Shown one piece after another: positions 1 to 56,015 of a DNA stretch of 56,015 bases (position 1 is the stretch's first letter; every line of letters begins with the position of its first letter). The notes under the pieces were generated by a model that saw only the letters and a program-made list of their open reading frames with translations, was not told where the DNA came from and ran no database searches. The DNA is taken from assembly GCA_016180645.1 (NCBI GenBank), contig JACPAV010000023.1, positions 1-56,015 of the forward strand. The letters run 5' to 3'. This DNA comes from Nitrospirota bacterium. GTDB taxonomy: Bacteria; JACPQY01. The position numbers were made by a program, and so were the translations under genes.

Positions 1-18
1 TTTCCGCTTCTGTCCCAT
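1..18 (-). CDS. 5' end of a gene running off the left edge (MGQKRK...)
   Basis: Minus-strand ATG at 18, preceded by RBS-like AAGGAGAG (22-29). Too short to identify. Confidence 0.4.
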
Positions 19-162
19 GATCTCTCCTTCCGTTTCTTGAACCTCGATTCTGCCAAAATCTTGGCTTAACCACCTGTCCAAAAAACGGGGGTAACTTCAT
101 TCTGCCCTTCTTCATCCGTTCAGGGTAGCGCCGGGTTGCAGCAGTTGCAATGGCGCTACGAC

Positions 163-1233
163 CTAGAACCAGTAGTCCCGCAAGCGTAGCCACCATCGCT
201 TGCCCTTCGTCAATCCCGCCCGGCATTTTGGGCATGGACCCTTGTGGCTCAAGAACGTTTTGACTGCCTTTTCGCGGTCCCAGTTGACCGGAGGAGTGTT
301 CATCAGGCAGTGATCGGGGTGATCATAATGTTCGGGGAGGAGAAAGAGCATGTGGCCAAGTTCATGAGCTAGGTAATAGATCCCCAGTGCCTGAGGCACA
401 GCGCTAGGTGAGACGTCATCGTATGCCAAGCCGGGAAAATTCAGGAAGGATATGGTCGAGATCATGAGCGCCACTCCTGCCCCGCTAGGGGCGCCGGGAC
501 TCTCATTGGCAAACCCAGACTGTGCAAGCCTCGGTATCAACACACCGTGCGGGACCGGAATGTCCAGAGAATCGAAGAACACCGGCACATTCGTAATAAA
601 CACGTCATAGTCACGTTGAAGACTGAACATGAACCTCCATCCCGTGTGCGTTTGGTATGCAACGGTGTCTCTCCGAACGATGGGTTGACCGTCCACGAGT
701 AGGGACCGGAATCTGTCCCGTTTCTCCACCCACTTGCCCAGCAGCCAACTGTAATAGGTCTGGTAGTCGCGAAATGTCACATTCATGCCCTCCGGGACCG
801 CTGCCTTGAGCTCGTCAACCGGGTACAGCTCAAGCGTATGCCGCTGCTGACTCGACAGTTGGGTGTCAGGCGCTCCCCCGAAAAGCTCCAGCGACATGAA
901 CGGATTGTGCCTGTCGCCGGTTATTTCTTGAAAGTAGTCTTCGATGGGCATCGTGTTCATGTCGGAGAAGCTGATATTCGTGCTTTGAAACTCATCTCTC
1001 ATCGCAAGGAGGGCATGTGTGAATACCAACCGGAGTTGTTCTTCGGGAAGGGAGGGGAATCTCTGGTCATGGAGGTAGACTGTCTTGAGCCTGATCTGCA
1101 CCTTCCTGTTGAAAGTGTCGTCAACGTTGAAATAGGCACAAGAAGCAACCTGACTGCACAACGCAATGCTGAATAGGAGCAGCGCCCAATGGTGGAGAAT
1201 CAGCGTAGGATAATCGGCTGGTCCCCGTAGCAT
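163..1233 (-). CDS. Putative secreted zinc metalloprotease, archaemetzincin-like C-terminal motif
   Basis: 356 aa ORF; hydrophobic N-terminal segment; HELGH zinc motif followed by H..HCLMN and CPKC. Confidence 0.6.
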   Translation of the reverse strand: MLRGPADYPTLILHHWALLLFSIALCSQVASCAYFNVDDTFNRKVQIRLKTVYLHDQRFPSLPEEQLRLVFTHALLAMRDEFQSTNISFSDMNTMPIEDYFQEITGDRHNPFMSLELFGGAPDTQLSSQQRHTLELYPVDELKAAVPEGMNVTFRDYQTYYSWLLGKWVEKRDRFRSLLVDGQPIVRRDTVAYQTHTGWRFMFSLQRDYDVFITNVPVFFDSLDIPVPHGVLIPRLAQSGFANESPGAPSGAGVALMISTISFLNFPGLAYDDVSPSAVPQALGIYYLAHELGHMLFLLPEHYDHPDHCLMNTPPVNWDREKAVKTFLSHKGPCPKCRAGLTKGKRWWLRLRDYWF

Positions 1234-1249
1234 CCTTGACTACTTTGAG

Positions 1250-1702
1250 TCAAAGCCCCGATGTTGAAGAGTAGTGAGTGTACGCCGTGCCGCGGATGAG
1301 GCGGCGGGAGGCCGGGGCGACCTTCCTGGTCGCTTCCGGCACCGCTTCCACATCCTGCGGGCGGGCAGGATCGACCATGAGGTTGGCCTCCTCAAGCGCG
1401 AGAAGCCCAAGAAGGCTTGGATCACCCGGCTCGCCGAAAAGAACGGGAGTGTGGACTCTCACTCCTTCGACCACCATCCAGATATGGCCGAGTTTCCTTT
1501 CCACCTCGCGCCCGTCCGCGAGCTTCAGTGCGACGGCTCTCTCCGGAACAACATCGCAAATCGACAGGGTTTTCGACGGAAGGCAGGAGAACGTCGCCCC
1601 CGTGTCCACTTGTGCCTCGACTTCCGTTCTCTTGCTGAACTCCAGATCCCCGTTTCGCCGCTCGACTTGCCCGAGAATCAGCCTCACTAGAACCGCTCCC
1701 AT
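1250..1702 (-). CDS. Clan AA (retropepsin-like) aspartyl protease
   Basis: AQVDTGATFSCLP catalytic motif, LADGR flap, SLLGLLALE C-terminal motif; TAGATT -10 box 6 nt before ATG. Confidence 0.85.
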   Translation of the reverse strand: MGAVLVRLILGQVERRNGDLEFSKRTEVEAQVDTGATFSCLPSKTLSICDVVPERAVALKLADGREVERKLGHIWMVVEGVRVHTPVLFGEPGDPSLLGLLALEEANLMVDPARPQDVEAVPEATRKVAPASRRLIRGTAYTHYSSTSGL

Positions 1703-1772
1703 ATCACGAATCTAGCACCGGTCCGAGCAAGGTGTCAAAGTCCCCGAGGGGAGGCAAAGACCGTTGGGGGGT

Positions 1773-3245
1773 TCAATGAAACAGGATCGGGCCGACGTAG
1801 AGGAAGACGTAGAGCGTCACCAGCACGGCGGCGGCGAGGTCGAGGAGGAAGCCCGTGCGCATCATGACGGGGAGTCGGATGTAGCCGGAGCCAAAGACAA
1901 TGGCGTTCGGCGGCGTGCCGGCGGGGAGCATGAAATCGCAAGAGGCGGCGATGGCGGAGGCCGAGAGGACGGGGAGCGAACGGGGGAGGACGTTTAACAT
2001 CACGTTTACTGTCGCCGTATTCGAGGCGACGGCGGAGAGAAGGACCGTCGCCACACTTGTCAGGCCGATTTGCCAGATCAACGGAAACTCCGCGAGCGCC
2101 CGCAATTGCCCGGCCAGCCACGCAGAGAGTCCGCTCTCCTCGATTCCCGAGGCCATCGCAAAGCTGCCGCCGAGGAGAACGAGCGTTCCCCAGGGAAGAC
2201 GTCGGATCGATCGAAAGGACACGAGTCGCATCCCCACGAGCGAGAGGCCGGCCGACATTGCCACCCACGACTCGTAATGTTTGCCCTGAAACTTGAAACC
2301 CGTCCAGAACTCCGGGACAAAAGGGGCGATGGTTTGGCGCAACGGACTTCCTGCGATCCACAGGACGGCGGCGAGCCCAAAAACCAGCGCGATGCGCTTC
2401 TCTTCGCGCTTCATCGGACCCAAGGCCACGATCTCTCGCTGCAAGACGGAGCCCCCTTGCCCTTCAGGGATCCTATCTTTCCGGCCCGTGCGCCAAAGCA
2501 CCAGCCAGACTACTGGGAGGAACAACACCACGAACGGGACGCCAACCGCCATGTACTTTGCGAAACTGATTTCCACGCCGAGCTTGTCGGCGAGGAAACC
2601 GCAGAAAATCGAATTCGTGCCGGTGCCGATTTTTGTGCCGATTCCGCCGACGTTTGCCGCGTAGGCTACCGCGAGCATGATGGCGCTTCCGAAGTGGTGG
2701 AGCCTCCGTCCTCCCGACTCGGTTTCCAGTTGGGCAATCAGCGCCATCCCGATCGGCATCATCATGACGGCCGTGGCCGTATTCGAGATCCAGAGAGAAA
2801 CAATGGCGGTCGCCACAAGCACGCCCAGGAGCAGCCGCTTGGGGTCCGTGCCGATGACCCTCATGATGTGGAGGGCGATTCGACGATGGAGATTCCACTG
2901 TTCCATGGCGGCACCGATCATCATCCCTCCGAGGAATAGAAAGATGTAGGCGTCGAAGTAGGGCGAAGAGGATTGGGCGACGTTGTGAACGAGGCCGCCG
3001 CCAAATACGCCGAGGGTGGGGAAGAGAACAAGCGGCACCGCCGCCGTCCACGCCATCGGCAAGGCTTCGGTGAACCACCAGACGGCCATGAGCGCGGCCA
3101 CGGCCGCTGCGTAGGCGGGCCTTGAGCCAAATCCTTCAATCCGGTGGAGGCCGGAGGGCAGGAAAGCGAAGGCCGAGAAGGCGAGAACGCCGAGACCAAG
3201 GCCCGCACGCTGCCACGGGGTTTGGAGAAATCTGAGATTCTTCAC
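1773..3245 (-). CDS. SLC13/DASS family sodium:dicarboxylate/sulfate symporter
   Basis: Multi-TM protein with WWFTEALP, ISNTATA, ASNTAT and FMLPAGTPPNAIVFG signatures. Confidence 0.93.
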   Translation of the reverse strand: MKNLRFLQTPWQRAGLGLGVLAFSAFAFLPSGLHRIEGFGSRPAYAAAVAALMAVWWFTEALPMAWTAAVPLVLFPTLGVFGGGLVHNVAQSSSPYFDAYIFLFLGGMMIGAAMEQWNLHRRIALHIMRVIGTDPKRLLLGVLVATAIVSLWISNTATAVMMMPIGMALIAQLETESGGRRLHHFGSAIMLAVAYAANVGGIGTKIGTGTNSIFCGFLADKLGVEISFAKYMAVGVPFVVLFLPVVWLVLWRTGRKDRIPEGQGGSVLQREIVALGPMKREEKRIALVFGLAAVLWIAGSPLRQTIAPFVPEFWTGFKFQGKHYESWVAMSAGLSLVGMRLVSFRSIRRLPWGTLVLLGGSFAMASGIEESGLSAWLAGQLRALAEFPLIWQIGLTSVATVLLSAVASNTATVNVMLNVLPRSLPVLSASAIAASCDFMLPAGTPPNAIVFGSGYIRLPVMMRTGFLLDLAAAVLVTLYVFLYVGPILFH

Positions 3246-3353
3246 TCGCTCCGCTCGCTCAGAAAGACATCCTAGCGCGTCGTTACGAGCAAAGCGAAGG
3301 ATCGGGATGGATCAGGAAATCCTCGCTGACCGCTGAAAACTGACTGCTGAGAG

Positions 3354-4406
3354 CTATCCTAGAATGTTGTAGAACGAGGAGGCGTCGAAGTCGACGAACT
3401 CGGCCTTGTGGTCGCTGATGCCGTAGCCACTGAGGATGCCGCCCTTTGTACCGGAAGGAAAGCCGCGGACGAAGATGTAGTCGAGGTGGAAAATCGTCTG
3501 CGTGATCCCGGAGCCTTCGACGTTCGTGAAGCCGGCGTCCTTGAACGCGCCCACGACGGGTTCCAGCTCGCCGCCCGCGGTGTTGAAGTCGCCGGATACG
3601 AGATGCATCTTGGTAAAGTCCGGGTTGGGGATCGCCGCGATGATCTCCTGTCCCTGCTCCTTTCGCGTTCCCGCCATCGTCTTAACCTCGAGGTGCGCGG
3701 ATACCGAGCGGACGAGGCGGCCGCTGATCGAGACATCGACCATCATCGCGCAGCGGGTGCCGAGGGGCGGATTTGAGTCCAGTTCGCGCTTGTAGATGTG
3801 GCGAACGACCTGCGGGTTGTGAAGCGGGAACTTGCTCAGGACGGCGTTGCCGCTGTAACCGGGCGCATAGCTGAACTCGCGGCAGAAGTAGTAGTTCATA
3901 CGGAGGGCCTTCGCCAGCTCGCGCGGTGCATTTCGATTCCCCGTGGCTTCGGACTCGGTGTAGATCTCCTGCACGTTGATGATCGAGGCGTTTTTGAGGT
4001 TCGATTCGGTCTGGAACTTCGAGATCATGTCATCCAGTTTTTCGCCGTGGGCCACGTTCCAGGAGATCAAACGAACGCTGTTCGGTTGATAGGTGCTGAC
4101 ATTCGCATCGCTATAGTTGCCGGACTCGACCTTGCAGAATTCCGCGCCCGCGGACAGATCGCCGAAGCACTTGCCGGCTGGCAACGTGCCGTCTGCATTC
4201 GCCTGCCAACCGCCGGAGCCGTTCCAAATGGGGGGTGGTTGAAAGGGTGTGCCTCCGCCTCCACCACCGCCCCCACCCCCGCAGCTTCCACTTTCCTCGG
4301 AGGTGAGGAAGGCAAACACGAACGCACATAAAGCCGCTTTGCCAAGCCGACCGAAGCCTAGGTTGATCATGTCCTTCCTAGAGCGGCGCCCGTGCCAGCG
4401 TCCCAT
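3354..4406 (-). CDS. Endonuclease/exonuclease/phosphatase (EEP) family protein, exported, with poly-Gly linker
   Basis: SWNV, QE, GNAVLSKFP, GDFN, LDYIF and SDH motifs; hydrophobic N-terminal stretch then C-G10. True start may be a later Met. Confidence 0.85.
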   Translation of the reverse strand: MGRWHGRRSRKDMINLGFGRLGKAALCAFVFAFLTSEESGSCGGGGGGGGGGTPFQPPPIWNGSGGWQANADGTLPAGKCFGDLSAGAEFCKVESGNYSDANVSTYQPNSVRLISWNVAHGEKLDDMISKFQTESNLKNASIINVQEIYTESEATGNRNAPRELAKALRMNYYFCREFSYAPGYSGNAVLSKFPLHNPQVVRHIYKRELDSNPPLGTRCAMMVDVSISGRLVRSVSAHLEVKTMAGTRKEQGQEIIAAIPNPDFTKMHLVSGDFNTAGGELEPVVGAFKDAGFTNVEGSGITQTIFHLDYIFVRGFPSGTKGGILSGYGISDHKAEFVDFDASSFYNILG

Positions 4407-4533
4407 GGCGTTCCCCCTTGAATTTACATGTGAAATAAGGCGCGAGCGGGAGAACCGGTATCAAAAATGATATTCGGCCATAATTTCGATGCTAGCCCCC
4501 AATCGGATCGAGATATAGTCTCGGTTTCCGCAC

Positions 4534-4563
4534 TTGAATTCCTATCATAACCAGCTTATGATA
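4534..4563 (+). promoter_or_regulatory. Sigma-70 promoter with overlapping palindromic operator for the downstream TA pair
   Basis: TTGAAT(4534)-17 bp-TATGAT(4557); inverted repeat TATCATAA-CCAGC-TTATGATA at 4543-4563; ATG 7 nt after the -10. Confidence 0.7.
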
Positions 4564-4569
4564 TATTCC

Positions 4570-4836
4570 ATGGACGCATCCGTAAGGAAGTACTTGGCGA
4601 TGATTGGACGGCGTGGGGGAAGTGTCAGTCGGCGCACTCTTAGCGTCGAGACGGCCCGAATGATGGTCAAGATCCGCGACGCCCGACGGGCATATCGATT
4701 GTTTTTTGCCCAGTGTTTCTGGTCGTACGATCCGAACTTCAACATCACGGCGCAAGACGTGCCTTGGGTGGCCGCGCAGTTGATGAAGCACGGCGGTCGA
4801 CGCGCCTGGGAAATCGGGAGCCGACTGTGCCGTTAA
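4570..4836 (+). CDS. Putative antitoxin partner of the downstream nucleotidyltransferase
   Basis: Small basic ORF with a CFWSYD...QLMKHG segment; overlaps the next gene by 10 nt. Confidence 0.6.
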   Translation: MDASVRKYLAMIGRRGGSVSRRTLSVETARMMVKIRDARRAYRLFFAQCFWSYDPNFNITAQDVPWVAAQLMKHGGRRAWEIGSRLCR

Positions 4837-5618
4837 CCGACTATCAGGCGGCGTTGGGCCGGTTGCTTGCGGCCAATCGAAGCGAGGACAGTTATCTGGC
4901 CGGAGGCGCCGCCCTGCTCTCCCAACCCCATTCGCAACGTTTCAGCCAGGACCTCGATTATTTCCATGATTCCCCGACGCGCGTGGCCACGGCCTTCGAA
5001 GCCGATCGCCGGACGTTAGACGCAGACGGGCACTCCGTCCATCCCGACATCGTATTGCCCGGGTATGTCCGCGCGGTCATCCGTCGGGGCCGTGAAGCGA
5101 CCAAGGTGGAATGGGCACACGAATCCAGTTGGCGATTCATGCCGGTCATCCGGAGCGACGCCTTCGGTTACCAGTTACACCCGATCGACCTGGCCACCAA
5201 CAAGGTCCTCACCGTCGCCGGCCGCGATGAACCCCGCGACATCCTGGACGCCTTGCAGTGCCATCGGGATATCCTGGAGCTCGGTCCATTGGTATGGGCG
5301 GCCTCCGGCAAGGACCCCGGGCTGTCTCCCCGACTCATCATAGAGCTGCTCAAACGGCGCGGGAGCATCAGGCCGGAAGATCTGGCACGCCTCCACCTGA
5401 CCGTGTCTCTCGATGTGCATGAAATCAAGACCGCCTGGTTGGAGGCGCTGGAAGGCGCGGAATCGTTCGTGGGGAGGCGTCCACCTGATGAAATCGGGTG
5501 CCTGTACTACTCATCCGAACAAAGTCGCTTCGTGAACCCGGATCGCGCTGTCCCCGGCAGCTTCGTCCCGCACTACGGACGTCCCGGCGGGATCATTCCT
5601 CGGATGGTCTCGGAGTAG
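4827..5618 (+). CDS. AbiEii-like nucleotidyltransferase (type IV TA toxin-like)
   Basis: YLAGGAAL, RFSQDLDYF, NK and RDEPRDILD motifs. Probable GTG start at 4827. Confidence 0.75.
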   Translation: MPLTDYQAALGRLLAANRSEDSYLAGGAALLSQPHSQRFSQDLDYFHDSPTRVATAFEADRRTLDADGHSVHPDIVLPGYVRAVIRRGREATKVEWAHESSWRFMPVIRSDAFGYQLHPIDLATNKVLTVAGRDEPRDILDALQCHRDILELGPLVWAASGKDPGLSPRLIIELLKRRGSIRPEDLARLHLTVSLDVHEIKTAWLEALEGAESFVGRRPPDEIGCLYYSSEQSRFVNPDRAVPGSFVPHYGRPGGIIPRMVSE

Positions 5619-5656
5619 CCGACTGCTGACCTATCGAGGCCGAACCTCAATAGTAC

Positions 5657-6049
5657 TTAATCCACTTCGGTGATTTCAGGGTCGCGCGTGTCGCGTCCGA
5701 TCCTGACCGTCGTACTCCCGTTGTTGTTCAAGATACGGATATCCCACGCTTGCATGGTCTTGGCCCCGATCAACAAATCTTGGGCCAAGTCGGGCGATAT
5801 CAGAGCTTCATCTTCTATGATCCGACCCTCCAGCTTCATGACAAGGAAGGTGACGCCCACGATGCGAAGTTTTCCCCCTTCCGCGGCGGTGCGCATTTCC
5901 CGGGTTACGCCTCCGATCACTTGCGTTCCTTCCGGGAGCCGATCCTGTCGCACGATGGTCGGATAGCAGCCTGAATCCACAACGGCCCGGACCTGCGCTC
6001 GACGTCCGTCCCACGTCTCAATCTCCGTATCCCGAATCGGCTTGCTCAC
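5657..6049 (-). CDS. Retropepsin-like aspartyl protease
   Basis: AVVDSGCYPT motif and LLIGAKTMQAWDI C-terminal motif; TACCCT 6 nt before GTG. Confidence 0.75.
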   Translation of the reverse strand: MSKPIRDTEIETWDGRRAQVRAVVDSGCYPTIVRQDRLPEGTQVIGGVTREMRTAAEGGKLRIVGVTFLVMKLEGRIIEDEALISPDLAQDLLIGAKTMQAWDIRILNNNGSTTVRIGRDTRDPEITEVD

Positions 6050-6208
6050 AGGAAAAGGGTACGCCGGTGAGCGTGGGATGTAAAGGCGGGGCGCGATCCG
6101 CTACGGAACTGGCGGCGACATGGACGGTGGTTTCACCCCTCAAGAACGGGTCGGCATCCAGCCATCGCAGCCGCTTCGGCGGAGTAGGCAGCCCGCCCGG
6201 CCATGCCC

Positions 6209-6298
6209 TCAAGGCAGAGGCGGGGCGTAGACTTCGTTCGTCGTTAGATTGCTTGGGTTACTTCCGCCGATGGCGTAGATCTTGCCGTTCACGGCCGC
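6209..6298 (-). pseudogene. Orphan C-terminal Kelch-repeat fragment
   Basis: Minus strand reads AAVNGKIYAIGGSNPSNLTTNEVYAPPLP-stop; in-frame stop at 6353-6355 with no start codon between it and the start of the motif. Confidence 0.7.
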
Positions 6299-6463
6299 CC
6301 ACGTACTTTCCCCGGGAGGGAATTGACCCTGGAACCTGTTTCGAATCTTCCCTTACCCCCCTTCGCGAAAAGGGGAATGCGGGGATGGCCCGGTCATTTA
6401 ATCCAGGCCGCAAGCAGAGGTGTTTGTCATTCCACGGGGGTTGTGCCTAAAATGCCGCCCGCC

Positions 6464-7600
6464 ATGGCCAGACAATATCTATTCGCACCCGGGCCAACGC
6501 AGCTACCGGAGGAAATTCTTCTCGAGATGGCCCAGCCGATCACCTATCACCGCGGACCCAAGTTCAAGGCCATCCTTCAGGAAGTTCGCGAGGATCTGAA
6601 AACGGTTTTCCAGACGAAACAGGACGTGCTGGTACTCACGTCGAGCGGCTCGGGCGCGATGGAAGGCGCGGTGACCAACATCCTGTCCAAAGGCGACAAG
6701 GCCGTCGTGGTTGAGGGTGGAAAGTTCGGCGAACGATGGGCGGACGTCTGCAAGGCCTACGGCGTTCAGGCGGAAGTCCTCCACGTGGAATGGGGCAAAG
6801 CGGTGGACCCTGCCGTTGTTCGCAAAGCGGTCCAGAACGGGAAAGACGTCAAAGCCGTTTTCGTCCAAGCCAGCGAGACATCTACCGGCGTGATGCACCC
6901 CGTGAAGGAGATCGCCGAAATCACAAGATCAATGCCCGACACGCTCTTGGTGGTCGATGGCATTACCGCGGTCGGCGTCTTCCCCGTCCCCATGGATCAG
7001 TGGGGGATCGACGTGCTGGTTTCCGGCTCGCAGAAGGCCTTCATGCTGCCGCCAGGTTTGGGATTTGCAGCGCTCAGCGAAAAAGCGTGGGCAAGAGCCA
7101 AGACGTCCAATCTGCCGAAATTCTATTTCAATCTGTCGAAGGAGCTGGAATCTCAGAAGAAGAACGAAACCGGATTCACGCCGGCGATCACACTGATCGT
7201 CGCCCTGCGCAAAGCTCTGAAGATGATCAAAGAAGAGGGACTGGAAAATGTCTTCGCCCGGCACGACAAGCTCGCCCGCGCCACCCGCGAAGCGATGAAG
7301 GCGATCGGCTTGGAGCTTTTCGCCCAAACGCCATCGAACGCCTGCACCGCCGTGAAAGTGCCCGTGGGCGTGGATGGTGAAAAAATCCCCAAGCACATCC
7401 GCGAGAAGTACGGCATCACGATCGCGGGCGGTCAGTCCCAGTTGAAAGGCAAGATCTTCCGCATCGCTCACCTGGGGTACTACAATCCGTTTGACATGGT
7501 GATGGTCATGTCCGCGGTCGAAATGACGTTGCGGGATCTTGGACACGAATTTTCCATCGGCGCGGGCGTGAAGAAGATGCAGGAAATGCTGGCCCAATAG
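6464..7600 (+). CDS. Class V PLP aminotransferase (alanine-glyoxylate/serine-pyruvate family), probably the phosphoserine aminotransferase step
   Basis: APGPT, SGSGAMEG, ETSTGV and SGSQKAFMLPPGL motifs; directly upstream of serA. Confidence 0.92.
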   Translation: MARQYLFAPGPTQLPEEILLEMAQPITYHRGPKFKAILQEVREDLKTVFQTKQDVLVLTSSGSGAMEGAVTNILSKGDKAVVVEGGKFGERWADVCKAYGVQAEVLHVEWGKAVDPAVVRKAVQNGKDVKAVFVQASETSTGVMHPVKEIAEITRSMPDTLLVVDGITAVGVFPVPMDQWGIDVLVSGSQKAFMLPPGLGFAALSEKAWARAKTSNLPKFYFNLSKELESQKKNETGFTPAITLIVALRKALKMIKEEGLENVFARHDKLARATREAMKAIGLELFAQTPSNACTAVKVPVGVDGEKIPKHIREKYGITIAGGQSQLKGKIFRIAHLGYYNPFDMVMVMSAVEMTLRDLGHEFSIGAGVKKMQEMLAQ

Positions 7601-7633
7601 GGGCCGGGGACCAGAGAGCAGGGGTCAGAGAAT

Positions 7634-9223
7634 ATGGCCGTTTCAGTTCTGCTGTCCGATACGCTTTCGGAGGAGGGGTTGCGACTCCTTCGTTCCGCTT
7701 CCAACCTGAAGGTGGACGTGAAGCCGGGTCTTCCCGAGAAAGAACTCATTGGCCTGATCAAGTCCTACGACGCCCTCGTAGTGCGAAGCGGAACCAAAGT
7801 GACCAAGCCGATTATCGAGGCGGCGGACAATCTGAAAGTGATCGGCCGGGCCGGGACGGGCGTGGACAACATCGACGTTGAAGCGGCCACGAAAAAAGGG
7901 ATCATCGTCATGAACACGCCGGGCGGGAACACGATCACTACCGCGGAACACACCTTTGCCATGATCATGTCCCTCGCGCGCAAGATTCCGCAAGCCCATA
8001 TGCTTCTCCACAAGGGCAAGTGGGCCAAGGGCGAGCTCATGGGAACCGAACTGTTCGGGAAGACCTTGGGCGTGGTCGGTCTCGGAAAAATCGGACGCGT
8101 GGTGGCCGAGCGCGCGCTCGCCTTCAAGATGAACGTGATCGCCACCGACCCGTACGTCACCGCCGAAGCCGGACGCAAGATGGGCGTTGAGATCGGATCG
8201 CTGGACGACGTGCTTCGCCGGGCGGACATCCTCACCGTTCACACGCCCCTAACGACCGAAACCACCAAATTTCTGAACGACGCGGTGTTTGAGAAAATGA
8301 AAACGGGCGTCCTGCTCGTCAATTGCGCGAGGGGCGAACTTATGGATGAGGACGCGTTGATTCGCGCGCTGAAATCCGGGCGCGTCGCCGGCGCCGCTCT
8401 CGACGTGTTCCACAAGGAGCCGCTGCCGGCCGACCATCCGTTGCTCGGCCTAGACAACGTCATCACCACGCCGCATCTCGGCGCCGCCACGAAGGAGGCG
8501 CAGGTGAACGTGGCCGTGGCCGTGGCGCAGCAAATTATCGAGTTCTTCGCGAACGGCGTGGCCCGCGGGGCGGTGAACTTCCCCGCGGTCTCCCCGGAAA
8601 CGCTCGATCTCCTCCGGCCCTACATGAACCTGGCGGAAAAAATCGGCCTGCTCCAGTCGCAAATGTTTCGGGGCAAGGTGGAGGAGATCCGGATGGAATA
8701 CTCCGGACACGTTGCGGAATATGAAACCGAGCCCATCACCCTTTCGGCCCTCAAGGGGTTTTTTACTCCCCTTCTGACCGACCGCGTCACCTTTGTGAAT
8801 GCCCCCGTTATCGCCCGCGAGCGAGGAATCCGCGTGGAAGAATCGAAATCGAAAGCCGCCAAAGATTTTGTCAGCCTCCTGACGATCACCGTGGGCGATG
8901 GGCGGAACCGCCTCAGCGTGGCCGGCACTCTTTTCGGGCAGAAGGAGCCCCGGCTCGTGCGCATCAATGATTTCATCCTGGAGGCCGTACCCGAGGGAAC
9001 GATTCTGATTTTCGAGAATGACGACAAGCCGGGCGTCATCGGGAACGTCGGCACCACGCTCGGCCGGAACGGTGTGAACATCGCCGGGATGGCGAATGGC
9101 CGGTTGAGCTCCGGGGGACGGGCCATCGCGCTTTACAACATCGATTCGAAAGTCCCGCCCGCGCTGCTCGACGAGCTCGCGAAGCTTCCGAACATCCGCT
9201 CAGCCCTTCAGGTGCAACTATGA
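7634..9223 (+). CDS. serA: D-3-phosphoglycerate dehydrogenase
   Basis: GRAGTGVDNID, GLGKIG and TPHLGA motifs; C-terminal ASB and ACT (DKPGVIG) domains. Confidence 0.97.
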   Translation: MAVSVLLSDTLSEEGLRLLRSASNLKVDVKPGLPEKELIGLIKSYDALVVRSGTKVTKPIIEAADNLKVIGRAGTGVDNIDVEAATKKGIIVMNTPGGNTITTAEHTFAMIMSLARKIPQAHMLLHKGKWAKGELMGTELFGKTLGVVGLGKIGRVVAERALAFKMNVIATDPYVTAEAGRKMGVEIGSLDDVLRRADILTVHTPLTTETTKFLNDAVFEKMKTGVLLVNCARGELMDEDALIRALKSGRVAGAALDVFHKEPLPADHPLLGLDNVITTPHLGAATKEAQVNVAVAVAQQIIEFFANGVARGAVNFPAVSPETLDLLRPYMNLAEKIGLLQSQMFRGKVEEIRMEYSGHVAEYETEPITLSALKGFFTPLLTDRVTFVNAPVIARERGIRVEESKSKAAKDFVSLLTITVGDGRNRLSVAGTLFGQKEPRLVRINDFILEAVPEGTILIFENDDKPGVIGNVGTTLGRNGVNIAGMANGRLSSGGRAIALYNIDSKVPPALLDELAKLPNIRSALQVQL

Positions 9224-9224
9224 A

Positions 9225-9320
9225 GCGGTCAGCATTCAGCAATCCGCGGTCAGCTACTGAAACATCCTCATCACTCTTGGACCGTGGGCTGAGAGCCGAA
9301 TGCTGACGGCTGATCGCTTT
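9225..9320. repeat. Inverted pair of heptamer-periodic (..TCAGC / GCTGA..) repeats, hairpin-forming
   Basis: GCGGTCAGCATTCAGC...GGTCAGC facing GCTGAGAGCCGAATGCTGACGGCTGATCGC; related arrays at 3326-3356 and 27634-27695. Confidence 0.6.
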
Positions 9321-9325
9321 CAGAC

Positions 9326-13023
<3,698 letters not shown>

Positions 13024-13027
<4 letters not shown>

Positions 13028-13051
13028 GGGCGAGGCATGCCTCGCCCCTAC
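13024..13051. repeat. Perfect 28-bp GTAG-type REP palindrome between convergent genes
   Basis: GTAGGGGCGAGGCATGCCTCGCCCCTAC is its own reverse complement. Confidence 0.85.
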
Positions 13052-13698
13052 GCGCCGGTCAGTTTTTCGACTTTGTCCTCCGGTCCAATCAGCATGAGGA
13101 CATCGCCCTTGTGGATGCGGTCTTCCGGGTCCGGGCTGAAGTCCCACCGCTTGAGATCGCTCGACCAGATGGCCACCACATTGATGCCGTGCAATTTCCG
13201 CAGGTCCATCTCACGGAGGGTATGCCCCCAATAGTTCTCCGGCGCCTTCCACTCCACCAACGCCGCTTCGTCTTGCAGCGGGAGAAAATCGACAATGCCT
13301 TGGGAAAGAATACCCTTCCCCAGCCGCTCTCCCATCTCCGCCTCGATTTGGACGGCGCGTGAGGCTCCGATCATCTTCAACACGTGGGCCTCGCGCTCCG
13401 AATTGGCGCGGGCAATGATCTGCTGAACTCCCATATCCTTCAGGAGCGTGACCGCCAGTACGGCGGACTGGAAGTCATCTCCAATGGCCACCACGCCCAG
13501 TTCGACGCCCTTCCCAATAACTTCTCGCAAGGAAGGCTCGTCCATCGCGTCCACCCTGGCGCAAAACGGCAGCACGTCCTTCGCGCGATCGACGGCGGAC
13601 GCCGAGGAGTCGATCCCAATGACCTCCCAGCCGCGCTTGGCGAGGGTTTTGGCCAGCGGCAGGCCGAAACGTCCCAGTCCGATCACGATGGTTCTCAT
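13048..13698 (-). CDS. TrkA/KtrA family K+ uptake regulatory subunit
   Basis: IGLGRFG RCK_N domain plus RCK_C domain. Confidence 0.93.
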   Translation of the reverse strand: MRTIVIGLGRFGLPLAKTLAKRGWEVIGIDSSASAVDRAKDVLPFCARVDAMDEPSLREVIGKGVELGVVAIGDDFQSAVLAVTLLKDMGVQQIIARANSEREAHVLKMIGASRAVQIEAEMGERLGKGILSQGIVDFLPLQDEAALVEWKAPENYWGHTLREMDLRKLHGINVVAIWSSDLKRWDFSPDPEDRIHKGDVLMLIGPEDKVEKLTGA

Positions 13699-13713
13699 TT
13701 ACGTCCCTTGGGA

Positions 13714-15501
13714 TCAGCCGATGATAAGCCTTCCCTCGGGATATTCAATACTTCCCCGCTCCTTGGGCTTGGCCAGGGCGAACGCAAGCGTCAGGGGGCC
13801 CAATCGACCGACGAACATCATCACCGCGATGAGGATCTTCCCAAGGGGCGTCAGCAAAGGGGTAATGCCCAGCGAAAGGCCGACCGTTCCGAACGCCGAA
13901 ACGATCTCAAACAGAACGGCATTGAACGGGTGCGATTCGACCATCATGACCAGGCCGCCCAGTACGATGACGATGCCGAAACTGGCGAAGACGAGTGCCG
14001 TGGCCTTTGCGATGACCTCGGGACTGACGGTCCGGCGGAACGCGACGGCCGAGCGTCGCTGGAACATGGTCGTGCTGAAGGTCATCCACATCACGGCCGC
14101 CGTGGTCGTCTTGATCCCTCCGGCGGTACCACCGGGCGATCCTCCGACGAACATGAAAAGCATCACCAGGAGTGCCGCCGCGGAGGAGATCTGGGAAAAA
14201 TCGACGGTGTTGAATCCGGCCGTGCGCGGCGTGACCGATTGGAACCAGGAGGCCCACAATTTCTGCCCGAACGACAATGGGGCGAGTGAATGATTCCACT
14301 CCAACCCCAGGAAAAGGACCATGCCGAGCGCGATGAGCACGGCACTCGTCCACAGCACAAGCCGCAGATGGAGGGAGGTTACCGGCCTTGGGCCTCGCGG
14401 CGCCCAGAACCCACGTGAATTCCGCTCGCCGCCCCCGAAGCGAAGCCAAGGGGGAAGGCGCGGGGGCCAGCCGATCCAATGCGCCACACCGAGCCACACG
14501 GGGAAACCCAGACCCCCGACGATGATGAGACCGGGAACAACAAGATTGACGACCGGGCTGCCGACAAACGACATGAGACTGTCCGGGAAGAGGGCGAATC
14601 CGGCGTTGTTGAAAGCCGAGATGGAGTGGAAGACGGCGAGGTAGAGTCCGCGCGCGTCGCCGAGCGACCCCCGCCAGGCGGCGTACAGGCCCAAAGCCCC
14701 GAGCGCCTCTACACAGAATGTTACGATGACAATCGACTTCAACACGCCCCCGAGAGATCCGATGCCGGGAAGGTCCAGAGTTTCTTTCAGCGCGAGCTCA
14801 TGGCGTAGCTGCATCCGCCGCGCGGCCAGGAAAGGCAGTAGAGCGCCGAGCGTGACGATGCCGAGTCCGCCCACTTGAATGAGAATCATGAGCACGATCT
14901 CTCCGGGGAGGCTGAACGTCATGCCGGGGTCCACCGTCACCAATCCGGTGACGCAGACCGCCGAGGTGGACATGAAAAGGGCATCGATGAATGAGATTCC
15001 GCGGTCGGACTCGGTCATGACCGGAAGGGATAGGAGGACCGCGCCCACCAGGATCAACGTGGCGAAGCCCGTGACGGCCGTCTGGGCCGGCCGGAGTTCC
15101 AACGCTGCCCGCCATTCGGAGAATTTCCTCAGCCGGCTGGCGTAAATGCCCAAACTCAAAAGATAGAAGGCAACGTGATACCCGGGGGCGCGTATCGTCT
15201 CGAAGGACTCCACCAGGAAAAGCTCGCGCACGCGTTCCTCGACCAGCACAAGGACCAGCACCGTCATCAGGCTCCTGAGCCAATGCAGCTTGAAGTGCTT
15301 GACTCCCTCCAGCCGGATGAACCGAATCTGATCCATCGTGAAAGAAATGGTGATGGACGCCGCCACCGGAGTCCCCAGGAGGGCTGAAATCGTGCCGCCC
15401 ACAAGGAAATCGACGGCGGCTCCGGCCGCGAGACCGATCGGGATTCCCCATCGAACGAAGTGGCCCAGCGAGAGGAACGAAGGAACGCGGTCTTCCGTCA
15501 T
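13714..15501 (-). CDS. TrkH/KtrB family K+ uptake membrane subunit with N-terminal extension
   Basis: SAVCVTGL, SAFNNAGF, RTAGFN, GGSPGGTAGGIK and SAFGTVGLS motifs. Confidence 0.95.
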   Translation of the reverse strand: MTEDRVPSFLSLGHFVRWGIPIGLAAGAAVDFLVGGTISALLGTPVAASITISFTMDQIRFIRLEGVKHFKLHWLRSLMTVLVLVLVEERVRELFLVESFETIRAPGYHVAFYLLSLGIYASRLRKFSEWRAALELRPAQTAVTGFATLILVGAVLLSLPVMTESDRGISFIDALFMSTSAVCVTGLVTVDPGMTFSLPGEIVLMILIQVGGLGIVTLGALLPFLAARRMQLRHELALKETLDLPGIGSLGGVLKSIVIVTFCVEALGALGLYAAWRGSLGDARGLYLAVFHSISAFNNAGFALFPDSLMSFVGSPVVNLVVPGLIIVGGLGFPVWLGVAHWIGWPPRLPPWLRFGGGERNSRGFWAPRGPRPVTSLHLRLVLWTSAVLIALGMVLFLGLEWNHSLAPLSFGQKLWASWFQSVTPRTAGFNTVDFSQISSAAALLVMLFMFVGGSPGGTAGGIKTTTAAVMWMTFSTTMFQRRSAVAFRRTVSPEVIAKATALVFASFGIVIVLGGLVMMVESHPFNAVLFEIVSAFGTVGLSLGITPLLTPLGKILIAVMMFVGRLGPLTLAFALAKPKERGSIEYPEGRLIIG

Positions 15502-15552
15502 GCGCCTCCCTTTCCACTGCGTTTCAAGGACGGTGATCGGAAGGCCATGAAA

Positions 15553-16416
15553 TCAAGCACCGCCGACCATCCACGCGGAGCAGGATCCCGATTCCTTGGT
15601 CCGCTGGAGGGCCCTCCGGCAATCCTTCGCCGTTTCAAAGACGCCGAAGACGGTCGGCCCGCTCCCGCTCATCGCGGCATAGACGGCTCCCGTCTCCGTG
15701 AGAACACGTTTCAGCTCACGGACTTCCGGATGGAGTGCCACGGCCACCGGCTCAAGATCATTGCGGGCAAACCGGCGCCAGAACGTTCCATCGGAGAGTG
15801 ACGCCGAAAGGGCCGTGAAGGTCGATCGAGGTCTGGAGGGACGACGCCCCGCCTGATTCCAAGACTCGTAGATATCGCGCGTGGAAATTCCGAAACCCGG
15901 AAAAACGATGAGGTAGCGGAAGGCATCGGCCGATTCGATCGGTTGGAGAATGTCTCCCCGCCCGGTGGCGAGGGCCGTGCCATGGGGGGAGATGAAGAAG
16001 GGAACGTCCGAGCCCAATGTCCCCGCGACTTCCATCAAGTCTTTGTCCGTCAGTCCGAGCGCAAGGGCGCGGTTGAGCAGGAGGAGCGTCTGAGCGGCAT
16101 CGCTGCTACCGCCGCCCAGTCCCGCCGCCACGGGCACTTTCTTGCGAATGGTGATGCGCACGCCCATCGAGCTGTCCAGCCCTTTGAACAGCGCATCCGC
16201 CGCGCGAAAGGCAAGATTCCGCTCATCGGCGGGCACCCCCGGATCATCACAAAGGATGCGGATGCCCCTCACGTTCGTCACCGTCACCCCGATTTCATCC
16301 GCGAGCCCAATCTTCTGCATGACCGAATAGATGTTGTGATATCCGTCGTCCCGCTTTCCAAGAATGAGGAGGCTGAGATTCAGCTTGGCCGGCGCCGCCG
16401 CCTTGAACGTTCGCAC
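15553..16416 (-). CDS. ispE: 4-diphosphocytidyl-2-C-methyl-D-erythritol kinase
   Basis: APAKLNL, AGLGGGSSDAA, GSDVPFF and MSGSGPT motifs; GTG start at 16416. Confidence 0.96.
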   Translation of the reverse strand: MRTFKAAAPAKLNLSLLILGKRDDGYHNIYSVMQKIGLADEIGVTVTNVRGIRILCDDPGVPADERNLAFRAADALFKGLDSSMGVRITIRKKVPVAAGLGGGSSDAAQTLLLLNRALALGLTDKDLMEVAGTLGSDVPFFISPHGTALATGRGDILQPIESADAFRYLIVFPGFGISTRDIYESWNQAGRRPSRPRSTFTALSASLSDGTFWRRFARNDLEPVAVALHPEVRELKRVLTETGAVYAAMSGSGPTVFGVFETAKDCRRALQRTKESGSCSAWMVGGA

Positions 16417-16476
16417 CCGGGGATAGTAGCACAAATGGTTTGCAGGTCTGCCGATTCAGTATAATGTGCACCCACC

Positions 16477-17718
16477 TTGAAGAAGGAAGCGAAACAGAAA
16501 AAGACCGCCCTCATTCTATCCGGCGGTGGCGCCCGCGGCGCGTATGAAGCGGGAATCATCCGATTCATCCGTCAGAAGCTTCCACCCAGCGTGCAGGGAC
16601 ATGCGCGATTCGACATCATCTCCGGAACGAGCGTGGGGGCCATCCATGCTTGTTTCATGGCGGCCACCGCGGATGACCCGGAGAGCCAAGGCAAGCGGCT
16701 CGAAGACGTCTGGACCAGTTTCCGATTCGATTCGGTCTACTCGTTCGGAGTCGGCCAACTTTGGAGCGTTCTGAAATGGAATCTAGGGCGGAGTGCCCGC
16801 GAAACCCTCCAAAAAGGCCTCTTGCCCAGGCGCATGGGGGGATTTCTCAATACCAAACCGCTCGAACGGGTTGTGGTGAAAACGCTTCCTTGGAAAAACA
16901 TCAGCAGGAATTTGAAATCCGGGGTCCTCACGGCCCTGAGCGTGTCGGCTACCGACCTTCAATCCGGACACACCGTCGTCTTTGTCGAAATGGCCGATCC
17001 GCTTCCCGCGTGGAGCATGAACCCTTATATGGAGGTCAAGACCTCGCGCATCACGCCCTCCCACGCTTTGGCCTCCGCGGCCATTCCCCTCCTTTTTCCC
17101 TCCGTGCTCATCGAAGGTCGGTACTACTGCGACGGCGGCCTTCGGCAGAACACGCCGCTGAGCCCCGCTCTCCGGCTCGGGGCGGACAAGGCGCTGATCA
17201 TCGGCCTCCATCACCAGCCCACCAAACAGGAGAGTACGCGCGAGCGGCCCCTGAGAATCACCGACGTTCCAAACCATCCCGGCTATCTCCTCGGAAAAGT
17301 CCTGAACGCGTTCCTGCTCGATCACGTTGATTACGACATTTCCCGGCTCCAGCTTTTCAATGCCCTGCTTGAAGGCGGCGAGAAATCGTTCGGAAAGAAA
17401 TTCTTCAAAATGATGGACCAGATCACGATCCCCGTCCGGGGCGCGCCCTTCAAAAGGGTGACGAATCTTCTCATCCGGCCATCCGACGACATCGGCTCCA
17501 TCGCGGCCAAATACAGCAAACGCAAGCTCACGCCGGGGATGAAGGGGCTGCTGGATTGGACCCTTCGCAGAATGATGAAGCTTGGAACCGGCCGGCGGGA
17601 AGCCGACCTTCTCAGCTACCTGCTTTTCGACGGCGACTACGCCCGCGAACTCATGAACCTCGGCATGAAGGACGCAGAGAAGCGGAAGGACGAACTCATC
17701 GATTTTTTCATGGCGTAG
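16477..17718 (+). CDS. Patatin-like phospholipase
   Basis: LSGGGARGAY, GTSVG nucleophile motif, DGG motif; TATAAT upstream at 16460. Confidence 0.93.
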   Translation: MKKEAKQKKTALILSGGGARGAYEAGIIRFIRQKLPPSVQGHARFDIISGTSVGAIHACFMAATADDPESQGKRLEDVWTSFRFDSVYSFGVGQLWSVLKWNLGRSARETLQKGLLPRRMGGFLNTKPLERVVVKTLPWKNISRNLKSGVLTALSVSATDLQSGHTVVFVEMADPLPAWSMNPYMEVKTSRITPSHALASAAIPLLFPSVLIEGRYYCDGGLRQNTPLSPALRLGADKALIIGLHHQPTKQESTRERPLRITDVPNHPGYLLGKVLNAFLLDHVDYDISRLQLFNALLEGGEKSFGKKFFKMMDQITIPVRGAPFKRVTNLLIRPSDDIGSIAAKYSKRKLTPGMKGLLDWTLRRMMKLGTGRREADLLSYLLFDGDYARELMNLGMKDAEKRKDELIDFFMA

Positions 17719-17721
17719 GGA

Positions 17722-17817
17722 GGGGCCGGGATTTCCGCAGCCGGATATCCTTGCTTACCGTTGCTTCCTTCCGGATCTGGCGGGGTTCACACGATGGTCC
17801 GTCGCAGGCCCGGCCCC
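17722..17817 (-). ncRNA. ffs: Signal recognition particle small RNA (4.5S)
   Basis: Minus strand has GTGAACCCCGCCAGATCCGGAAGGAAGCAACGGTAAGC (domain IV with GGAA loop), closed by a GGGGCCGGG/CCCGGCCCC stem; extended -10 TGGTACAAT just upstream (17824-17832). Confidence 0.93.
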
Positions 17818-17926
17818 GACGCGATTGTACCATGCCACGGACGGTATGGCACCGCGCGGGAGGGCGGCCCACGATGGCCGTCCATCGACGCGGCGACGCG
17901 CCCGGAACCTTGGTCCAATCAGATGA

Positions 17927-18133
17927 CTACTTCTTGCCCGCGGAGTCCGAAAGAAGCTTCAGGATCTTGTCCAGCTTCCGGTCTACCACTCCCAGGAAAC
18001 CGATCGTCAGAGTGGCCACCACACCGATCATAGCGAGGGACGCCCCGCGCTCGTCAATGGTTCCCCGGATTTGAAGTAGAAGCACGCCAATGGAAAAGGC
18101 CGCGGACAGGATGGTAAAGCCCGCCCAAATCAT
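17927..18133 (-). CDS. Small hypothetical membrane protein (2 TM)
   Basis: 68 aa ORF with two hydrophobic helices; TAGAAT 6 nt before ATG. Confidence 0.65.
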   Translation of the reverse strand: MIWAGFTILSAAFSIGVLLLQIRGTIDERGASLAMIGVVATLTIGFLGVVDRKLDKILKLLSDSAGKK

Positions 18134-18230
18134 GCCCGCATTCTATTCCCCGAATCCGCTGATGGCAAACGTCAAGACACGGGGTCATGGTTTGCAGAAA
18201 GTCGCTCCATGACGCTAGACTGCGACATCG

Positions 18231-19043
18231 ATGGGTAAACCCCGAGAATCCTTGACCGTCGGATTGGTCCAGATGGACGCGCAAGACGACATGGTCGGAA
18301 ATGTGCGCCAATGCGAGAGCTTCATCCTTGAAGGCCGGCGGCGAGGTGCGCAGATCGTCGCCTTCCCCGAGCACTGCCTCTACCTCGGCAAGGACAAGTC
18401 GGTCGGTCTGAATCTCCAAGGCACCGAACTTCGGTCGCTGCAACGGGCGGCCGCTCGCGCAAGGGTCCATGTTCTCATCGGCAGTTTTCGAGAGAAAATC
18501 CGGGGCGAGAAGCGGGTCTACAACACTTCCGTCCTGATCAACTCAAGGGGCGGCATAGCCGCGATCTACCGAAAGATCCATCTGTTCGAAAGCCATTTCC
18601 GGACCGGGCCGAGTGTCACCGAGTCCGACTCGGTAAAACCGGGCAAGGCCATGGTTACCGCCCGGATCGGGGGAGTGGGAATCGGCCTCTCCATTTGCTA
18701 CGACCTGCGTTTCCCGGAACTCTACCGCAAACTCACTCTGAAAGGCTCCGAAATTCTGTGCGTTCCGGCGAATTTCAACGTCTTCACAGGGAAGGATCAT
18801 TGGTTTCCACTCCTGCAAGCGCGCGCGATCGAGAATCAGGCTTTCGTGGTCGCCCCGGCGCAGATCGGTGCCAAACCGGATGGCTGGATCGCCTTCGGCC
18901 ACGCCTGCGTCATCGATCCCTGGGGTCGAGTCCTTTTCGATGCCGGCAAGAAGTCCGGCGTCTTCCCCGTGAAACTCGACCTCGCCTACCTCGCCACCCT
19001 CCGCCGCGAGCTCCCCGCCCTCCGCAACATCCGGTTGATTTGA
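18231..19043 (+). CDS. Carbon-nitrogen hydrolase (nitrilase superfamily, Nit1-like)
   Basis: FPE, YRKIHLF and ICYDLRFPE catalytic triad motifs; ARAIENQ. Confidence 0.93.
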   Translation: MGKPRESLTVGLVQMDAQDDMVGNVRQCESFILEGRRRGAQIVAFPEHCLYLGKDKSVGLNLQGTELRSLQRAAARARVHVLIGSFREKIRGEKRVYNTSVLINSRGGIAAIYRKIHLFESHFRTGPSVTESDSVKPGKAMVTARIGGVGIGLSICYDLRFPELYRKLTLKGSEILCVPANFNVFTGKDHWFPLLQARAIENQAFVVAPAQIGAKPDGWIAFGHACVIDPWGRVLFDAGKKSGVFPVKLDLAYLATLRRELPALRNIRLI

Positions 19044-19120
19044 GCGGGGATGAGAGAGAAGGGACGGGTCCGTTCCGGCTCGTTGGAAAAACAAGCCATG
19101 CTTGGTATCATGCAGCAGGT

Positions 19121-19348
19121 ATGACCAACGCTGCCCAGACGGCCCTGAAAATGCTGGAGTCCCTGCCGGAGGAGATACAGGATCGCGTGGTTCAGTCGCT
19201 CGCTGGGATCATCGAAGAGGCCCGCGACGAAGGTCGATGGGACGAAGCATTCGTGGAGAGATCGGACGGGCTTGCCGCCGCCGCTCGGCGGGCACATGAG
19301 GAAATTGCCGCTGGGAAATCGCGTCCCATGGAATATGACAAATTGTGA
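19121..19348 (+). CDS. Putative type II antitoxin
   Basis: 75 aa acidic ORF (MTNAAQ...EYDKL) overlapping the toxin start; promoter TTGGAA-17-TATCAT upstream. Confidence 0.75.
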   Translation: MTNAAQTALKMLESLPEEIQDRVVQSLAGIIEEARDEGRWDEAFVERSDGLAAAARRAHEEIAAGKSRPMEYDKL

Positions 19349-19605
19349 CATCCCAGACTCTCCCCAGCTTCTGGGATTCGTATTCCACTCTCTCCGATAA
19401 CACCAGGAAAGCCGCGCGCAAGGCATACCGCCTCTGGCGCGATAACCCCTTCCACCCATCGCTTCACTTCAAGTGCGTCCATCCGGTCGAGCGGGTGTGG
19501 TCCGTTCGAATCACCCTCGGATTCCGCGCCTTGGGCGTCTTCGACAAAGAAACAATCACGTGGTTCTGGATCGGGAGCCACGAGGAGTACCTGCGTCGAT
19601 TCTGA
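19345..19605 (+). CDS. RelE/ParE-superfamily toxin
   Basis: NPFHPSLHFK, WSVRITLGFRALG and WFWIGSHEEY motifs. Confidence 0.85.
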   Translation: MTSQTLPSFWDSYSTLSDNTRKAARKAYRLWRDNPFHPSLHFKCVHPVERVWSVRITLGFRALGVFDKETITWFWIGSHEEYLRRF

Positions 19606-19759
19606 ACATCGCTCGATACTTGGAGCACCGCCTCCATCGGGCCGTCCCCGCCGCAAGCTCCCGGTCCCGCAATAGCCGATTGGTCTCCTGAACCACTCAT
19701 CCGTCACCGATCTCCGGCGTCTTTTGAATCCAACGGAGGCATCGGGTATCCTGTTTCCG

Positions 19760-20050
19760 ATGGATCTTCATGAACTTCTGCAAAGAAATCGCCGGGAAAT
19801 CCTCGGCATTGCCGCCCGGCACGGCGCGCACAACGTACGGGTCTTCGGCTCCGTTGCGCGGGGGGACGCCGATGAGGCAAGTGACTTCGATTTCCTGGTG
19901 GATCTTGAACCGGGCAGGAGTCTCCTCGACCTGGGAGGCCTTCTGATGGACCTGCGGGAGCTGCTGGATCACGAAGTGGATGTCGTCACCGAGAAAGGCC
20001 TGCGGGAACGCATACGCACACGCGTGCTTCGCGATGCCAGGCCCCTATGA
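19760..20050 (+). CDS. Minimal nucleotidyltransferase (MNT) antitoxin
   Basis: FGSVARGD...SDFD (GS-x10-DxD) and VDVVT motifs. Confidence 0.92.
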
Positions 20051-20376
20051 GAGATGAGCATGAGCGCCTTCGTGATATTCGAGAGGCCATTGAACGGATA
20101 CAGAAGTACGCCGACAAAGGTCGGGCATCCTTCGAAGGCGACGAGCTGATTCAGAACTGGGTCGTACACCACCTACAGATCATCGGCGAGGCCTGCCGGG
20201 CGTTCTCCCCGAAGTTCAGAGATGAACATCCCGAAATACCCTGGTCGAAAATCATCGGAATGCGGAACATCCTGGTCCATGACTACTTCGGGGTGGACGT
20301 GGATCGCGTGTGGGCCGTTGTCGAGCGCGACTTGCCGGAACTCATGCTCTTGCTCGAAGCGATCTTGAAAGAATAG
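20047..20376 (+). CDS. HEPN (DUF86) RNase toxin
   Basis: IIGEA, PEIPW and RNILVHDY (Rx4HxY) motifs; coupled to MNT. Confidence 0.92.
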
Positions 20377-20417
20377 AACCCTCACCGCCCCGGAATCCGC
20401 GCGAATGTAGCCCCCGA

Positions 20418-20807
20418 TCAAGGCCGGGCAAGCGCCTTCAGAAGTGCCATGAAGGCGGCCCTTTGAGACGGCCGCCGAACTCGGCGAAAGAGCCTGATCC
20501 ACCGCCATTCGGCTTCCGTCAGCAAGGTTTCAGCCCGCCCGCGTACCTTTCTTGCTGCCGGTTGCAAGTCCGCTGAAACACCTGCCCCCAGAAAGTAACC
20601 CGGCCCCACGTCCATGATCGTCGCCAATTGAGTCAGTCGCTCGACGGAAAAACTACTGACTCCCTTCTCATACTTCTGCACCTGCTGATAGCTGATCCCA
20701 AGCCTCTCCGCCACAGCCTCCTGTGACAATCCCAGCGCCCGCCGCCTGTTCCGCATTCTCTCACCAAGGTGCTTTCGCAACCGCAAGTTGTGTTCCCGCA
20801 CGGCCAT
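20418..20807 (-). CDS. XRE-family HTH transcriptional regulator
   Basis: GLSQEAVAERLGISYQQVQKYEKG helix-turn-helix. Confidence 0.9.
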   Translation of the reverse strand: MAVREHNLRLRKHLGERMRNRRRALGLSQEAVAERLGISYQQVQKYEKGVSSFSVERLTQLATIMDVGPGYFLGAGVSADLQPAARKVRGRAETLLTEAEWRWIRLFRRVRRPSQRAAFMALLKALARP

Positions 20808-20869
20808 ATCGGTGTAAGCCTACCCCGGCGGTTCATCCGCACCACCACTTAATGGTTGCGTTATTATGC

Positions 20870-20896
20870 TTGACAAATGCAACCTGTAGTTGTATT
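20870..20896 (+). promoter_or_regulatory. -35 box with adjacent palindromic operator (candidate XRE site)
   Basis: TTGACA (20870) followed immediately by AATGCAAC-CTGTA-GTTGTATT (7/8 inverted match). Confidence 0.6.
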
Positions 20897-20984
20897 CGAG
20901 CCGCGTAACGCGATGGACACGATCGATCGGCCGGCGGGACAACGGCCTCGCCCATTCGCGCCAAAGTCACGAAGGAGGACACCC

Positions 20985-21809
20985 ATGAAAACCGTTCGCT
21001 CCGTTTGTTGGGCCGTGTTGTTCGTGGTCGCGGGCTGTTCGGCAGAGGATGAAGAGACGGGGAAAGCCGGCGACACATCATCAAGCAGCACTTCAACTTC
21101 GTCCTCGACGACAACGTCGACTTCCAGCGCGGCCTCATCGCCGAAATACACCGTTACCGATCTGAAATGGGAAGAGGACCCCACACTTCACTACGTCAAT
21201 GTATCGGGCGCGGTGACTCGTGATTCAGAGGCGGGAACGGGCACAAAAGCGACCGTCAACTACTATTCGGATGATTATGTGACGGTCATCGATTCGGTCA
21301 AACAGACGCTTGGGGCGGGCATCACGGCAAAGGGGGGCCGAGAAAGGATCAAGGTTTCAAGCTTGAAGGTCTACGTGTTTCCAGCCACCGGCGGGTTCTT
21401 CAAGGTTTGTGTGGATTTCTCTTCGGAGAATTCCAACTACGCCACCCCGACCAAGGTGGGATGTTTCAATCCCAAGTACACAGTGAGCAATCTCGCCTTG
21501 ACCAAGGATTCCCTCAACTACGCCGTCGTCACGGGGACGGTCGTTCGCGACTCGGACCACGGCTCTGCAACCCAGGCCACAGTCCGATATTACTCCGACG
21601 ATTACACCACTCTGATTGACTCGGCCGATGAGGAGATCGGCGAGGACGTCAAGACCCAGGGCGGGCAGCAGGTCATGAAGATATCCAGCTTGAAGGTCTA
21701 TCTCCTCCCTAGCAGCGGCGGCTTTGCGAAAGTGTGCGCGGACTTTTCGGCCAAGAATTCGAACTACACCTCACCGACGCAACTCGGCTGCCTGACCGGA
21801 TCCAAATAG
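20985..21809 (+). CDS. Lipoprotein with Ser/Thr linker and two tandem ~110-aa homologous domains
   Basis: RBS AAGGAGGA; lipobox VAGC; both domains carry PKYTV, YYSDDY, SSLKVY, KVC.DFS and NSNY..PT..GC. Confidence 0.8.
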   Translation: MKTVRSVCWAVLFVVAGCSAEDEETGKAGDTSSSSTSTSSSTTTSTSSAASSPKYTVTDLKWEEDPTLHYVNVSGAVTRDSEAGTGTKATVNYYSDDYVTVIDSVKQTLGAGITAKGGRERIKVSSLKVYVFPATGGFFKVCVDFSSENSNYATPTKVGCFNPKYTVSNLALTKDSLNYAVVTGTVVRDSDHGSATQATVRYYSDDYTTLIDSADEEIGEDVKTQGGQQVMKISSLKVYLLPSSGGFAKVCADFSAKNSNYTSPTQLGCLTGSK

Positions 21810-21842
21810 GCCACGGGCGTCCCGTGGATCCGATCTGAGCCG

Positions 21843-22901
21843 TCAGGCCAGTGGCAGGATGGCGGCGCGGAGGTCAGCCGCCGGATCAAACGGCGGGCGG
21901 TAGCAGTGGAGGTACTTGCCGGCGGCGTATTTGAAGAACTTCCCGCGCGTACCCCGGCGCAGAAGAATTTCCATACCCTTGGGAAAAACGTTCACCACCT
22001 GCTGAATCCAAAGAACCTGGCGTAGCCGGCGCGTCTGGGCCTCGACCAGCCCCACGTAGTCTCGCTTCACCTCGTCGAGTGAACGCCGGCCCTCGATCCA
22101 CTCCTGGATCATCCAGCCGAGAAACGTGGCGAAGTACATGGAGGGTCGAATCCCCTCGCCCGTCAGCGGGAAACAGTGCCCCGCCGAGTCGCCCATGTAG
22201 AAAACGGCCCCCTGAACCACGGGACTCGCGGGCACTGCCGGCACGGCCCCGCCGTGCAACTTGCCCATCTTCAATCCCTTCTTCTCCAGCCATGCGCCGA
22301 GAATCTCCTTGAGATTGTGCTCGCCGTAGTACTTGATCACACCGAATCGCGTGGTCTCGCCGCACGGGAAAGCCCACGCATATCCGTAGCCGTTCCGGAT
22401 GAAGGCATCGTCAAAGTGGAACTGAAAATCCGGCGTACGGTCCGGAATCTCCGTTTCAATTCCCACTCCCTTGAGCGCCGGCGGGGAATCGCGACCCACC
22501 GCATTCCAACCGGAGGCATTGAGAATCACATCGGCCTCGAATGATCCCTGCTCCGTTCGGATGGTGTTGCCGTCGATGCGGGTGACTTTCGTCTGCACGA
22601 AATCTACATGAGGCCGCCGCGTGCCTTCCTCACAGAATGTCTTGTAGTTGATCGTGCAAAACGGCTCCTCGATGTCGATCGGCACCTCATAGCCGTTCAT
22701 CACACATCGGAAACGAGGACATGCGAATAGAATGGAGGAGCCAAGTCCGACGTAATCCACCCATGACTGAGGCAGACCACAGGCCGACGACTGGAAGGCC
22801 CCCGGCTGGGCGCGATCGAGGACCAGCACTTGTTCTTTGAGTTGCCGGATCGCGGCGACGCCGGCAAAGCTCGCTCCGATGACGGCCACACGATAGCGCA
22901 T
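21843..22901 (-). CDS. FAD-dependent oxidoreductase, geranylgeranyl-reductase-like
   Basis: VIGASFAG Rossmann motif, YAWAFP, GDSAGHCFPLTGEGIRP. Confidence 0.88.
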   Translation of the reverse strand: MRYRVAVIGASFAGVAAIRQLKEQVLVLDRAQPGAFQSSACGLPQSWVDYVGLGSSILFACPRFRCVMNGYEVPIDIEEPFCTINYKTFCEEGTRRPHVDFVQTKVTRIDGNTIRTEQGSFEADVILNASGWNAVGRDSPPALKGVGIETEIPDRTPDFQFHFDDAFIRNGYGYAWAFPCGETTRFGVIKYYGEHNLKEILGAWLEKKGLKMGKLHGGAVPAVPASPVVQGAVFYMGDSAGHCFPLTGEGIRPSMYFATFLGWMIQEWIEGRRSLDEVKRDYVGLVEAQTRRLRQVLWIQQVVNVFPKGMEILLRRGTRGKFFKYAAGKYLHCYRPPFDPAADLRAAILPLA

Positions 22902-22959
22902 GGGGGGACATCGTAGAGGCTAACACGGAAAGAGACAAACCATGGAGAGCCTGCAGCGT

Positions 22960-23016
22960 CGTCCCCGTGAAAACGGGGACCCAGATTCTGGATTCCCGCA
23001 TCCGCGGGAATGACGG
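22960..23016. repeat. REP-like palindrome doublet
   Basis: GTCCCCGTGAAAACGGGGACCCAG facing CTGGATTCCCGCATCCGCGGGAATGAC. Confidence 0.7.
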
Positions 23017-23064
23017 GATAGGGCCAATGGAATTGGGTGTGTACCCCGGTGTAGACTATCGCCG

Positions 23065-23670
23065 ATGTCCAAGCGATTCGACGATTCGAGCAGGTACAAA
23101 TTCTGCCTGATGTGCGGATCTCCCTTCGAGCGAAAGATCCTCAAGGACGGCGACCCGGCCCGTCTCGTTTGCACGCGATGCGACTACACGTATTTCGTCG
23201 ATCCCAAGATCGCCTCCGTGGCGGTTTTTCAATCGAACGGCGGCATTGTCATGGCGCGACGCGGGATCGAGCCTTCCTTGGGCAAGTGGGTCTGCCCCGG
23301 CGGCTTCGTCGAGCGCGGGGAGTCCCCGGCGCAAACCTGCGTTCGGGAGACCCAGGAGGAAGCGGGCGTCACGATCGAGGTCACCGATCTTGTAAACGTG
23401 TATTCCTATCCAGAGAGCATCGTGATCGTCGTCGTTTACGCCGCCAAAATCCTGAAGGGAATTCCCGCGGCAGGCGACGAAACATTGGAAGTGGGGATCT
23501 TCTCGCCAGACAAGATCCCATGGCCGGACCTCGCCTTCCCGAGCACGCGGGATTCGCTGAGGGATTATCTCCGTCATCCTTCCCGCTCCTGCTTCGACGG
23601 CGCTCAGCACGAGCAGGAGAAACCGCTCACCCTGAGCCTGTCGAAGGGTGAGCGCAACATGAAGTGCTAG
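23065..23670 (+). CDS. NUDIX hydrolase with N-terminal zinc ribbon
   Basis: CLMC...CTRC zinc ribbon; GGFVERGESPAQTCVRETQEEAG Nudix box; the tail appears repeat-derived. Confidence 0.92.
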   Translation: MSKRFDDSSRYKFCLMCGSPFERKILKDGDPARLVCTRCDYTYFVDPKIASVAVFQSNGGIVMARRGIEPSLGKWVCPGGFVERGESPAQTCVRETQEEAGVTIEVTDLVNVYSYPESIVIVVVYAAKILKGIPAAGDETLEVGIFSPDKIPWPDLAFPSTRDSLRDYLRHPSRSCFDGAQHEQEKPLTLSLSKGERNMKC

Positions 23671-23683
23671 AGGAATCTCAATC

Positions 23684-25051
23684 ATGTTTGAAGCGCTGAC
23701 CGACCGGTTCGACCGACTCTTCCGAAAATTCGCGGACCGGAAAACCCTCTCCGAAAAGGAAGTCCGGCAATTCCTCGATGAACTGCGCGGCGTCCTCCTC
23801 GCGGGCGACGTCCATCTCGACGTGGTCAAGAAGGTCGTCGAGGACCTGGGCAAGTCGGCCCTCGATCAGGCGAAAATCGCCGGCGTCACGGCCACGGAAC
23901 AACTCCTTTCCCTCGTCGGCCGGCATCTGGTCGATCTTCTCGGAGGGCAGGCTCGAAAAATCTCTTTCTTACCGGAGGAACCGAAGGTCGTCATGCTGGT
24001 CGGACTCCAAGGCACCGGCAAGACCACCACCGCGGCCAAGCTCGCCCGGCTCTCACAGCGGCAGGGCTGCAAGCCGATCCTCGTGGCGCTGGACTGGAAA
24101 CGGCCCGCCGCCATCGAGCAGTTGGAGGTCCTCGGACGACGTTTGGGCGTCCCCGTCTTCCGTCCGGCCGAGAAGCATCGACACCTAGAAGACGCCGTGC
24201 GCGATGCCCTCGCGCTTGCCCGCGAACAAGCACTCACCCCCGTCATTCTGGACACCGCGGGCCGCCTGCACGTGGACCAGGAGCTGATGGATGAACTGAA
24301 ACGGATCCGGGAGATCGCCCAGCCCGCGGAAATTCTTTTCGTAGCGGACGGCGCCGTCGGACAGGACGCGGCCGTGCAGGCCCGCACCTTCCACGAATCC
24401 ATCGGCATCACGGGTGTCATCCTCACCAAGCTGGACGGTGACGCGCGCGCAGGCGCGGCCCTTTCCATCTCCTCGGTGACCGGAAAGCCCATCGTGTGGA
24501 CCGGCGTGGGCGAGGAACTCGACGCCCTCGAAGAGTTCCACCCGGAACGGATGGCTTCGCGCATCCTCGGCTACGGCGACCTCCAGACGCTGTTCGAAAA
24601 AGTTCAGGAGCGCGTGAGCGCCGAGAAGGAGGCGCGATTCAAGGACATGATGGCTTCCGGCCGATTTACGCTGGACGATTTCCGGGAGCAGATCCAGCAG
24701 GTCACGTCTTTCGGGCCGCTCGAAAGTGTGCTAAAACTCATCCCTGGAGTCGGCAAGATGCTCCGAGGAGGAGCCGACATGTCCAAGGCCGAGAAGGACC
24801 TCAAGCGGACACTGGCCGTGATAGACTCCATGACCCGAAAGGAGCGCGCCCAGCCTGTTCTCTTGGACGGACGGCGCAGACGCCGCATCGCCAAGGGAAG
24901 CGGGACGAAGGTGGAGGACGTCAATCGGGTATTGAATCAGTACGGCATGTTCAAGAAGATGTTTCTCGACATGTCGAAACGCGGGCCCGCGGCCTTCGAG
25001 CAGGACGATATGATGAAAGCGCTCGGAAGCCGGATGGGCATGAGAATGTGA
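23684..25051 (+). CDS. ffh: Signal recognition particle protein
   Basis: GLQGTGKTT, DTAGR, TKLDG motifs; Met-rich M domain with RIAKGSG. Confidence 0.97.
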   Translation: MFEALTDRFDRLFRKFADRKTLSEKEVRQFLDELRGVLLAGDVHLDVVKKVVEDLGKSALDQAKIAGVTATEQLLSLVGRHLVDLLGGQARKISFLPEEPKVVMLVGLQGTGKTTTAAKLARLSQRQGCKPILVALDWKRPAAIEQLEVLGRRLGVPVFRPAEKHRHLEDAVRDALALAREQALTPVILDTAGRLHVDQELMDELKRIREIAQPAEILFVADGAVGQDAAVQARTFHESIGITGVILTKLDGDARAGAALSISSVTGKPIVWTGVGEELDALEEFHPERMASRILGYGDLQTLFEKVQERVSAEKEARFKDMMASGRFTLDDFREQIQQVTSFGPLESVLKLIPGVGKMLRGGADMSKAEKDLKRTLAVIDSMTRKERAQPVLLDGRRRRRIAKGSGTKVEDVNRVLNQYGMFKKMFLDMSKRGPAAFEQDDMMKALGSRMGMRM

Positions 25052-25058
25052 GGATGTG

Positions 25059-25319
25059 ATGTCAGTTGCAATTCGGATGAGACGCATCGGCCGCAGAGGA
25101 ATCCCGAAGTATCGGATCGTGGCGACGCCCACCCGCTCGAAGCGAGACGGCCGCTACCTGGAAAACCTCGGCACGTTCAACCCCAAAGACAAGAAGGGGG
25201 GACTCCTTCTGAGGATGGACGCGTACGAGAAGTGGATTCAGAAGGGCGCCGTGCCGTCCGTCCTGCTCAAGAAGCTCTATACTCAGCTGAAGAAACAGCA
25301 AGCCGCAACCGCAGCGTAA
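25059..25319 (+). CDS. rpsP: 30S ribosomal protein S16
   Basis: [13 protein letters not shown] and [14 protein letters not shown] motifs. Confidence 0.96.
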
Positions 25320-25426
25320 ACTCGGACCTCCGGGGACCTCCAGGAGGGAGGAAGTGCCGCAAGAGGGCAAGAGCACGGAGCGGCCGAGCGGCGGGGCGGA
25401 CCATTCGGATCGAGATGGAGGTGGAT

Positions 25427-25672
25427 ATGGCGGAATCCCCATTGAAGAGCCTGGTTGAAGCGATGACGAAACTCATCGTGGATTATCCTGATAAAGTCGA
25501 AATCAAGGAGATCGAAGGAGAGCAAACGTCCGTCATCGAACTTCGGGTGGCCAAGGAAGACCTTGGGAAGGTCATCGGGAAGGAAGGCCGGACCGCTCAC
25601 GCGATGCGGACGATCCTGGGAGCGGCGTCGAGCCGGGTCAACAAAAGGTCCATCCTGCAAATCTTGGAATAG
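25427..25672 (+). CDS. khpA: KH-domain RNA-binding protein
   Basis: [13 protein letters not shown] motif; RBS GGAGGT; conserved position after rpsP. Confidence 0.92.
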
Positions 25673-25677
25673 CCCGG

Positions 25678-25736
25678 CCCCTCACCCCGTCCCTCTCCCT
25701 TGCGGGGAGAGAGTGACCGGAGGTCGGGTGAGGGTT
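25678..25736. repeat. REP-like palindrome between khpA and trmD
   Basis: CCCTCACCC...CTCTCCCTTGCGGGGAGAG...GGGTGAGGG nested inverted repeats. Confidence 0.7.
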
Positions 25737-25748
25737 GGCTCCTCTCCC

Positions 25749-26498
25749 ATGCGTTTCGACATCCTCACCCTCTTCCCCGGCATGTTCGAGTCCTATCTCC
25801 GGGAGAGCATCCTGAAGCGCGCGCAGGATGGGGGAAAGATCGAGATCGGCATTTGGAACATTCGCGACTATTCGACCGACAAGCACCACACAACAGACGA
25901 TTCCCCCTTCGGCGGCGGGGCGGGAATGGTGCTGAAACCCGAACCGATCGCAGATGCGCTGGAAGCCGTGCGCCGGAACACGGGAGCCGGACGGACCATC
26001 CTGCTGAGCCCGCGCGGATGCCTTTTCACCCAGGAGATCGCCCGGAGGCTCGCCTCAAATTCGCACCTCATCCTCCTGTGCGGCCGGTATGAGGGAGTGG
26101 ACGAAAGAGTTTCCACCTCACTGGTCGATGAGGAGATTTCCATCGGAGACTACGTACTGAGCGGCGGCGAATTGGCGGCTCTCGTGGTGCTCGAAAGCGT
26201 TGCGCGACTATTGCCCGGCGTCCTGGGTGCGGCCGACGGACCCTTGCACGATTCCTTCACGGAGGGGCTCCTGGAACATCCCCAATACACCCGGCCACGC
26301 GAGTTCGGAGGCCACAGCGTACCGGACGTTCTCCTGGACGGCGATCACAAGAAAATCGAGGCCTGGCGCCGTCAGCAAAGCCTGATCGCCACCGCCCGAA
26401 CCCGGCCCGATCTTCTGCCCCACGCCCATCTGACCGATGAGGATGTTGCATTCTTGCGAGAACAAGGGTATGAAGTACTCCCTCGGAAGAAAGGATGA
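25749..26498 (+). CDS. trmD: tRNA (guanine-N1)-methyltransferase
   Basis: MRFDILTLFP, GRYEGVDER, SIGDYVLSGGE and YTRP motifs. Confidence 0.97.
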   Translation: MRFDILTLFPGMFESYLRESILKRAQDGGKIEIGIWNIRDYSTDKHHTTDDSPFGGGAGMVLKPEPIADALEAVRRNTGAGRTILLSPRGCLFTQEIARRLASNSHLILLCGRYEGVDERVSTSLVDEEISIGDYVLSGGELAALVVLESVARLLPGVLGAADGPLHDSFTEGLLEHPQYTRPREFGGHSVPDVLLDGDHKKIEAWRRQQSLIATARTRPDLLPHAHLTDEDVAFLREQGYEVLPRKKG

Positions 26499-26510
26499 CG
26501 GTGACCGACC

Positions 26511-26954
26511 ATGAAAGCTATCCAACTCGCGGAACAGGCCCATTTGAAGGTCCGCGGAACGGCCTTCCGTGTGGGCGATGCCGTCAGCATTCATTTTCGA
26601 ATCCGCGAAGGTGACAAGGAAAGGATTCAGCAGTTCCAGGGCGTCGTCACGCGCAAGCGCGGCTCTGGAATGGGGCAGACCTTCACCGTTCGCAAAGTCT
26701 CCTTCGGCGTAGGCGTCGAACGGACTTTCCCCTTTCACTCTCCCCTCATCGAGAAAATCGATCTCGTCAGCCGCGCGAAGGTTCGCCGCTCGCGCCTCTA
26801 CTACCTCCGCAAACTCAAGGGGCGGAAGGCGCGGCTGAAGGAATCCGTTCTCCAGATGGCCGTGGCCGAAAAGCCGCCCGTGACCACCGAGGAGATCCAG
26901 GCCGAAGTCGCCGCCGCCGAGGCCGCGGTTCCCTCCTCCGAAGGAAAAGCCTAG
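26511..26954 (+). CDS. rplS: 50S ribosomal protein L19
   Basis: [19 protein letters not shown] and [11 protein letters not shown] motifs. Confidence 0.97.
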
Positions 26955-26964
26955 CTCCTACTCC

Positions 26965-27351
26965 TTGGCGTTCTTCCGCCGCCTCCGGGTCCTATCAAAG
27001 AAGGATGTCGGCGACGAAGGCGAGACCCTGGCCGTCCGATTCCTCAAGCAGAATGGCTATCGCATCCTGGTTCGAAACTACCGATGCGCCCTCGGTGAGA
27101 TCGACATCGTCGCCCTCCACGACAAAACGATTTCCTTCGTAGAAGTGAAATCGCGCCGATCCGCCCGGTTCGGGCCGGCGGCCGCGGCCGTGACGCCCCG
27201 GAAACAGGGGCAAATCATCAAGGCGGCGCAAGCCTACCTCGCGTCCGGAAAATGGGATGGATTCGATTTCAGGTTTGACGTGGTGGCCATCGATTGGCAG
27301 AATGACCGCCCGATGATCCAACACATCGCGGGGGCCTTCGAGACCCCATGA
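26965..27351 (+). CDS. YraN (UPF0102) family endonuclease-like protein
   Basis: GEIDIV, FVEVKSR and RFDVVAI motifs. Confidence 0.92.
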   Translation: MAFFRRLRVLSKKDVGDEGETLAVRFLKQNGYRILVRNYRCALGEIDIVALHDKTISFVEVKSRRSARFGPAAAAVTPRKQGQIIKAAQAYLASGKWDGFDFRFDVVAIDWQNDRPMIQHIAGAFETP

Positions 27352-27626
27352 CCGAAGAGAAAAAAGGAAATCTTTTCACCCTCCTCACCTCCTTCAAGAA
27401 GGAGGCCCCCAAGCTCCTGAACAAGGCGATGGAGAATCCGAAGGAGGCCCTGGCCGCCGTCGGGATCGGCCTCGCCGCGATCTTCATTCTGAGCAATTTC
27501 GATGTGAAGAAGAACCTTCAGATCATCGACTGGGACATCGTCCGCGTCAGCTTCTCAACGGTCATCCTGATTTCCTTCGCCGCGGGTGCGCTGGCGGCGT
27601 GGTATTTTCTTCGGAAGAAATCGTAG
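27348..27626 (+). CDS. Small membrane protein (LapA/DUF1049-like)
   Basis: Two TM helices around FILSN; overlaps yraN by ATGA. Confidence 0.6.
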   Translation: MTEEKKGNLFTLLTSFKKEAPKLLNKAMENPKEALAAVGIGLAAIFILSNFDVKKNLQIIDWDIVRVSFSTVILISFAAGALAAWYFLRKKS

Positions 27627-27698
27627 TAAGTTGTCAATGCTCAATTATCAATGGGTTGTTCAAGCACTGAACATTGATAACTGACCACTGAGCATTTC

Positions 27699-28376
27699 CT
27701 ACTGAAACGCCTGCGCCCCCTCCGGCACGTATCGTTCCGGGTGTTCGACTCGATCTTTCAGGGCCTGAACGAAACGCACGGCCATGGCGGTAAGCACGCC
27801 CATCTCCACTTCGGGGTGAGTCCTCAGCAAAAGCCTCACGCCAAATCCCAGCGTGCGCAGGTCTGCATGGAAGCGATAGAAGGCGGCGGTGTGCTTCTGC
27901 GTCCCGGCGCCCGACACCGAGTCCGAAAGCGGCACAAGATTCCAACCGCCCCGCGATCCGGCGAAATCTCCACGAAGATACGTCCAGTCGAGGCTCCATT
28001 TGTCCCGATCCAGGATAACTTCATCGGTGGTATCGACACCAACGGAGAGAACTGAAAACTTGATCTTCATCCGGAAGTTGACGATGGACTTGTTGCCGTC
28101 TTTCTTGAGCACCCGGACTTCTTCGGTGTGGGGGGCGAACTTTTCGTAGTCGTCCAGATTGTTGAGCACCTCCCAGATCGCTTCGGGAGGCGCGTGGATG
28201 ATCGTGCCGGCCAGGGTCCAGGTGATATTCCCGAATTCGTCCTGCTCAAGACTAAGGAGCGGGCCTTTTCGGAGTAGAGTGTCGATTGTGGCATGGTCCA
28301 CAGGTTCGAGCGTGAAGGCCCGGCCCGCCGCAGGCATGGCCAGGAACAGAAGCAGAATGAAGCCCACCCATCCCAT
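27699..28376 (-). CDS. Exported SRPBCC/START-fold protein
   Basis: Signal peptide; IHAPPEAIWEVLNNLDDYEKFAP and GDF...GGW motifs. Confidence 0.8.
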   Translation of the reverse strand: MGWVGFILLLFLAMPAAGRAFTLEPVDHATIDTLLRKGPLLSLEQDEFGNITWTLAGTIIHAPPEAIWEVLNNLDDYEKFAPHTEEVRVLKKDGNKSIVNFRMKIKFSVLSVGVDTTDEVILDRDKWSLDWTYLRGDFAGSRGGWNLVPLSDSVSGAGTQKHTAAFYRFHADLRTLGFGVRLLLRTHPEVEMGVLTAMAVRFVQALKDRVEHPERYVPEGAQAFQ

Positions 28377-28396
28377 GGGCCTCAAGTGTAGCACAG

Positions 28397-28807
28397 CTAT
28401 TCTTCCTCCGCTCCCTTGGCGGGTTTCTGCCAGAATTGCACCAGGATGCCGAACGCGGATTTGGGGTGAATGAAGGCGGTCTTCCAGCCGCCCATCTCCC
28501 ACCGGTCCACCACCCGGATGCCGTCCTTTTCCAATCGCGACACAACCGCATCGAGGTCGTCCACGTACAGCGTGATGTGATGAAATCCCGTGCCCCTTTT
28601 CTCGATGTATTTCTTCACGAAGCTTTCGTGCCCCCCGTCCTCGAGAAGCTCAATTTTGAAATCACCGATCTTCAGATTGGCGAAGTTGAACCGCCCGTCG
28701 TACCCCGGCGTGCGGCTCGTGCCCACTTTGGCCTCCAGGTACTTCGTGAAGAACTCGACGGCCTTCTCGATGTCCTCGACGGCAAATGCAATGTGATCGA
28801 CTTTCAT
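28397..28807 (-). CDS. VOC family protein, methylmalonyl-CoA epimerase-like
   Basis: DHIAFAV, IELLE, GFHHI and FIHPKSAFGILVQF motifs. Confidence 0.85.
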   Translation of the reverse strand: MKVDHIAFAVEDIEKAVEFFTKYLEAKVGTSRTPGYDGRFNFANLKIGDFKIELLEDGGHESFVKKYIEKRGTGFHHITLYVDDLDAVVSRLEKDGIRVVDRWEMGGWKTAFIHPKSAFGILVQFWQKPAKGAEEE

Positions 28808-28822
28808 CTCATGAGCCCCCAT

Positions 28823-29515
28823 TCAGGAAGGCGAACGAGGCAACTCGGCGGCGCCGGGAAGGAGGTCGGCAAAGACGAAGCCATCGCGTTCGACCACTTC
28901 ACCGGATCGAATGGAAACCGGCTCCCTGAACATTGGGCCGGCGTAGGCGAAGGAGTGGAATTCCCCTTTCTCGCCGCAGGGATCGACGCCGGCGGGGAAA
29001 TCTGAAAGGAGCGCGGAGTCGAATTCGCGCCCGGCGAAGGCGGCCGAAAGGACTTTCGGATCAATGCACGTCAGCCGCGCGCGAAGCCCGCCGGAAATCA
29101 TGTCCCGCGCGAGCCGATCGGTGGGAATCTGCCAGAGTGGGAAAACCGGCTGAAGCCCGGTCCCGGCCAGTTGCTCCTCGCGATAGCGGCGCACGTCCTC
29201 CAGGAAGAGGTCCCCGAAGGCCACGCCCTCGATTCCCTCGCGCACGGCCCTTTCGCATGCCGTTCTCATCCTGCTTTCGTATTCCTCGTTGGGGCACGGC
29301 CAGGGGAGCGGAACGGGCCAGAGGGGTAGGCCCGCGGAGGCGGCCTGCGCTTCCAAAAGCTCGCGACGAACCGCGTGCATCGCGACTCGGTCGAACGCCT
29401 CGTTGACCGTCGTCAGCAGGCCGGCGATTTGGAATTCACCCGACTGCCGCAAAACGTGGAGGGTCCACGCGCTGTCTTTTCCGCTGCTCCAGGAGAGAAG
29501 AATCTTTCTTGCCAT
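28823..29515 (-). CDS. Adenine nucleotide alpha hydrolase (PP-loop, diphthamide synthase-like)
   Basis: SWSSGKDS, FGDLFLEDVRRYRE and DPCGEKGEFH motifs. Confidence 0.92.
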   Translation of the reverse strand: MARKILLSWSSGKDSAWTLHVLRQSGEFQIAGLLTTVNEAFDRVAMHAVRRELLEAQAASAGLPLWPVPLPWPCPNEEYESRMRTACERAVREGIEGVAFGDLFLEDVRRYREEQLAGTGLQPVFPLWQIPTDRLARDMISGGLRARLTCIDPKVLSAAFAGREFDSALLSDFPAGVDPCGEKGEFHSFAYAGPMFREPVSIRSGEVVERDGFVFADLLPGAAELPRSPS

Positions 29516-29562
29516 CGACGGTTTTGACGATTCAGCTCGCAGCGTGTACAAGGGTCCGATCC

Positions 29563-29841
29563 ATGGCGAACGAAATCGGGTATTGGGCCAGCGTCATTTT
29601 GCCGTTCTTCAATCTACCGCTCATCTGGCACCTGGTCCGGCGCAAAAGCTCGCAGGACATCAGCCTGACGTGGGCCGGGGGCGTGTGGGCGTGCATCGTC
29701 CTCATGACGCCGAGAGCGATTTCCTCACCGGATGCGGCCTTCCGGGTTTTCGGTTGGCTCAACATCGTCCTTTTCTCGGTGGTGGCTGGCCTGGTGTTCT
29801 GGCTTCGAGTCCGGAACCCCGCGAAGCCGCCTTCTAGCTGA
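29563..29841 (+). CDS. PQ-loop/SemiSWEET-like small membrane protein
   Basis: Three TM helices with LPLI...RRKSSQDIS loop. Confidence 0.7.
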   Translation: MANEIGYWASVILPFFNLPLIWHLVRRKSSQDISLTWAGGVWACIVLMTPRAISSPDAAFRVFGWLNIVLFSVVAGLVFWLRVRNPAKPPSS

Positions 29842-30070
29842 GAAGCGGAATCAGCCGGTCGAGAGCCTCGCGAACGCGTTCGGCCTCGCCCTTCTTCAGC
29901 CGGCCGAGCGCGGCAAACGATTCCATTCCGTCCTTCTTCCGAACGATCCGCGTGAATCCGATCTTTTTCTCGCCACCGTTGTAGCTGTAGACGCCCGCCC
30001 GGATCCGCGCGCCGTCCACATCGATCATTTCTTCGTTGATCGCCTTATCTTTTTCAGGTTCGTATGCCAT
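29834..30070 (-). CDS. Small conserved hypothetical protein, possibly PC4-like ssDNA-binding fold
   Basis: RBS AGGAGG before MAYEPEKDK; VYSYNGGEKKI...LGRL pattern. Confidence 0.6.
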   Translation of the reverse strand: MAYEPEKDKAINEEMIDVDGARIRAGVYSYNGGEKKIGFTRIVRKKDGMESFAALGRLKKGEAERVREALDRLIPLLS

Positions 30071-30147
30071 GAAAACCTCCTGCGCCTTCCGCGCCTTTGT
30101 GTCTCCCACACTTGAAGCCTGCTTGGGGCTTCCAACGATATTGCAGG

Positions 30148-30201
30148 GTAGCCGCAGGCTTCAGCCTGCGACAAAGAACGCGGCCTAAAGGCCGCGGCTA
30201 C
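30148..30201. repeat. GTAG-type REP doublet, copy 1
   Basis: GTAGCCGCAGGCTTCAGCCTGCG...CGCGGCCTAAAGGCCGCGGCTAC; related copy at 54276. Confidence 0.8.
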
Positions 30202-30271
30202 CAAGTTCCAATCACCAAAGGGTCTTTGCGGCGCAATCCTAGCCCCAACACGCGACTTTTCGCAAGGAAGG

Positions 30272-31663
30272 TCAGGCGGCGAAGGTCTCGACTCGGTCGC
30301 GGCCGTTCCGTTTGGCCAGATACAGCGCCTGATCCGCCTGCTGAATCAGTTCGGCCTTGTCCCGCGGCCGGCCCGAGGCGATGGAACTGACCCCGGCGCT
30401 CGCGCGCACTTCCACCGGGAGCCCTTCCCGTAGGAATCGAGTCCCCTTGATCCCTTCGCGGAGCCGTTCCGCCATTTTCACCGCGCCTTCGAGATCGGTT
30501 TCCGGGAGGACAAGGATGAATTCCTCTCCCCCGTAACGGCCGGAGATGTCCGCCTGACGGCAAAGCTGTCGGATGTTCCAACCGACCGAGACCAGCACTT
30601 TGTCGCCAAAGAGGTGGCCGTACTTGTCGTTGATGAGCTTGAAATGATCCAGATCCACCATGACTACCGAAAGATCGCGATTGTATCGCGCGGCGGTGTT
30701 GAACAAGGCGTCCATCTCAAGCTGAAACGTCGCGTGGTTCAGGAGTCCGGTGAGTGAGTCCCTACGGGATAATTCCTGGGCGCGCTCGTGCATGAGGATG
30801 TTGTTGACGACGAGCGCGAGCTGGTCGCTCATCCGCGAGACGTTTAGTTGGTCCATGGGATCGAAAGATCCGTCCTGGAGGTCATTGAGATTCAGCACCC
30901 CGATGGCGGACCCTTGTTCCAGGAGCAGCGGGTAGGAAGCGGCGAATGATTGGGTGTACTTCACCTCTTCGGAGCCGGTGGGGAAATCGAGTTTCGAGTA
31001 GTCCGACACGATGACCGGGAGGCCGGATTTGACGGCCTGTGACATCATCCCCGGCCGTTCAACGTCCACATACTGATCGAGCGGAGGCGACGGGTGGTTG
31101 TCCGCCCAGTGTTCAAGAATCTCGCCTTGCGTGGTCAAGACATAGAGCGAGAAGAGATTCACTCCGAGGAGCGCCGGGAGATCGGCCTTGAGCGTTTCGG
31201 ATAGCTTGGAACGGTCGAGGACCGTCACATGCCGGCTGAATTCCGCAAATTGCCGGGCCCGTTCGAGGTTGGCCTTCAGTTGTTCGGTCAGATCCCTTGC
31301 CCGAAGGTGGGCCCGGACCCGGGCGATGAGCTCTTTCGGCTCAACGGGCTTGGTGAGGAAATCATCTGCGCCGGCGTCCAACCCCTGCACTTTGGTCGGC
31401 AGATCCTCGCTGCCGGAGAGGATGAGAATCGGGATATCGCCGTGAGCCGGGTCCACCCGCATCCGGGAGAGAACGTCGAATCCGGTGAGGCCCGGCATCC
31501 GGAGGTCAAGTAGAACCATGTGCGGCGGGTCCTTCTTAAACTTGGCCATCGCCTCGGCGCCGTCGGAGGCCGAGTCGACGGTGTATCCTTTCGATCTCAG
31601 CACCTCCCCAAGCACGTCAAGGTTGGTAGCGTTGTCATCCACCACCAGGATCTTGGCGCTCAT
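30272..31663 (-). CDS. Diguanylate cyclase (REC-GAF-GGDEF)
   Basis: Receiver (LLDLRMP), GAF-like middle region, intact GGEEF with RQAD I-site five residues upstream. Confidence 0.93.
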   Translation of the reverse strand: MSAKILVVDDNATNLDVLGEVLRSKGYTVDSASDGAEAMAKFKKDPPHMVLLDLRMPGLTGFDVLSRMRVDPAHGDIPILILSGSEDLPTKVQGLDAGADDFLTKPVEPKELIARVRAHLRARDLTEQLKANLERARQFAEFSRHVTVLDRSKLSETLKADLPALLGVNLFSLYVLTTQGEILEHWADNHPSPPLDQYVDVERPGMMSQAVKSGLPVIVSDYSKLDFPTGSEEVKYTQSFAASYPLLLEQGSAIGVLNLNDLQDGSFDPMDQLNVSRMSDQLALVVNNILMHERAQELSRRDSLTGLLNHATFQLEMDALFNTAARYNRDLSVVMVDLDHFKLINDKYGHLFGDKVLVSVGWNIRQLCRQADISGRYGGEEFILVLPETDLEGAVKMAERLREGIKGTRFLREGLPVEVRASAGVSSIASGRPRDKAELIQQADQALYLAKRNGRDRVETFAA

Positions 31664-32040
31664 GCCGCCGCCTTTGCGTTCAGCGCGCGCCGCACGGCGG
31701 CCAGTACTTCTTTCGGTTCACAGGGCTTGGTCAGGAAATCGGCGCAGCCGGCGCGCAGGGCTTTCTCGCGATCCGCCACGTAGGCGTGCGCGGTGATCCC
31801 GATGACCGGGGTCGATCGCATTTCGGGATTCAGGTGAATTCGGCGGGCGGCCTCCCATCCGTCGATGACCGGGAGGGAATAATCCATCAGGATTACGTCC
31901 GGGCGATGGGCGAGCGCCGTCTCGACTCCTCGCGCGCCGTCCTCCGCCACCACAACTTCGAATCCACTCGCCTCGAGCAAGGTCGTCCAGATGTCGCGCG
32001 TGTCGGGATTGTCTTCCACCACGAGCACCTTGGCCATCAT
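31660..32040 (-). CDS. Single-domain response regulator (DivK-like)
   Basis: VVEDN, ILMDYSLPVIDGWEA and TKP motifs. Confidence 0.93.
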   Translation of the reverse strand: MMAKVLVVEDNPDTRDIWTTLLEASGFEVVVAEDGARGVETALAHRPDVILMDYSLPVIDGWEAARRIHLNPEMRSTPVIGITAHAYVADREKALRAGCADFLTKPCEPKEVLAAVRRALNAKAAA

Positions 32041-33452
32041 GCGGAAACCCCTCCGAATTCCCTTGGAAACGCCATGGAAAATGTGGACCCCGTTCCCACC
32101 CGGCTGTGCACGGTGAGCTGGCCCCCGACAAGTCCCATCAGCTTCCGGCTGATGGCGAGGCCGAGACCCGTTCCCCCGTACGCGCGCGTCGCCGTCGAGT
32201 CGACCTGTCGGAACTCCTCGAAAACGAGATGTTGGTCATCCTCCCGGATGCCGATCCCCGTGTCCGACACATGGATTTGAACCCACTCCTCCCGGAGTCC
32301 GTCCGGGGTGAAGAGCCGGGTGGTGATTCGAACCTCTCCCTGGGCCGTGAATTTGATCGCGTTGGAGAGGAGATTGTAGAGCACCTGCTGGAGTTTCCCC
32401 CGATCGGACCGGACGTGCAAATCGCCCGGGACTTCGTCGGTCTTGAGGGACAAACTCTTGGCCTCGGCCAGCGGCATGAAGGTGGTGAGGGCGCTCGCGT
32501 AGAGATCCTTCAGGGGGACGGTTTCAATCTTAACCGGCATTTTTCCCGCCTCTACGCGAGAGAGATCCAAAACGTCACTGATGAGCCTGAGAAGGTTCTG
32601 GCTGCTGTGAGTGATTTTCTGCAAGGCCTCCTTCTGCTTGTCGGACACGGAGCCGTACACTTCGTCGCGGAGGAGCGCGGTGTAGCCCACGATGGAGTTG
32701 AGCGGGGTGCGGATCTCGTGGGACATGTTGGCCAGAAACTCTGATTTTAGACGGTTGGCCCGCCGCAGGTCTGCCACCATCTGTTCGGCCTGTACCTCGC
32801 GAACCTTGGCCTGCGCTTCAAACTTGCGGCGTTGGCCCTCGACCTCCGTGGCCATCGAGGCAAGGGACTGCGCGGCGGCCTTCCACCCCCCCCGGCTCAT
32901 GCGCGGTACGTGGGAAGGCACGGCGCCATGCGAGATTCCAGCCGCGAAGCCGGTCAGCCTCCGAAGCGGGATTCGGACACCGGCGTTGATTTCGAACAAA
33001 CCCCAAGCGCACAGGATCAGCGCCAACACGCCGGCACCGGCTAGCTGGAGCCGGAATCGCCTCCGGGATTCCTGCTCCGACCATCGGATCGCGCCCTGCT
33101 CTGAATCGATCAGCCGCCGGAGCCGGCGCACTGCATCGGCATGAAGCGCTGGATCGCCCGAAGCCGCTGGAGACCGGAGCGCCTCGATACCCTCCGCCCA
33201 CTGTGCGCGGAGTGCCTTCGAGAGCAGCCCCGATGTTCCAAGGGACCGAAGCCGTTCCAATGCCTGCCTGGCCGGCTCGGAGTCGACCTCACGAATGGAC
33301 GCAAACTCCGCCAATTCCACGGCGGCCGCAATCAGAGCTTCGGCCGTCGCCTCGGCAGGATCGCGGTCTCGGACCAGAGATAGCCACGCCACACCCGTGA
33401 GCGCCAGGCACAACATGGCGGCGAGAACCACCACGGCCGCCAGTCGGGTCAT
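32037..33452 (-). CDS. Membrane sensor histidine kinase
   Basis: Two TM segments, HAMP-like linker, EFLANMSHEIRTPL H-box, NLLSNAIKFT, DTGIGI, GTGLGL. Confidence 0.94.
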   Translation of the reverse strand: MTRLAAVVVLAAMLCLALTGVAWLSLVRDRDPAEATAEALIAAAVELAEFASIREVDSEPARQALERLRSLGTSGLLSKALRAQWAEGIEALRSPAASGDPALHADAVRRLRRLIDSEQGAIRWSEQESRRRFRLQLAGAGVLALILCAWGLFEINAGVRIPLRRLTGFAAGISHGAVPSHVPRMSRGGWKAAAQSLASMATEVEGQRRKFEAQAKVREVQAEQMVADLRRANRLKSEFLANMSHEIRTPLNSIVGYTALLRDEVYGSVSDKQKEALQKITHSSQNLLRLISDVLDLSRVEAGKMPVKIETVPLKDLYASALTTFMPLAEAKSLSLKTDEVPGDLHVRSDRGKLQQVLYNLLSNAIKFTAQGEVRITTRLFTPDGLREEWVQIHVSDTGIGIREDDQHLVFEEFRQVDSTATRAYGGTGLGLAISRKLMGLVGGQLTVHSRVGTGSTFSMAFPREFGGVSA

Positions 33453-33462
33453 CCGCCTTTCC

Positions 33463-34839
33463 TCACTGCACGGACGAGCGGATTCCGAGCTTCTTCATCT
33501 TATAGATCAGCGTGGTGCGATCGATTCCCAGCGTTTCCGCCGTTCGCGACTGATTGTGCGCATTTGCCGAGAGGGCCTCGACAATGATTTGTCGTTCCGC
33601 ATTCTCCAGAGTGCTCTTCAATCTGGCATTCGACGAGCCGGTTCCGCCGGCGTGAAGTCCCAGTTCAAGCGGGAGATGTCGCTCCTCCACGGTCTCACCC
33701 TCGTGCATGGACACGATCCGTTCGACAACGTGTTCCAACTCGCGCACGTTCCCCGGCCAGGAGTAAGCCGAGAGACTTCTCGCGGCTTCCGGACTGAGCG
33801 ACGAAAACTTCTTGCCGTATCGGGAGGCGAAACGCGCCAGAAAGGCTTTCGCCAGCACGGGAATATCCTCCTGCCTCTCGCGGAGAGGCGGTACGTGGAT
33901 GGGCACGGTGTGGAGCCGATAGTAGAGATCTGTTCGAAATTGCCCGCCATCCATCGCCTTCTGGAGATCCATGTTCGTGGCGGAAATGACGCGAACGTCC
34001 ACCGGAATCATCCTCTCGCCGCCGATCCGTTCGATCTCCCGCTCTTGCAGAACCCGGAGGAGACGGACCTGCACCTGCGGCGACATGGTGCCGATCTCGT
34101 CGAAGAACAGTGTCCCGTTGTCCGCCAGCTCGAATTTTCCAAGCCGGCGATTCATCGCTCCTGTAAAGGCGCCTTTCTCGTGGCCGAAGAGGTCGCTTTC
34201 AAGGAGGTTGTCCGGCACAGCGGCGAGATGAACGGCCACGAATGGACGTTCCGCCCGCCGACTGAGTCGATGCACGGCTCGGGCGACAAGTTCCTTTCCC
34301 ACGCCTGTTTCGCCTGTAATGAGAACGGCCGTATCGGTCGGGGCCACTTCTTTCACGGCGCGCATCACCGACTGCATCGCGGAAGATTCGAACAGGATCT
34401 GGTGCGGGTGTTGCTCCTCCGCCGCTTTGCGATACGCCATCGATTCGCGATTCATTCGCCGCTTCTCCAAGGCTTTCCGTCCGGTCAGTCGGAGCCGTGT
34501 GAGTTGCTCGTCATCGATGGGTTTCTGCACGTAATCGAACGCGCCGCGCTTGCCCGCGTCGAAGGCGTTCTCCGGCTCGTACCCCGCGGTGATCACGATG
34601 ACCTCGATCGTCGAATCGATGTCCTTGATTTTGGGGAGAAGTCCGAGGCCCGCGTTGCTCTGATCCCCAAGGCAAAGATCGAGGAGCACGAGATCGATGG
34701 ATTTCTGCACGAGGAGTTCCAGCGCGCCGGCCGCGCTCGATGCCGTTGACACCTCGTATTCATCTTTCAGCTTATGGGCGAGGTAGTCGGTGACCGCGGG
34801 ATCATCGTCCACTACCAACACCTGCGGTCGTCGAGCCAT
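33463..34839 (-). CDS. Sigma-54-dependent response regulator (NtrC family: REC-AAA+-Fis HTH)
   Basis: GETGVGKE, GAFTGA, WPGNVREL, C-terminal HTH (LGIDRTTL). Probable start MARRPQ at 34839. Confidence 0.96.
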   Translation of the reverse strand: MARRPQVLVVDDDPAVTDYLAHKLKDEYEVSTASSAAGALELLVQKSIDLVLLDLCLGDQSNAGLGLLPKIKDIDSTIEVIVITAGYEPENAFDAGKRGAFDYVQKPIDDEQLTRLRLTGRKALEKRRMNRESMAYRKAAEEQHPHQILFESSAMQSVMRAVKEVAPTDTAVLITGETGVGKELVARAVHRLSRRAERPFVAVHLAAVPDNLLESDLFGHEKGAFTGAMNRRLGKFELADNGTLFFDEIGTMSPQVQVRLLRVLQEREIERIGGERMIPVDVRVISATNMDLQKAMDGGQFRTDLYYRLHTVPIHVPPLRERQEDIPVLAKAFLARFASRYGKKFSSLSPEAARSLSAYSWPGNVRELEHVVERIVSMHEGETVEERHLPLELGLHAGGTGSSNARLKSTLENAERQIIVEALSANAHNQSRTAETLGIDRTTLIYKMKKLGIRSSVQ

Positions 34840-34910
34840 CACGATTGAAGCGCCGGGGCCCTGTTCGCACTCCCCTGCGCCTATTCCTCCTGACCCAATC
34901 CTACAGTCCT

Positions 34911-34957
34911 TGTTGGAAAATTCAACAAACTTCTGAAGATTGTGGGGAGCGCCAACG
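34911..34957. promoter_or_regulatory. Tandem upstream activator (enhancer-like) sites, TGT-N11-AC(A/G)
   Basis: TGTTGGAAAATTCAACA (34911) and TGTGGGGAGCGCCAACG (34941), 30 bp apart; first is 129 bp from the -24 GG. Confidence 0.65.
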
Positions 34958-35037
34958 AGGAAACGATCTTTGCCATTGACACGCTGCATAACCCTTCATA
35001 ACTTCTTTGTTATTCACTCAGTGATTCAGATCACATC

Positions 35038-35054
35038 TTGGCAATCTCCTTGCG
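35038..35054 (+). promoter_or_regulatory. Sigma-54 -24/-12 promoter
   Basis: TTGGCAATCTCCTTGCG; GG-N10-GC spacing matches TGGCAC-N5-TTGC. Confidence 0.8.
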
Positions 35055-35067
35055 TTTGCAATTTTCA

Positions 35068-38000
35068 ATGCTTCCCGAAGTGACTTTGGACTCTCTGACT
35101 CGCGCAACTTTCATTAGCGCCATTCTCGCCGCCATCCTGCTGTTGAATCTGAGTTCGTGCACCCGAAAGGGCGGTCGCTTGCTCCGAACCCCGCGGACGA
35201 CATCTTCTCCAAATGAAGGGAAGGCCTCCGAATCTCCCGCTGATGCCACCATCACCGGCGAAATATCGCCTGCATCCGCAAGGATTCTCGGCCGAGTCGT
35301 TTCCGAATCCGGCGAACCGGTTCCCGGCGCAAAGGTGAAGGTCATGCGGTTTGGTGATTCCAGCCTTTCGCGCGAGACGATGGCGGACGGCAATGGAGTT
35401 TTCTCCTTCGACTGGGATCAACTCGAAACCGTGGCGGTGTCTTCCACGGCTGAAGGATTCGCCACTCAAAGCACGATTGTCGATCTTGTCGAGCAGAGCA
35501 CGAGCTTGTCTCTCACGCTTCCCGCGATCCACTTTGTGAAGGACTACGAAATCAAGGCCGACACCCCGGAACTCAAGATCGACCTTCCCGACAACTCAGT
35601 CTCCATCGAGATTCCCGACCCGGCCCGAGCACTGGGAACGACCGGTCCGATTCGAGTGGAAGTCTCCTCACCTTCTTCAGGCGGCGCCGATGTGCCCATG
35701 CCCGGCGGATTCATGGCGATTCTGTCCCGCACCCCTTCCCCCTCCCCCTCGACGGGGGAGGGTCAGGGTGGGGGTGAAAACGTGCGAAAGCAGGCTGTTC
35801 GCCGTTCGGGGCCCGGACCAGAGGAGATTGTTCAGCTCGCCTCGGTCGCCTATGCGGACATTACCCTCCGTGATTCCGCCGGAAACGAGATTCATGAGCT
35901 GAACTCACCCGCCAAGGTAAGAATGAAAATCACGCCTGGCACGCTGAATCCCGCCACCAACGCGCCGTTCAAGATCGGCGATACGGTCCCCATGTGGTAC
36001 ATCGATCCCGACGCTGGCACATGGGTCCCGGAAATCGATGAGAAGGGTGAGCAGACCGTCGGGACCGTCCTGGGAGCCGATACCGGTCTACAGGCAGAGT
36101 TCATGGCGAAACATTTTACGTGGTGGAATTTGGACCAGCCCATTTCCACACGGCATTGTTTGCGCGGAAGGGTAATCGACCCATGCAATCTGCCCGTTAC
36201 CAATGTGAGCGTCTGTGCCAACGGAGTGAGTTTCCAGGGGGCAAGTTGTCGCGGTGCGACCAAGTTCGTCTACAAGCGAGAAGATGGGCTGGGACAGGAA
36301 GGATTATTTTGCTTGGACATCCTGAAGGGTAGCACAGTCGATCTCCAAGTCGGTCGGGGCGGGATCTACAAGGGAAGATTCGATCTCGATGAAGTCCTTT
36401 GGCAGAAACAGCTCTCCGTATCGGGTACGGAGGCCACATGCGGCCAATCACCACTCGCATGCACGGACCTCGGGGACGTGGTGGTGCTCCGCTCTCTACG
36501 CCGAGTAGTAGGCCGAATTGTCAACAAGGGGGGGGAGATGGTGGGCCACGCCCTGGTTAGTGTGAATGGGAGGGTTTTTGAGGCGGCGGGCGACGGTCAT
36601 TTCGAACTCAGAAGTGAGCCAACCGAGAACCTCACGATTTCTTTCACCCACCCCAAGGGCGCAAAGTTCGGCCAGACTACGCGCGGGGCGAACATTCCCG
36701 GAGTGACCCCCGAGCCGGGCAAGTGCGAACAGCTCCCCCCGATCGATCTTGGAGACATTCCCATGAACACGGAAACAGGATGTCTGCGAGGGAAAGTCGT
36801 GGACGAAACGGGGAACGTGGTCCAAAATGCCAATCTCGCCTTGGGCGGAAGTTTCGTCCAAAGCGACCGAGGCGGGAACTACTGCCTGGAGTCGCTCACC
36901 GGCGCGCAGGAACTCAACCTTCGTCTGTATGATCGTGGCCGCGGCCGCCTCCACACGAAAAAAGCCCCCTACCAAATCGTGGGAGGCGGCTATTGCGGCG
37001 GAGGGGACGAACGGTGCGTCCATGCGGATATCGTCGTGGAACTCGGAGATGCCTGCATCTCCGGCACGGTCAAGGACCAAGCAGGCAAGCCCCTCGACAG
37101 CGCGGTTGTTCAGATCGGCAACCAAATGGTCACCACCGATAAAACCGGTCATTATTGCATCCAGGCCCAAGCCCGCGCGAAGCAGAGCATTCGATTCAGA
37201 GCCTTCTCCGGGATCGGCGGCGCCGCATCCGAATCTGAGGAAACCGTCGAAGTCGAAACCAGCGGTCCCGGCCTGTGCAGCGCGAACGCAAAGAAGAATT
37301 GCACTTCGCATGACGCAACCATTCGCATCAACCAGCCACCGGCCATCGATTCGATCAAGGCGAGGGACAAGCGCGTGGACCCATCCGAAGAAACCGAAAT
37401 CACGCTCCGAGCGACCGATCCCGAAGACGCAGAGATGGGCTTCGTCTGGTCCTCCACCGGCGGTGAGGTCCAAGCCCCAAACTCCAAGATTTCCGGCCAG
37501 CACCCCCCATCCCCACCTTCCCCCTCAAGGGGGGAAGGGACGATAGGGAACCCGCTTCACACAGCTTCCCCCTCCCCCTCGACGGGGGAGGGTCAGGGTG
37601 GGAGTGAACGCCCACCTCAGGCTGGTCCCACCCGCCAAATCACCTGGAAAGCCCCCGCGGAACCCGGCGTATACACCGTCAGCGTCATCGCCAAGGACGA
37701 TCGCGGCGCAACAGCCATCGCAAGCGTGGAGATCCCCGTCGGACAGGATCAAGACGGCGACGGCTTCATCGAGAAGATCGACTGCGACGACCGGAACTCC
37801 AGTGTCCACCCCGGCGCTCCGGAGATCTGCGATCAGACCGACAACGACTGCAACGGGAAGGTCGATGACGTTCCCGCCACAATGGTCTTCTGGAAGGACC
37901 AGGACGGCGACGGGTACACGGACGGCACTTTCTTGAAGGGCTGCCCGGTGGGTCCCGGCTGGACTCAGACCGCGAAGAGAGGCGATTGCCGGGATGATCT

Positions 38001-41000
38001 CAGCGTCGTGACACCCGGCGCCGTCGAAATCTGCGATGGGCTGGACAATAACTGCGACGGTCAAATCGACGAGAACACCGGCGGCGGTTCCTGCAACACA
38101 ACGATGGCCGGCACGTGCTCCTCCGGTTCACTTGTCTGCGCCAAAGGCACACTCGCCTGCGCCCAACGCCTATCGCCCACCGCCGAATCCTGCGACGGCC
38201 TGGACAATGACTGCGACGGTTTGATCGACGAAAACCTCGGCGGACAAGCCTGCAACGCAAACAAGCCGGGGCTCTGCTCCACGGGAGATATGGCTTGCAA
38301 GAACGGCGTCATGGCCTGCATCCCGCGCCTCGCGCCCACCGCCGAATCTTGCGACGGCCTCGACAACGATTGCGACGGGACGGTGGATGAGAATTGCGAG
38401 TGTATCGACGGAAAAAGCCAGCCTTGCTACACCGGGCCGGCCGGATCGAACAGCGTGGGAGTGTGCAGGGCGGGGACTCAGACCTGTGCAAGCGGCATAT
38501 GGGGTGTTTGCGCAGGCCAGAAGCTCCCCGCCCCGGAGATTTGCGACGGGGTGGACAACGATTGCAATGGACAGGCGGACGAACAGACGGGCGGCGGCTC
38601 ATGCTCAACGGGACAGCCGGGCGTGTGCGCCCAAGGCGCCATGAAATGCGCCTCGGGTTCCCTCGTCTGCGCTCCCCTCGCGCTGCCCTCCGCCGAGAGG
38701 TGCGACGGCCTCGACAACGATTGCGACGGCCTTGCCGATGAGAACTTCCCCACTAAAGGGGAATCTTGCTCCACGGGCACCGGCGCCTGTGAAGTGGAGG
38801 GCGTCGTAGGTTGCAGCACGGATGGAACGTCCGTCACCTGTCTGGCCGACCCCCGATCCCCGACCCCTGAACTGTGCGATGGCTTCGACAATGACTGCGA
38901 CGGCCTCGCGGACGAGGATTTCTTGAATAGGGGACAAAATTGCCTCGCTGGAACCGGCGCATGTCAGGCGGCGGGGGTGATTTCTTGCTCCGCGGATGGC
39001 ACAGGCACGCTTTGTTCCGCGGTCCCGCTGTCCCCCAGTCCCGAACTTTGCGACACGGTGGACAACGATTGCGACGGCGTGATCGACAACGGCTGTTCTT
39101 GCGTGGACGGGACTTCCCGCCCCTGCTACTCAGGTCTGGCCGGAACAGCGGGCACTGGCCTTTGCTCGATGGGATCCCAATCATGCCCCGGCGGTCAATG
39201 GGGCATCTGCGCAGGGGAAACGACTCCGGCGATGGAAGTGTGCGATGGTCTCGACAACAACTGCAACGGCCAAGTGGATGAGAACACAGGCGGGGCCGCC
39301 TGCTCCACAGGCAAGCCCGGCCTGTGTGCCGAAGGGACTCTCAATTGCGTGAATGGCGCTCTCATCTGCGCCCAACGCCTATCGCCCTCCGCCGAAATCT
39401 GCGAAGGCCTCGATAACGATTGCGACGGGTCGGTGGACGAAACGTTCTCTACCAAGGGCCAGATTTGCATGGTGGGCATCGGCCAGTGTCAGGCGTCGGG
39501 ATCTGTGGTCTGTACCATCGACGGTTCGGGCACGGTCTGTTCCGCTGCCCCCCGCCCCCCGGCACCTGAACTCTGTGACTCACTGGACAACGATTGCGAT
39601 GGCAGCACCGACGAAGACTTCTTCAGCAAGGGTCATGCGTGCTCGGAGGGAGTTGGGATGTGCCAGGCCACGGGAACCTTCCAATGTAGCTCCGATGGCT
39701 CGGTCCTGATCTGTTCGGCTGACCCCTGGCCTCCGACCCCTGAATCCTGCGACGCCTTCGACAACGACTGCGATGGCCTCACGGATGAAGGGTGCAACTG
39801 TCTCGACGGCGCCACGCAACCCTGCTACATGGGTCCGGCGAATACCGAAGGCGTGGGACTTTGCACTTCGGGCACCCAGACGTGCTCGAGTGGCAATTGG
39901 GGAATGTGCTCCGGCCAGAAAACTCCGGGTGCCGAACTATGCGACGGCCAGGACAACGATTGTGACACCGCGATTGATGAGGAGACGGGCGGCGGAAGTT
40001 GCAGCACCGGACAATCCGGCGTCTGCTCCGCAGGGACCTTCGCCTGCTCCAACGGCGCTCTCACCTGCGCCCAACGCCTATCGCCCTCCGCCGAGTCCTG
40101 CGACGGCCTCGACAATGACTGCGACGCTTCCACGGACGAGACGTTCACAAATCTGGGCCAATCCTGCTCCGCCGGCGCTGGCGAATGCAAGACAACGGGC
40201 GCGTTCATCTGCCTCGCGGACGGTTCAGGTTCGACCTGCTCCGTGTTCGCGGGCGCACCGTTACCTGAACTCTGTGATGGCCTCGACAACGATTGCGACG
40301 GCCAGACGGACGAGGACAACGTCTGCATTCCCGCCGCCCCTTCCAACCTCACCGCGACGGCCATATCTTCCAGCTCCATCCGCCTCAACTGGACCGACAA
40401 CTCCACCAACGAAACCGGCTTCATCATCGAGCGAAAGATCGGCTCCACCGACTCATACACTCAATTGGCTTCAACTGCCGCCAACACCACCCCCTACACC
40501 GATTCCGGCCTGACCGAGGGCACCGACTACTGGTACCGCGTCGCCGCTTACTCTGCCAAGGGAATCTCCCCCTATTCGGCAGAAGCTTCCGCCCTGCGCA
40601 GCCAGCCAAAGATTACGGCCATTGCGGCGGGGGGCGCCCACACATGCGGATTGGCCGTTAACGGAGAAATCAAGTGTTGGGGATCCAATGGCTACGGAGC
40701 GCTTGGAGATGGGACAACAACTAGTAGACCCATCCCCATCACCGTTCCCTTTTCCCTTGGCGCTGCGGCAATTTCTACCGGATTGAATCACACCTGCGAA
40801 GCCTCCTGGGATGGGTCGGTTCGATGTTGGGGCGACAACTTCTTTGGGCAACTCGGTGATGGGACAACTAAGAACAGACTAACACCCCAGGTTGTTAGCT
40901 CGATTACGGATGCTGTCGCGATATCGAGCGGACCTTCCCACACTTGCGCACTTGCTGCAGATGGAACGGCCAGTTGCTGGGGGGCGACTGGATCGGGGGA

Positions 41001-41640
41001 AAAGAACCTAGTGCCCATCAAAGTCTCTGGCCTGCACGGCGTCGTAGCGCTCTCGGCGGGAAATTCCCACACCTGCGCACTTCTACTCGAAGGAACGGTA
41101 TGGTGCTGGGGGGCAAATTGGTACGGACAACTCGGAGACGGAACCACGACGGGAAGCAAGACCCCTGTACATGTCTCCTCTCTGACAAACGTCGTGGCCA
41201 TAGCCACGGGCTTCTATCACACATGTGCGCTCGAGGCAGAGGGAGCCATGAAGTGTTGGGGGCTTAACTGGGAAGGTCAGCTTGGGAATGGATCGTTCAT
41301 CAATCTTTCCACACCACTGCAAGTCTTCCAAGGCGCTGAAGTGAAGGGAATATCCTGCGGCTCTTACCACACCTGCGCACTCGTATCGGACGGTACGGTG
41401 AATTGTTGGGGAGACAATTTCTACGGGCAGGTAGGAGATGGATCCACTTCCAACCGGGGCGTACCTGTGCCCGTCTTGGGGCTCACGGGTGCGACTTCCG
41501 TAACTGCCGGCTACTCCCACGCCTGTGGACTCGTGGCGGAAGGAGTAGCCAGATGCTGGGGGAACAATGGCAGTGGACAGCTAGGCGATGGGACCACAAC
41601 CAATCGCCTCACCCCCGTCCAGGTGCTGAATCTTCCGTAA
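35068..41640 (+). CDS. Giant surface lipoprotein: carboxypeptidase-regulatory-like/Ig domains, 15 Cys-rich CDGxDNDCDG (MopE-related) repeats, FN3, C-terminal RCC1 propeller
   Basis: Lipobox LSSC; repeats at about 37745-40330; FN3 (LNWTDNS..ETGF..ERK, YWYRVAAY); about seven HTC...CWG.N..GQLGDG repeats. Start placed downstream of the sigma-54 promoter. Confidence 0.88.
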   Translation: MLPEVTLDSLTRATFISAILAAILLLNLSSCTRKGGRLLRTPRTTSSPNEGKASESPADATITGEISPASARILGRVVSESGEPVPGAKVKVMRFGDSSLSRETMADGNGVFSFDWDQLETVAVSSTAEGFATQSTIVDLVEQSTSLSLTLPAIHFVKDYEIKADTPELKIDLPDNSVSIEIPDPARALGTTGPIRVEVSSPSSGGADVPMPGGFMAILSRTPSPSPSTGEGQGGGENVRKQAVRRSGPGPEEIVQLASVAYADITLRDSAGNEIHELNSPAKVRMKITPGTLNPATNAPFKIGDTVPMWYIDPDAGTWVPEIDEKGEQTVGTVLGADTGLQAEFMAKHFTWWNLDQPISTRHCLRGRVIDPCNLPVTNVSVCANGVSFQGASCRGATKFVYKREDGLGQEGLFCLDILKGSTVDLQVGRGGIYKGRFDLDEVLWQKQLSVSGTEATCGQSPLACTDLGDVVVLRSLRRVVGRIVNKGGEMVGHALVSVNGRVFEAAGDGHFELRSEPTENLTISFTHPKGAKFGQTTRGANIPGVTPEPGKCEQLPPIDLGDIPMNTETGCLRGKVVDETGNVVQNANLALGGSFVQSDRGGNYCLESLTGAQELNLRLYDRGRGRLHTKKAPYQIVGGGYCGGGDERCVHADIVVELGDACISGTVKDQAGKPLDSAVVQIGNQMVTTDKTGHYCIQAQARAKQSIRFRAFSGIGGAASESEETVEVETSGPGLCSANAKKNCTSHDATIRINQPPAIDSIKARDKRVDPSEETEITLRATDPEDAEMGFVWSSTGGEVQAPNSKISGQHPPSPPSPSRGEGTIGNPLHTASPSPSTGEGQGGSERPPQAGPTRQITWKAPAEPGVYTVSVIAKDDRGATAIASVEIPVGQDQDGDGFIEKIDCDDRNSSVHPGAPEICDQTDNDCNGKVDDVPATMVFWKDQDGDGYTDGTFLKGCPVGPGWTQTAKRGDCRDDLSVVTPGAVEICDGLDNNCDGQIDENTGGGSCNTTMAGTCSSGSLVCAKGTLACAQRLSPTAESCDGLDNDCDGLIDENLGGQACNANKPGLCSTGDMACKNGVMACIPRLAPTAESCDGLDNDCDGTVDENCECIDGKSQPCYTGPAGSNSVGVCRAGTQTCASGIWGVCAGQKLPAPEICDGVDNDCNGQADEQTGGGSCSTGQPGVCAQGAMKCASGSLVCAPLALPSAERCDGLDNDCDGLADENFPTKGESCSTGTGACEVEGVVGCSTDGTSVTCLADPRSPTPELCDGFDNDCDGLADEDFLNRGQNCLAGTGACQAAGVISCSADGTGTLCSAVPLSPSPELCDTVDNDCDGVIDNGCSCVDGTSRPCYSGLAGTAGTGLCSMGSQSCPGGQWGICAGETTPAMEVCDGLDNNCNGQVDENTGGAACSTGKPGLCAEGTLNCVNGALICAQRLSPSAEICEGLDNDCDGSVDETFSTKGQICMVGIGQCQASGSVVCTIDGSGTVCSAAPRPPAPELCDSLDNDCDGSTDEDFFSKGHACSEGVGMCQATGTFQCSSDGSVLICSADPWPPTPESCDAFDNDCDGLTDEGCNCLDGATQPCYMGPANTEGVGLCTSGTQTCSSGNWGMCSGQKTPGAELCDGQDNDCDTAIDEETGGGSCSTGQSGVCSAGTFACSNGALTCAQRLSPSAESCDGLDNDCDASTDETFTNLGQSCSAGAGECKTTGAFICLADGSGSTCSVFAGAPLPELCDGLDNDCDGQTDEDNVCIPAAPSNLTATAISSSSIRLNWTDNSTNETGFIIERKIGSTDSYTQLASTAANTTPYTDSGLTEGTDYWYRVAAYSAKGISPYSAEASALRSQPKITAIAAGGAHTCGLAVNGEIKCWGSNGYGALGDGTTTSRPIPITVPFSLGAAAISTGLNHTCEASWDGSVRCWGDNFFGQLGDGTTKNRLTPQVVSSITDAVAISSGPSHTCALAADGTASCWGATGSGEKNLVPIKVSGLHGVVALSAGNSHTCALLLEGTVWCWGANWYGQLGDGTTTGSKTPVHVSSLTNVVAIATGFYHTCALEAEGAMKCWGLNWEGQLGNGSFINLSTPLQVFQGAEVKGISCGSYHTCALVSDGTVNCWGDNFYGQVGDGSTSNRGVPVPVLGLTGATSVTAGYSHACGLVAEGVARCWGNNGSGQLGDGTTTNRLTPVQVLNLP
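35735..35778. repeat. REP-like palindrome inside the coding sequence, in frame
   Basis: CTTCCCCCTCCCCCTCGACGGGGGAGGGTCAGGGTGGGGGTGAA; 43/44 identical to 37565-37608. Confidence 0.8.
37501..37608. repeat. REP-like doublet inside the coding sequence, in frame
   Basis: Two hairpins (CCTTCCCCCTCAAGGGGGGAAGG and CCCTCCCCCTCGACGGGGGAGGG) in opposite orientation. Confidence 0.8.
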
Positions 41641-41833
41641 CCGTCCACGCACTTATCCTGGTGCGCCTCACCTTCGTGGCTCGGCCTGATCGGACAAGTG
41701 CCGCACCTTCCTGGCTGGCACTCGCCAAACATTCCCTCCTCATCCTGAGTCGGGTTGATCGGTCGAGTGCCGCACCCTCCTGGCTGGTCCTCGGCCTGCC
41801 CTGAGCGTCCACGCGCCTGGTCATCCCTGACGC

Positions 41834-41863
41834 TTGACGATACTAACGTTACGCGTTAGTATC
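41834..41863 (+). promoter_or_regulatory. higBA promoter with palindromic operator
   Basis: TTGACG-17-TAGTAT; perfect inverted repeat GATACTAACG-TTACG-CGTTAGTATC. Confidence 0.8.
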
Positions 41864-41868
41864 CTCCC

Positions 41869-42150
41869 TTGGCGATCCGATCGTTCAAATGCGCGGAGAC
41901 GCGCGCGCTGTTCAACGGTGAACGGGTGAAACGATTCGCAAACATCGAGAGCGTGGCCATGCGCAAACTGGCCATGTTGAACCGGGCCGCAACCCTCGCC
42001 GATCTGCGGGTGCCACCCGGAAATCGATTGGAGCCGTTGAAGGGCGACCGGGCCGGTCAATACAGCATACGCGTCAATGAACGCTTCCGCGTCTGCTTCG
42101 CCTGGACTTCGGCCGGCCCGAAGGACGTCGAGATCGTGGATTACCATTGA
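41869..42150 (+). CDS. higB: HigB-family (RelE/ParE) toxin
   Basis: IRSFKC, DLRVPPGNRLEPLKGDRAGQYSIRVN and VEIVDYH motifs; toxin-first order. Confidence 0.93.
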   Translation: MAIRSFKCAETRALFNGERVKRFANIESVAMRKLAMLNRAATLADLRVPPGNRLEPLKGDRAGQYSIRVNERFRVCFAWTSAGPKDVEIVDYH

Positions 42151-42161
42151 AGGAGGAGAGC

Positions 42162-42497
42162 ATGCGCAAAATTCCGTACCCACGACCCGGTGAAATCCTG
42201 ATGGAAGAATTCCTCAGGCCGATGGGCATTTCTCAGTACCGTCTCGCCAAGGAAATCGGCGTGCCGCAACGGCGTATCGGCGAGATCGTGGCCGGAACCC
42301 GTTCGGTCAGCGCCGACACCGGTCTCCGTCTCTCACGCTTCTTCGGCATGTCCGACGGCTTTTGGATCGGCTTGCAGGTGGATTACGACGCGGCAAGGGC
42401 CAAGGATTTCCTCGCCAAAACCCTGGCAGGAATCCAACCGTGGAAACGGGGATCAATTCCCTCAGGGCGGCCAGTCCGGAGTCTTGAATCCACCTGA
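42162..42497 (+). CDS. higA: HigA-family antitoxin
   Basis: PGEILMEEFLRPMGISQYRLAK and FWIGLQ motifs; RBS AGGAGG. Confidence 0.93.
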   Translation: MRKIPYPRPGEILMEEFLRPMGISQYRLAKEIGVPQRRIGEIVAGTRSVSADTGLRLSRFFGMSDGFWIGLQVDYDAARAKDFLAKTLAGIQPWKRGSIPSGRPVRSLEST

Positions 42498-42558
42498 TCA
42501 TGACCCAGCAACGCCCAATTCATTGGTGACCTCCCTCCCTTTCCTGTAGAATTCAGTT

Positions 42559-43296
42559 GTGGGACTCAGCCGCATAAGGGGCATGAGGGGGTTTCTGGGG
42601 AGGACTCGGGAAGTCTTCCTTCCGAAGGGCTATCCGTTCTTCCAACGCCTGATGATTCTGCTTCCGCTCCTCGGCCTCTATTTCGGCGGCTACTTCGGCC
42701 TGGGCCAATTCAATCTCCATCGCCGATACTACTATGACGTCTCGCTGCGGATCGACTCGATGATCCCCTTCATCCCTGAACTCATTTATCCCTACCTGCT
42801 CGTCATCGCCCTCGTCGCGATTCTCTATGTCGCCGCACCGGACCTGCCCACGCTGAAAAAAGCGGCCAAGGCCATCCTCGCCCTCGCCCTGATCCACTTC
42901 GTCTTCTTCGCTTTGGTGCCGGTGAAAGCCATGCATCGACCGATGGTCGTTGCCGATGGAACATGGACGAAGGAAATTCTCCTCTTCTTCTACTGGCTGG
43001 ACGCGCCCGTCAATCTCTTTCCCTCAATGCACATCGGGATGTCCTTTCTCGTCGCATGGATCTGCGGCTCCTTCAATCGAACTCTCGGCATCATCTGCCG
43101 CATTCTCGCCTCCGCGGTGCTGGTCAGCGTACTCTGCGTCAAACAGCATTACGTGGCGGACGTGATGGCCGGCCTCGTCGTCGGCTACTTCTCCTACTGG
43201 TTCGCGTTCGTTTACGAGCGCCAGCCGCAACCCGACTGGGTTCCAATCGTTCTCGAAGCCCTCCGCCGCTACTCCCCGCGCTGGCCCAAGCGATAG
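42559..43296 (+). CDS. PAP2 superfamily membrane phosphatase/phosphotransferase
   Basis: IDSMIPF, NLFPSMH and KQHYVADV motifs; multiple TM helices. Confidence 0.88.
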   Translation: MGLSRIRGMRGFLGRTREVFLPKGYPFFQRLMILLPLLGLYFGGYFGLGQFNLHRRYYYDVSLRIDSMIPFIPELIYPYLLVIALVAILYVAAPDLPTLKKAAKAILALALIHFVFFALVPVKAMHRPMVVADGTWTKEILLFFYWLDAPVNLFPSMHIGMSFLVAWICGSFNRTLGIICRILASAVLVSVLCVKQHYVADVMAGLVVGYFSYWFAFVYERQPQPDWVPIVLEALRRYSPRWPKR

Positions 43297-43329
43297 CCCA
43301 TTTGTTCGCGCCTGCCACAGTCGCGGCCG

Positions 43330-43376
43330 TGTGCTGGATTTCCACACCGCGGAGCCGCCTGTCAGAAGAGTCCACA
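43330..43376. promoter_or_regulatory. Tandem upstream activator (enhancer-like) sites, TGT-N11-ACA
   Basis: TGTGCTGGATTTCCACA (43330) and TGTCAGAAGAGTCCACA (43360), 30 bp apart; first is 129 bp from the -24 GG. Confidence 0.7.
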
Positions 43377-43456
43377 GATATCTACTCGCCTGCTCACCCT
43401 TAGCCTGTAACGTCCTGAAAACACGGAGCGCGCCGAAATTGTGGCGTCCCTGCGCC

Positions 43457-43473
43457 TTGGCCCCGACTTTGCG
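43457..43473 (+). promoter_or_regulatory. Sigma-54 -24/-12 promoter
   Basis: TTGGCCCCGACTTTGCG; GG-N10-GC. Confidence 0.75.
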
Positions 43474-43541
43474 AAATACTCAATGTGAATTTCACTAACG
43501 ATTCACCCGCACCGTCCGACGACGCCATTGGAGGCATTGAG

Positions 43542-46500
43542 TTGGGGATAGTGGCACGAGGCAACCCTTCTTGGTCTAGGCTGTCGATCCGCGCTCTGAT
43601 CGGCTCGGCTTTTCTCCTCGCCGTTGCAGGTTGCACGGGGAAGGGCGGCCGCATCGGTTACCGAGACGGACGCCTGCCTTCACAACAGGCTGATGTACGC
43701 ACCGATGAACTCGTTCTCGAAAATCGACCGTTCGACCCAGAAAAAGTTGCCACCGATCCCGCGACCGGATTTCAAATGGTGTCGGACGAGATCCTTGTCA
43801 CGTTCAAGCCGGGCACGACGGCGCAGGACGCCGAGGCCGCCGTGCAGTCCATCGGGGGAAAGCTCGTCGGATTCAACTCGACTCTTGATTTATATGAAGT
43901 CGAATTACCGGCCGCTCTCACGCCGGGGGAGGCTCGCGAAAAACTGAAGGCCAATCCGGCTGTCGATCAGGCCTTTCCCAACGGCATCGCTAAGGGCGAT
44001 CAAACGGACTCTCAGTCCACCTGCGGCTGGCCCGATGGTTTTCCAAACGACCCGGTGTTCAAGGACTGCGACGCCAAGAACGATTGGGGCTATGCGAAGA
44101 TCAGCGCGGGGCCGGCCTGGCAAACCACCGCCACGTTAACGGAGGTGGTGATCGCCATCCTCGATACGGGCGTCGATTCCTCCCACCCCGAATTCGCCGA
44201 CCGCATGCTCCCCGGGCGTGACTTTGTTTATGGAGGGACCGACACAACCGACCGTCACGGGCACGGCACCCACGTGGCCGGCATAGCCGCGGCACGCGGC
44301 AACAACGAAAAAGGTATGGCCGGCGGCTGCTGGGAGTGCAAGATCCTGCCCGTCAAAGTGCTGAGCGATGGCGGTTGGGGCACGTGGATGGGAGTCCTGA
44401 ACGGAATTGCGTGGGCCGCCCAGCAAGGGGCCGATGTGCTGAACATGAGCCTCGGCGGAGGCCGGTCGGAAGATCTCTACAAAATGATGGAAGATGCAAT
44501 CGCTTCAGCCCGGAAGTCAGGAGCCCTCTCCGTGGTGGCGGCGGGAAATTCGAATACCGATGCTTCCTTCATGCTGCCCGCCGCGGCGCCTTCCGCGGTC
44601 ACGGTGGCTGCGACATCTTCAACTGACCAACGCGCGACGTTCTCGAATTTCGGATCGATCGTGGATGTATCGGCGCCCGGCGTCGACATCTGGTCGACCT
44701 ACCCGAACAACGGCTACAAATACATGAGCGGGACGTCCATGGCCGCGACCATGGTGACCGGCGCCGTGGGCTGCATTTTTTCACGGGGGGCCGCCTCCTC
44801 ACCCGATGAAGCGGAAAGTCTCCTGAAAGCGGTGGCGGATTCAATCCAGACGGACAAGCCGCTGGGCGCCGGTCGCCTCAACCTTGGAAAGGCGTGCACA
44901 TCCAACGGCAACAAGCCGCCGATGGTGGCCCTCCAAGCCGATCCTTCGTCTCTGAAGCCCCTGGGCGTCTCCACGATCACGGCGAAGGCCTCCGATTCGG
45001 ACGGCGATCCTCTCTCATACGCGTGGACCTCCACCGGCGGCACGCTCACCGGTACCGGTACCACCGTCACATGGAACGCACCGGACAAAGTCGGGGCCTA
45101 CTCGATCACGGTGAAAGTGAGCGACACCCACTACATGGTCCCCGCCTCCTTGACGATCTCGGTGAAAACCGGCGAGGTCTACAGCCTGGTCATCATGCCC
45201 GGGATCGTGCCCGACATGATCAAAGGGCAGACCCAACAGATGAAATGGCGCATCGAGGACGAGGTCGGCCAGGTTCTGAACGAATCGCCTGCGTGGAACG
45301 TGGCTCAAGGGGTCGGCTCCATCACCGCGGGCGGCCTCTTCACTGCGGAGAACCCCGGCGAAGGGCAGATCGTCGCCGAGTTCAAGGGTGCGGTGACGAA
45401 CGCGAAGGTCAAAGTGGTCAACCGACTTCCCACCTGCTACGCCTCGGCCTTGCCGCTCAAAGGCCACATTCCCTTCGAAGTGGAGTTCGCAGGTTCCGCC
45501 GTCGACCCCGACGGGTCCATCCCGACCGGATCGTGGAGCTTCGGCGACGGAGGAACCGCGACCGGCATGGCCGCGAAGCACACGTACATTTCACCCGGCC
45601 ATCCGGACGCCACATTCACGGCAACGGATGCCCATGGCGGCAGTTGCACAACGATCATCCCCATCCAAGCCGAGCCGCCGAACAAGGCGCCCACGTGCAA
45701 GGCTTCGGCAGGTCCGGCCACCGGCAAAGCACCTCTGCACGTGCAGTTCTCCTCCGGGGCACAAGACGTGGATGGAACCGTTGCTTCAACACTGTGGACC
45801 TTCCACAACGGCAGTACCCAGACGCAATCGCAGGCAAGCTTCCTGTACACAACCGCGGGTACGTACTCCGTCTCCCTCGCCGTGAAGGATGACGACGGGG
45901 CGACATGCGTGGATCAGACGAGCGTTATGGTCCTCCCACCCAACACGCCGCCGACCGTCATCGCGAACGCGAATCCCTCATTCGGAGATGAGCCCCTGCC
46001 CATCGTACTCAGTGCCACCGCGTGGGACTCCGACGGCAAGATCTCCTCGTACGCATGGACTACCGGCGATGGTGGAACCTCGTCACAAGCTTCGTTCGCC
46101 CACACGTACAAGCAGGACGGCGCCTACACGGCCACGGTCACCGTAACCGATGACGACGGTGCGAGGGCAACGGCCAAGGCGTCGGTGCAGGTGAAGCAAG
46201 TCATCCATCCACCCACCTGCACCATCGAGGCCATACCCACCCAGGGAAAAGCGCCGCTGTCGGTGAGCTTCAGCGGCAGCGCCGCCGATGCGGACGGGTC
46301 GATCACCGGCACACTCTGGTCGTTCGGCGACGGAACTTCTTCCAACAGCGCCGCCACCTCCCACGTTTATTCCAGGGCAGGGACGTTTTCCGCCGATTTC
46401 AAGGCCACGGACAACGACGACGCCACCTGTCACGGTTCGGTGCAGCTCAATGTCCGCCCCCCCAACCAGCCGCCTACGCTGGCGCTCCAAGCCACGCCAC

Positions 46501-49500
46501 CCATCGGGAACGAGCCGCTGACGGTGCAGTTCACCTCCAACGCCGGCGATGCCGATGGAACCATCGTCGCCTACCAATGGAACTTCGGCGACGGGCAGTC
46601 GTCATCCGAAGCCAACCCTTCACACGTCTATGTGAACGATGGGAAGTACACCACCGCGGTGACCGTAACGGACGACGACGGCGCAACGGCCACCGCCTCG
46701 ACGGTCATTCGCGTGGACAAGGTTTTCCTCCCCGTGTCCTGCACTGCATCGGCAGTCCCCGAGTGGGGGTCCGCGCCTCTTCCGGTCCAGTTCACGGGTA
46801 CCGTGAGCGATCCGGGAGGAGATGTCGTTTCGTCTACGTGGGACTTCGGCGACGGCGCGTTTTCAACACAGTTGAGCCCCACGCATACCTATGGGATCGA
46901 GGGCGCGCCAACCGCAACCTTGCGCGTCAAGTCCGCCTGCGCCGCGAAGCAGATCGTAAGCGGTGATCGACATACCTGCGCCCTCCTGGCCGATGGGACC
47001 GTGGCCTGTTGGGGATCCAACCGTTCGGGTGAACTCGGGGACGGGAGCACCGTGGACCGGGATGTCCCCGTCGCCGTTTCCAGTCTGAACGGCGTGACCG
47101 AGCTAAGGGCGGGACGAGATCGGACCTGCGCAGTGCTTCAAGATGAGACCGTCCAGTGTTGGGGGAACTTGAGCGGGTTGGCGGGCGGCGACGGGACGTC
47201 GAGCCTTGTGCCGGTCGCTGTCGCGGACAGTTCGGGAGTTGGAGACCCGAGCCCGGCCTACTCCCATTCCTGCTCCATCCCATCCAACGGAACCGTCGCA
47301 TGCTGGGGAAGCAACGCCTCGGGGCAGCTCGGCGACGGCACGACAGTGGACCGGCCCGATCCCGTCGCCGTAATCGATCTTCAAGACGCGAAGGCCGTTG
47401 CCGTCGGCGAGGAACATTCCTGCGCTCTTCTAGCCGGTGGGAGTATCAAGTGCTGGGGGTCCGACCATGAAGGTCAACTCGGAGACGGGGCAAGCGATCC
47501 CACAGTGATCAGGGCCGTCCCTGAGCCGATCGCTTCTTCCCTCTGCTCCGCCTGCACCAAGACTCTACACATAAGCGTGAATCCCAGTCAGCCGCCGGTG
47601 TGTTCGGTTTCCGCCACCCCCGTCGTTGGACCGGTGCCCCTGACCGTATCCTTCTCCGCACAGGGCTCGGACCCCGAGGGCCAGCCGGTATCGTTCGCGT
47701 GGACCTTTGGGGATGGAAACCCGGGCACGGGATCGAACCCCAGCCATTCTTATGTTTCTAGGGGCATTTTCACCACCCGTCTCACGGCGCAAGATCCGCA
47801 GGGCGCACAGTGCATCAAGGAAATCCAAATCCAAGCCAACCCGAACATGCCACCGACCTGCTCCGCCGCCGTGAGCCCGACGCGTGGACCGGCGCCGCTC
47901 CAGACCACGTTCACCGGAAACGCGGCGGACTCGGACGGCTCCATCGTCGGGTCCTCTTGGAACCTCGGAAACGGGTCCACCCTCACCACCACATCGGGAA
48001 GTTACAGCTACGCACAGGCCGGCACCTACTATCCGGTGTTCACCGCCAAGGACAGCAGCGGGGCAACCTGTTCCAAGAATTCCAGCGTGAAAGTGGATGC
48101 GAAGCCCGTTTGCGCGATCTCGGCTACACCCACCCAAGGGCGCGTTCCCCTCACCGTCTCCTTTGGCGGCGCGGCAACCGATTCTGACGGGTTCGTGATG
48201 GCGACCACTTGGAACTACGGCGATGGCTCCTCTCCCGGCGGCGGCTTCTCCACACACACCTTCCAATCCGAGGGCCAATACACGGCCACATTCACCGCCG
48301 CCGACAACGACGGGTACACGTGCACACCATCACTATCCATCAAGGTCCTCCCACCCAACAAACCGCCGACCTGCGCGGCAAGCGCCTCGCCGGCCAAAGC
48401 CCACGTTCCCGGAAACATCCCATTCTACGGCACGGCCTCGGACTCTGATGGCAGCGTAGCCCAATTGTTTTGGGCGTTCGGAGACGGCTCGACATCCAGC
48501 TCGCAAAATCCTTCGCACCTCTACACAACGCCAGGCTCGTTTGAGGCCAAGCTGACGGTCACGGACAACGAGGGAGCCACCTGCGCGAGCACCCAATCGA
48601 TCGTGATCGAACCACCGAACAAACCGCCGACGGTATCCATGGCGGCCACGCCACCGAAAGGCCCCGAACCCCTGAACGTCGGATTCACGGCCACCACCTC
48701 CGATCCCGACGGTCAGGTGGTAACCTATGCCTGGAATTTCGGGGATGGAACTTCATCCGCAGCGGCTTCTCCGCAACACCTCTACTCACAAGACGGAACC
48801 TACACCGCCACACTGGTGGTCACCGACGACGACGGCGCGACCGCTTCGGCCTCGGCGGTGGTCGTCGCCGAAAAGGTCTTGATCGCCCCGAATTGCTCCG
48901 CCTCGGCCACCCCGATCAAAGGCCATCAGCCTCTGCAAGTCACTTTCAGCGGAACGGCTACGGACGCCGACGGCTCGATCCAGAGCACGACCTGGAAGTT
49001 CGGAGACGGCTCGCAAACCGCCGGCGCCGGCGCGACGCACACCTACACAACGCAGGGCTCCTATACAGCCGTCTTCTCCGCCGGCGACAACGACGGCGTT
49101 TCGTGCAGCGCACAAGTCGGCATCGTCGTGGAGCCGCCCAACAAACCGCCGGTCGCCGTCCTCTCGGCCGATCCCAGAGCCGGGTTTGTGCCGCTGGCCG
49201 TTTCTCTCAACGGCGCGGCGAGCTGGGATTCGGATGGATCGGTCGTCACCTTCGAATGGGATTTCGGTGACGGAACGCAGGGCATCGGGTCGACACCGGC
49301 CCATATGTTCAAAGTGTGGGGGGATTTCGAGGTCAAGCTTACCGTCACCGACGACGACGGAGCGAGGGGTACCGCCACCGTGTGGATCGAAGTCTGGGAG
49401 GGCGATACGGGTTCCGCTGATGCGTGGCCGATGTTTGGGGCGAACGCCGCGCACCACAACTTCTCTCCGGCGAGACTGCCCTCGACTCTCGATATTCTGC

Positions 49501-51563
49501 CTTCCATCTGGCCCTCGGGTTCAGGAGGCATCGGCGGACAGGAGCTGAACATTCCCGTCCTCTCGCCGGCCATCAGCGATGGCCTGTTGTATACAACCAC
49601 CTCGGACCGCCTGCACACGTTCGACGCCCTCACGGGCAAAGCACTCTGGTCGCTCCCGGTACCTTACGCCTCGGACGACCCAACTCCGGCCATCGGCGAA
49701 GGCGTTATCGTGTTCACCACGGGCAACGAACTCTACGCCTACGAGGTCGCGACCGGCCGTCTCCTCTGGGGGCCGAAAAGCCTGGACCTTTGCAGCGACT
49801 CCACATCGCCCGCGATCGCCGATGGTCTCGTCGCTGCCATCGACTGCCAGAGCAATCTCCGGGTTTTCAGCCTGCACACCGGAGCGGCCGTGCTGAATGC
49901 GCTCGTGCACGGGGGACAAGTAACCACCCCCTCCGGCAGCCCCACCCTCTACAACGGAAAGATTTGGACGGCTACTCCCATGCCCTCCATCGGAAAAACC
50001 TATCTGGACCGCTGGAACGCTTCTCCTACGGGCTTTGAAACCACCACGGTGGTCGACGGCCTGGTCCAATCCGCGCCCGCCGCCAAATACAACACGCTGT
50101 TCGTGGGGGACCTCTCGGGCAGACTCTCCGCCTATGACGTGGGCACGGCCGTCCGCCGTTGGACCTTCCTGGCCGGTCACAGTGTTTCCACCACGCCCGC
50201 GGTCGTTCGCGGCAAGGTCATCTTCGGCTCGTGGGACCACAAGGTCTACGCCCTCGACGCCTTCACGGGGAAACTTCTTTGGAGCGCCCTCACCGATGGG
50301 GAAATCCGGTCCAACGTGGCAGTCACGCCGGACTACGCCATTGCGGTCAGCCGGCCGGGGACGGTCTACCGCTTCAAACTGACCGATGGATCGTTGGTCG
50401 ATTCGACGGCCCTCGGCGTGGAAACTTGGGCCTCGCCCGCCCTCGCCCACGGCATGATCTATGTCGGCTCATCGGACGGGAAGATTCACGTCCTCGGCGA
50501 CTCGAGCAAACTCCAGTCCCTGACACGCACGTGGACCTCGCTCGGAGCGGACGCCGGACACACCGGCTCCGCGCCCACGCTCGGCCCCACATCCGGAAGC
50601 GAACAATTCGTCTTCACCGCGGGCGGCGGCGTCAACGGCAGCGCGGTGTTGAACGATCAAGGTGAGCTCCATTTTGGCACGGCCTCGGGAACTTTCTACG
50701 CCCTTCAGCGTGACGCGACGGTGAAATGGTCCTATCCAACGGGCCTCTTGCGGGGCTCGGCGGCCATGGACGGTTGGGGCAATGTCATCGCGGCATCACA
50801 GGGAGGCGTGGTCCACAAGATCAGTCCCACCGGCGTGCTTCTTTGGACGTACTGGGTGGCCAATACCATTCAGGCCACGCCGTGCGTCGGCCCGGACGGA
50901 AGCGTGTATGTCGGGGATACCTCGGGAAAATTCTTCGGGATCAGCGCGGACGGCGCGCTCAAGTTCAAAACCTCTCTCGGCGACGCCATGCGGAACGCCT
51001 GCGCAACGGATGCCGCGGGGAACATTTACGTGGGCGGGGGAGACAACAGGCTCCGGAAGTTCAGCGCTTCCGGAGCCCTCCTTTTCGAGCGCGGTTTTAC
51101 CGGGCCCGTGCTGACGACGCCCACGGTGAGCGAGAACGGAACCGTTTTTGTATCCACTCAAAACGGCTACTTCTTCGCCCTGACCTCCGGAGGCGGCCTC
51201 CTCTGGTACGCTTCCGGCGGCGGAACCGCAAGCGTGGACTCGAACAACGTCTACGTTCAGTCCGCAGGTGGACTGGATGTCTACACCCGATCCGGGTCAC
51301 CCGTATGGAGCTTCAGACCCGGCGGCGGCTGCTCGAACCCCGTCACCGAAAGCCCGATCGTTGACGTGGAGGGAAACGTTTTCTTCAAGCACCGCGGCGG
51401 CGGATGCACGGGCGGAGCCGTCATCCATGCGCTCGATCCCACGGGGCAACTTCTCTGGAGCACCCCCGTAGCCGCCGGATCGGACTCCAGCCCCTCCCTC
51501 GGACGCGGCCGCGCGCTCTACCTCGGCTCCGGCCAGGGTCTCCACATTTTCGGCCAGAACTGA
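43542..51563 (+). CDS. Giant surface lipoprotein: S8 subtilase with propeptide, Ig domains, about 13 PKD domains, inserted RCC1 repeats, two PQQ-like beta-propellers
   Basis: Lipobox VAGC; ILDTG, HGHGTH and GTSMA triad; recurring W.FGDG...H.Y...G.Y...L.VTD; GS.DG..YA.D repeats. Start TTG 43542 (GGAGG upstream) or GTG 43551. Confidence 0.9.
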   Translation: MGIVARGNPSWSRLSIRALIGSAFLLAVAGCTGKGGRIGYRDGRLPSQQADVRTDELVLENRPFDPEKVATDPATGFQMVSDEILVTFKPGTTAQDAEAAVQSIGGKLVGFNSTLDLYEVELPAALTPGEAREKLKANPAVDQAFPNGIAKGDQTDSQSTCGWPDGFPNDPVFKDCDAKNDWGYAKISAGPAWQTTATLTEVVIAILDTGVDSSHPEFADRMLPGRDFVYGGTDTTDRHGHGTHVAGIAAARGNNEKGMAGGCWECKILPVKVLSDGGWGTWMGVLNGIAWAAQQGADVLNMSLGGGRSEDLYKMMEDAIASARKSGALSVVAAGNSNTDASFMLPAAAPSAVTVAATSSTDQRATFSNFGSIVDVSAPGVDIWSTYPNNGYKYMSGTSMAATMVTGAVGCIFSRGAASSPDEAESLLKAVADSIQTDKPLGAGRLNLGKACTSNGNKPPMVALQADPSSLKPLGVSTITAKASDSDGDPLSYAWTSTGGTLTGTGTTVTWNAPDKVGAYSITVKVSDTHYMVPASLTISVKTGEVYSLVIMPGIVPDMIKGQTQQMKWRIEDEVGQVLNESPAWNVAQGVGSITAGGLFTAENPGEGQIVAEFKGAVTNAKVKVVNRLPTCYASALPLKGHIPFEVEFAGSAVDPDGSIPTGSWSFGDGGTATGMAAKHTYISPGHPDATFTATDAHGGSCTTIIPIQAEPPNKAPTCKASAGPATGKAPLHVQFSSGAQDVDGTVASTLWTFHNGSTQTQSQASFLYTTAGTYSVSLAVKDDDGATCVDQTSVMVLPPNTPPTVIANANPSFGDEPLPIVLSATAWDSDGKISSYAWTTGDGGTSSQASFAHTYKQDGAYTATVTVTDDDGARATAKASVQVKQVIHPPTCTIEAIPTQGKAPLSVSFSGSAADADGSITGTLWSFGDGTSSNSAATSHVYSRAGTFSADFKATDNDDATCHGSVQLNVRPPNQPPTLALQATPPIGNEPLTVQFTSNAGDADGTIVAYQWNFGDGQSSSEANPSHVYVNDGKYTTAVTVTDDDGATATASTVIRVDKVFLPVSCTASAVPEWGSAPLPVQFTGTVSDPGGDVVSSTWDFGDGAFSTQLSPTHTYGIEGAPTATLRVKSACAAKQIVSGDRHTCALLADGTVACWGSNRSGELGDGSTVDRDVPVAVSSLNGVTELRAGRDRTCAVLQDETVQCWGNLSGLAGGDGTSSLVPVAVADSSGVGDPSPAYSHSCSIPSNGTVACWGSNASGQLGDGTTVDRPDPVAVIDLQDAKAVAVGEEHSCALLAGGSIKCWGSDHEGQLGDGASDPTVIRAVPEPIASSLCSACTKTLHISVNPSQPPVCSVSATPVVGPVPLTVSFSAQGSDPEGQPVSFAWTFGDGNPGTGSNPSHSYVSRGIFTTRLTAQDPQGAQCIKEIQIQANPNMPPTCSAAVSPTRGPAPLQTTFTGNAADSDGSIVGSSWNLGNGSTLTTTSGSYSYAQAGTYYPVFTAKDSSGATCSKNSSVKVDAKPVCAISATPTQGRVPLTVSFGGAATDSDGFVMATTWNYGDGSSPGGGFSTHTFQSEGQYTATFTAADNDGYTCTPSLSIKVLPPNKPPTCAASASPAKAHVPGNIPFYGTASDSDGSVAQLFWAFGDGSTSSSQNPSHLYTTPGSFEAKLTVTDNEGATCASTQSIVIEPPNKPPTVSMAATPPKGPEPLNVGFTATTSDPDGQVVTYAWNFGDGTSSAAASPQHLYSQDGTYTATLVVTDDDGATASASAVVVAEKVLIAPNCSASATPIKGHQPLQVTFSGTATDADGSIQSTTWKFGDGSQTAGAGATHTYTTQGSYTAVFSAGDNDGVSCSAQVGIVVEPPNKPPVAVLSADPRAGFVPLAVSLNGAASWDSDGSVVTFEWDFGDGTQGIGSTPAHMFKVWGDFEVKLTVTDDDGARGTATVWIEVWEGDTGSADAWPMFGANAAHHNFSPARLPSTLDILPSIWPSGSGGIGGQELNIPVLSPAISDGLLYTTTSDRLHTFDALTGKALWSLPVPYASDDPTPAIGEGVIVFTTGNELYAYEVATGRLLWGPKSLDLCSDSTSPAIADGLVAAIDCQSNLRVFSLHTGAAVLNALVHGGQVTTPSGSPTLYNGKIWTATPMPSIGKTYLDRWNASPTGFETTTVVDGLVQSAPAAKYNTLFVGDLSGRLSAYDVGTAVRRWTFLAGHSVSTTPAVVRGKVIFGSWDHKVYALDAFTGKLLWSALTDGEIRSNVAVTPDYAIAVSRPGTVYRFKLTDGSLVDSTALGVETWASPALAHGMIYVGSSDGKIHVLGDSSKLQSLTRTWTSLGADAGHTGSAPTLGPTSGSEQFVFTAGGGVNGSAVLNDQGELHFGTASGTFYALQRDATVKWSYPTGLLRGSAAMDGWGNVIAASQGGVVHKISPTGVLLWTYWVANTIQATPCVGPDGSVYVGDTSGKFFGISADGALKFKTSLGDAMRNACATDAAGNIYVGGGDNRLRKFSASGALLFERGFTGPVLTTPTVSENGTVFVSTQNGYFFALTSGGGLLWYASGGGTASVDSNNVYVQSAGGLDVYTRSGSPVWSFRPGGGCSNPVTESPIVDVEGNVFFKHRGGGCTGGAVIHALDPTGQLLWSTPVAAGSDSSPSLGRGRALYLGSGQGLHIFGQN

Positions 51564-51590
51564 GCGCCAGAATCTTCGAGCTGCGTCTTC

Positions 51591-51612
51591 AATTGTGATG
51601 TAGATCACGGGA
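51591..51612. promoter_or_regulatory. CRP/FNR-family binding site candidate
   Basis: AATTGTGATGTAGATCACGGGA versus CRP consensus TGTGA-N6-TCACA (9/10 core). Confidence 0.55.
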
Positions 51613-51712
51613 AAGTTAGTCCGGCCTTCCGGAACCTATTGCCGGGCGGTTGAGCGTGGAATTCGGGAAACTGCAACCTCTTGTTGCGTCGGTCCTTTCC
51701 ACACGATCGAAG

Positions 51713-51728
51713 TGGTACGCGGGTTGCG
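51713..51728 (+). promoter_or_regulatory. Sigma-54 -24/-12 promoter
   Basis: TGGTACGCGGGTTGCG; GG-N10-GC, close to TGGCACG-N4-TTGC. Confidence 0.75.
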
Positions 51729-51876
51729 TTTCTGTTCTTGAAATCGATGACCAAGCATGCTTTCCAAAGGACCCGTTCCCGTCGCCCCAACCTAAACTCT
51801 TCCTTCAGGTTGGCCGATGAGTTCAGTAGCTGAAATCTAGGGAGCAACGCCCAGGGAAAACCGAAAGGGGGGATCA

Positions 51877-54226
51877 GTGGGCAAGGAAGCCCGGAAACTC
51901 GGATCTTGTTTCATTCCGCTCGCCATCGCCGCCGCGGGCCTCATGGCAGGGCGCTGTACGCCGGGGATACCGCCAGGCTCCGCCCGTCAGGCTCCTGAGG
52001 CCGTGGAGGGCACCGACCTGATTCTGGAAGCCGTCCTCCCGCTCCATCCGGAGATTGCCGCCGCCATGAGTGCAATCGAAGATGAGACGGACCTCCAAGC
52101 CCTTCTGACAATCGACGGTGGCGAGGGTGTCGAGGGAGTGCGGGCCGGGGTCCGACTGGGAGTTCGCGCCGGCATTCGGGCGGGCCGTCGCGCAGAAGAT
52201 ACCTCCGGCGTTCGTCTCGGCGTGAGATTGGCCACACAAGAAGGCGTGCGCTTGGCGTCCGGCCGGGGCTTGGCTCCGTCCATCTTCCACCCGGACACTT
52301 CTCCCGAAACAAATCCACTCGACCGCATGCGCGTCCCCCTCACATTGACCGCCGAGTTCCCATCCACACCGGCCTTCGAGGACAAATCCCCCAATCTAGG
52401 CAAGCTTCCACCCGCGGCCCCTGCATCGCCGCCGGACTTGTCATCCCTCGGCTTCGTGGCCCATTTCCGCGTACACCCTGGCGGCCGGTCCGACCGCACC
52501 GGATCCATCCGAGCTTCGATTCGCCTTCGAAGACCTCGCCGAGCGGTTCCGTGAAAAACTCGTCCAGACGGCCAGGGCCTCGGGGGTCCCACCGGAGGAC
52601 GTCCCGGAGCTCGCGTGGGCTCCCGCCGACTTCTCACATCCAGATACGGTCGCCACGGCAGATAGGGCCATCGTGCGGGTGGCGGAGTCGGCGAACATCA
52701 CGCTAACCTGCTCCAAGTCGGAGTGCGCCTTCCGTTGTTCATGGACGTCGCCCGCCGGCTCTCGCGCGGGCGAGGTTTGCTCAAGCCCTTTGAACTTTCA
52801 GAGTGATCGAACCGGAGAACATCGGCTCTTCGTCGCCGCCGTGGATAAGTTCGGCACCCGTGATCTGAGTCCGGCGGAGATCGTCTTCCATGTTGTCTCC
52901 GATGTCGTCTGCGTGTCGGAATCCTGTGGGACCCCCCCACCCCAAGAATCGCCGGTGGACTCTCCCCCGTCTGACCCCGCGCCTGTCATTTCCCTTTCCG
53001 GTGATGACAGCGTGCCACCCGACACGCAGCTCACCGCCACGCCTCCGCGAGTCACGCGGGCCGATACCGCGACCTTCGAATTCGCGGCCTCAGAGCCTGT
53101 GGCGGCCTTCGCGTGCGGCTTGGGTTTGGGCGCCCCCTTCGCGTGTACGTCGCCTTTCGCCCTCATCGGGCTCAAAGAGGGCGGCCATGCGTTCAGAGTT
53201 TTCGCAGTCGACGCCGCGGGCAATCGCGATGCGTCCCCCGCCCTTTACGAATGGCTGGTGGATCGGACGCCTCCGAAGCCGGGGCAAGTCGCCGCCACCG
53301 GTCCGGGCGAATCGAGCTACCTCCGCTCGACCTCCATTCTGTTCATGGCTTGGACGGGTTTTTCCGATGAGCCCGCCGGCATCCAATCCTTCGACACCCA
53401 GGTCAACACTCAATCGGACTGCACGGGGGCGATCCAAGCCGCCGGCGATGCCGGTCTGGCGCACGCCGTCGAACCGGCCGGCCTGCAACTTCAGGATGGG
53501 AAAACCTACTTCGGCTGTGTGCGGGCCACGGATCGCGCAGGAAACGCCGGAAGTTGGGTTTTTTCACCAGGTCTCACGGTGGATGTGAGCGAACCCACAT
53601 CAACCATCCTCCAGCCCAAGAGCGGATCCAAGCTCCCGGCCCTGTCGGCCATCGGCGGAACGGCCGCCGATACCATCAGCGGCGTGGCCGGCGTGGGCCT
53701 GACGATCCGGCGGGAAACGGACGGGCTCTACTGGGAGGGTACATCTTGGGGGAGCGAGCCAAGCTGGAACAAAGCGACGGGGGAATCCAATTTTGTCTTC
53801 ACGGGTGTTCCGACCTGGGAAAGCGGCGTACGGTATGTCATTCGCTCGCGGGCGATTGATGTGGCCGGCAATTTGGAAACGCGCGATTCAATCTCCCTCT
53901 TCACATTCGATTCGACACCTCCCGCCTTCGCGGGAGCGGCATCGGCGATCAGCGCGGCCAACGCCGTGCGCGTGTCGTGGTCAACCGCCACCGACGCGGT
54001 TTCTCCTCCCCTCGCGATACGGTACCTCATCTGCAGGTCCGTCACCGCCGGGGTATGCGCTTCGTTCAACGCCACCGCCGTCACCGCCCCGGGAGTGACG
54101 AAGTTTGATTTCACCGGCCTGAGCGGAAACACAACCTACTATTTCGTCGTCCGCACGCGGGATGAGGCCGGGAATACCGACTCCAACCTGACCGAAGTCT
54201 CGGCCACCACCGGCAACGCCAACTGA
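51877..54226 (+). pseudogene. Secreted Ig-like/FN3 multidomain protein split by an apparent +1 frameshift (pseudogene or sequence error)
   Basis: ORF 51877-52554 has a signal peptide. The next frame is open 52400-54226 and reads as protein well before its first start codon (52673); it encodes PPDT...A.D.AGN Ig repeats and an FN3 domain. Confidence 0.65.
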
Positions 54227-54275
54227 CCTATTTCCGCCGCCGGGACTGGGCTCTGTTTGAGAACGCGTTGGACCG

Positions 54276-54330
54276 GTAGACGCAGGCTTCAGCCTGCGTC
54301 CGAAGACGCACCCGTAAAGGGTGCGACTAC
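54276..54330. repeat. GTAG-type REP doublet, copy 2, nested in short outer inverted repeats
   Basis: GTAGACGCAGGCTTCAGCCTGCG...CGCACCCGTAAAGGGTGCGACTAC; flanked by CTGTTTGAGAAC (54253) and GTTTTCAAACAG (54358). Confidence 0.78.
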
Positions 54331-54430
54331 CAAGAGAAGCGCCCCCGCAATGATGGGGTTTTCAAACAGGAAGTAGGTATACTGTCTCCAGATCTGAATA
54401 TCCTGGGAATGACGGTCAGGCGGACGGTTC

Positions 54431-55804
54431 CTACATTCCCGGCGGAACCTGCGGCAGATGCGCCATGGCCTCATTTACCCGCTCCACGGGGTATTCGAAG
54501 TCCGTGAGCTTCCCGTGGAGGTAGTCTTCGTACGCGGTCATATCGAAGTGGCCATGACCCGATAGGTTGAACGCAATCACCTTCTTCCGCCCGCTCTTCT
54601 TGGCCTCCAGCGCCTCGTCGATGGCCGCGCGGATGGCGTGGGCCGACTCCGGCGCCGGCATGATGCCCTCCGACTTGGAAAACTGCACCGCCGCCTCGAA
54701 AGTTTCAAGTTGTTTGGCCGATCTCGCCTCAATATCGCCATGGTTCACAAGCGCGCTCACCAGAGGAGCCATGCCGTGATAACGCAGGCCGCCGGCATGA
54801 ATGCCCGGTGGAACGAAGGTGTGACCCAGTGTGTGCATCTTCACGATGGGGGCCATCGCCGCGGTGTCGCCGAAATCGAACGTGTATTTTCCCTTCGTCA
54901 TGCTGGGACATGACGCCGGCTCCACCGCCACCACCTTCGTCTTTTTCTTCTCCGTGAAGTTCTTCCAGAGGAAGGGGAAGGCAAAACCGGCGAAGTTCGA
55001 TCCACCCCCCGCGCATCCGATGACCACGTCCGGATATTCTCCGGCCATTTCCATCTGCTGGAGAGATTCGAGGCCGATCACCGTCTGGTGCATGAGAACG
55101 TGCCCCAGCACGGAGCCCAGGCTGTACTTCTTCTTGCCTCCGGAGGTCGCCGCGACTTCCACGGCCTCGGAGATGGCCATTCCAAGAGATCCGGGAGAAT
55201 CCGGAGTCTCACTCAGCAACTTCTTGCCGAACTGCGTTCGATCGGTCGGGCTCGCGTACACTTTCGCACCGAAGTTCTCCATGATGATTCGGCGGTAGGG
55301 CTTTTGATGGTAGGAAACTTTTACCATGTAGACTTCGAGATCGAGGCCGAGAAAACTGCACGCCATGGCGAGAGCGGAACCCCACTGGCCCGCGCCGGTC
55401 TCGGTGGTCAGTGCCTTCGTGCCGCCTTCCTTGTTGAAAAAAGCCTGCGCCACGGCCGTGTTGGGCTTGTGCGAACCCACGGGCGAGACGCCCTCGTACT
55501 TGTAATAAATGTGAGCCGGCGTATCGAGGGCCTTTTCGAGCCGGATCGCCCGATACATCGGCGTCGGCCTCCAAAGCCGGTAGATTTCCCGAACCGGTTC
55601 CGGGATCTCGATCCACCGCTCCTGGCTGACCTCCTGCATGATGATGCTCATAGGGAAGAGCACGCTCAGGAAGTCAGGGGTGACGGGCTGTTTGGTTCCC
55701 GGATGCAGCACCGGTTGGGGCGGCACCGGCATGTCCGCGTTGATGTTGTACCAGGACTTGGGAATCTTGCTTTCTTCGAGCAGGAATTTATATTGATCGC
55801 TCAT
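54431..55804 (-). CDS. trpB: TrpB-like PLP enzyme (tryptophan synthase beta, TrpB2 type)
   Basis: [38 protein letters not shown] and NLSGHG motifs; no trpA adjacent in the window. Confidence 0.95.
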
Positions 55805-56015
55805 CCGGACCCTCCTATTCGCATGGGTTTAGACCTCCCAGGCACGGATTATAGATAAACTCGCGGCGGACGCAATCTCCGGCGGCGCCTTCCCCAAGGC
55901 ACCGTGGCGGAGCCTAAACCTGAATCCGGCGTGAATATGGCTTTTCCGGGGGCTGCCGTGGGGGTATGTTTTCGAGGTTTCTTTTTCATCGATTGTCAGG
56001 CGTGCGACCTTTCAG

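Follow-up and report, generated by a model that had tools for sequence, protein, structure and literature searches.

Does a single signal, acting through a single enhancer-binding activator, switch on three genes for surface proteins that lie near a two-component operon? A preliminary description of the locus proposed this, together with control of the surface proteins by the cyclase of the operon and its c-di-GMP, and did not recognise the combination as a described system. Below, we examine each part of the proposal using the window (the whole 56,015-nucleotide stretch of DNA that was analysed), the rest of the genome and a relative. The features are listed first; sigma-54 scores come from a position weight matrix (PWM) trained on the rest of the genome, and P1, P2 and P3 denote the three surface protein genes and their products.

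30272..31663, minus strand: diguanylate cyclase REC-GAF-GGDEF (Pfam GGDEF 6.5e-43, Response_reg 3e-30, GAF_2 3.2e-6)
31660..32040, minus strand: stand-alone receiver domain protein (Response_reg 1.9e-28)
32037..33452, minus strand: membrane histidine kinase (HisKA 7.5e-23, HATPase_c 1.2e-27)
33463..34839, minus strand: NtrC-type enhancer-binding protein (Sigma54_activat 1e-69, Response_reg 7.4e-21, HTH_8 1.4e-13)
34910..34958: tandem inverted repeats TTGTTG-N7-CAACAA, candidate activator sites (perfect copy 34910-34928, 2-mismatch copy 34940-34958)
35020..35035: CRP/FNR-type palindrome AGTGATTCAGATCACA, one mismatch to TGTGA-N6-TCACA
35039..35053, plus strand: P1 sigma-54-like -24/-12 element TGGCAATCTCCTTGC, score 13.4
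35068..41640, plus strand: P1, 2190-aa putative lipoprotein (Pfam, translation)
41869..42497, plus strand: HigB-like toxin (41869-42150; PF05015 9.5e-16) and HTH_3 antitoxin (42147-42497; 7.2e-9)
42559..43296, plus strand: PAP2-family membrane protein (PAP2_3 9e-10)
43458..43472, plus strand: P2 sigma-54-like -24/-12 element TGGCCCCGACTTTGC, score 14.4
43542..51563, plus strand: P2, putative lipoprotein of about 2670 aa (Pfam, translation)
51594..51609: CRP/FNR-type palindrome TGTGATGTAGATCACG with one mismatch; its centre is at about -137 relative to the start predicted for P3
51713..51727, plus strand: P3 sigma-54-like -24/-12 element TGGTACGCGGGTTGC, score 18.7
51877..54226, plus strand: P3, frameshifted shortened lipoprotein-family member of about 780 aa (frames 51877-52554 and 52400-54226)

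The operon and the surface proteins

The four-gene operon is present as proposed: four minus-strand genes carry the domains that had been named, and they are tightly coupled, with a 10-nt gap between the activator stop and the kinase start followed by two 4-nt overlaps, by which the receiver gene overlaps both of its neighbours. The activator sequence contains both a GAFTGA motif and a Walker A motif, and the combination of a REC domain, an AAA+ sigma-54 interaction domain, a Fis-type HTH and an adjacent kinase places it in the NtrC family. Its longest open reading frame runs to 34989 (33463-34989), but the probable start is M51 at 34839, since the ortholog in the relative G001 aligns from residue 52 and begins directly at the REC domain. 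Read by eye in translation, the kinase has an outside domain of roughly 110 aa between two hydrophobic segments, followed by HisKA and HATPase_c. The predicted cyclase shows a GGEEF active site and, five residues upstream, an RxxD I-site (RQAD), motifs that, with its REC domain, would make it a PleD/WspR-like REC-GGDEF diguanylate cyclase.

The operon had been described as diverging from all three surface protein genes. This holds for P1, with which it stands back to back across a 228-bp divergent region (34840-35067), but not for P3 or for P2, which is separated from P1 by the PAP2 gene and a HigBA pair; the latter, a toxin gene followed by an HTH antitoxin gene as predicted for a type II toxin-antitoxin system, has its own sigma-70-like promoter at 41834-41862.

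Likewise, the designation of the three products as very large is correct for P1 and P2 but not for P3. The domain readings of the two large proteins are borne out by Pfam: P1 comprises CarboxypepD_reg, 10 MopE-type Cys-rich repeats, fn3 and a C-terminal RCC1 propeller, and P2 a fervidolysin-type prodomain, an S8 subtilase, Big_9, 13 PKD domains, an RCC1-like insert and C-terminal PQQ-type propellers. Candidate lipoboxes were read by eye in both (LLLNLSSC in P1, LLAVAGC in P2), and the P3 signal end, AGRC, read in the same way, is not a canonical lipobox. P1 also holds two in-frame copies of a dispersed hairpin repeat. P3 has an Ig-like/fn3 C-terminus, and both of its frames match single paralogous lipoproteins of 1628-2301 aa, from which it follows that its product is a frameshifted one of about 780 aa; no indel appears at the frameshift in contigs of runs X1 and X3, which span it.

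The -24/-12 elements and the local activator

Each of the three genes is preceded by the -24/-12 element ascribed to it, with canonical GG-N10-GC spacing (35039-35053, 43458-43472 and 51713-51727) and within the pattern TGGCAC-N5-TTGC. The loose pattern TGG-N8-TTGC is not enriched in the window, with 9 matches versus 7.32 expected and 29 of 100 shuffles reaching 9; the non-random aspect is the placement of the motifs in three co-oriented upstream regions. The predicted starts, about 12 nt after the GC, lie at about 35065 for P1, 3 nt ahead of its ATG, at about 43484 for P2, leaving a 58-nt leader to a TTG at 43542 that is preceded by GGAGG, and at about 51739 for P3, leaving a 138-nt leader to a GTG at 51877. 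A weak terminator-like hairpin at 51717-51729 coincides in part with the P3 motif.

The genome encodes rpoN (Sigma54_DBD, 200.6 bits, on C25), and sites upstream of genes, counted like all genome-wide gene counts here on crude longest-ORF calls, number 46 at scores of at least 12 (7.0 expected), 41 at at least 14 (2.8 expected) and 25 at at least 18 (0.6 expected), giving a false-discovery estimate of about 7% at at least 14 and about 2% at the P3 score. Matches of at least 12 in coding sequence number 88 genome-wide, an estimated rate of about 1e-5 per position-strand. All three motifs are thus plausible sigma-54 promoters, although the scoring does not treat them equally. The P3 site is strong; the element is not conserved among P3's five paralogs. 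The candidate P2 site is backed by the closest paralog of the gene, C28:70485, where a site scoring 23.7 lies at a similar distance from the start codon; no such conservation was found at the two P1 paralogs on contig C63. The P1 site is marginal on score alone, because the 12-14 bin to which it belongs holds 5 sites genome-wide versus 4.2 expected, and an antisense decoy inside the activator gene, at 34398, scores 14.2. The P1 site has an A at the third base after GG, which is absent from all 41 training sites, a penalty that is partly built in because the seed pattern required C or T there.

Activator sites of sigma-54 promoters are expected about 80-200 bp upstream. What sets the P1 upstream region apart is the tandem TTGTTG-N7-CAACAA repeat, whose copies are 30 bp apart, with centres at about -146 and -116 relative to the sigma-54 start predicted there. 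Its perfect copy is the only one in 4.7 Mb, and the pair is one of two tandem pairs genome-wide; the empirical background of the tandem palindrome test in 200-nt windows is 34 of 3000 for random and 42 of 900 for intergenic windows. The same test found no counterpart upstream of P2 or P3, and the repeat would fall within the activator gene if its first ATG, at 34989, were used. The P1 site is also one of the 8, out of 46 upstream sites scoring at least 12, that have an activator domain within 3 kb.

From the genes, domains and motifs, with their observed statistics and distribution, we infer a mechanism confined to P1, including each step of binding and transcription in it. An extracytoplasmic cue would be sensed by the membrane kinase, which would phosphorylate three co-encoded receivers: those of the sigma-54 activator, the lone receiver protein and the REC-GAF-GGEEF cyclase. 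The activator would most likely bind the tandem repeats in the divergent region and open the sigma-54 promoter just ahead of the P1 start codon, P1 being its sole local target and c-di-GMP synthesis a parallel output. P2 and P3 have candidate sigma-54-type promoters of their own, which would probably be served by other activators among about 36 (of 39 matches to the activator domain PF00158 in a genome profile search, 36 exceed 100 bits). The CRP/FNR-type palindrome at P1 may either give rise to a sigma-70 transcript without a leader or adjust the activity of the sigma-54 promoter. This reading, in which the local activator serves P1 at most, other activators serve P2 and P3, and the palindrome is layered on, is the one that we favour, but we put it forward tentatively.

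Alternative readings and the CRP/FNR-type palindrome

The main alternative starts from the palindrome. In E. coli, the CRP consensus is TGTGA-N6-TCACA, and class I and class II promoters activated by CRP/FNR have site centres at -41.5, -61.5 and -71.5, the class II layout being a centre at about -41.5 and a -10 hexamer 21-22 nt beyond the site; the motif also fits the NifA-type site TGT-N10-ACA. In the genome studied here, 21 of 24 perfect copies are intergenic, and the palindrome lies upstream of 18 of 139 genes of at least 1000 aa versus 50 of 3407 smaller genes (odds ratio 10, p = 4e-11), being the most widely common signal among this organism's giant lipoprotein genes, P1 and P3 included. 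It stands at fixed distances from -10 and -35 hexamers that fit class II and class I spacing, a geometry that predicts leaderless sigma-70 transcripts. The likeness to CRP/FNR promoters thus lies in the consensus and the fixed distances; what differs is that most predicted starts coincide with the ATG or lie no more than about 4 nt from it, and that the putative palindrome regulon is enriched in giant lipoproteins.

Under the alternative, the P1 -24/-12 element would be fortuitous, P1 would be transcribed leaderless from a sigma-70 class II CRP/FNR promoter, and the operon would regulate something else. The P1 palindrome, whose end is separated from the -24 box by 3 nt and from the ATG by 32 nt, is followed after 21 nt by a hexamer, TGCAAT, with the ATG at +32, a candidate class II layout whose geometry recurs at C13:52877 (+37) and C57:14833 (+34). 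A P1-like gene in G001 has no sigma-54 site but a one-mismatch palindrome, separated by 21 nt from a TATGTT hexamer that closely precedes the open frame. Both tandem P1 paralogs on C63 have sigma-70 promoters (TTGACA-N17) in the layout palindrome-N28-TTGACA-N17-hexamer-N6-ATG, six Crp/Fnr-type HTH proteins are encoded in the genome, and the P1 score falls in the chance bin. However, TGCAAT does not have the A at position 2 that all other palindrome-gene hexamers have, and the P1 spacer has neither the GAC start nor the TG end common to the others. In addition, a match of at least 13.4 on one strand of 228 bp is expected in roughly 0.1-0.3% of cases by our estimate, and coincidence would have to account both for the divergent activator and for a tandem palindrome at enhancer distance. 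We consider this alternative somewhat unlikely, and it is the one that comes nearest in probability to the P1-confined reading.

A broader proposal can be made from the same geometry, namely that the giant surface lipoproteins of this two-genome phylum form the regulon of one CRP/FNR-type factor, whose fixed positions would give leaderless mRNAs, and that sigma-54 promoters with dedicated activators are layered onto a subset (P1, the P2 family, P3 and a 3035-aa gene on C30). Put so generally, the proposal is speculative and, in our judgement, unlikely to hold as a whole. On this proposal, the two control systems would physically overlap at P1, where a single stretch of 50 bp would combine a global signal with the local kinase/c-di-GMP module.

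The proposal from which we started, that one local activator and one signal drive all three sigma-54 promoters and that the operon cyclase co-controls the surface apparatus, now appears improbable. It has in its favour that the three genes are co-directional and lie within 19 kb of the activator, each with a correctly spaced element upstream, three such placements being improbable by chance at the coding-sequence rate given above; a TTGTTG half-site about 30 nt before the P3 -24 box and a 3-mismatch match to the palindrome at 43302 could also be cited. However, no 12-mer, with up to one mismatch, is common to the P1, P2 and P3 upstream regions, from two of which the tandem palindrome is missing, and the HigBA pair with its own promoter and the PAP2 gene intervene. 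Proximity is uninformative for P2 and P3: about three quarters of candidate sites are more than 5 kb from any activator domain, and by our estimate some 30% of the genome is no more than 20 kb away from such a domain, so that the distances of 9.5 and 17.8 kb to the local activator carry no weight. Nor is an element of this kind confined to the locus, since the site of the P2 paralog is on another contig, with no activator domain within about 20 kb. P3 is, moreover, a frameshifted remnant. As for the cyclase, a search of the window for c-di-GMP riboswitches and of the scanned proteins for PilZ domains found neither, so that nothing ties it to the surface proteins.

Comparison with G001 also argues against a single unit. 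The class and phylum hold G000 and G001 only, and no closer relative was found in genome or metagenome contig collections. In G001, the activator ortholog (65% identity) keeps its linkage to the kinase, receiver and cyclase genes despite a rearrangement, but no sigma-54 site scoring at least 8 was found in 40 kb around it and no P1 or P2 homolog beside it. Thus, of the synteny expected in relatives, the operon is conserved in this one relative, and the sigma-54 site and its linkage are not. The tandem TTGTTG palindrome was not found in G001 either; the lack of this repeat and of a sigma-54 site there also counts against the P1-confined reading, and the retained operon linkage counts for it. 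The CRP/FNR-type palindrome has 8 perfect copies in G001 versus 0 in the control.

Finally, the reading that the motifs are all chance matches, obtained by scanning all upstream regions, and that no promoter works at any of them, is hardly credible: the chance-level count of the loose pattern in the window and the hairpin at the P3 motif would fit it, but the false-discovery estimates and the P2 paralog stand against it, and terminator-like matches themselves are at chance level (17 versus 16.9 expected).

Comparison with known systems

The closest known systems are two-component sigma-54 switches of the NtrB/NtrC type, such as that acting at glnAp2, AtoS/AtoC and ZraS/ZraR. As in these, a REC-AAA+(GAFTGA)-HTH_8 activator adjoins its kinase, the predicted divergent target carries TGGCA-N6-TTGC, and two inverted repeats lie three helical turns apart and more than 100 bp upstream. 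Unlike these, the operon also encodes a REC-GAF-GGDEF cyclase and a lone receiver, the predicted P1 mRNA would have almost no leader, the -24 box has a CRP/FNR-type site directly beside it, and the predicted target is a putative lipoprotein of 2190 aa. The combination at the locus had not been recognised as a described system, but it is one: a two-component sigma-54 switch, ordinary in kind, that has a REC-GGDEF output in addition. If the P1-confined reading is true, it would be one further case in which a sigma-54 two-component system controls a giant adhesin-like protein, in a two-genome lineage, and would contribute little that is new. Of greater use is the fixed-geometry palindrome found genome-wide ahead of giant lipoprotein genes, which offers a way to test how this uncultured bacterium from groundwater decides to make its costliest surface proteins, the geometry suggesting that very long mRNAs for giant lipoproteins are translated without a leader.

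Two published themes also come close. In Pseudomonas putida, FleQ is reported to respond itself to c-di-GMP, and the giant adhesin LapA is under its control (PMC8125075). As far as that account goes, the two cases share a giant surface adhesin at which c-di-GMP and a regulator of the enhancer-binding type meet; here, unlike there, the cyclase would be only a co-encoded output, and no c-di-GMP receptor was found, nor were LapD, LapG or LapE-type partners among the scanned proteins. Sigma-54 has also been called a 'central controller of the bacterial exterior' (Francke et al. 2011, PMC3162934). The present genome has in common with this theme candidate sigma-54 promoters ahead of envelope and surface genes, 6 of the 46 sites scoring at least 12 preceding genes of at least 1000 aa, versus 139 of 3546 genes overall. 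Unlike a specific system, the theme as set out there is general and silent on which activator serves which gene (PMC3162934).

The signalling operon and the surface-protein genes

The preliminary description of this DNA recognized a four-gene operon made up of an NtrC-type activator, a kinase, a receiver and a GGEEF cyclase, and this is borne out by the domain matches and by the tight junctions between the genes (one 10-nt gap and two 4-nt overlaps). The window is the complete contig C27 of a 4.7-Mb assembly in 65 contigs, and its DNA is contained in groundwater metagenome runs.

Operon genes (from domain matches) and plus-strand genes; P1, P2 and P3 are those preceded by -24/-12 motifs
33463-34989 (longest ORF), minus strand: NtrC-type activator with REC, Sigma54_activat (1e-69) and HTH_8
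32037-33452, minus strand: kinase with HisKA/HATPase_c
31660-32040, minus strand: lone receiver
30272-31663, minus strand: REC-GAF-GGDEF protein
35068-41640, plus strand: P1, 2190 aa, with a lipoprotein-type N-terminus, CarboxypepD_reg, 10 MopE-type Cys-rich repeats, fn3 and a C-terminal RCC1 propeller
Downstream of P1, plus strand: HigB-like toxin, then HTH_3 antitoxin with its own sigma-70-like promoter
After the toxin-antitoxin pair and before P2, plus strand: PAP2 membrane protein
43542 (TTG) to 51563, plus strand: P2, with a prodomain, S8 protease, 13 PKD domains, an RCC1 insert and PQQ-type propellers
51877-52554 and 52400-54226, plus strand: P3, two overlapping frames

The activator contains GAFTGA and Walker A motifs, the cyclase contains GGEEF with RQAD 5 residues upstream, and the kinase, as read by eye, has an outside domain of about 110 residues flanked by two hydrophobic segments. 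Residues 1-50 of the activator have no match in its only ortholog, whose N-terminus is the REC domain. Because the ortholog begins directly at REC, the start is probably M51 at 34839 and the divergent intergenic region would therefore be 228 bp, not 78 bp. The ortholog, encoded by the sole relative (G001), is 65% identical and keeps a kinase, a receiver and a REC-GGDEF gene as neighbours, there convergent with the activator, and the signalling module is thus conserved. These four genes are a genuine two-component module, branched and conserved.

The claim that three very large proteins diverge from this operon had to be narrowed: P1 is a divergent giant, P2 is a giant but lies at a distance, and P3 is a broken, mid-sized gene. 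Since both frames of P3 match single paralogous lipoproteins of 1628-2301 aa, P3 is a shortened member of that family, frameshifted and about 780 aa long. An assembly error was rejected as the cause, as contigs from the metagenome runs X1 and X3 span the shift and have no indel; both runs belong to a single study, and the window DNA may itself derive from them.

Several other features were observed. A C-x-x-KGGR sequence directly follows the lipobox cysteine in five giant lipoproteins, namely P1 (35068-35170), P2 (43542-43650), the P2 paralog C28:70485 and two tandem P1 paralogs on contig C63, and could mark a family or serve as a sorting signal. P1 contains two in-frame copies (35734-35778 and 37493-37612) of a dispersed hairpin repeat (C-rich arm, TCGAC, G-rich arm), with 29-45 blastn matches on 18-23 contigs and related copies in G001, that resembles a MITE- or REP-like element which is tolerated within a coding region. 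Just past the P1 stop, about 38 nt are imperfectly repeated in direct orientation (41679-41720 and 41750-41787), with related copies on four other contigs, and 54244-54369 contains a REP-like hairpin repeat that occurs more than 100 times in the genome. In run X1, the summed contig word-depth is about 45 before the last bin (54226-54300), where it jumps to 1254. Terminator matches between the genes were at chance level (17 versus 16.9 expected), and the only RNA family found in the window was SRP RNA, at 17720-17816.

The -24/-12 motifs

A -24/-12 element had been described at each of the three genes, and all three motifs (35039-35053, 43458-43472 and 51713-51727) indeed have the canonical GG-N10-GC spacing. 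The bare pattern TGG-N8-TTGC is not unusual in the window (9 versus 7.32 expected). A sigma-54 weight matrix was built from the rest of the genome, contig C27 excluded, with a seed pattern that forbade A at the third base after GG, the base that P1 has there. Per GG-N10-GC core, the strict consensus was 18.8-fold enriched upstream versus within coding sequence (24/4771 versus 16/59895; gene calls behind all genome-wide counts are our own longest-ORF calls). Upstream sites likewise exceeded the number expected from the coding rate, with 46 versus 7.0 at scores of at least 12, 41 versus 2.8 at 14 or above, and 25 versus 0.6 at 18 or above.

Scored with this matrix, the P3 site is strong (18.7), that of P2 is fair (14.4) and that of P1 (13.4) is marginal by score alone. 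The 14-16 bin, to which P2 belongs, holds 6 sites versus 1.8 expected, and the 12-14 bin of P1 holds 5 versus 4.2; a decoy antisense within the activator gene scores 14.2. The predicted sigma-54 start of P1, at about 35065, falls 3 nt ahead of the ATG, that of P2 (about 43484) gives a leader of 58 nt in which GGAGG precedes the TTG, and that of P3 (about 51739) a 138-nt leader. We consider it very likely that P3 has a sigma-54 promoter, and likely that P2 has one. An inverted repeat, GTGAA-T-TTCAC, lies on the predicted P2 transcript start (43479-43489) and may be an operator. A weak sigma-54-like site at 6271-6285 (score 12.0), 38 nt before a class-V aminotransferase gene that is followed by a serA-like gene, is probably a chance match.

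A CRP/FNR-type palindrome at P1

The -24 box of P1 is abutted by AGTGATTCAGATCACA (35020-35035), a CRP/FNR-type palindrome. TGTGA-N6-TCACA is a putative global regulatory palindrome in this genome, about 10-fold enriched upstream of genes of at least 1000 aa. It occurs in 24 perfect copies, 21 of them intergenic, and precedes 18 of 139 such genes versus 50 of 3407 smaller ones (odds ratio 10, p = 4e-11); the genome encodes six Crp/Fnr-type HTH proteins. G001 has 8 perfect copies versus none of a control pattern. Among the giants with the palindrome upstream are P1 and its two C63 paralogs, the P2 paralog on C28, a 3035-aa lipoprotein and four of the five P3 paralogs compared. It is also present at P3 itself (51594-51609), which falls below the 1000-aa cut, and is absent from P2 even with two mismatches allowed.

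The spacing to the -35 and -10 hexamers and to the start codon is fixed. Five genes have palindrome-N28-TTGAC(A/G)-N17-hexamer-N6-ATG, with the ATG 62-63 nt past the site, and a second group has palindrome-N21-TAnnnT, in which the ATG follows the site by 34-37 nt; the P1-like gene of G001 has a one-mismatch copy with a TATGTT hexamer 21 nt on. By CRP rules, we take these distances to be class I and class II positions. With this geometry, the mRNAs of many giant lipoprotein genes are predicted to have no leader or almost none.

At P1, the chief alternative to a sigma-54 promoter is a sigma-70 promoter of CRP/FNR type within the same 50 bp. The class II layout, which predicts a P1 start at 35068-35069, fits P1 (palindrome-N21-TGCAAT, ATG at +32), but the hexamer lacks A at position 2 and the spacer has the sigma-54 motif in place of the GAC...TG pattern of the family. 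Both promoters may operate at P1. By our arithmetic, 7 candidate sigma-54 sites have a palindrome no more than 300 nt away, versus about 1 expected. The palindrome may be the activator's own binding site, although its positions, from about -190 to +30 relative to the sigma-54 starts, do not fit one enhancer geometry.

The palindrome also stands roughly halfway between two divergent start codons: the first ATG (34989) in the longest activator ORF is at +30, and that of P1 (35068) is at +32. A leaderless long form of the activator may start from the former. The genome has six sigma-54 activators with open frames of 1735-1947 aa, among them C28:90156-95495 and C10:37716-43010; the two that we read have Ser/Thr-kinase-like N-termini and a TGTGA palindrome upstream.

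Assignment of the activator, and known systems

P1 and the operon are divergently oriented, and 8 of the 46 candidate sigma-54 sites scoring at least 12 have an activator domain no more than 3 kb away. The P1 intergenic region holds the sole perfect genome copy of TTGTTG-N7-CAACAA, with a two-mismatch copy 30 bp away (34910-34958; centres at about -146 and -116). With the same detector, such pairs turned up in 34 of 3000 random windows of 200 nt and in 42 of 900 intergenic ones, so that the tandem palindrome (p of about 0.05) is suggestive, not decisive. Activation of P1 by the operon through sigma-54 is plausible, the chances being about evenly balanced.

One local activator for all three genes, as originally proposed, is not supported. 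The detector found no tandem palindrome at P2 or P3, and the upstream regions of P1, P2, P3, C28 and C30 have no 12-mer (up to one mismatch) in common, nor does any pair of P1, P2 and P3 share one; a single 9-mer, AGATTGTGG-like, is common to the three window promoters at unrelated positions. The distances of P2 and P3 (9.5 and 17.8 kb) carry no weight, because the genome has about 36 activators. The nearest P2 paralog, C28:70485, is a 3652-aa protein with 55% identity across the protease part. Its gene, on another contig where the nearest activator domain is about 20 kb off, has a sigma-54 site scoring 23.7 at a distance from the start codon similar to that of P2. This site is evidence for sigma-54 dependence of the P2 family and not for control by the operon's activator. 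Nothing assigns either P2 or P3 to that activator. The suggested tie between the cyclase and the surface proteins also found no support: the domain scan found no PilZ domain or other c-di-GMP receptor linking them, and the RNA-family search found no c-di-GMP riboswitch in the window and no RNA family in the P3 leader.

The GTDB class and phylum consist of this genome and G001; collection scans gave no closer relative, with L028 (63%) as the one relative among genome contigs and at best 41% identity among metagenome contigs. Conservation of the sites and their linkage was not found in G001, the single relative available. There, the divergent neighbour of the activator is a FadL-like porin, the 40 kb examined around the ortholog contain no sigma-54 site scoring 8 or more, and the genome has 5 near-matches to the TTGTTG palindrome, each of them single and none close to a sigma-54 site or on the ortholog's contig.

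In the paper library searched, literature on sigma-54 activators with adhesins and diguanylate cyclases, or with Nitrospirae, included nothing on this lineage. Sigma-54 is well known to control surface components (PMC3162934), and in Pseudomonas putida an enhancer-binding-type regulator and c-di-GMP together regulate the giant adhesin LapA (PMC8125075).
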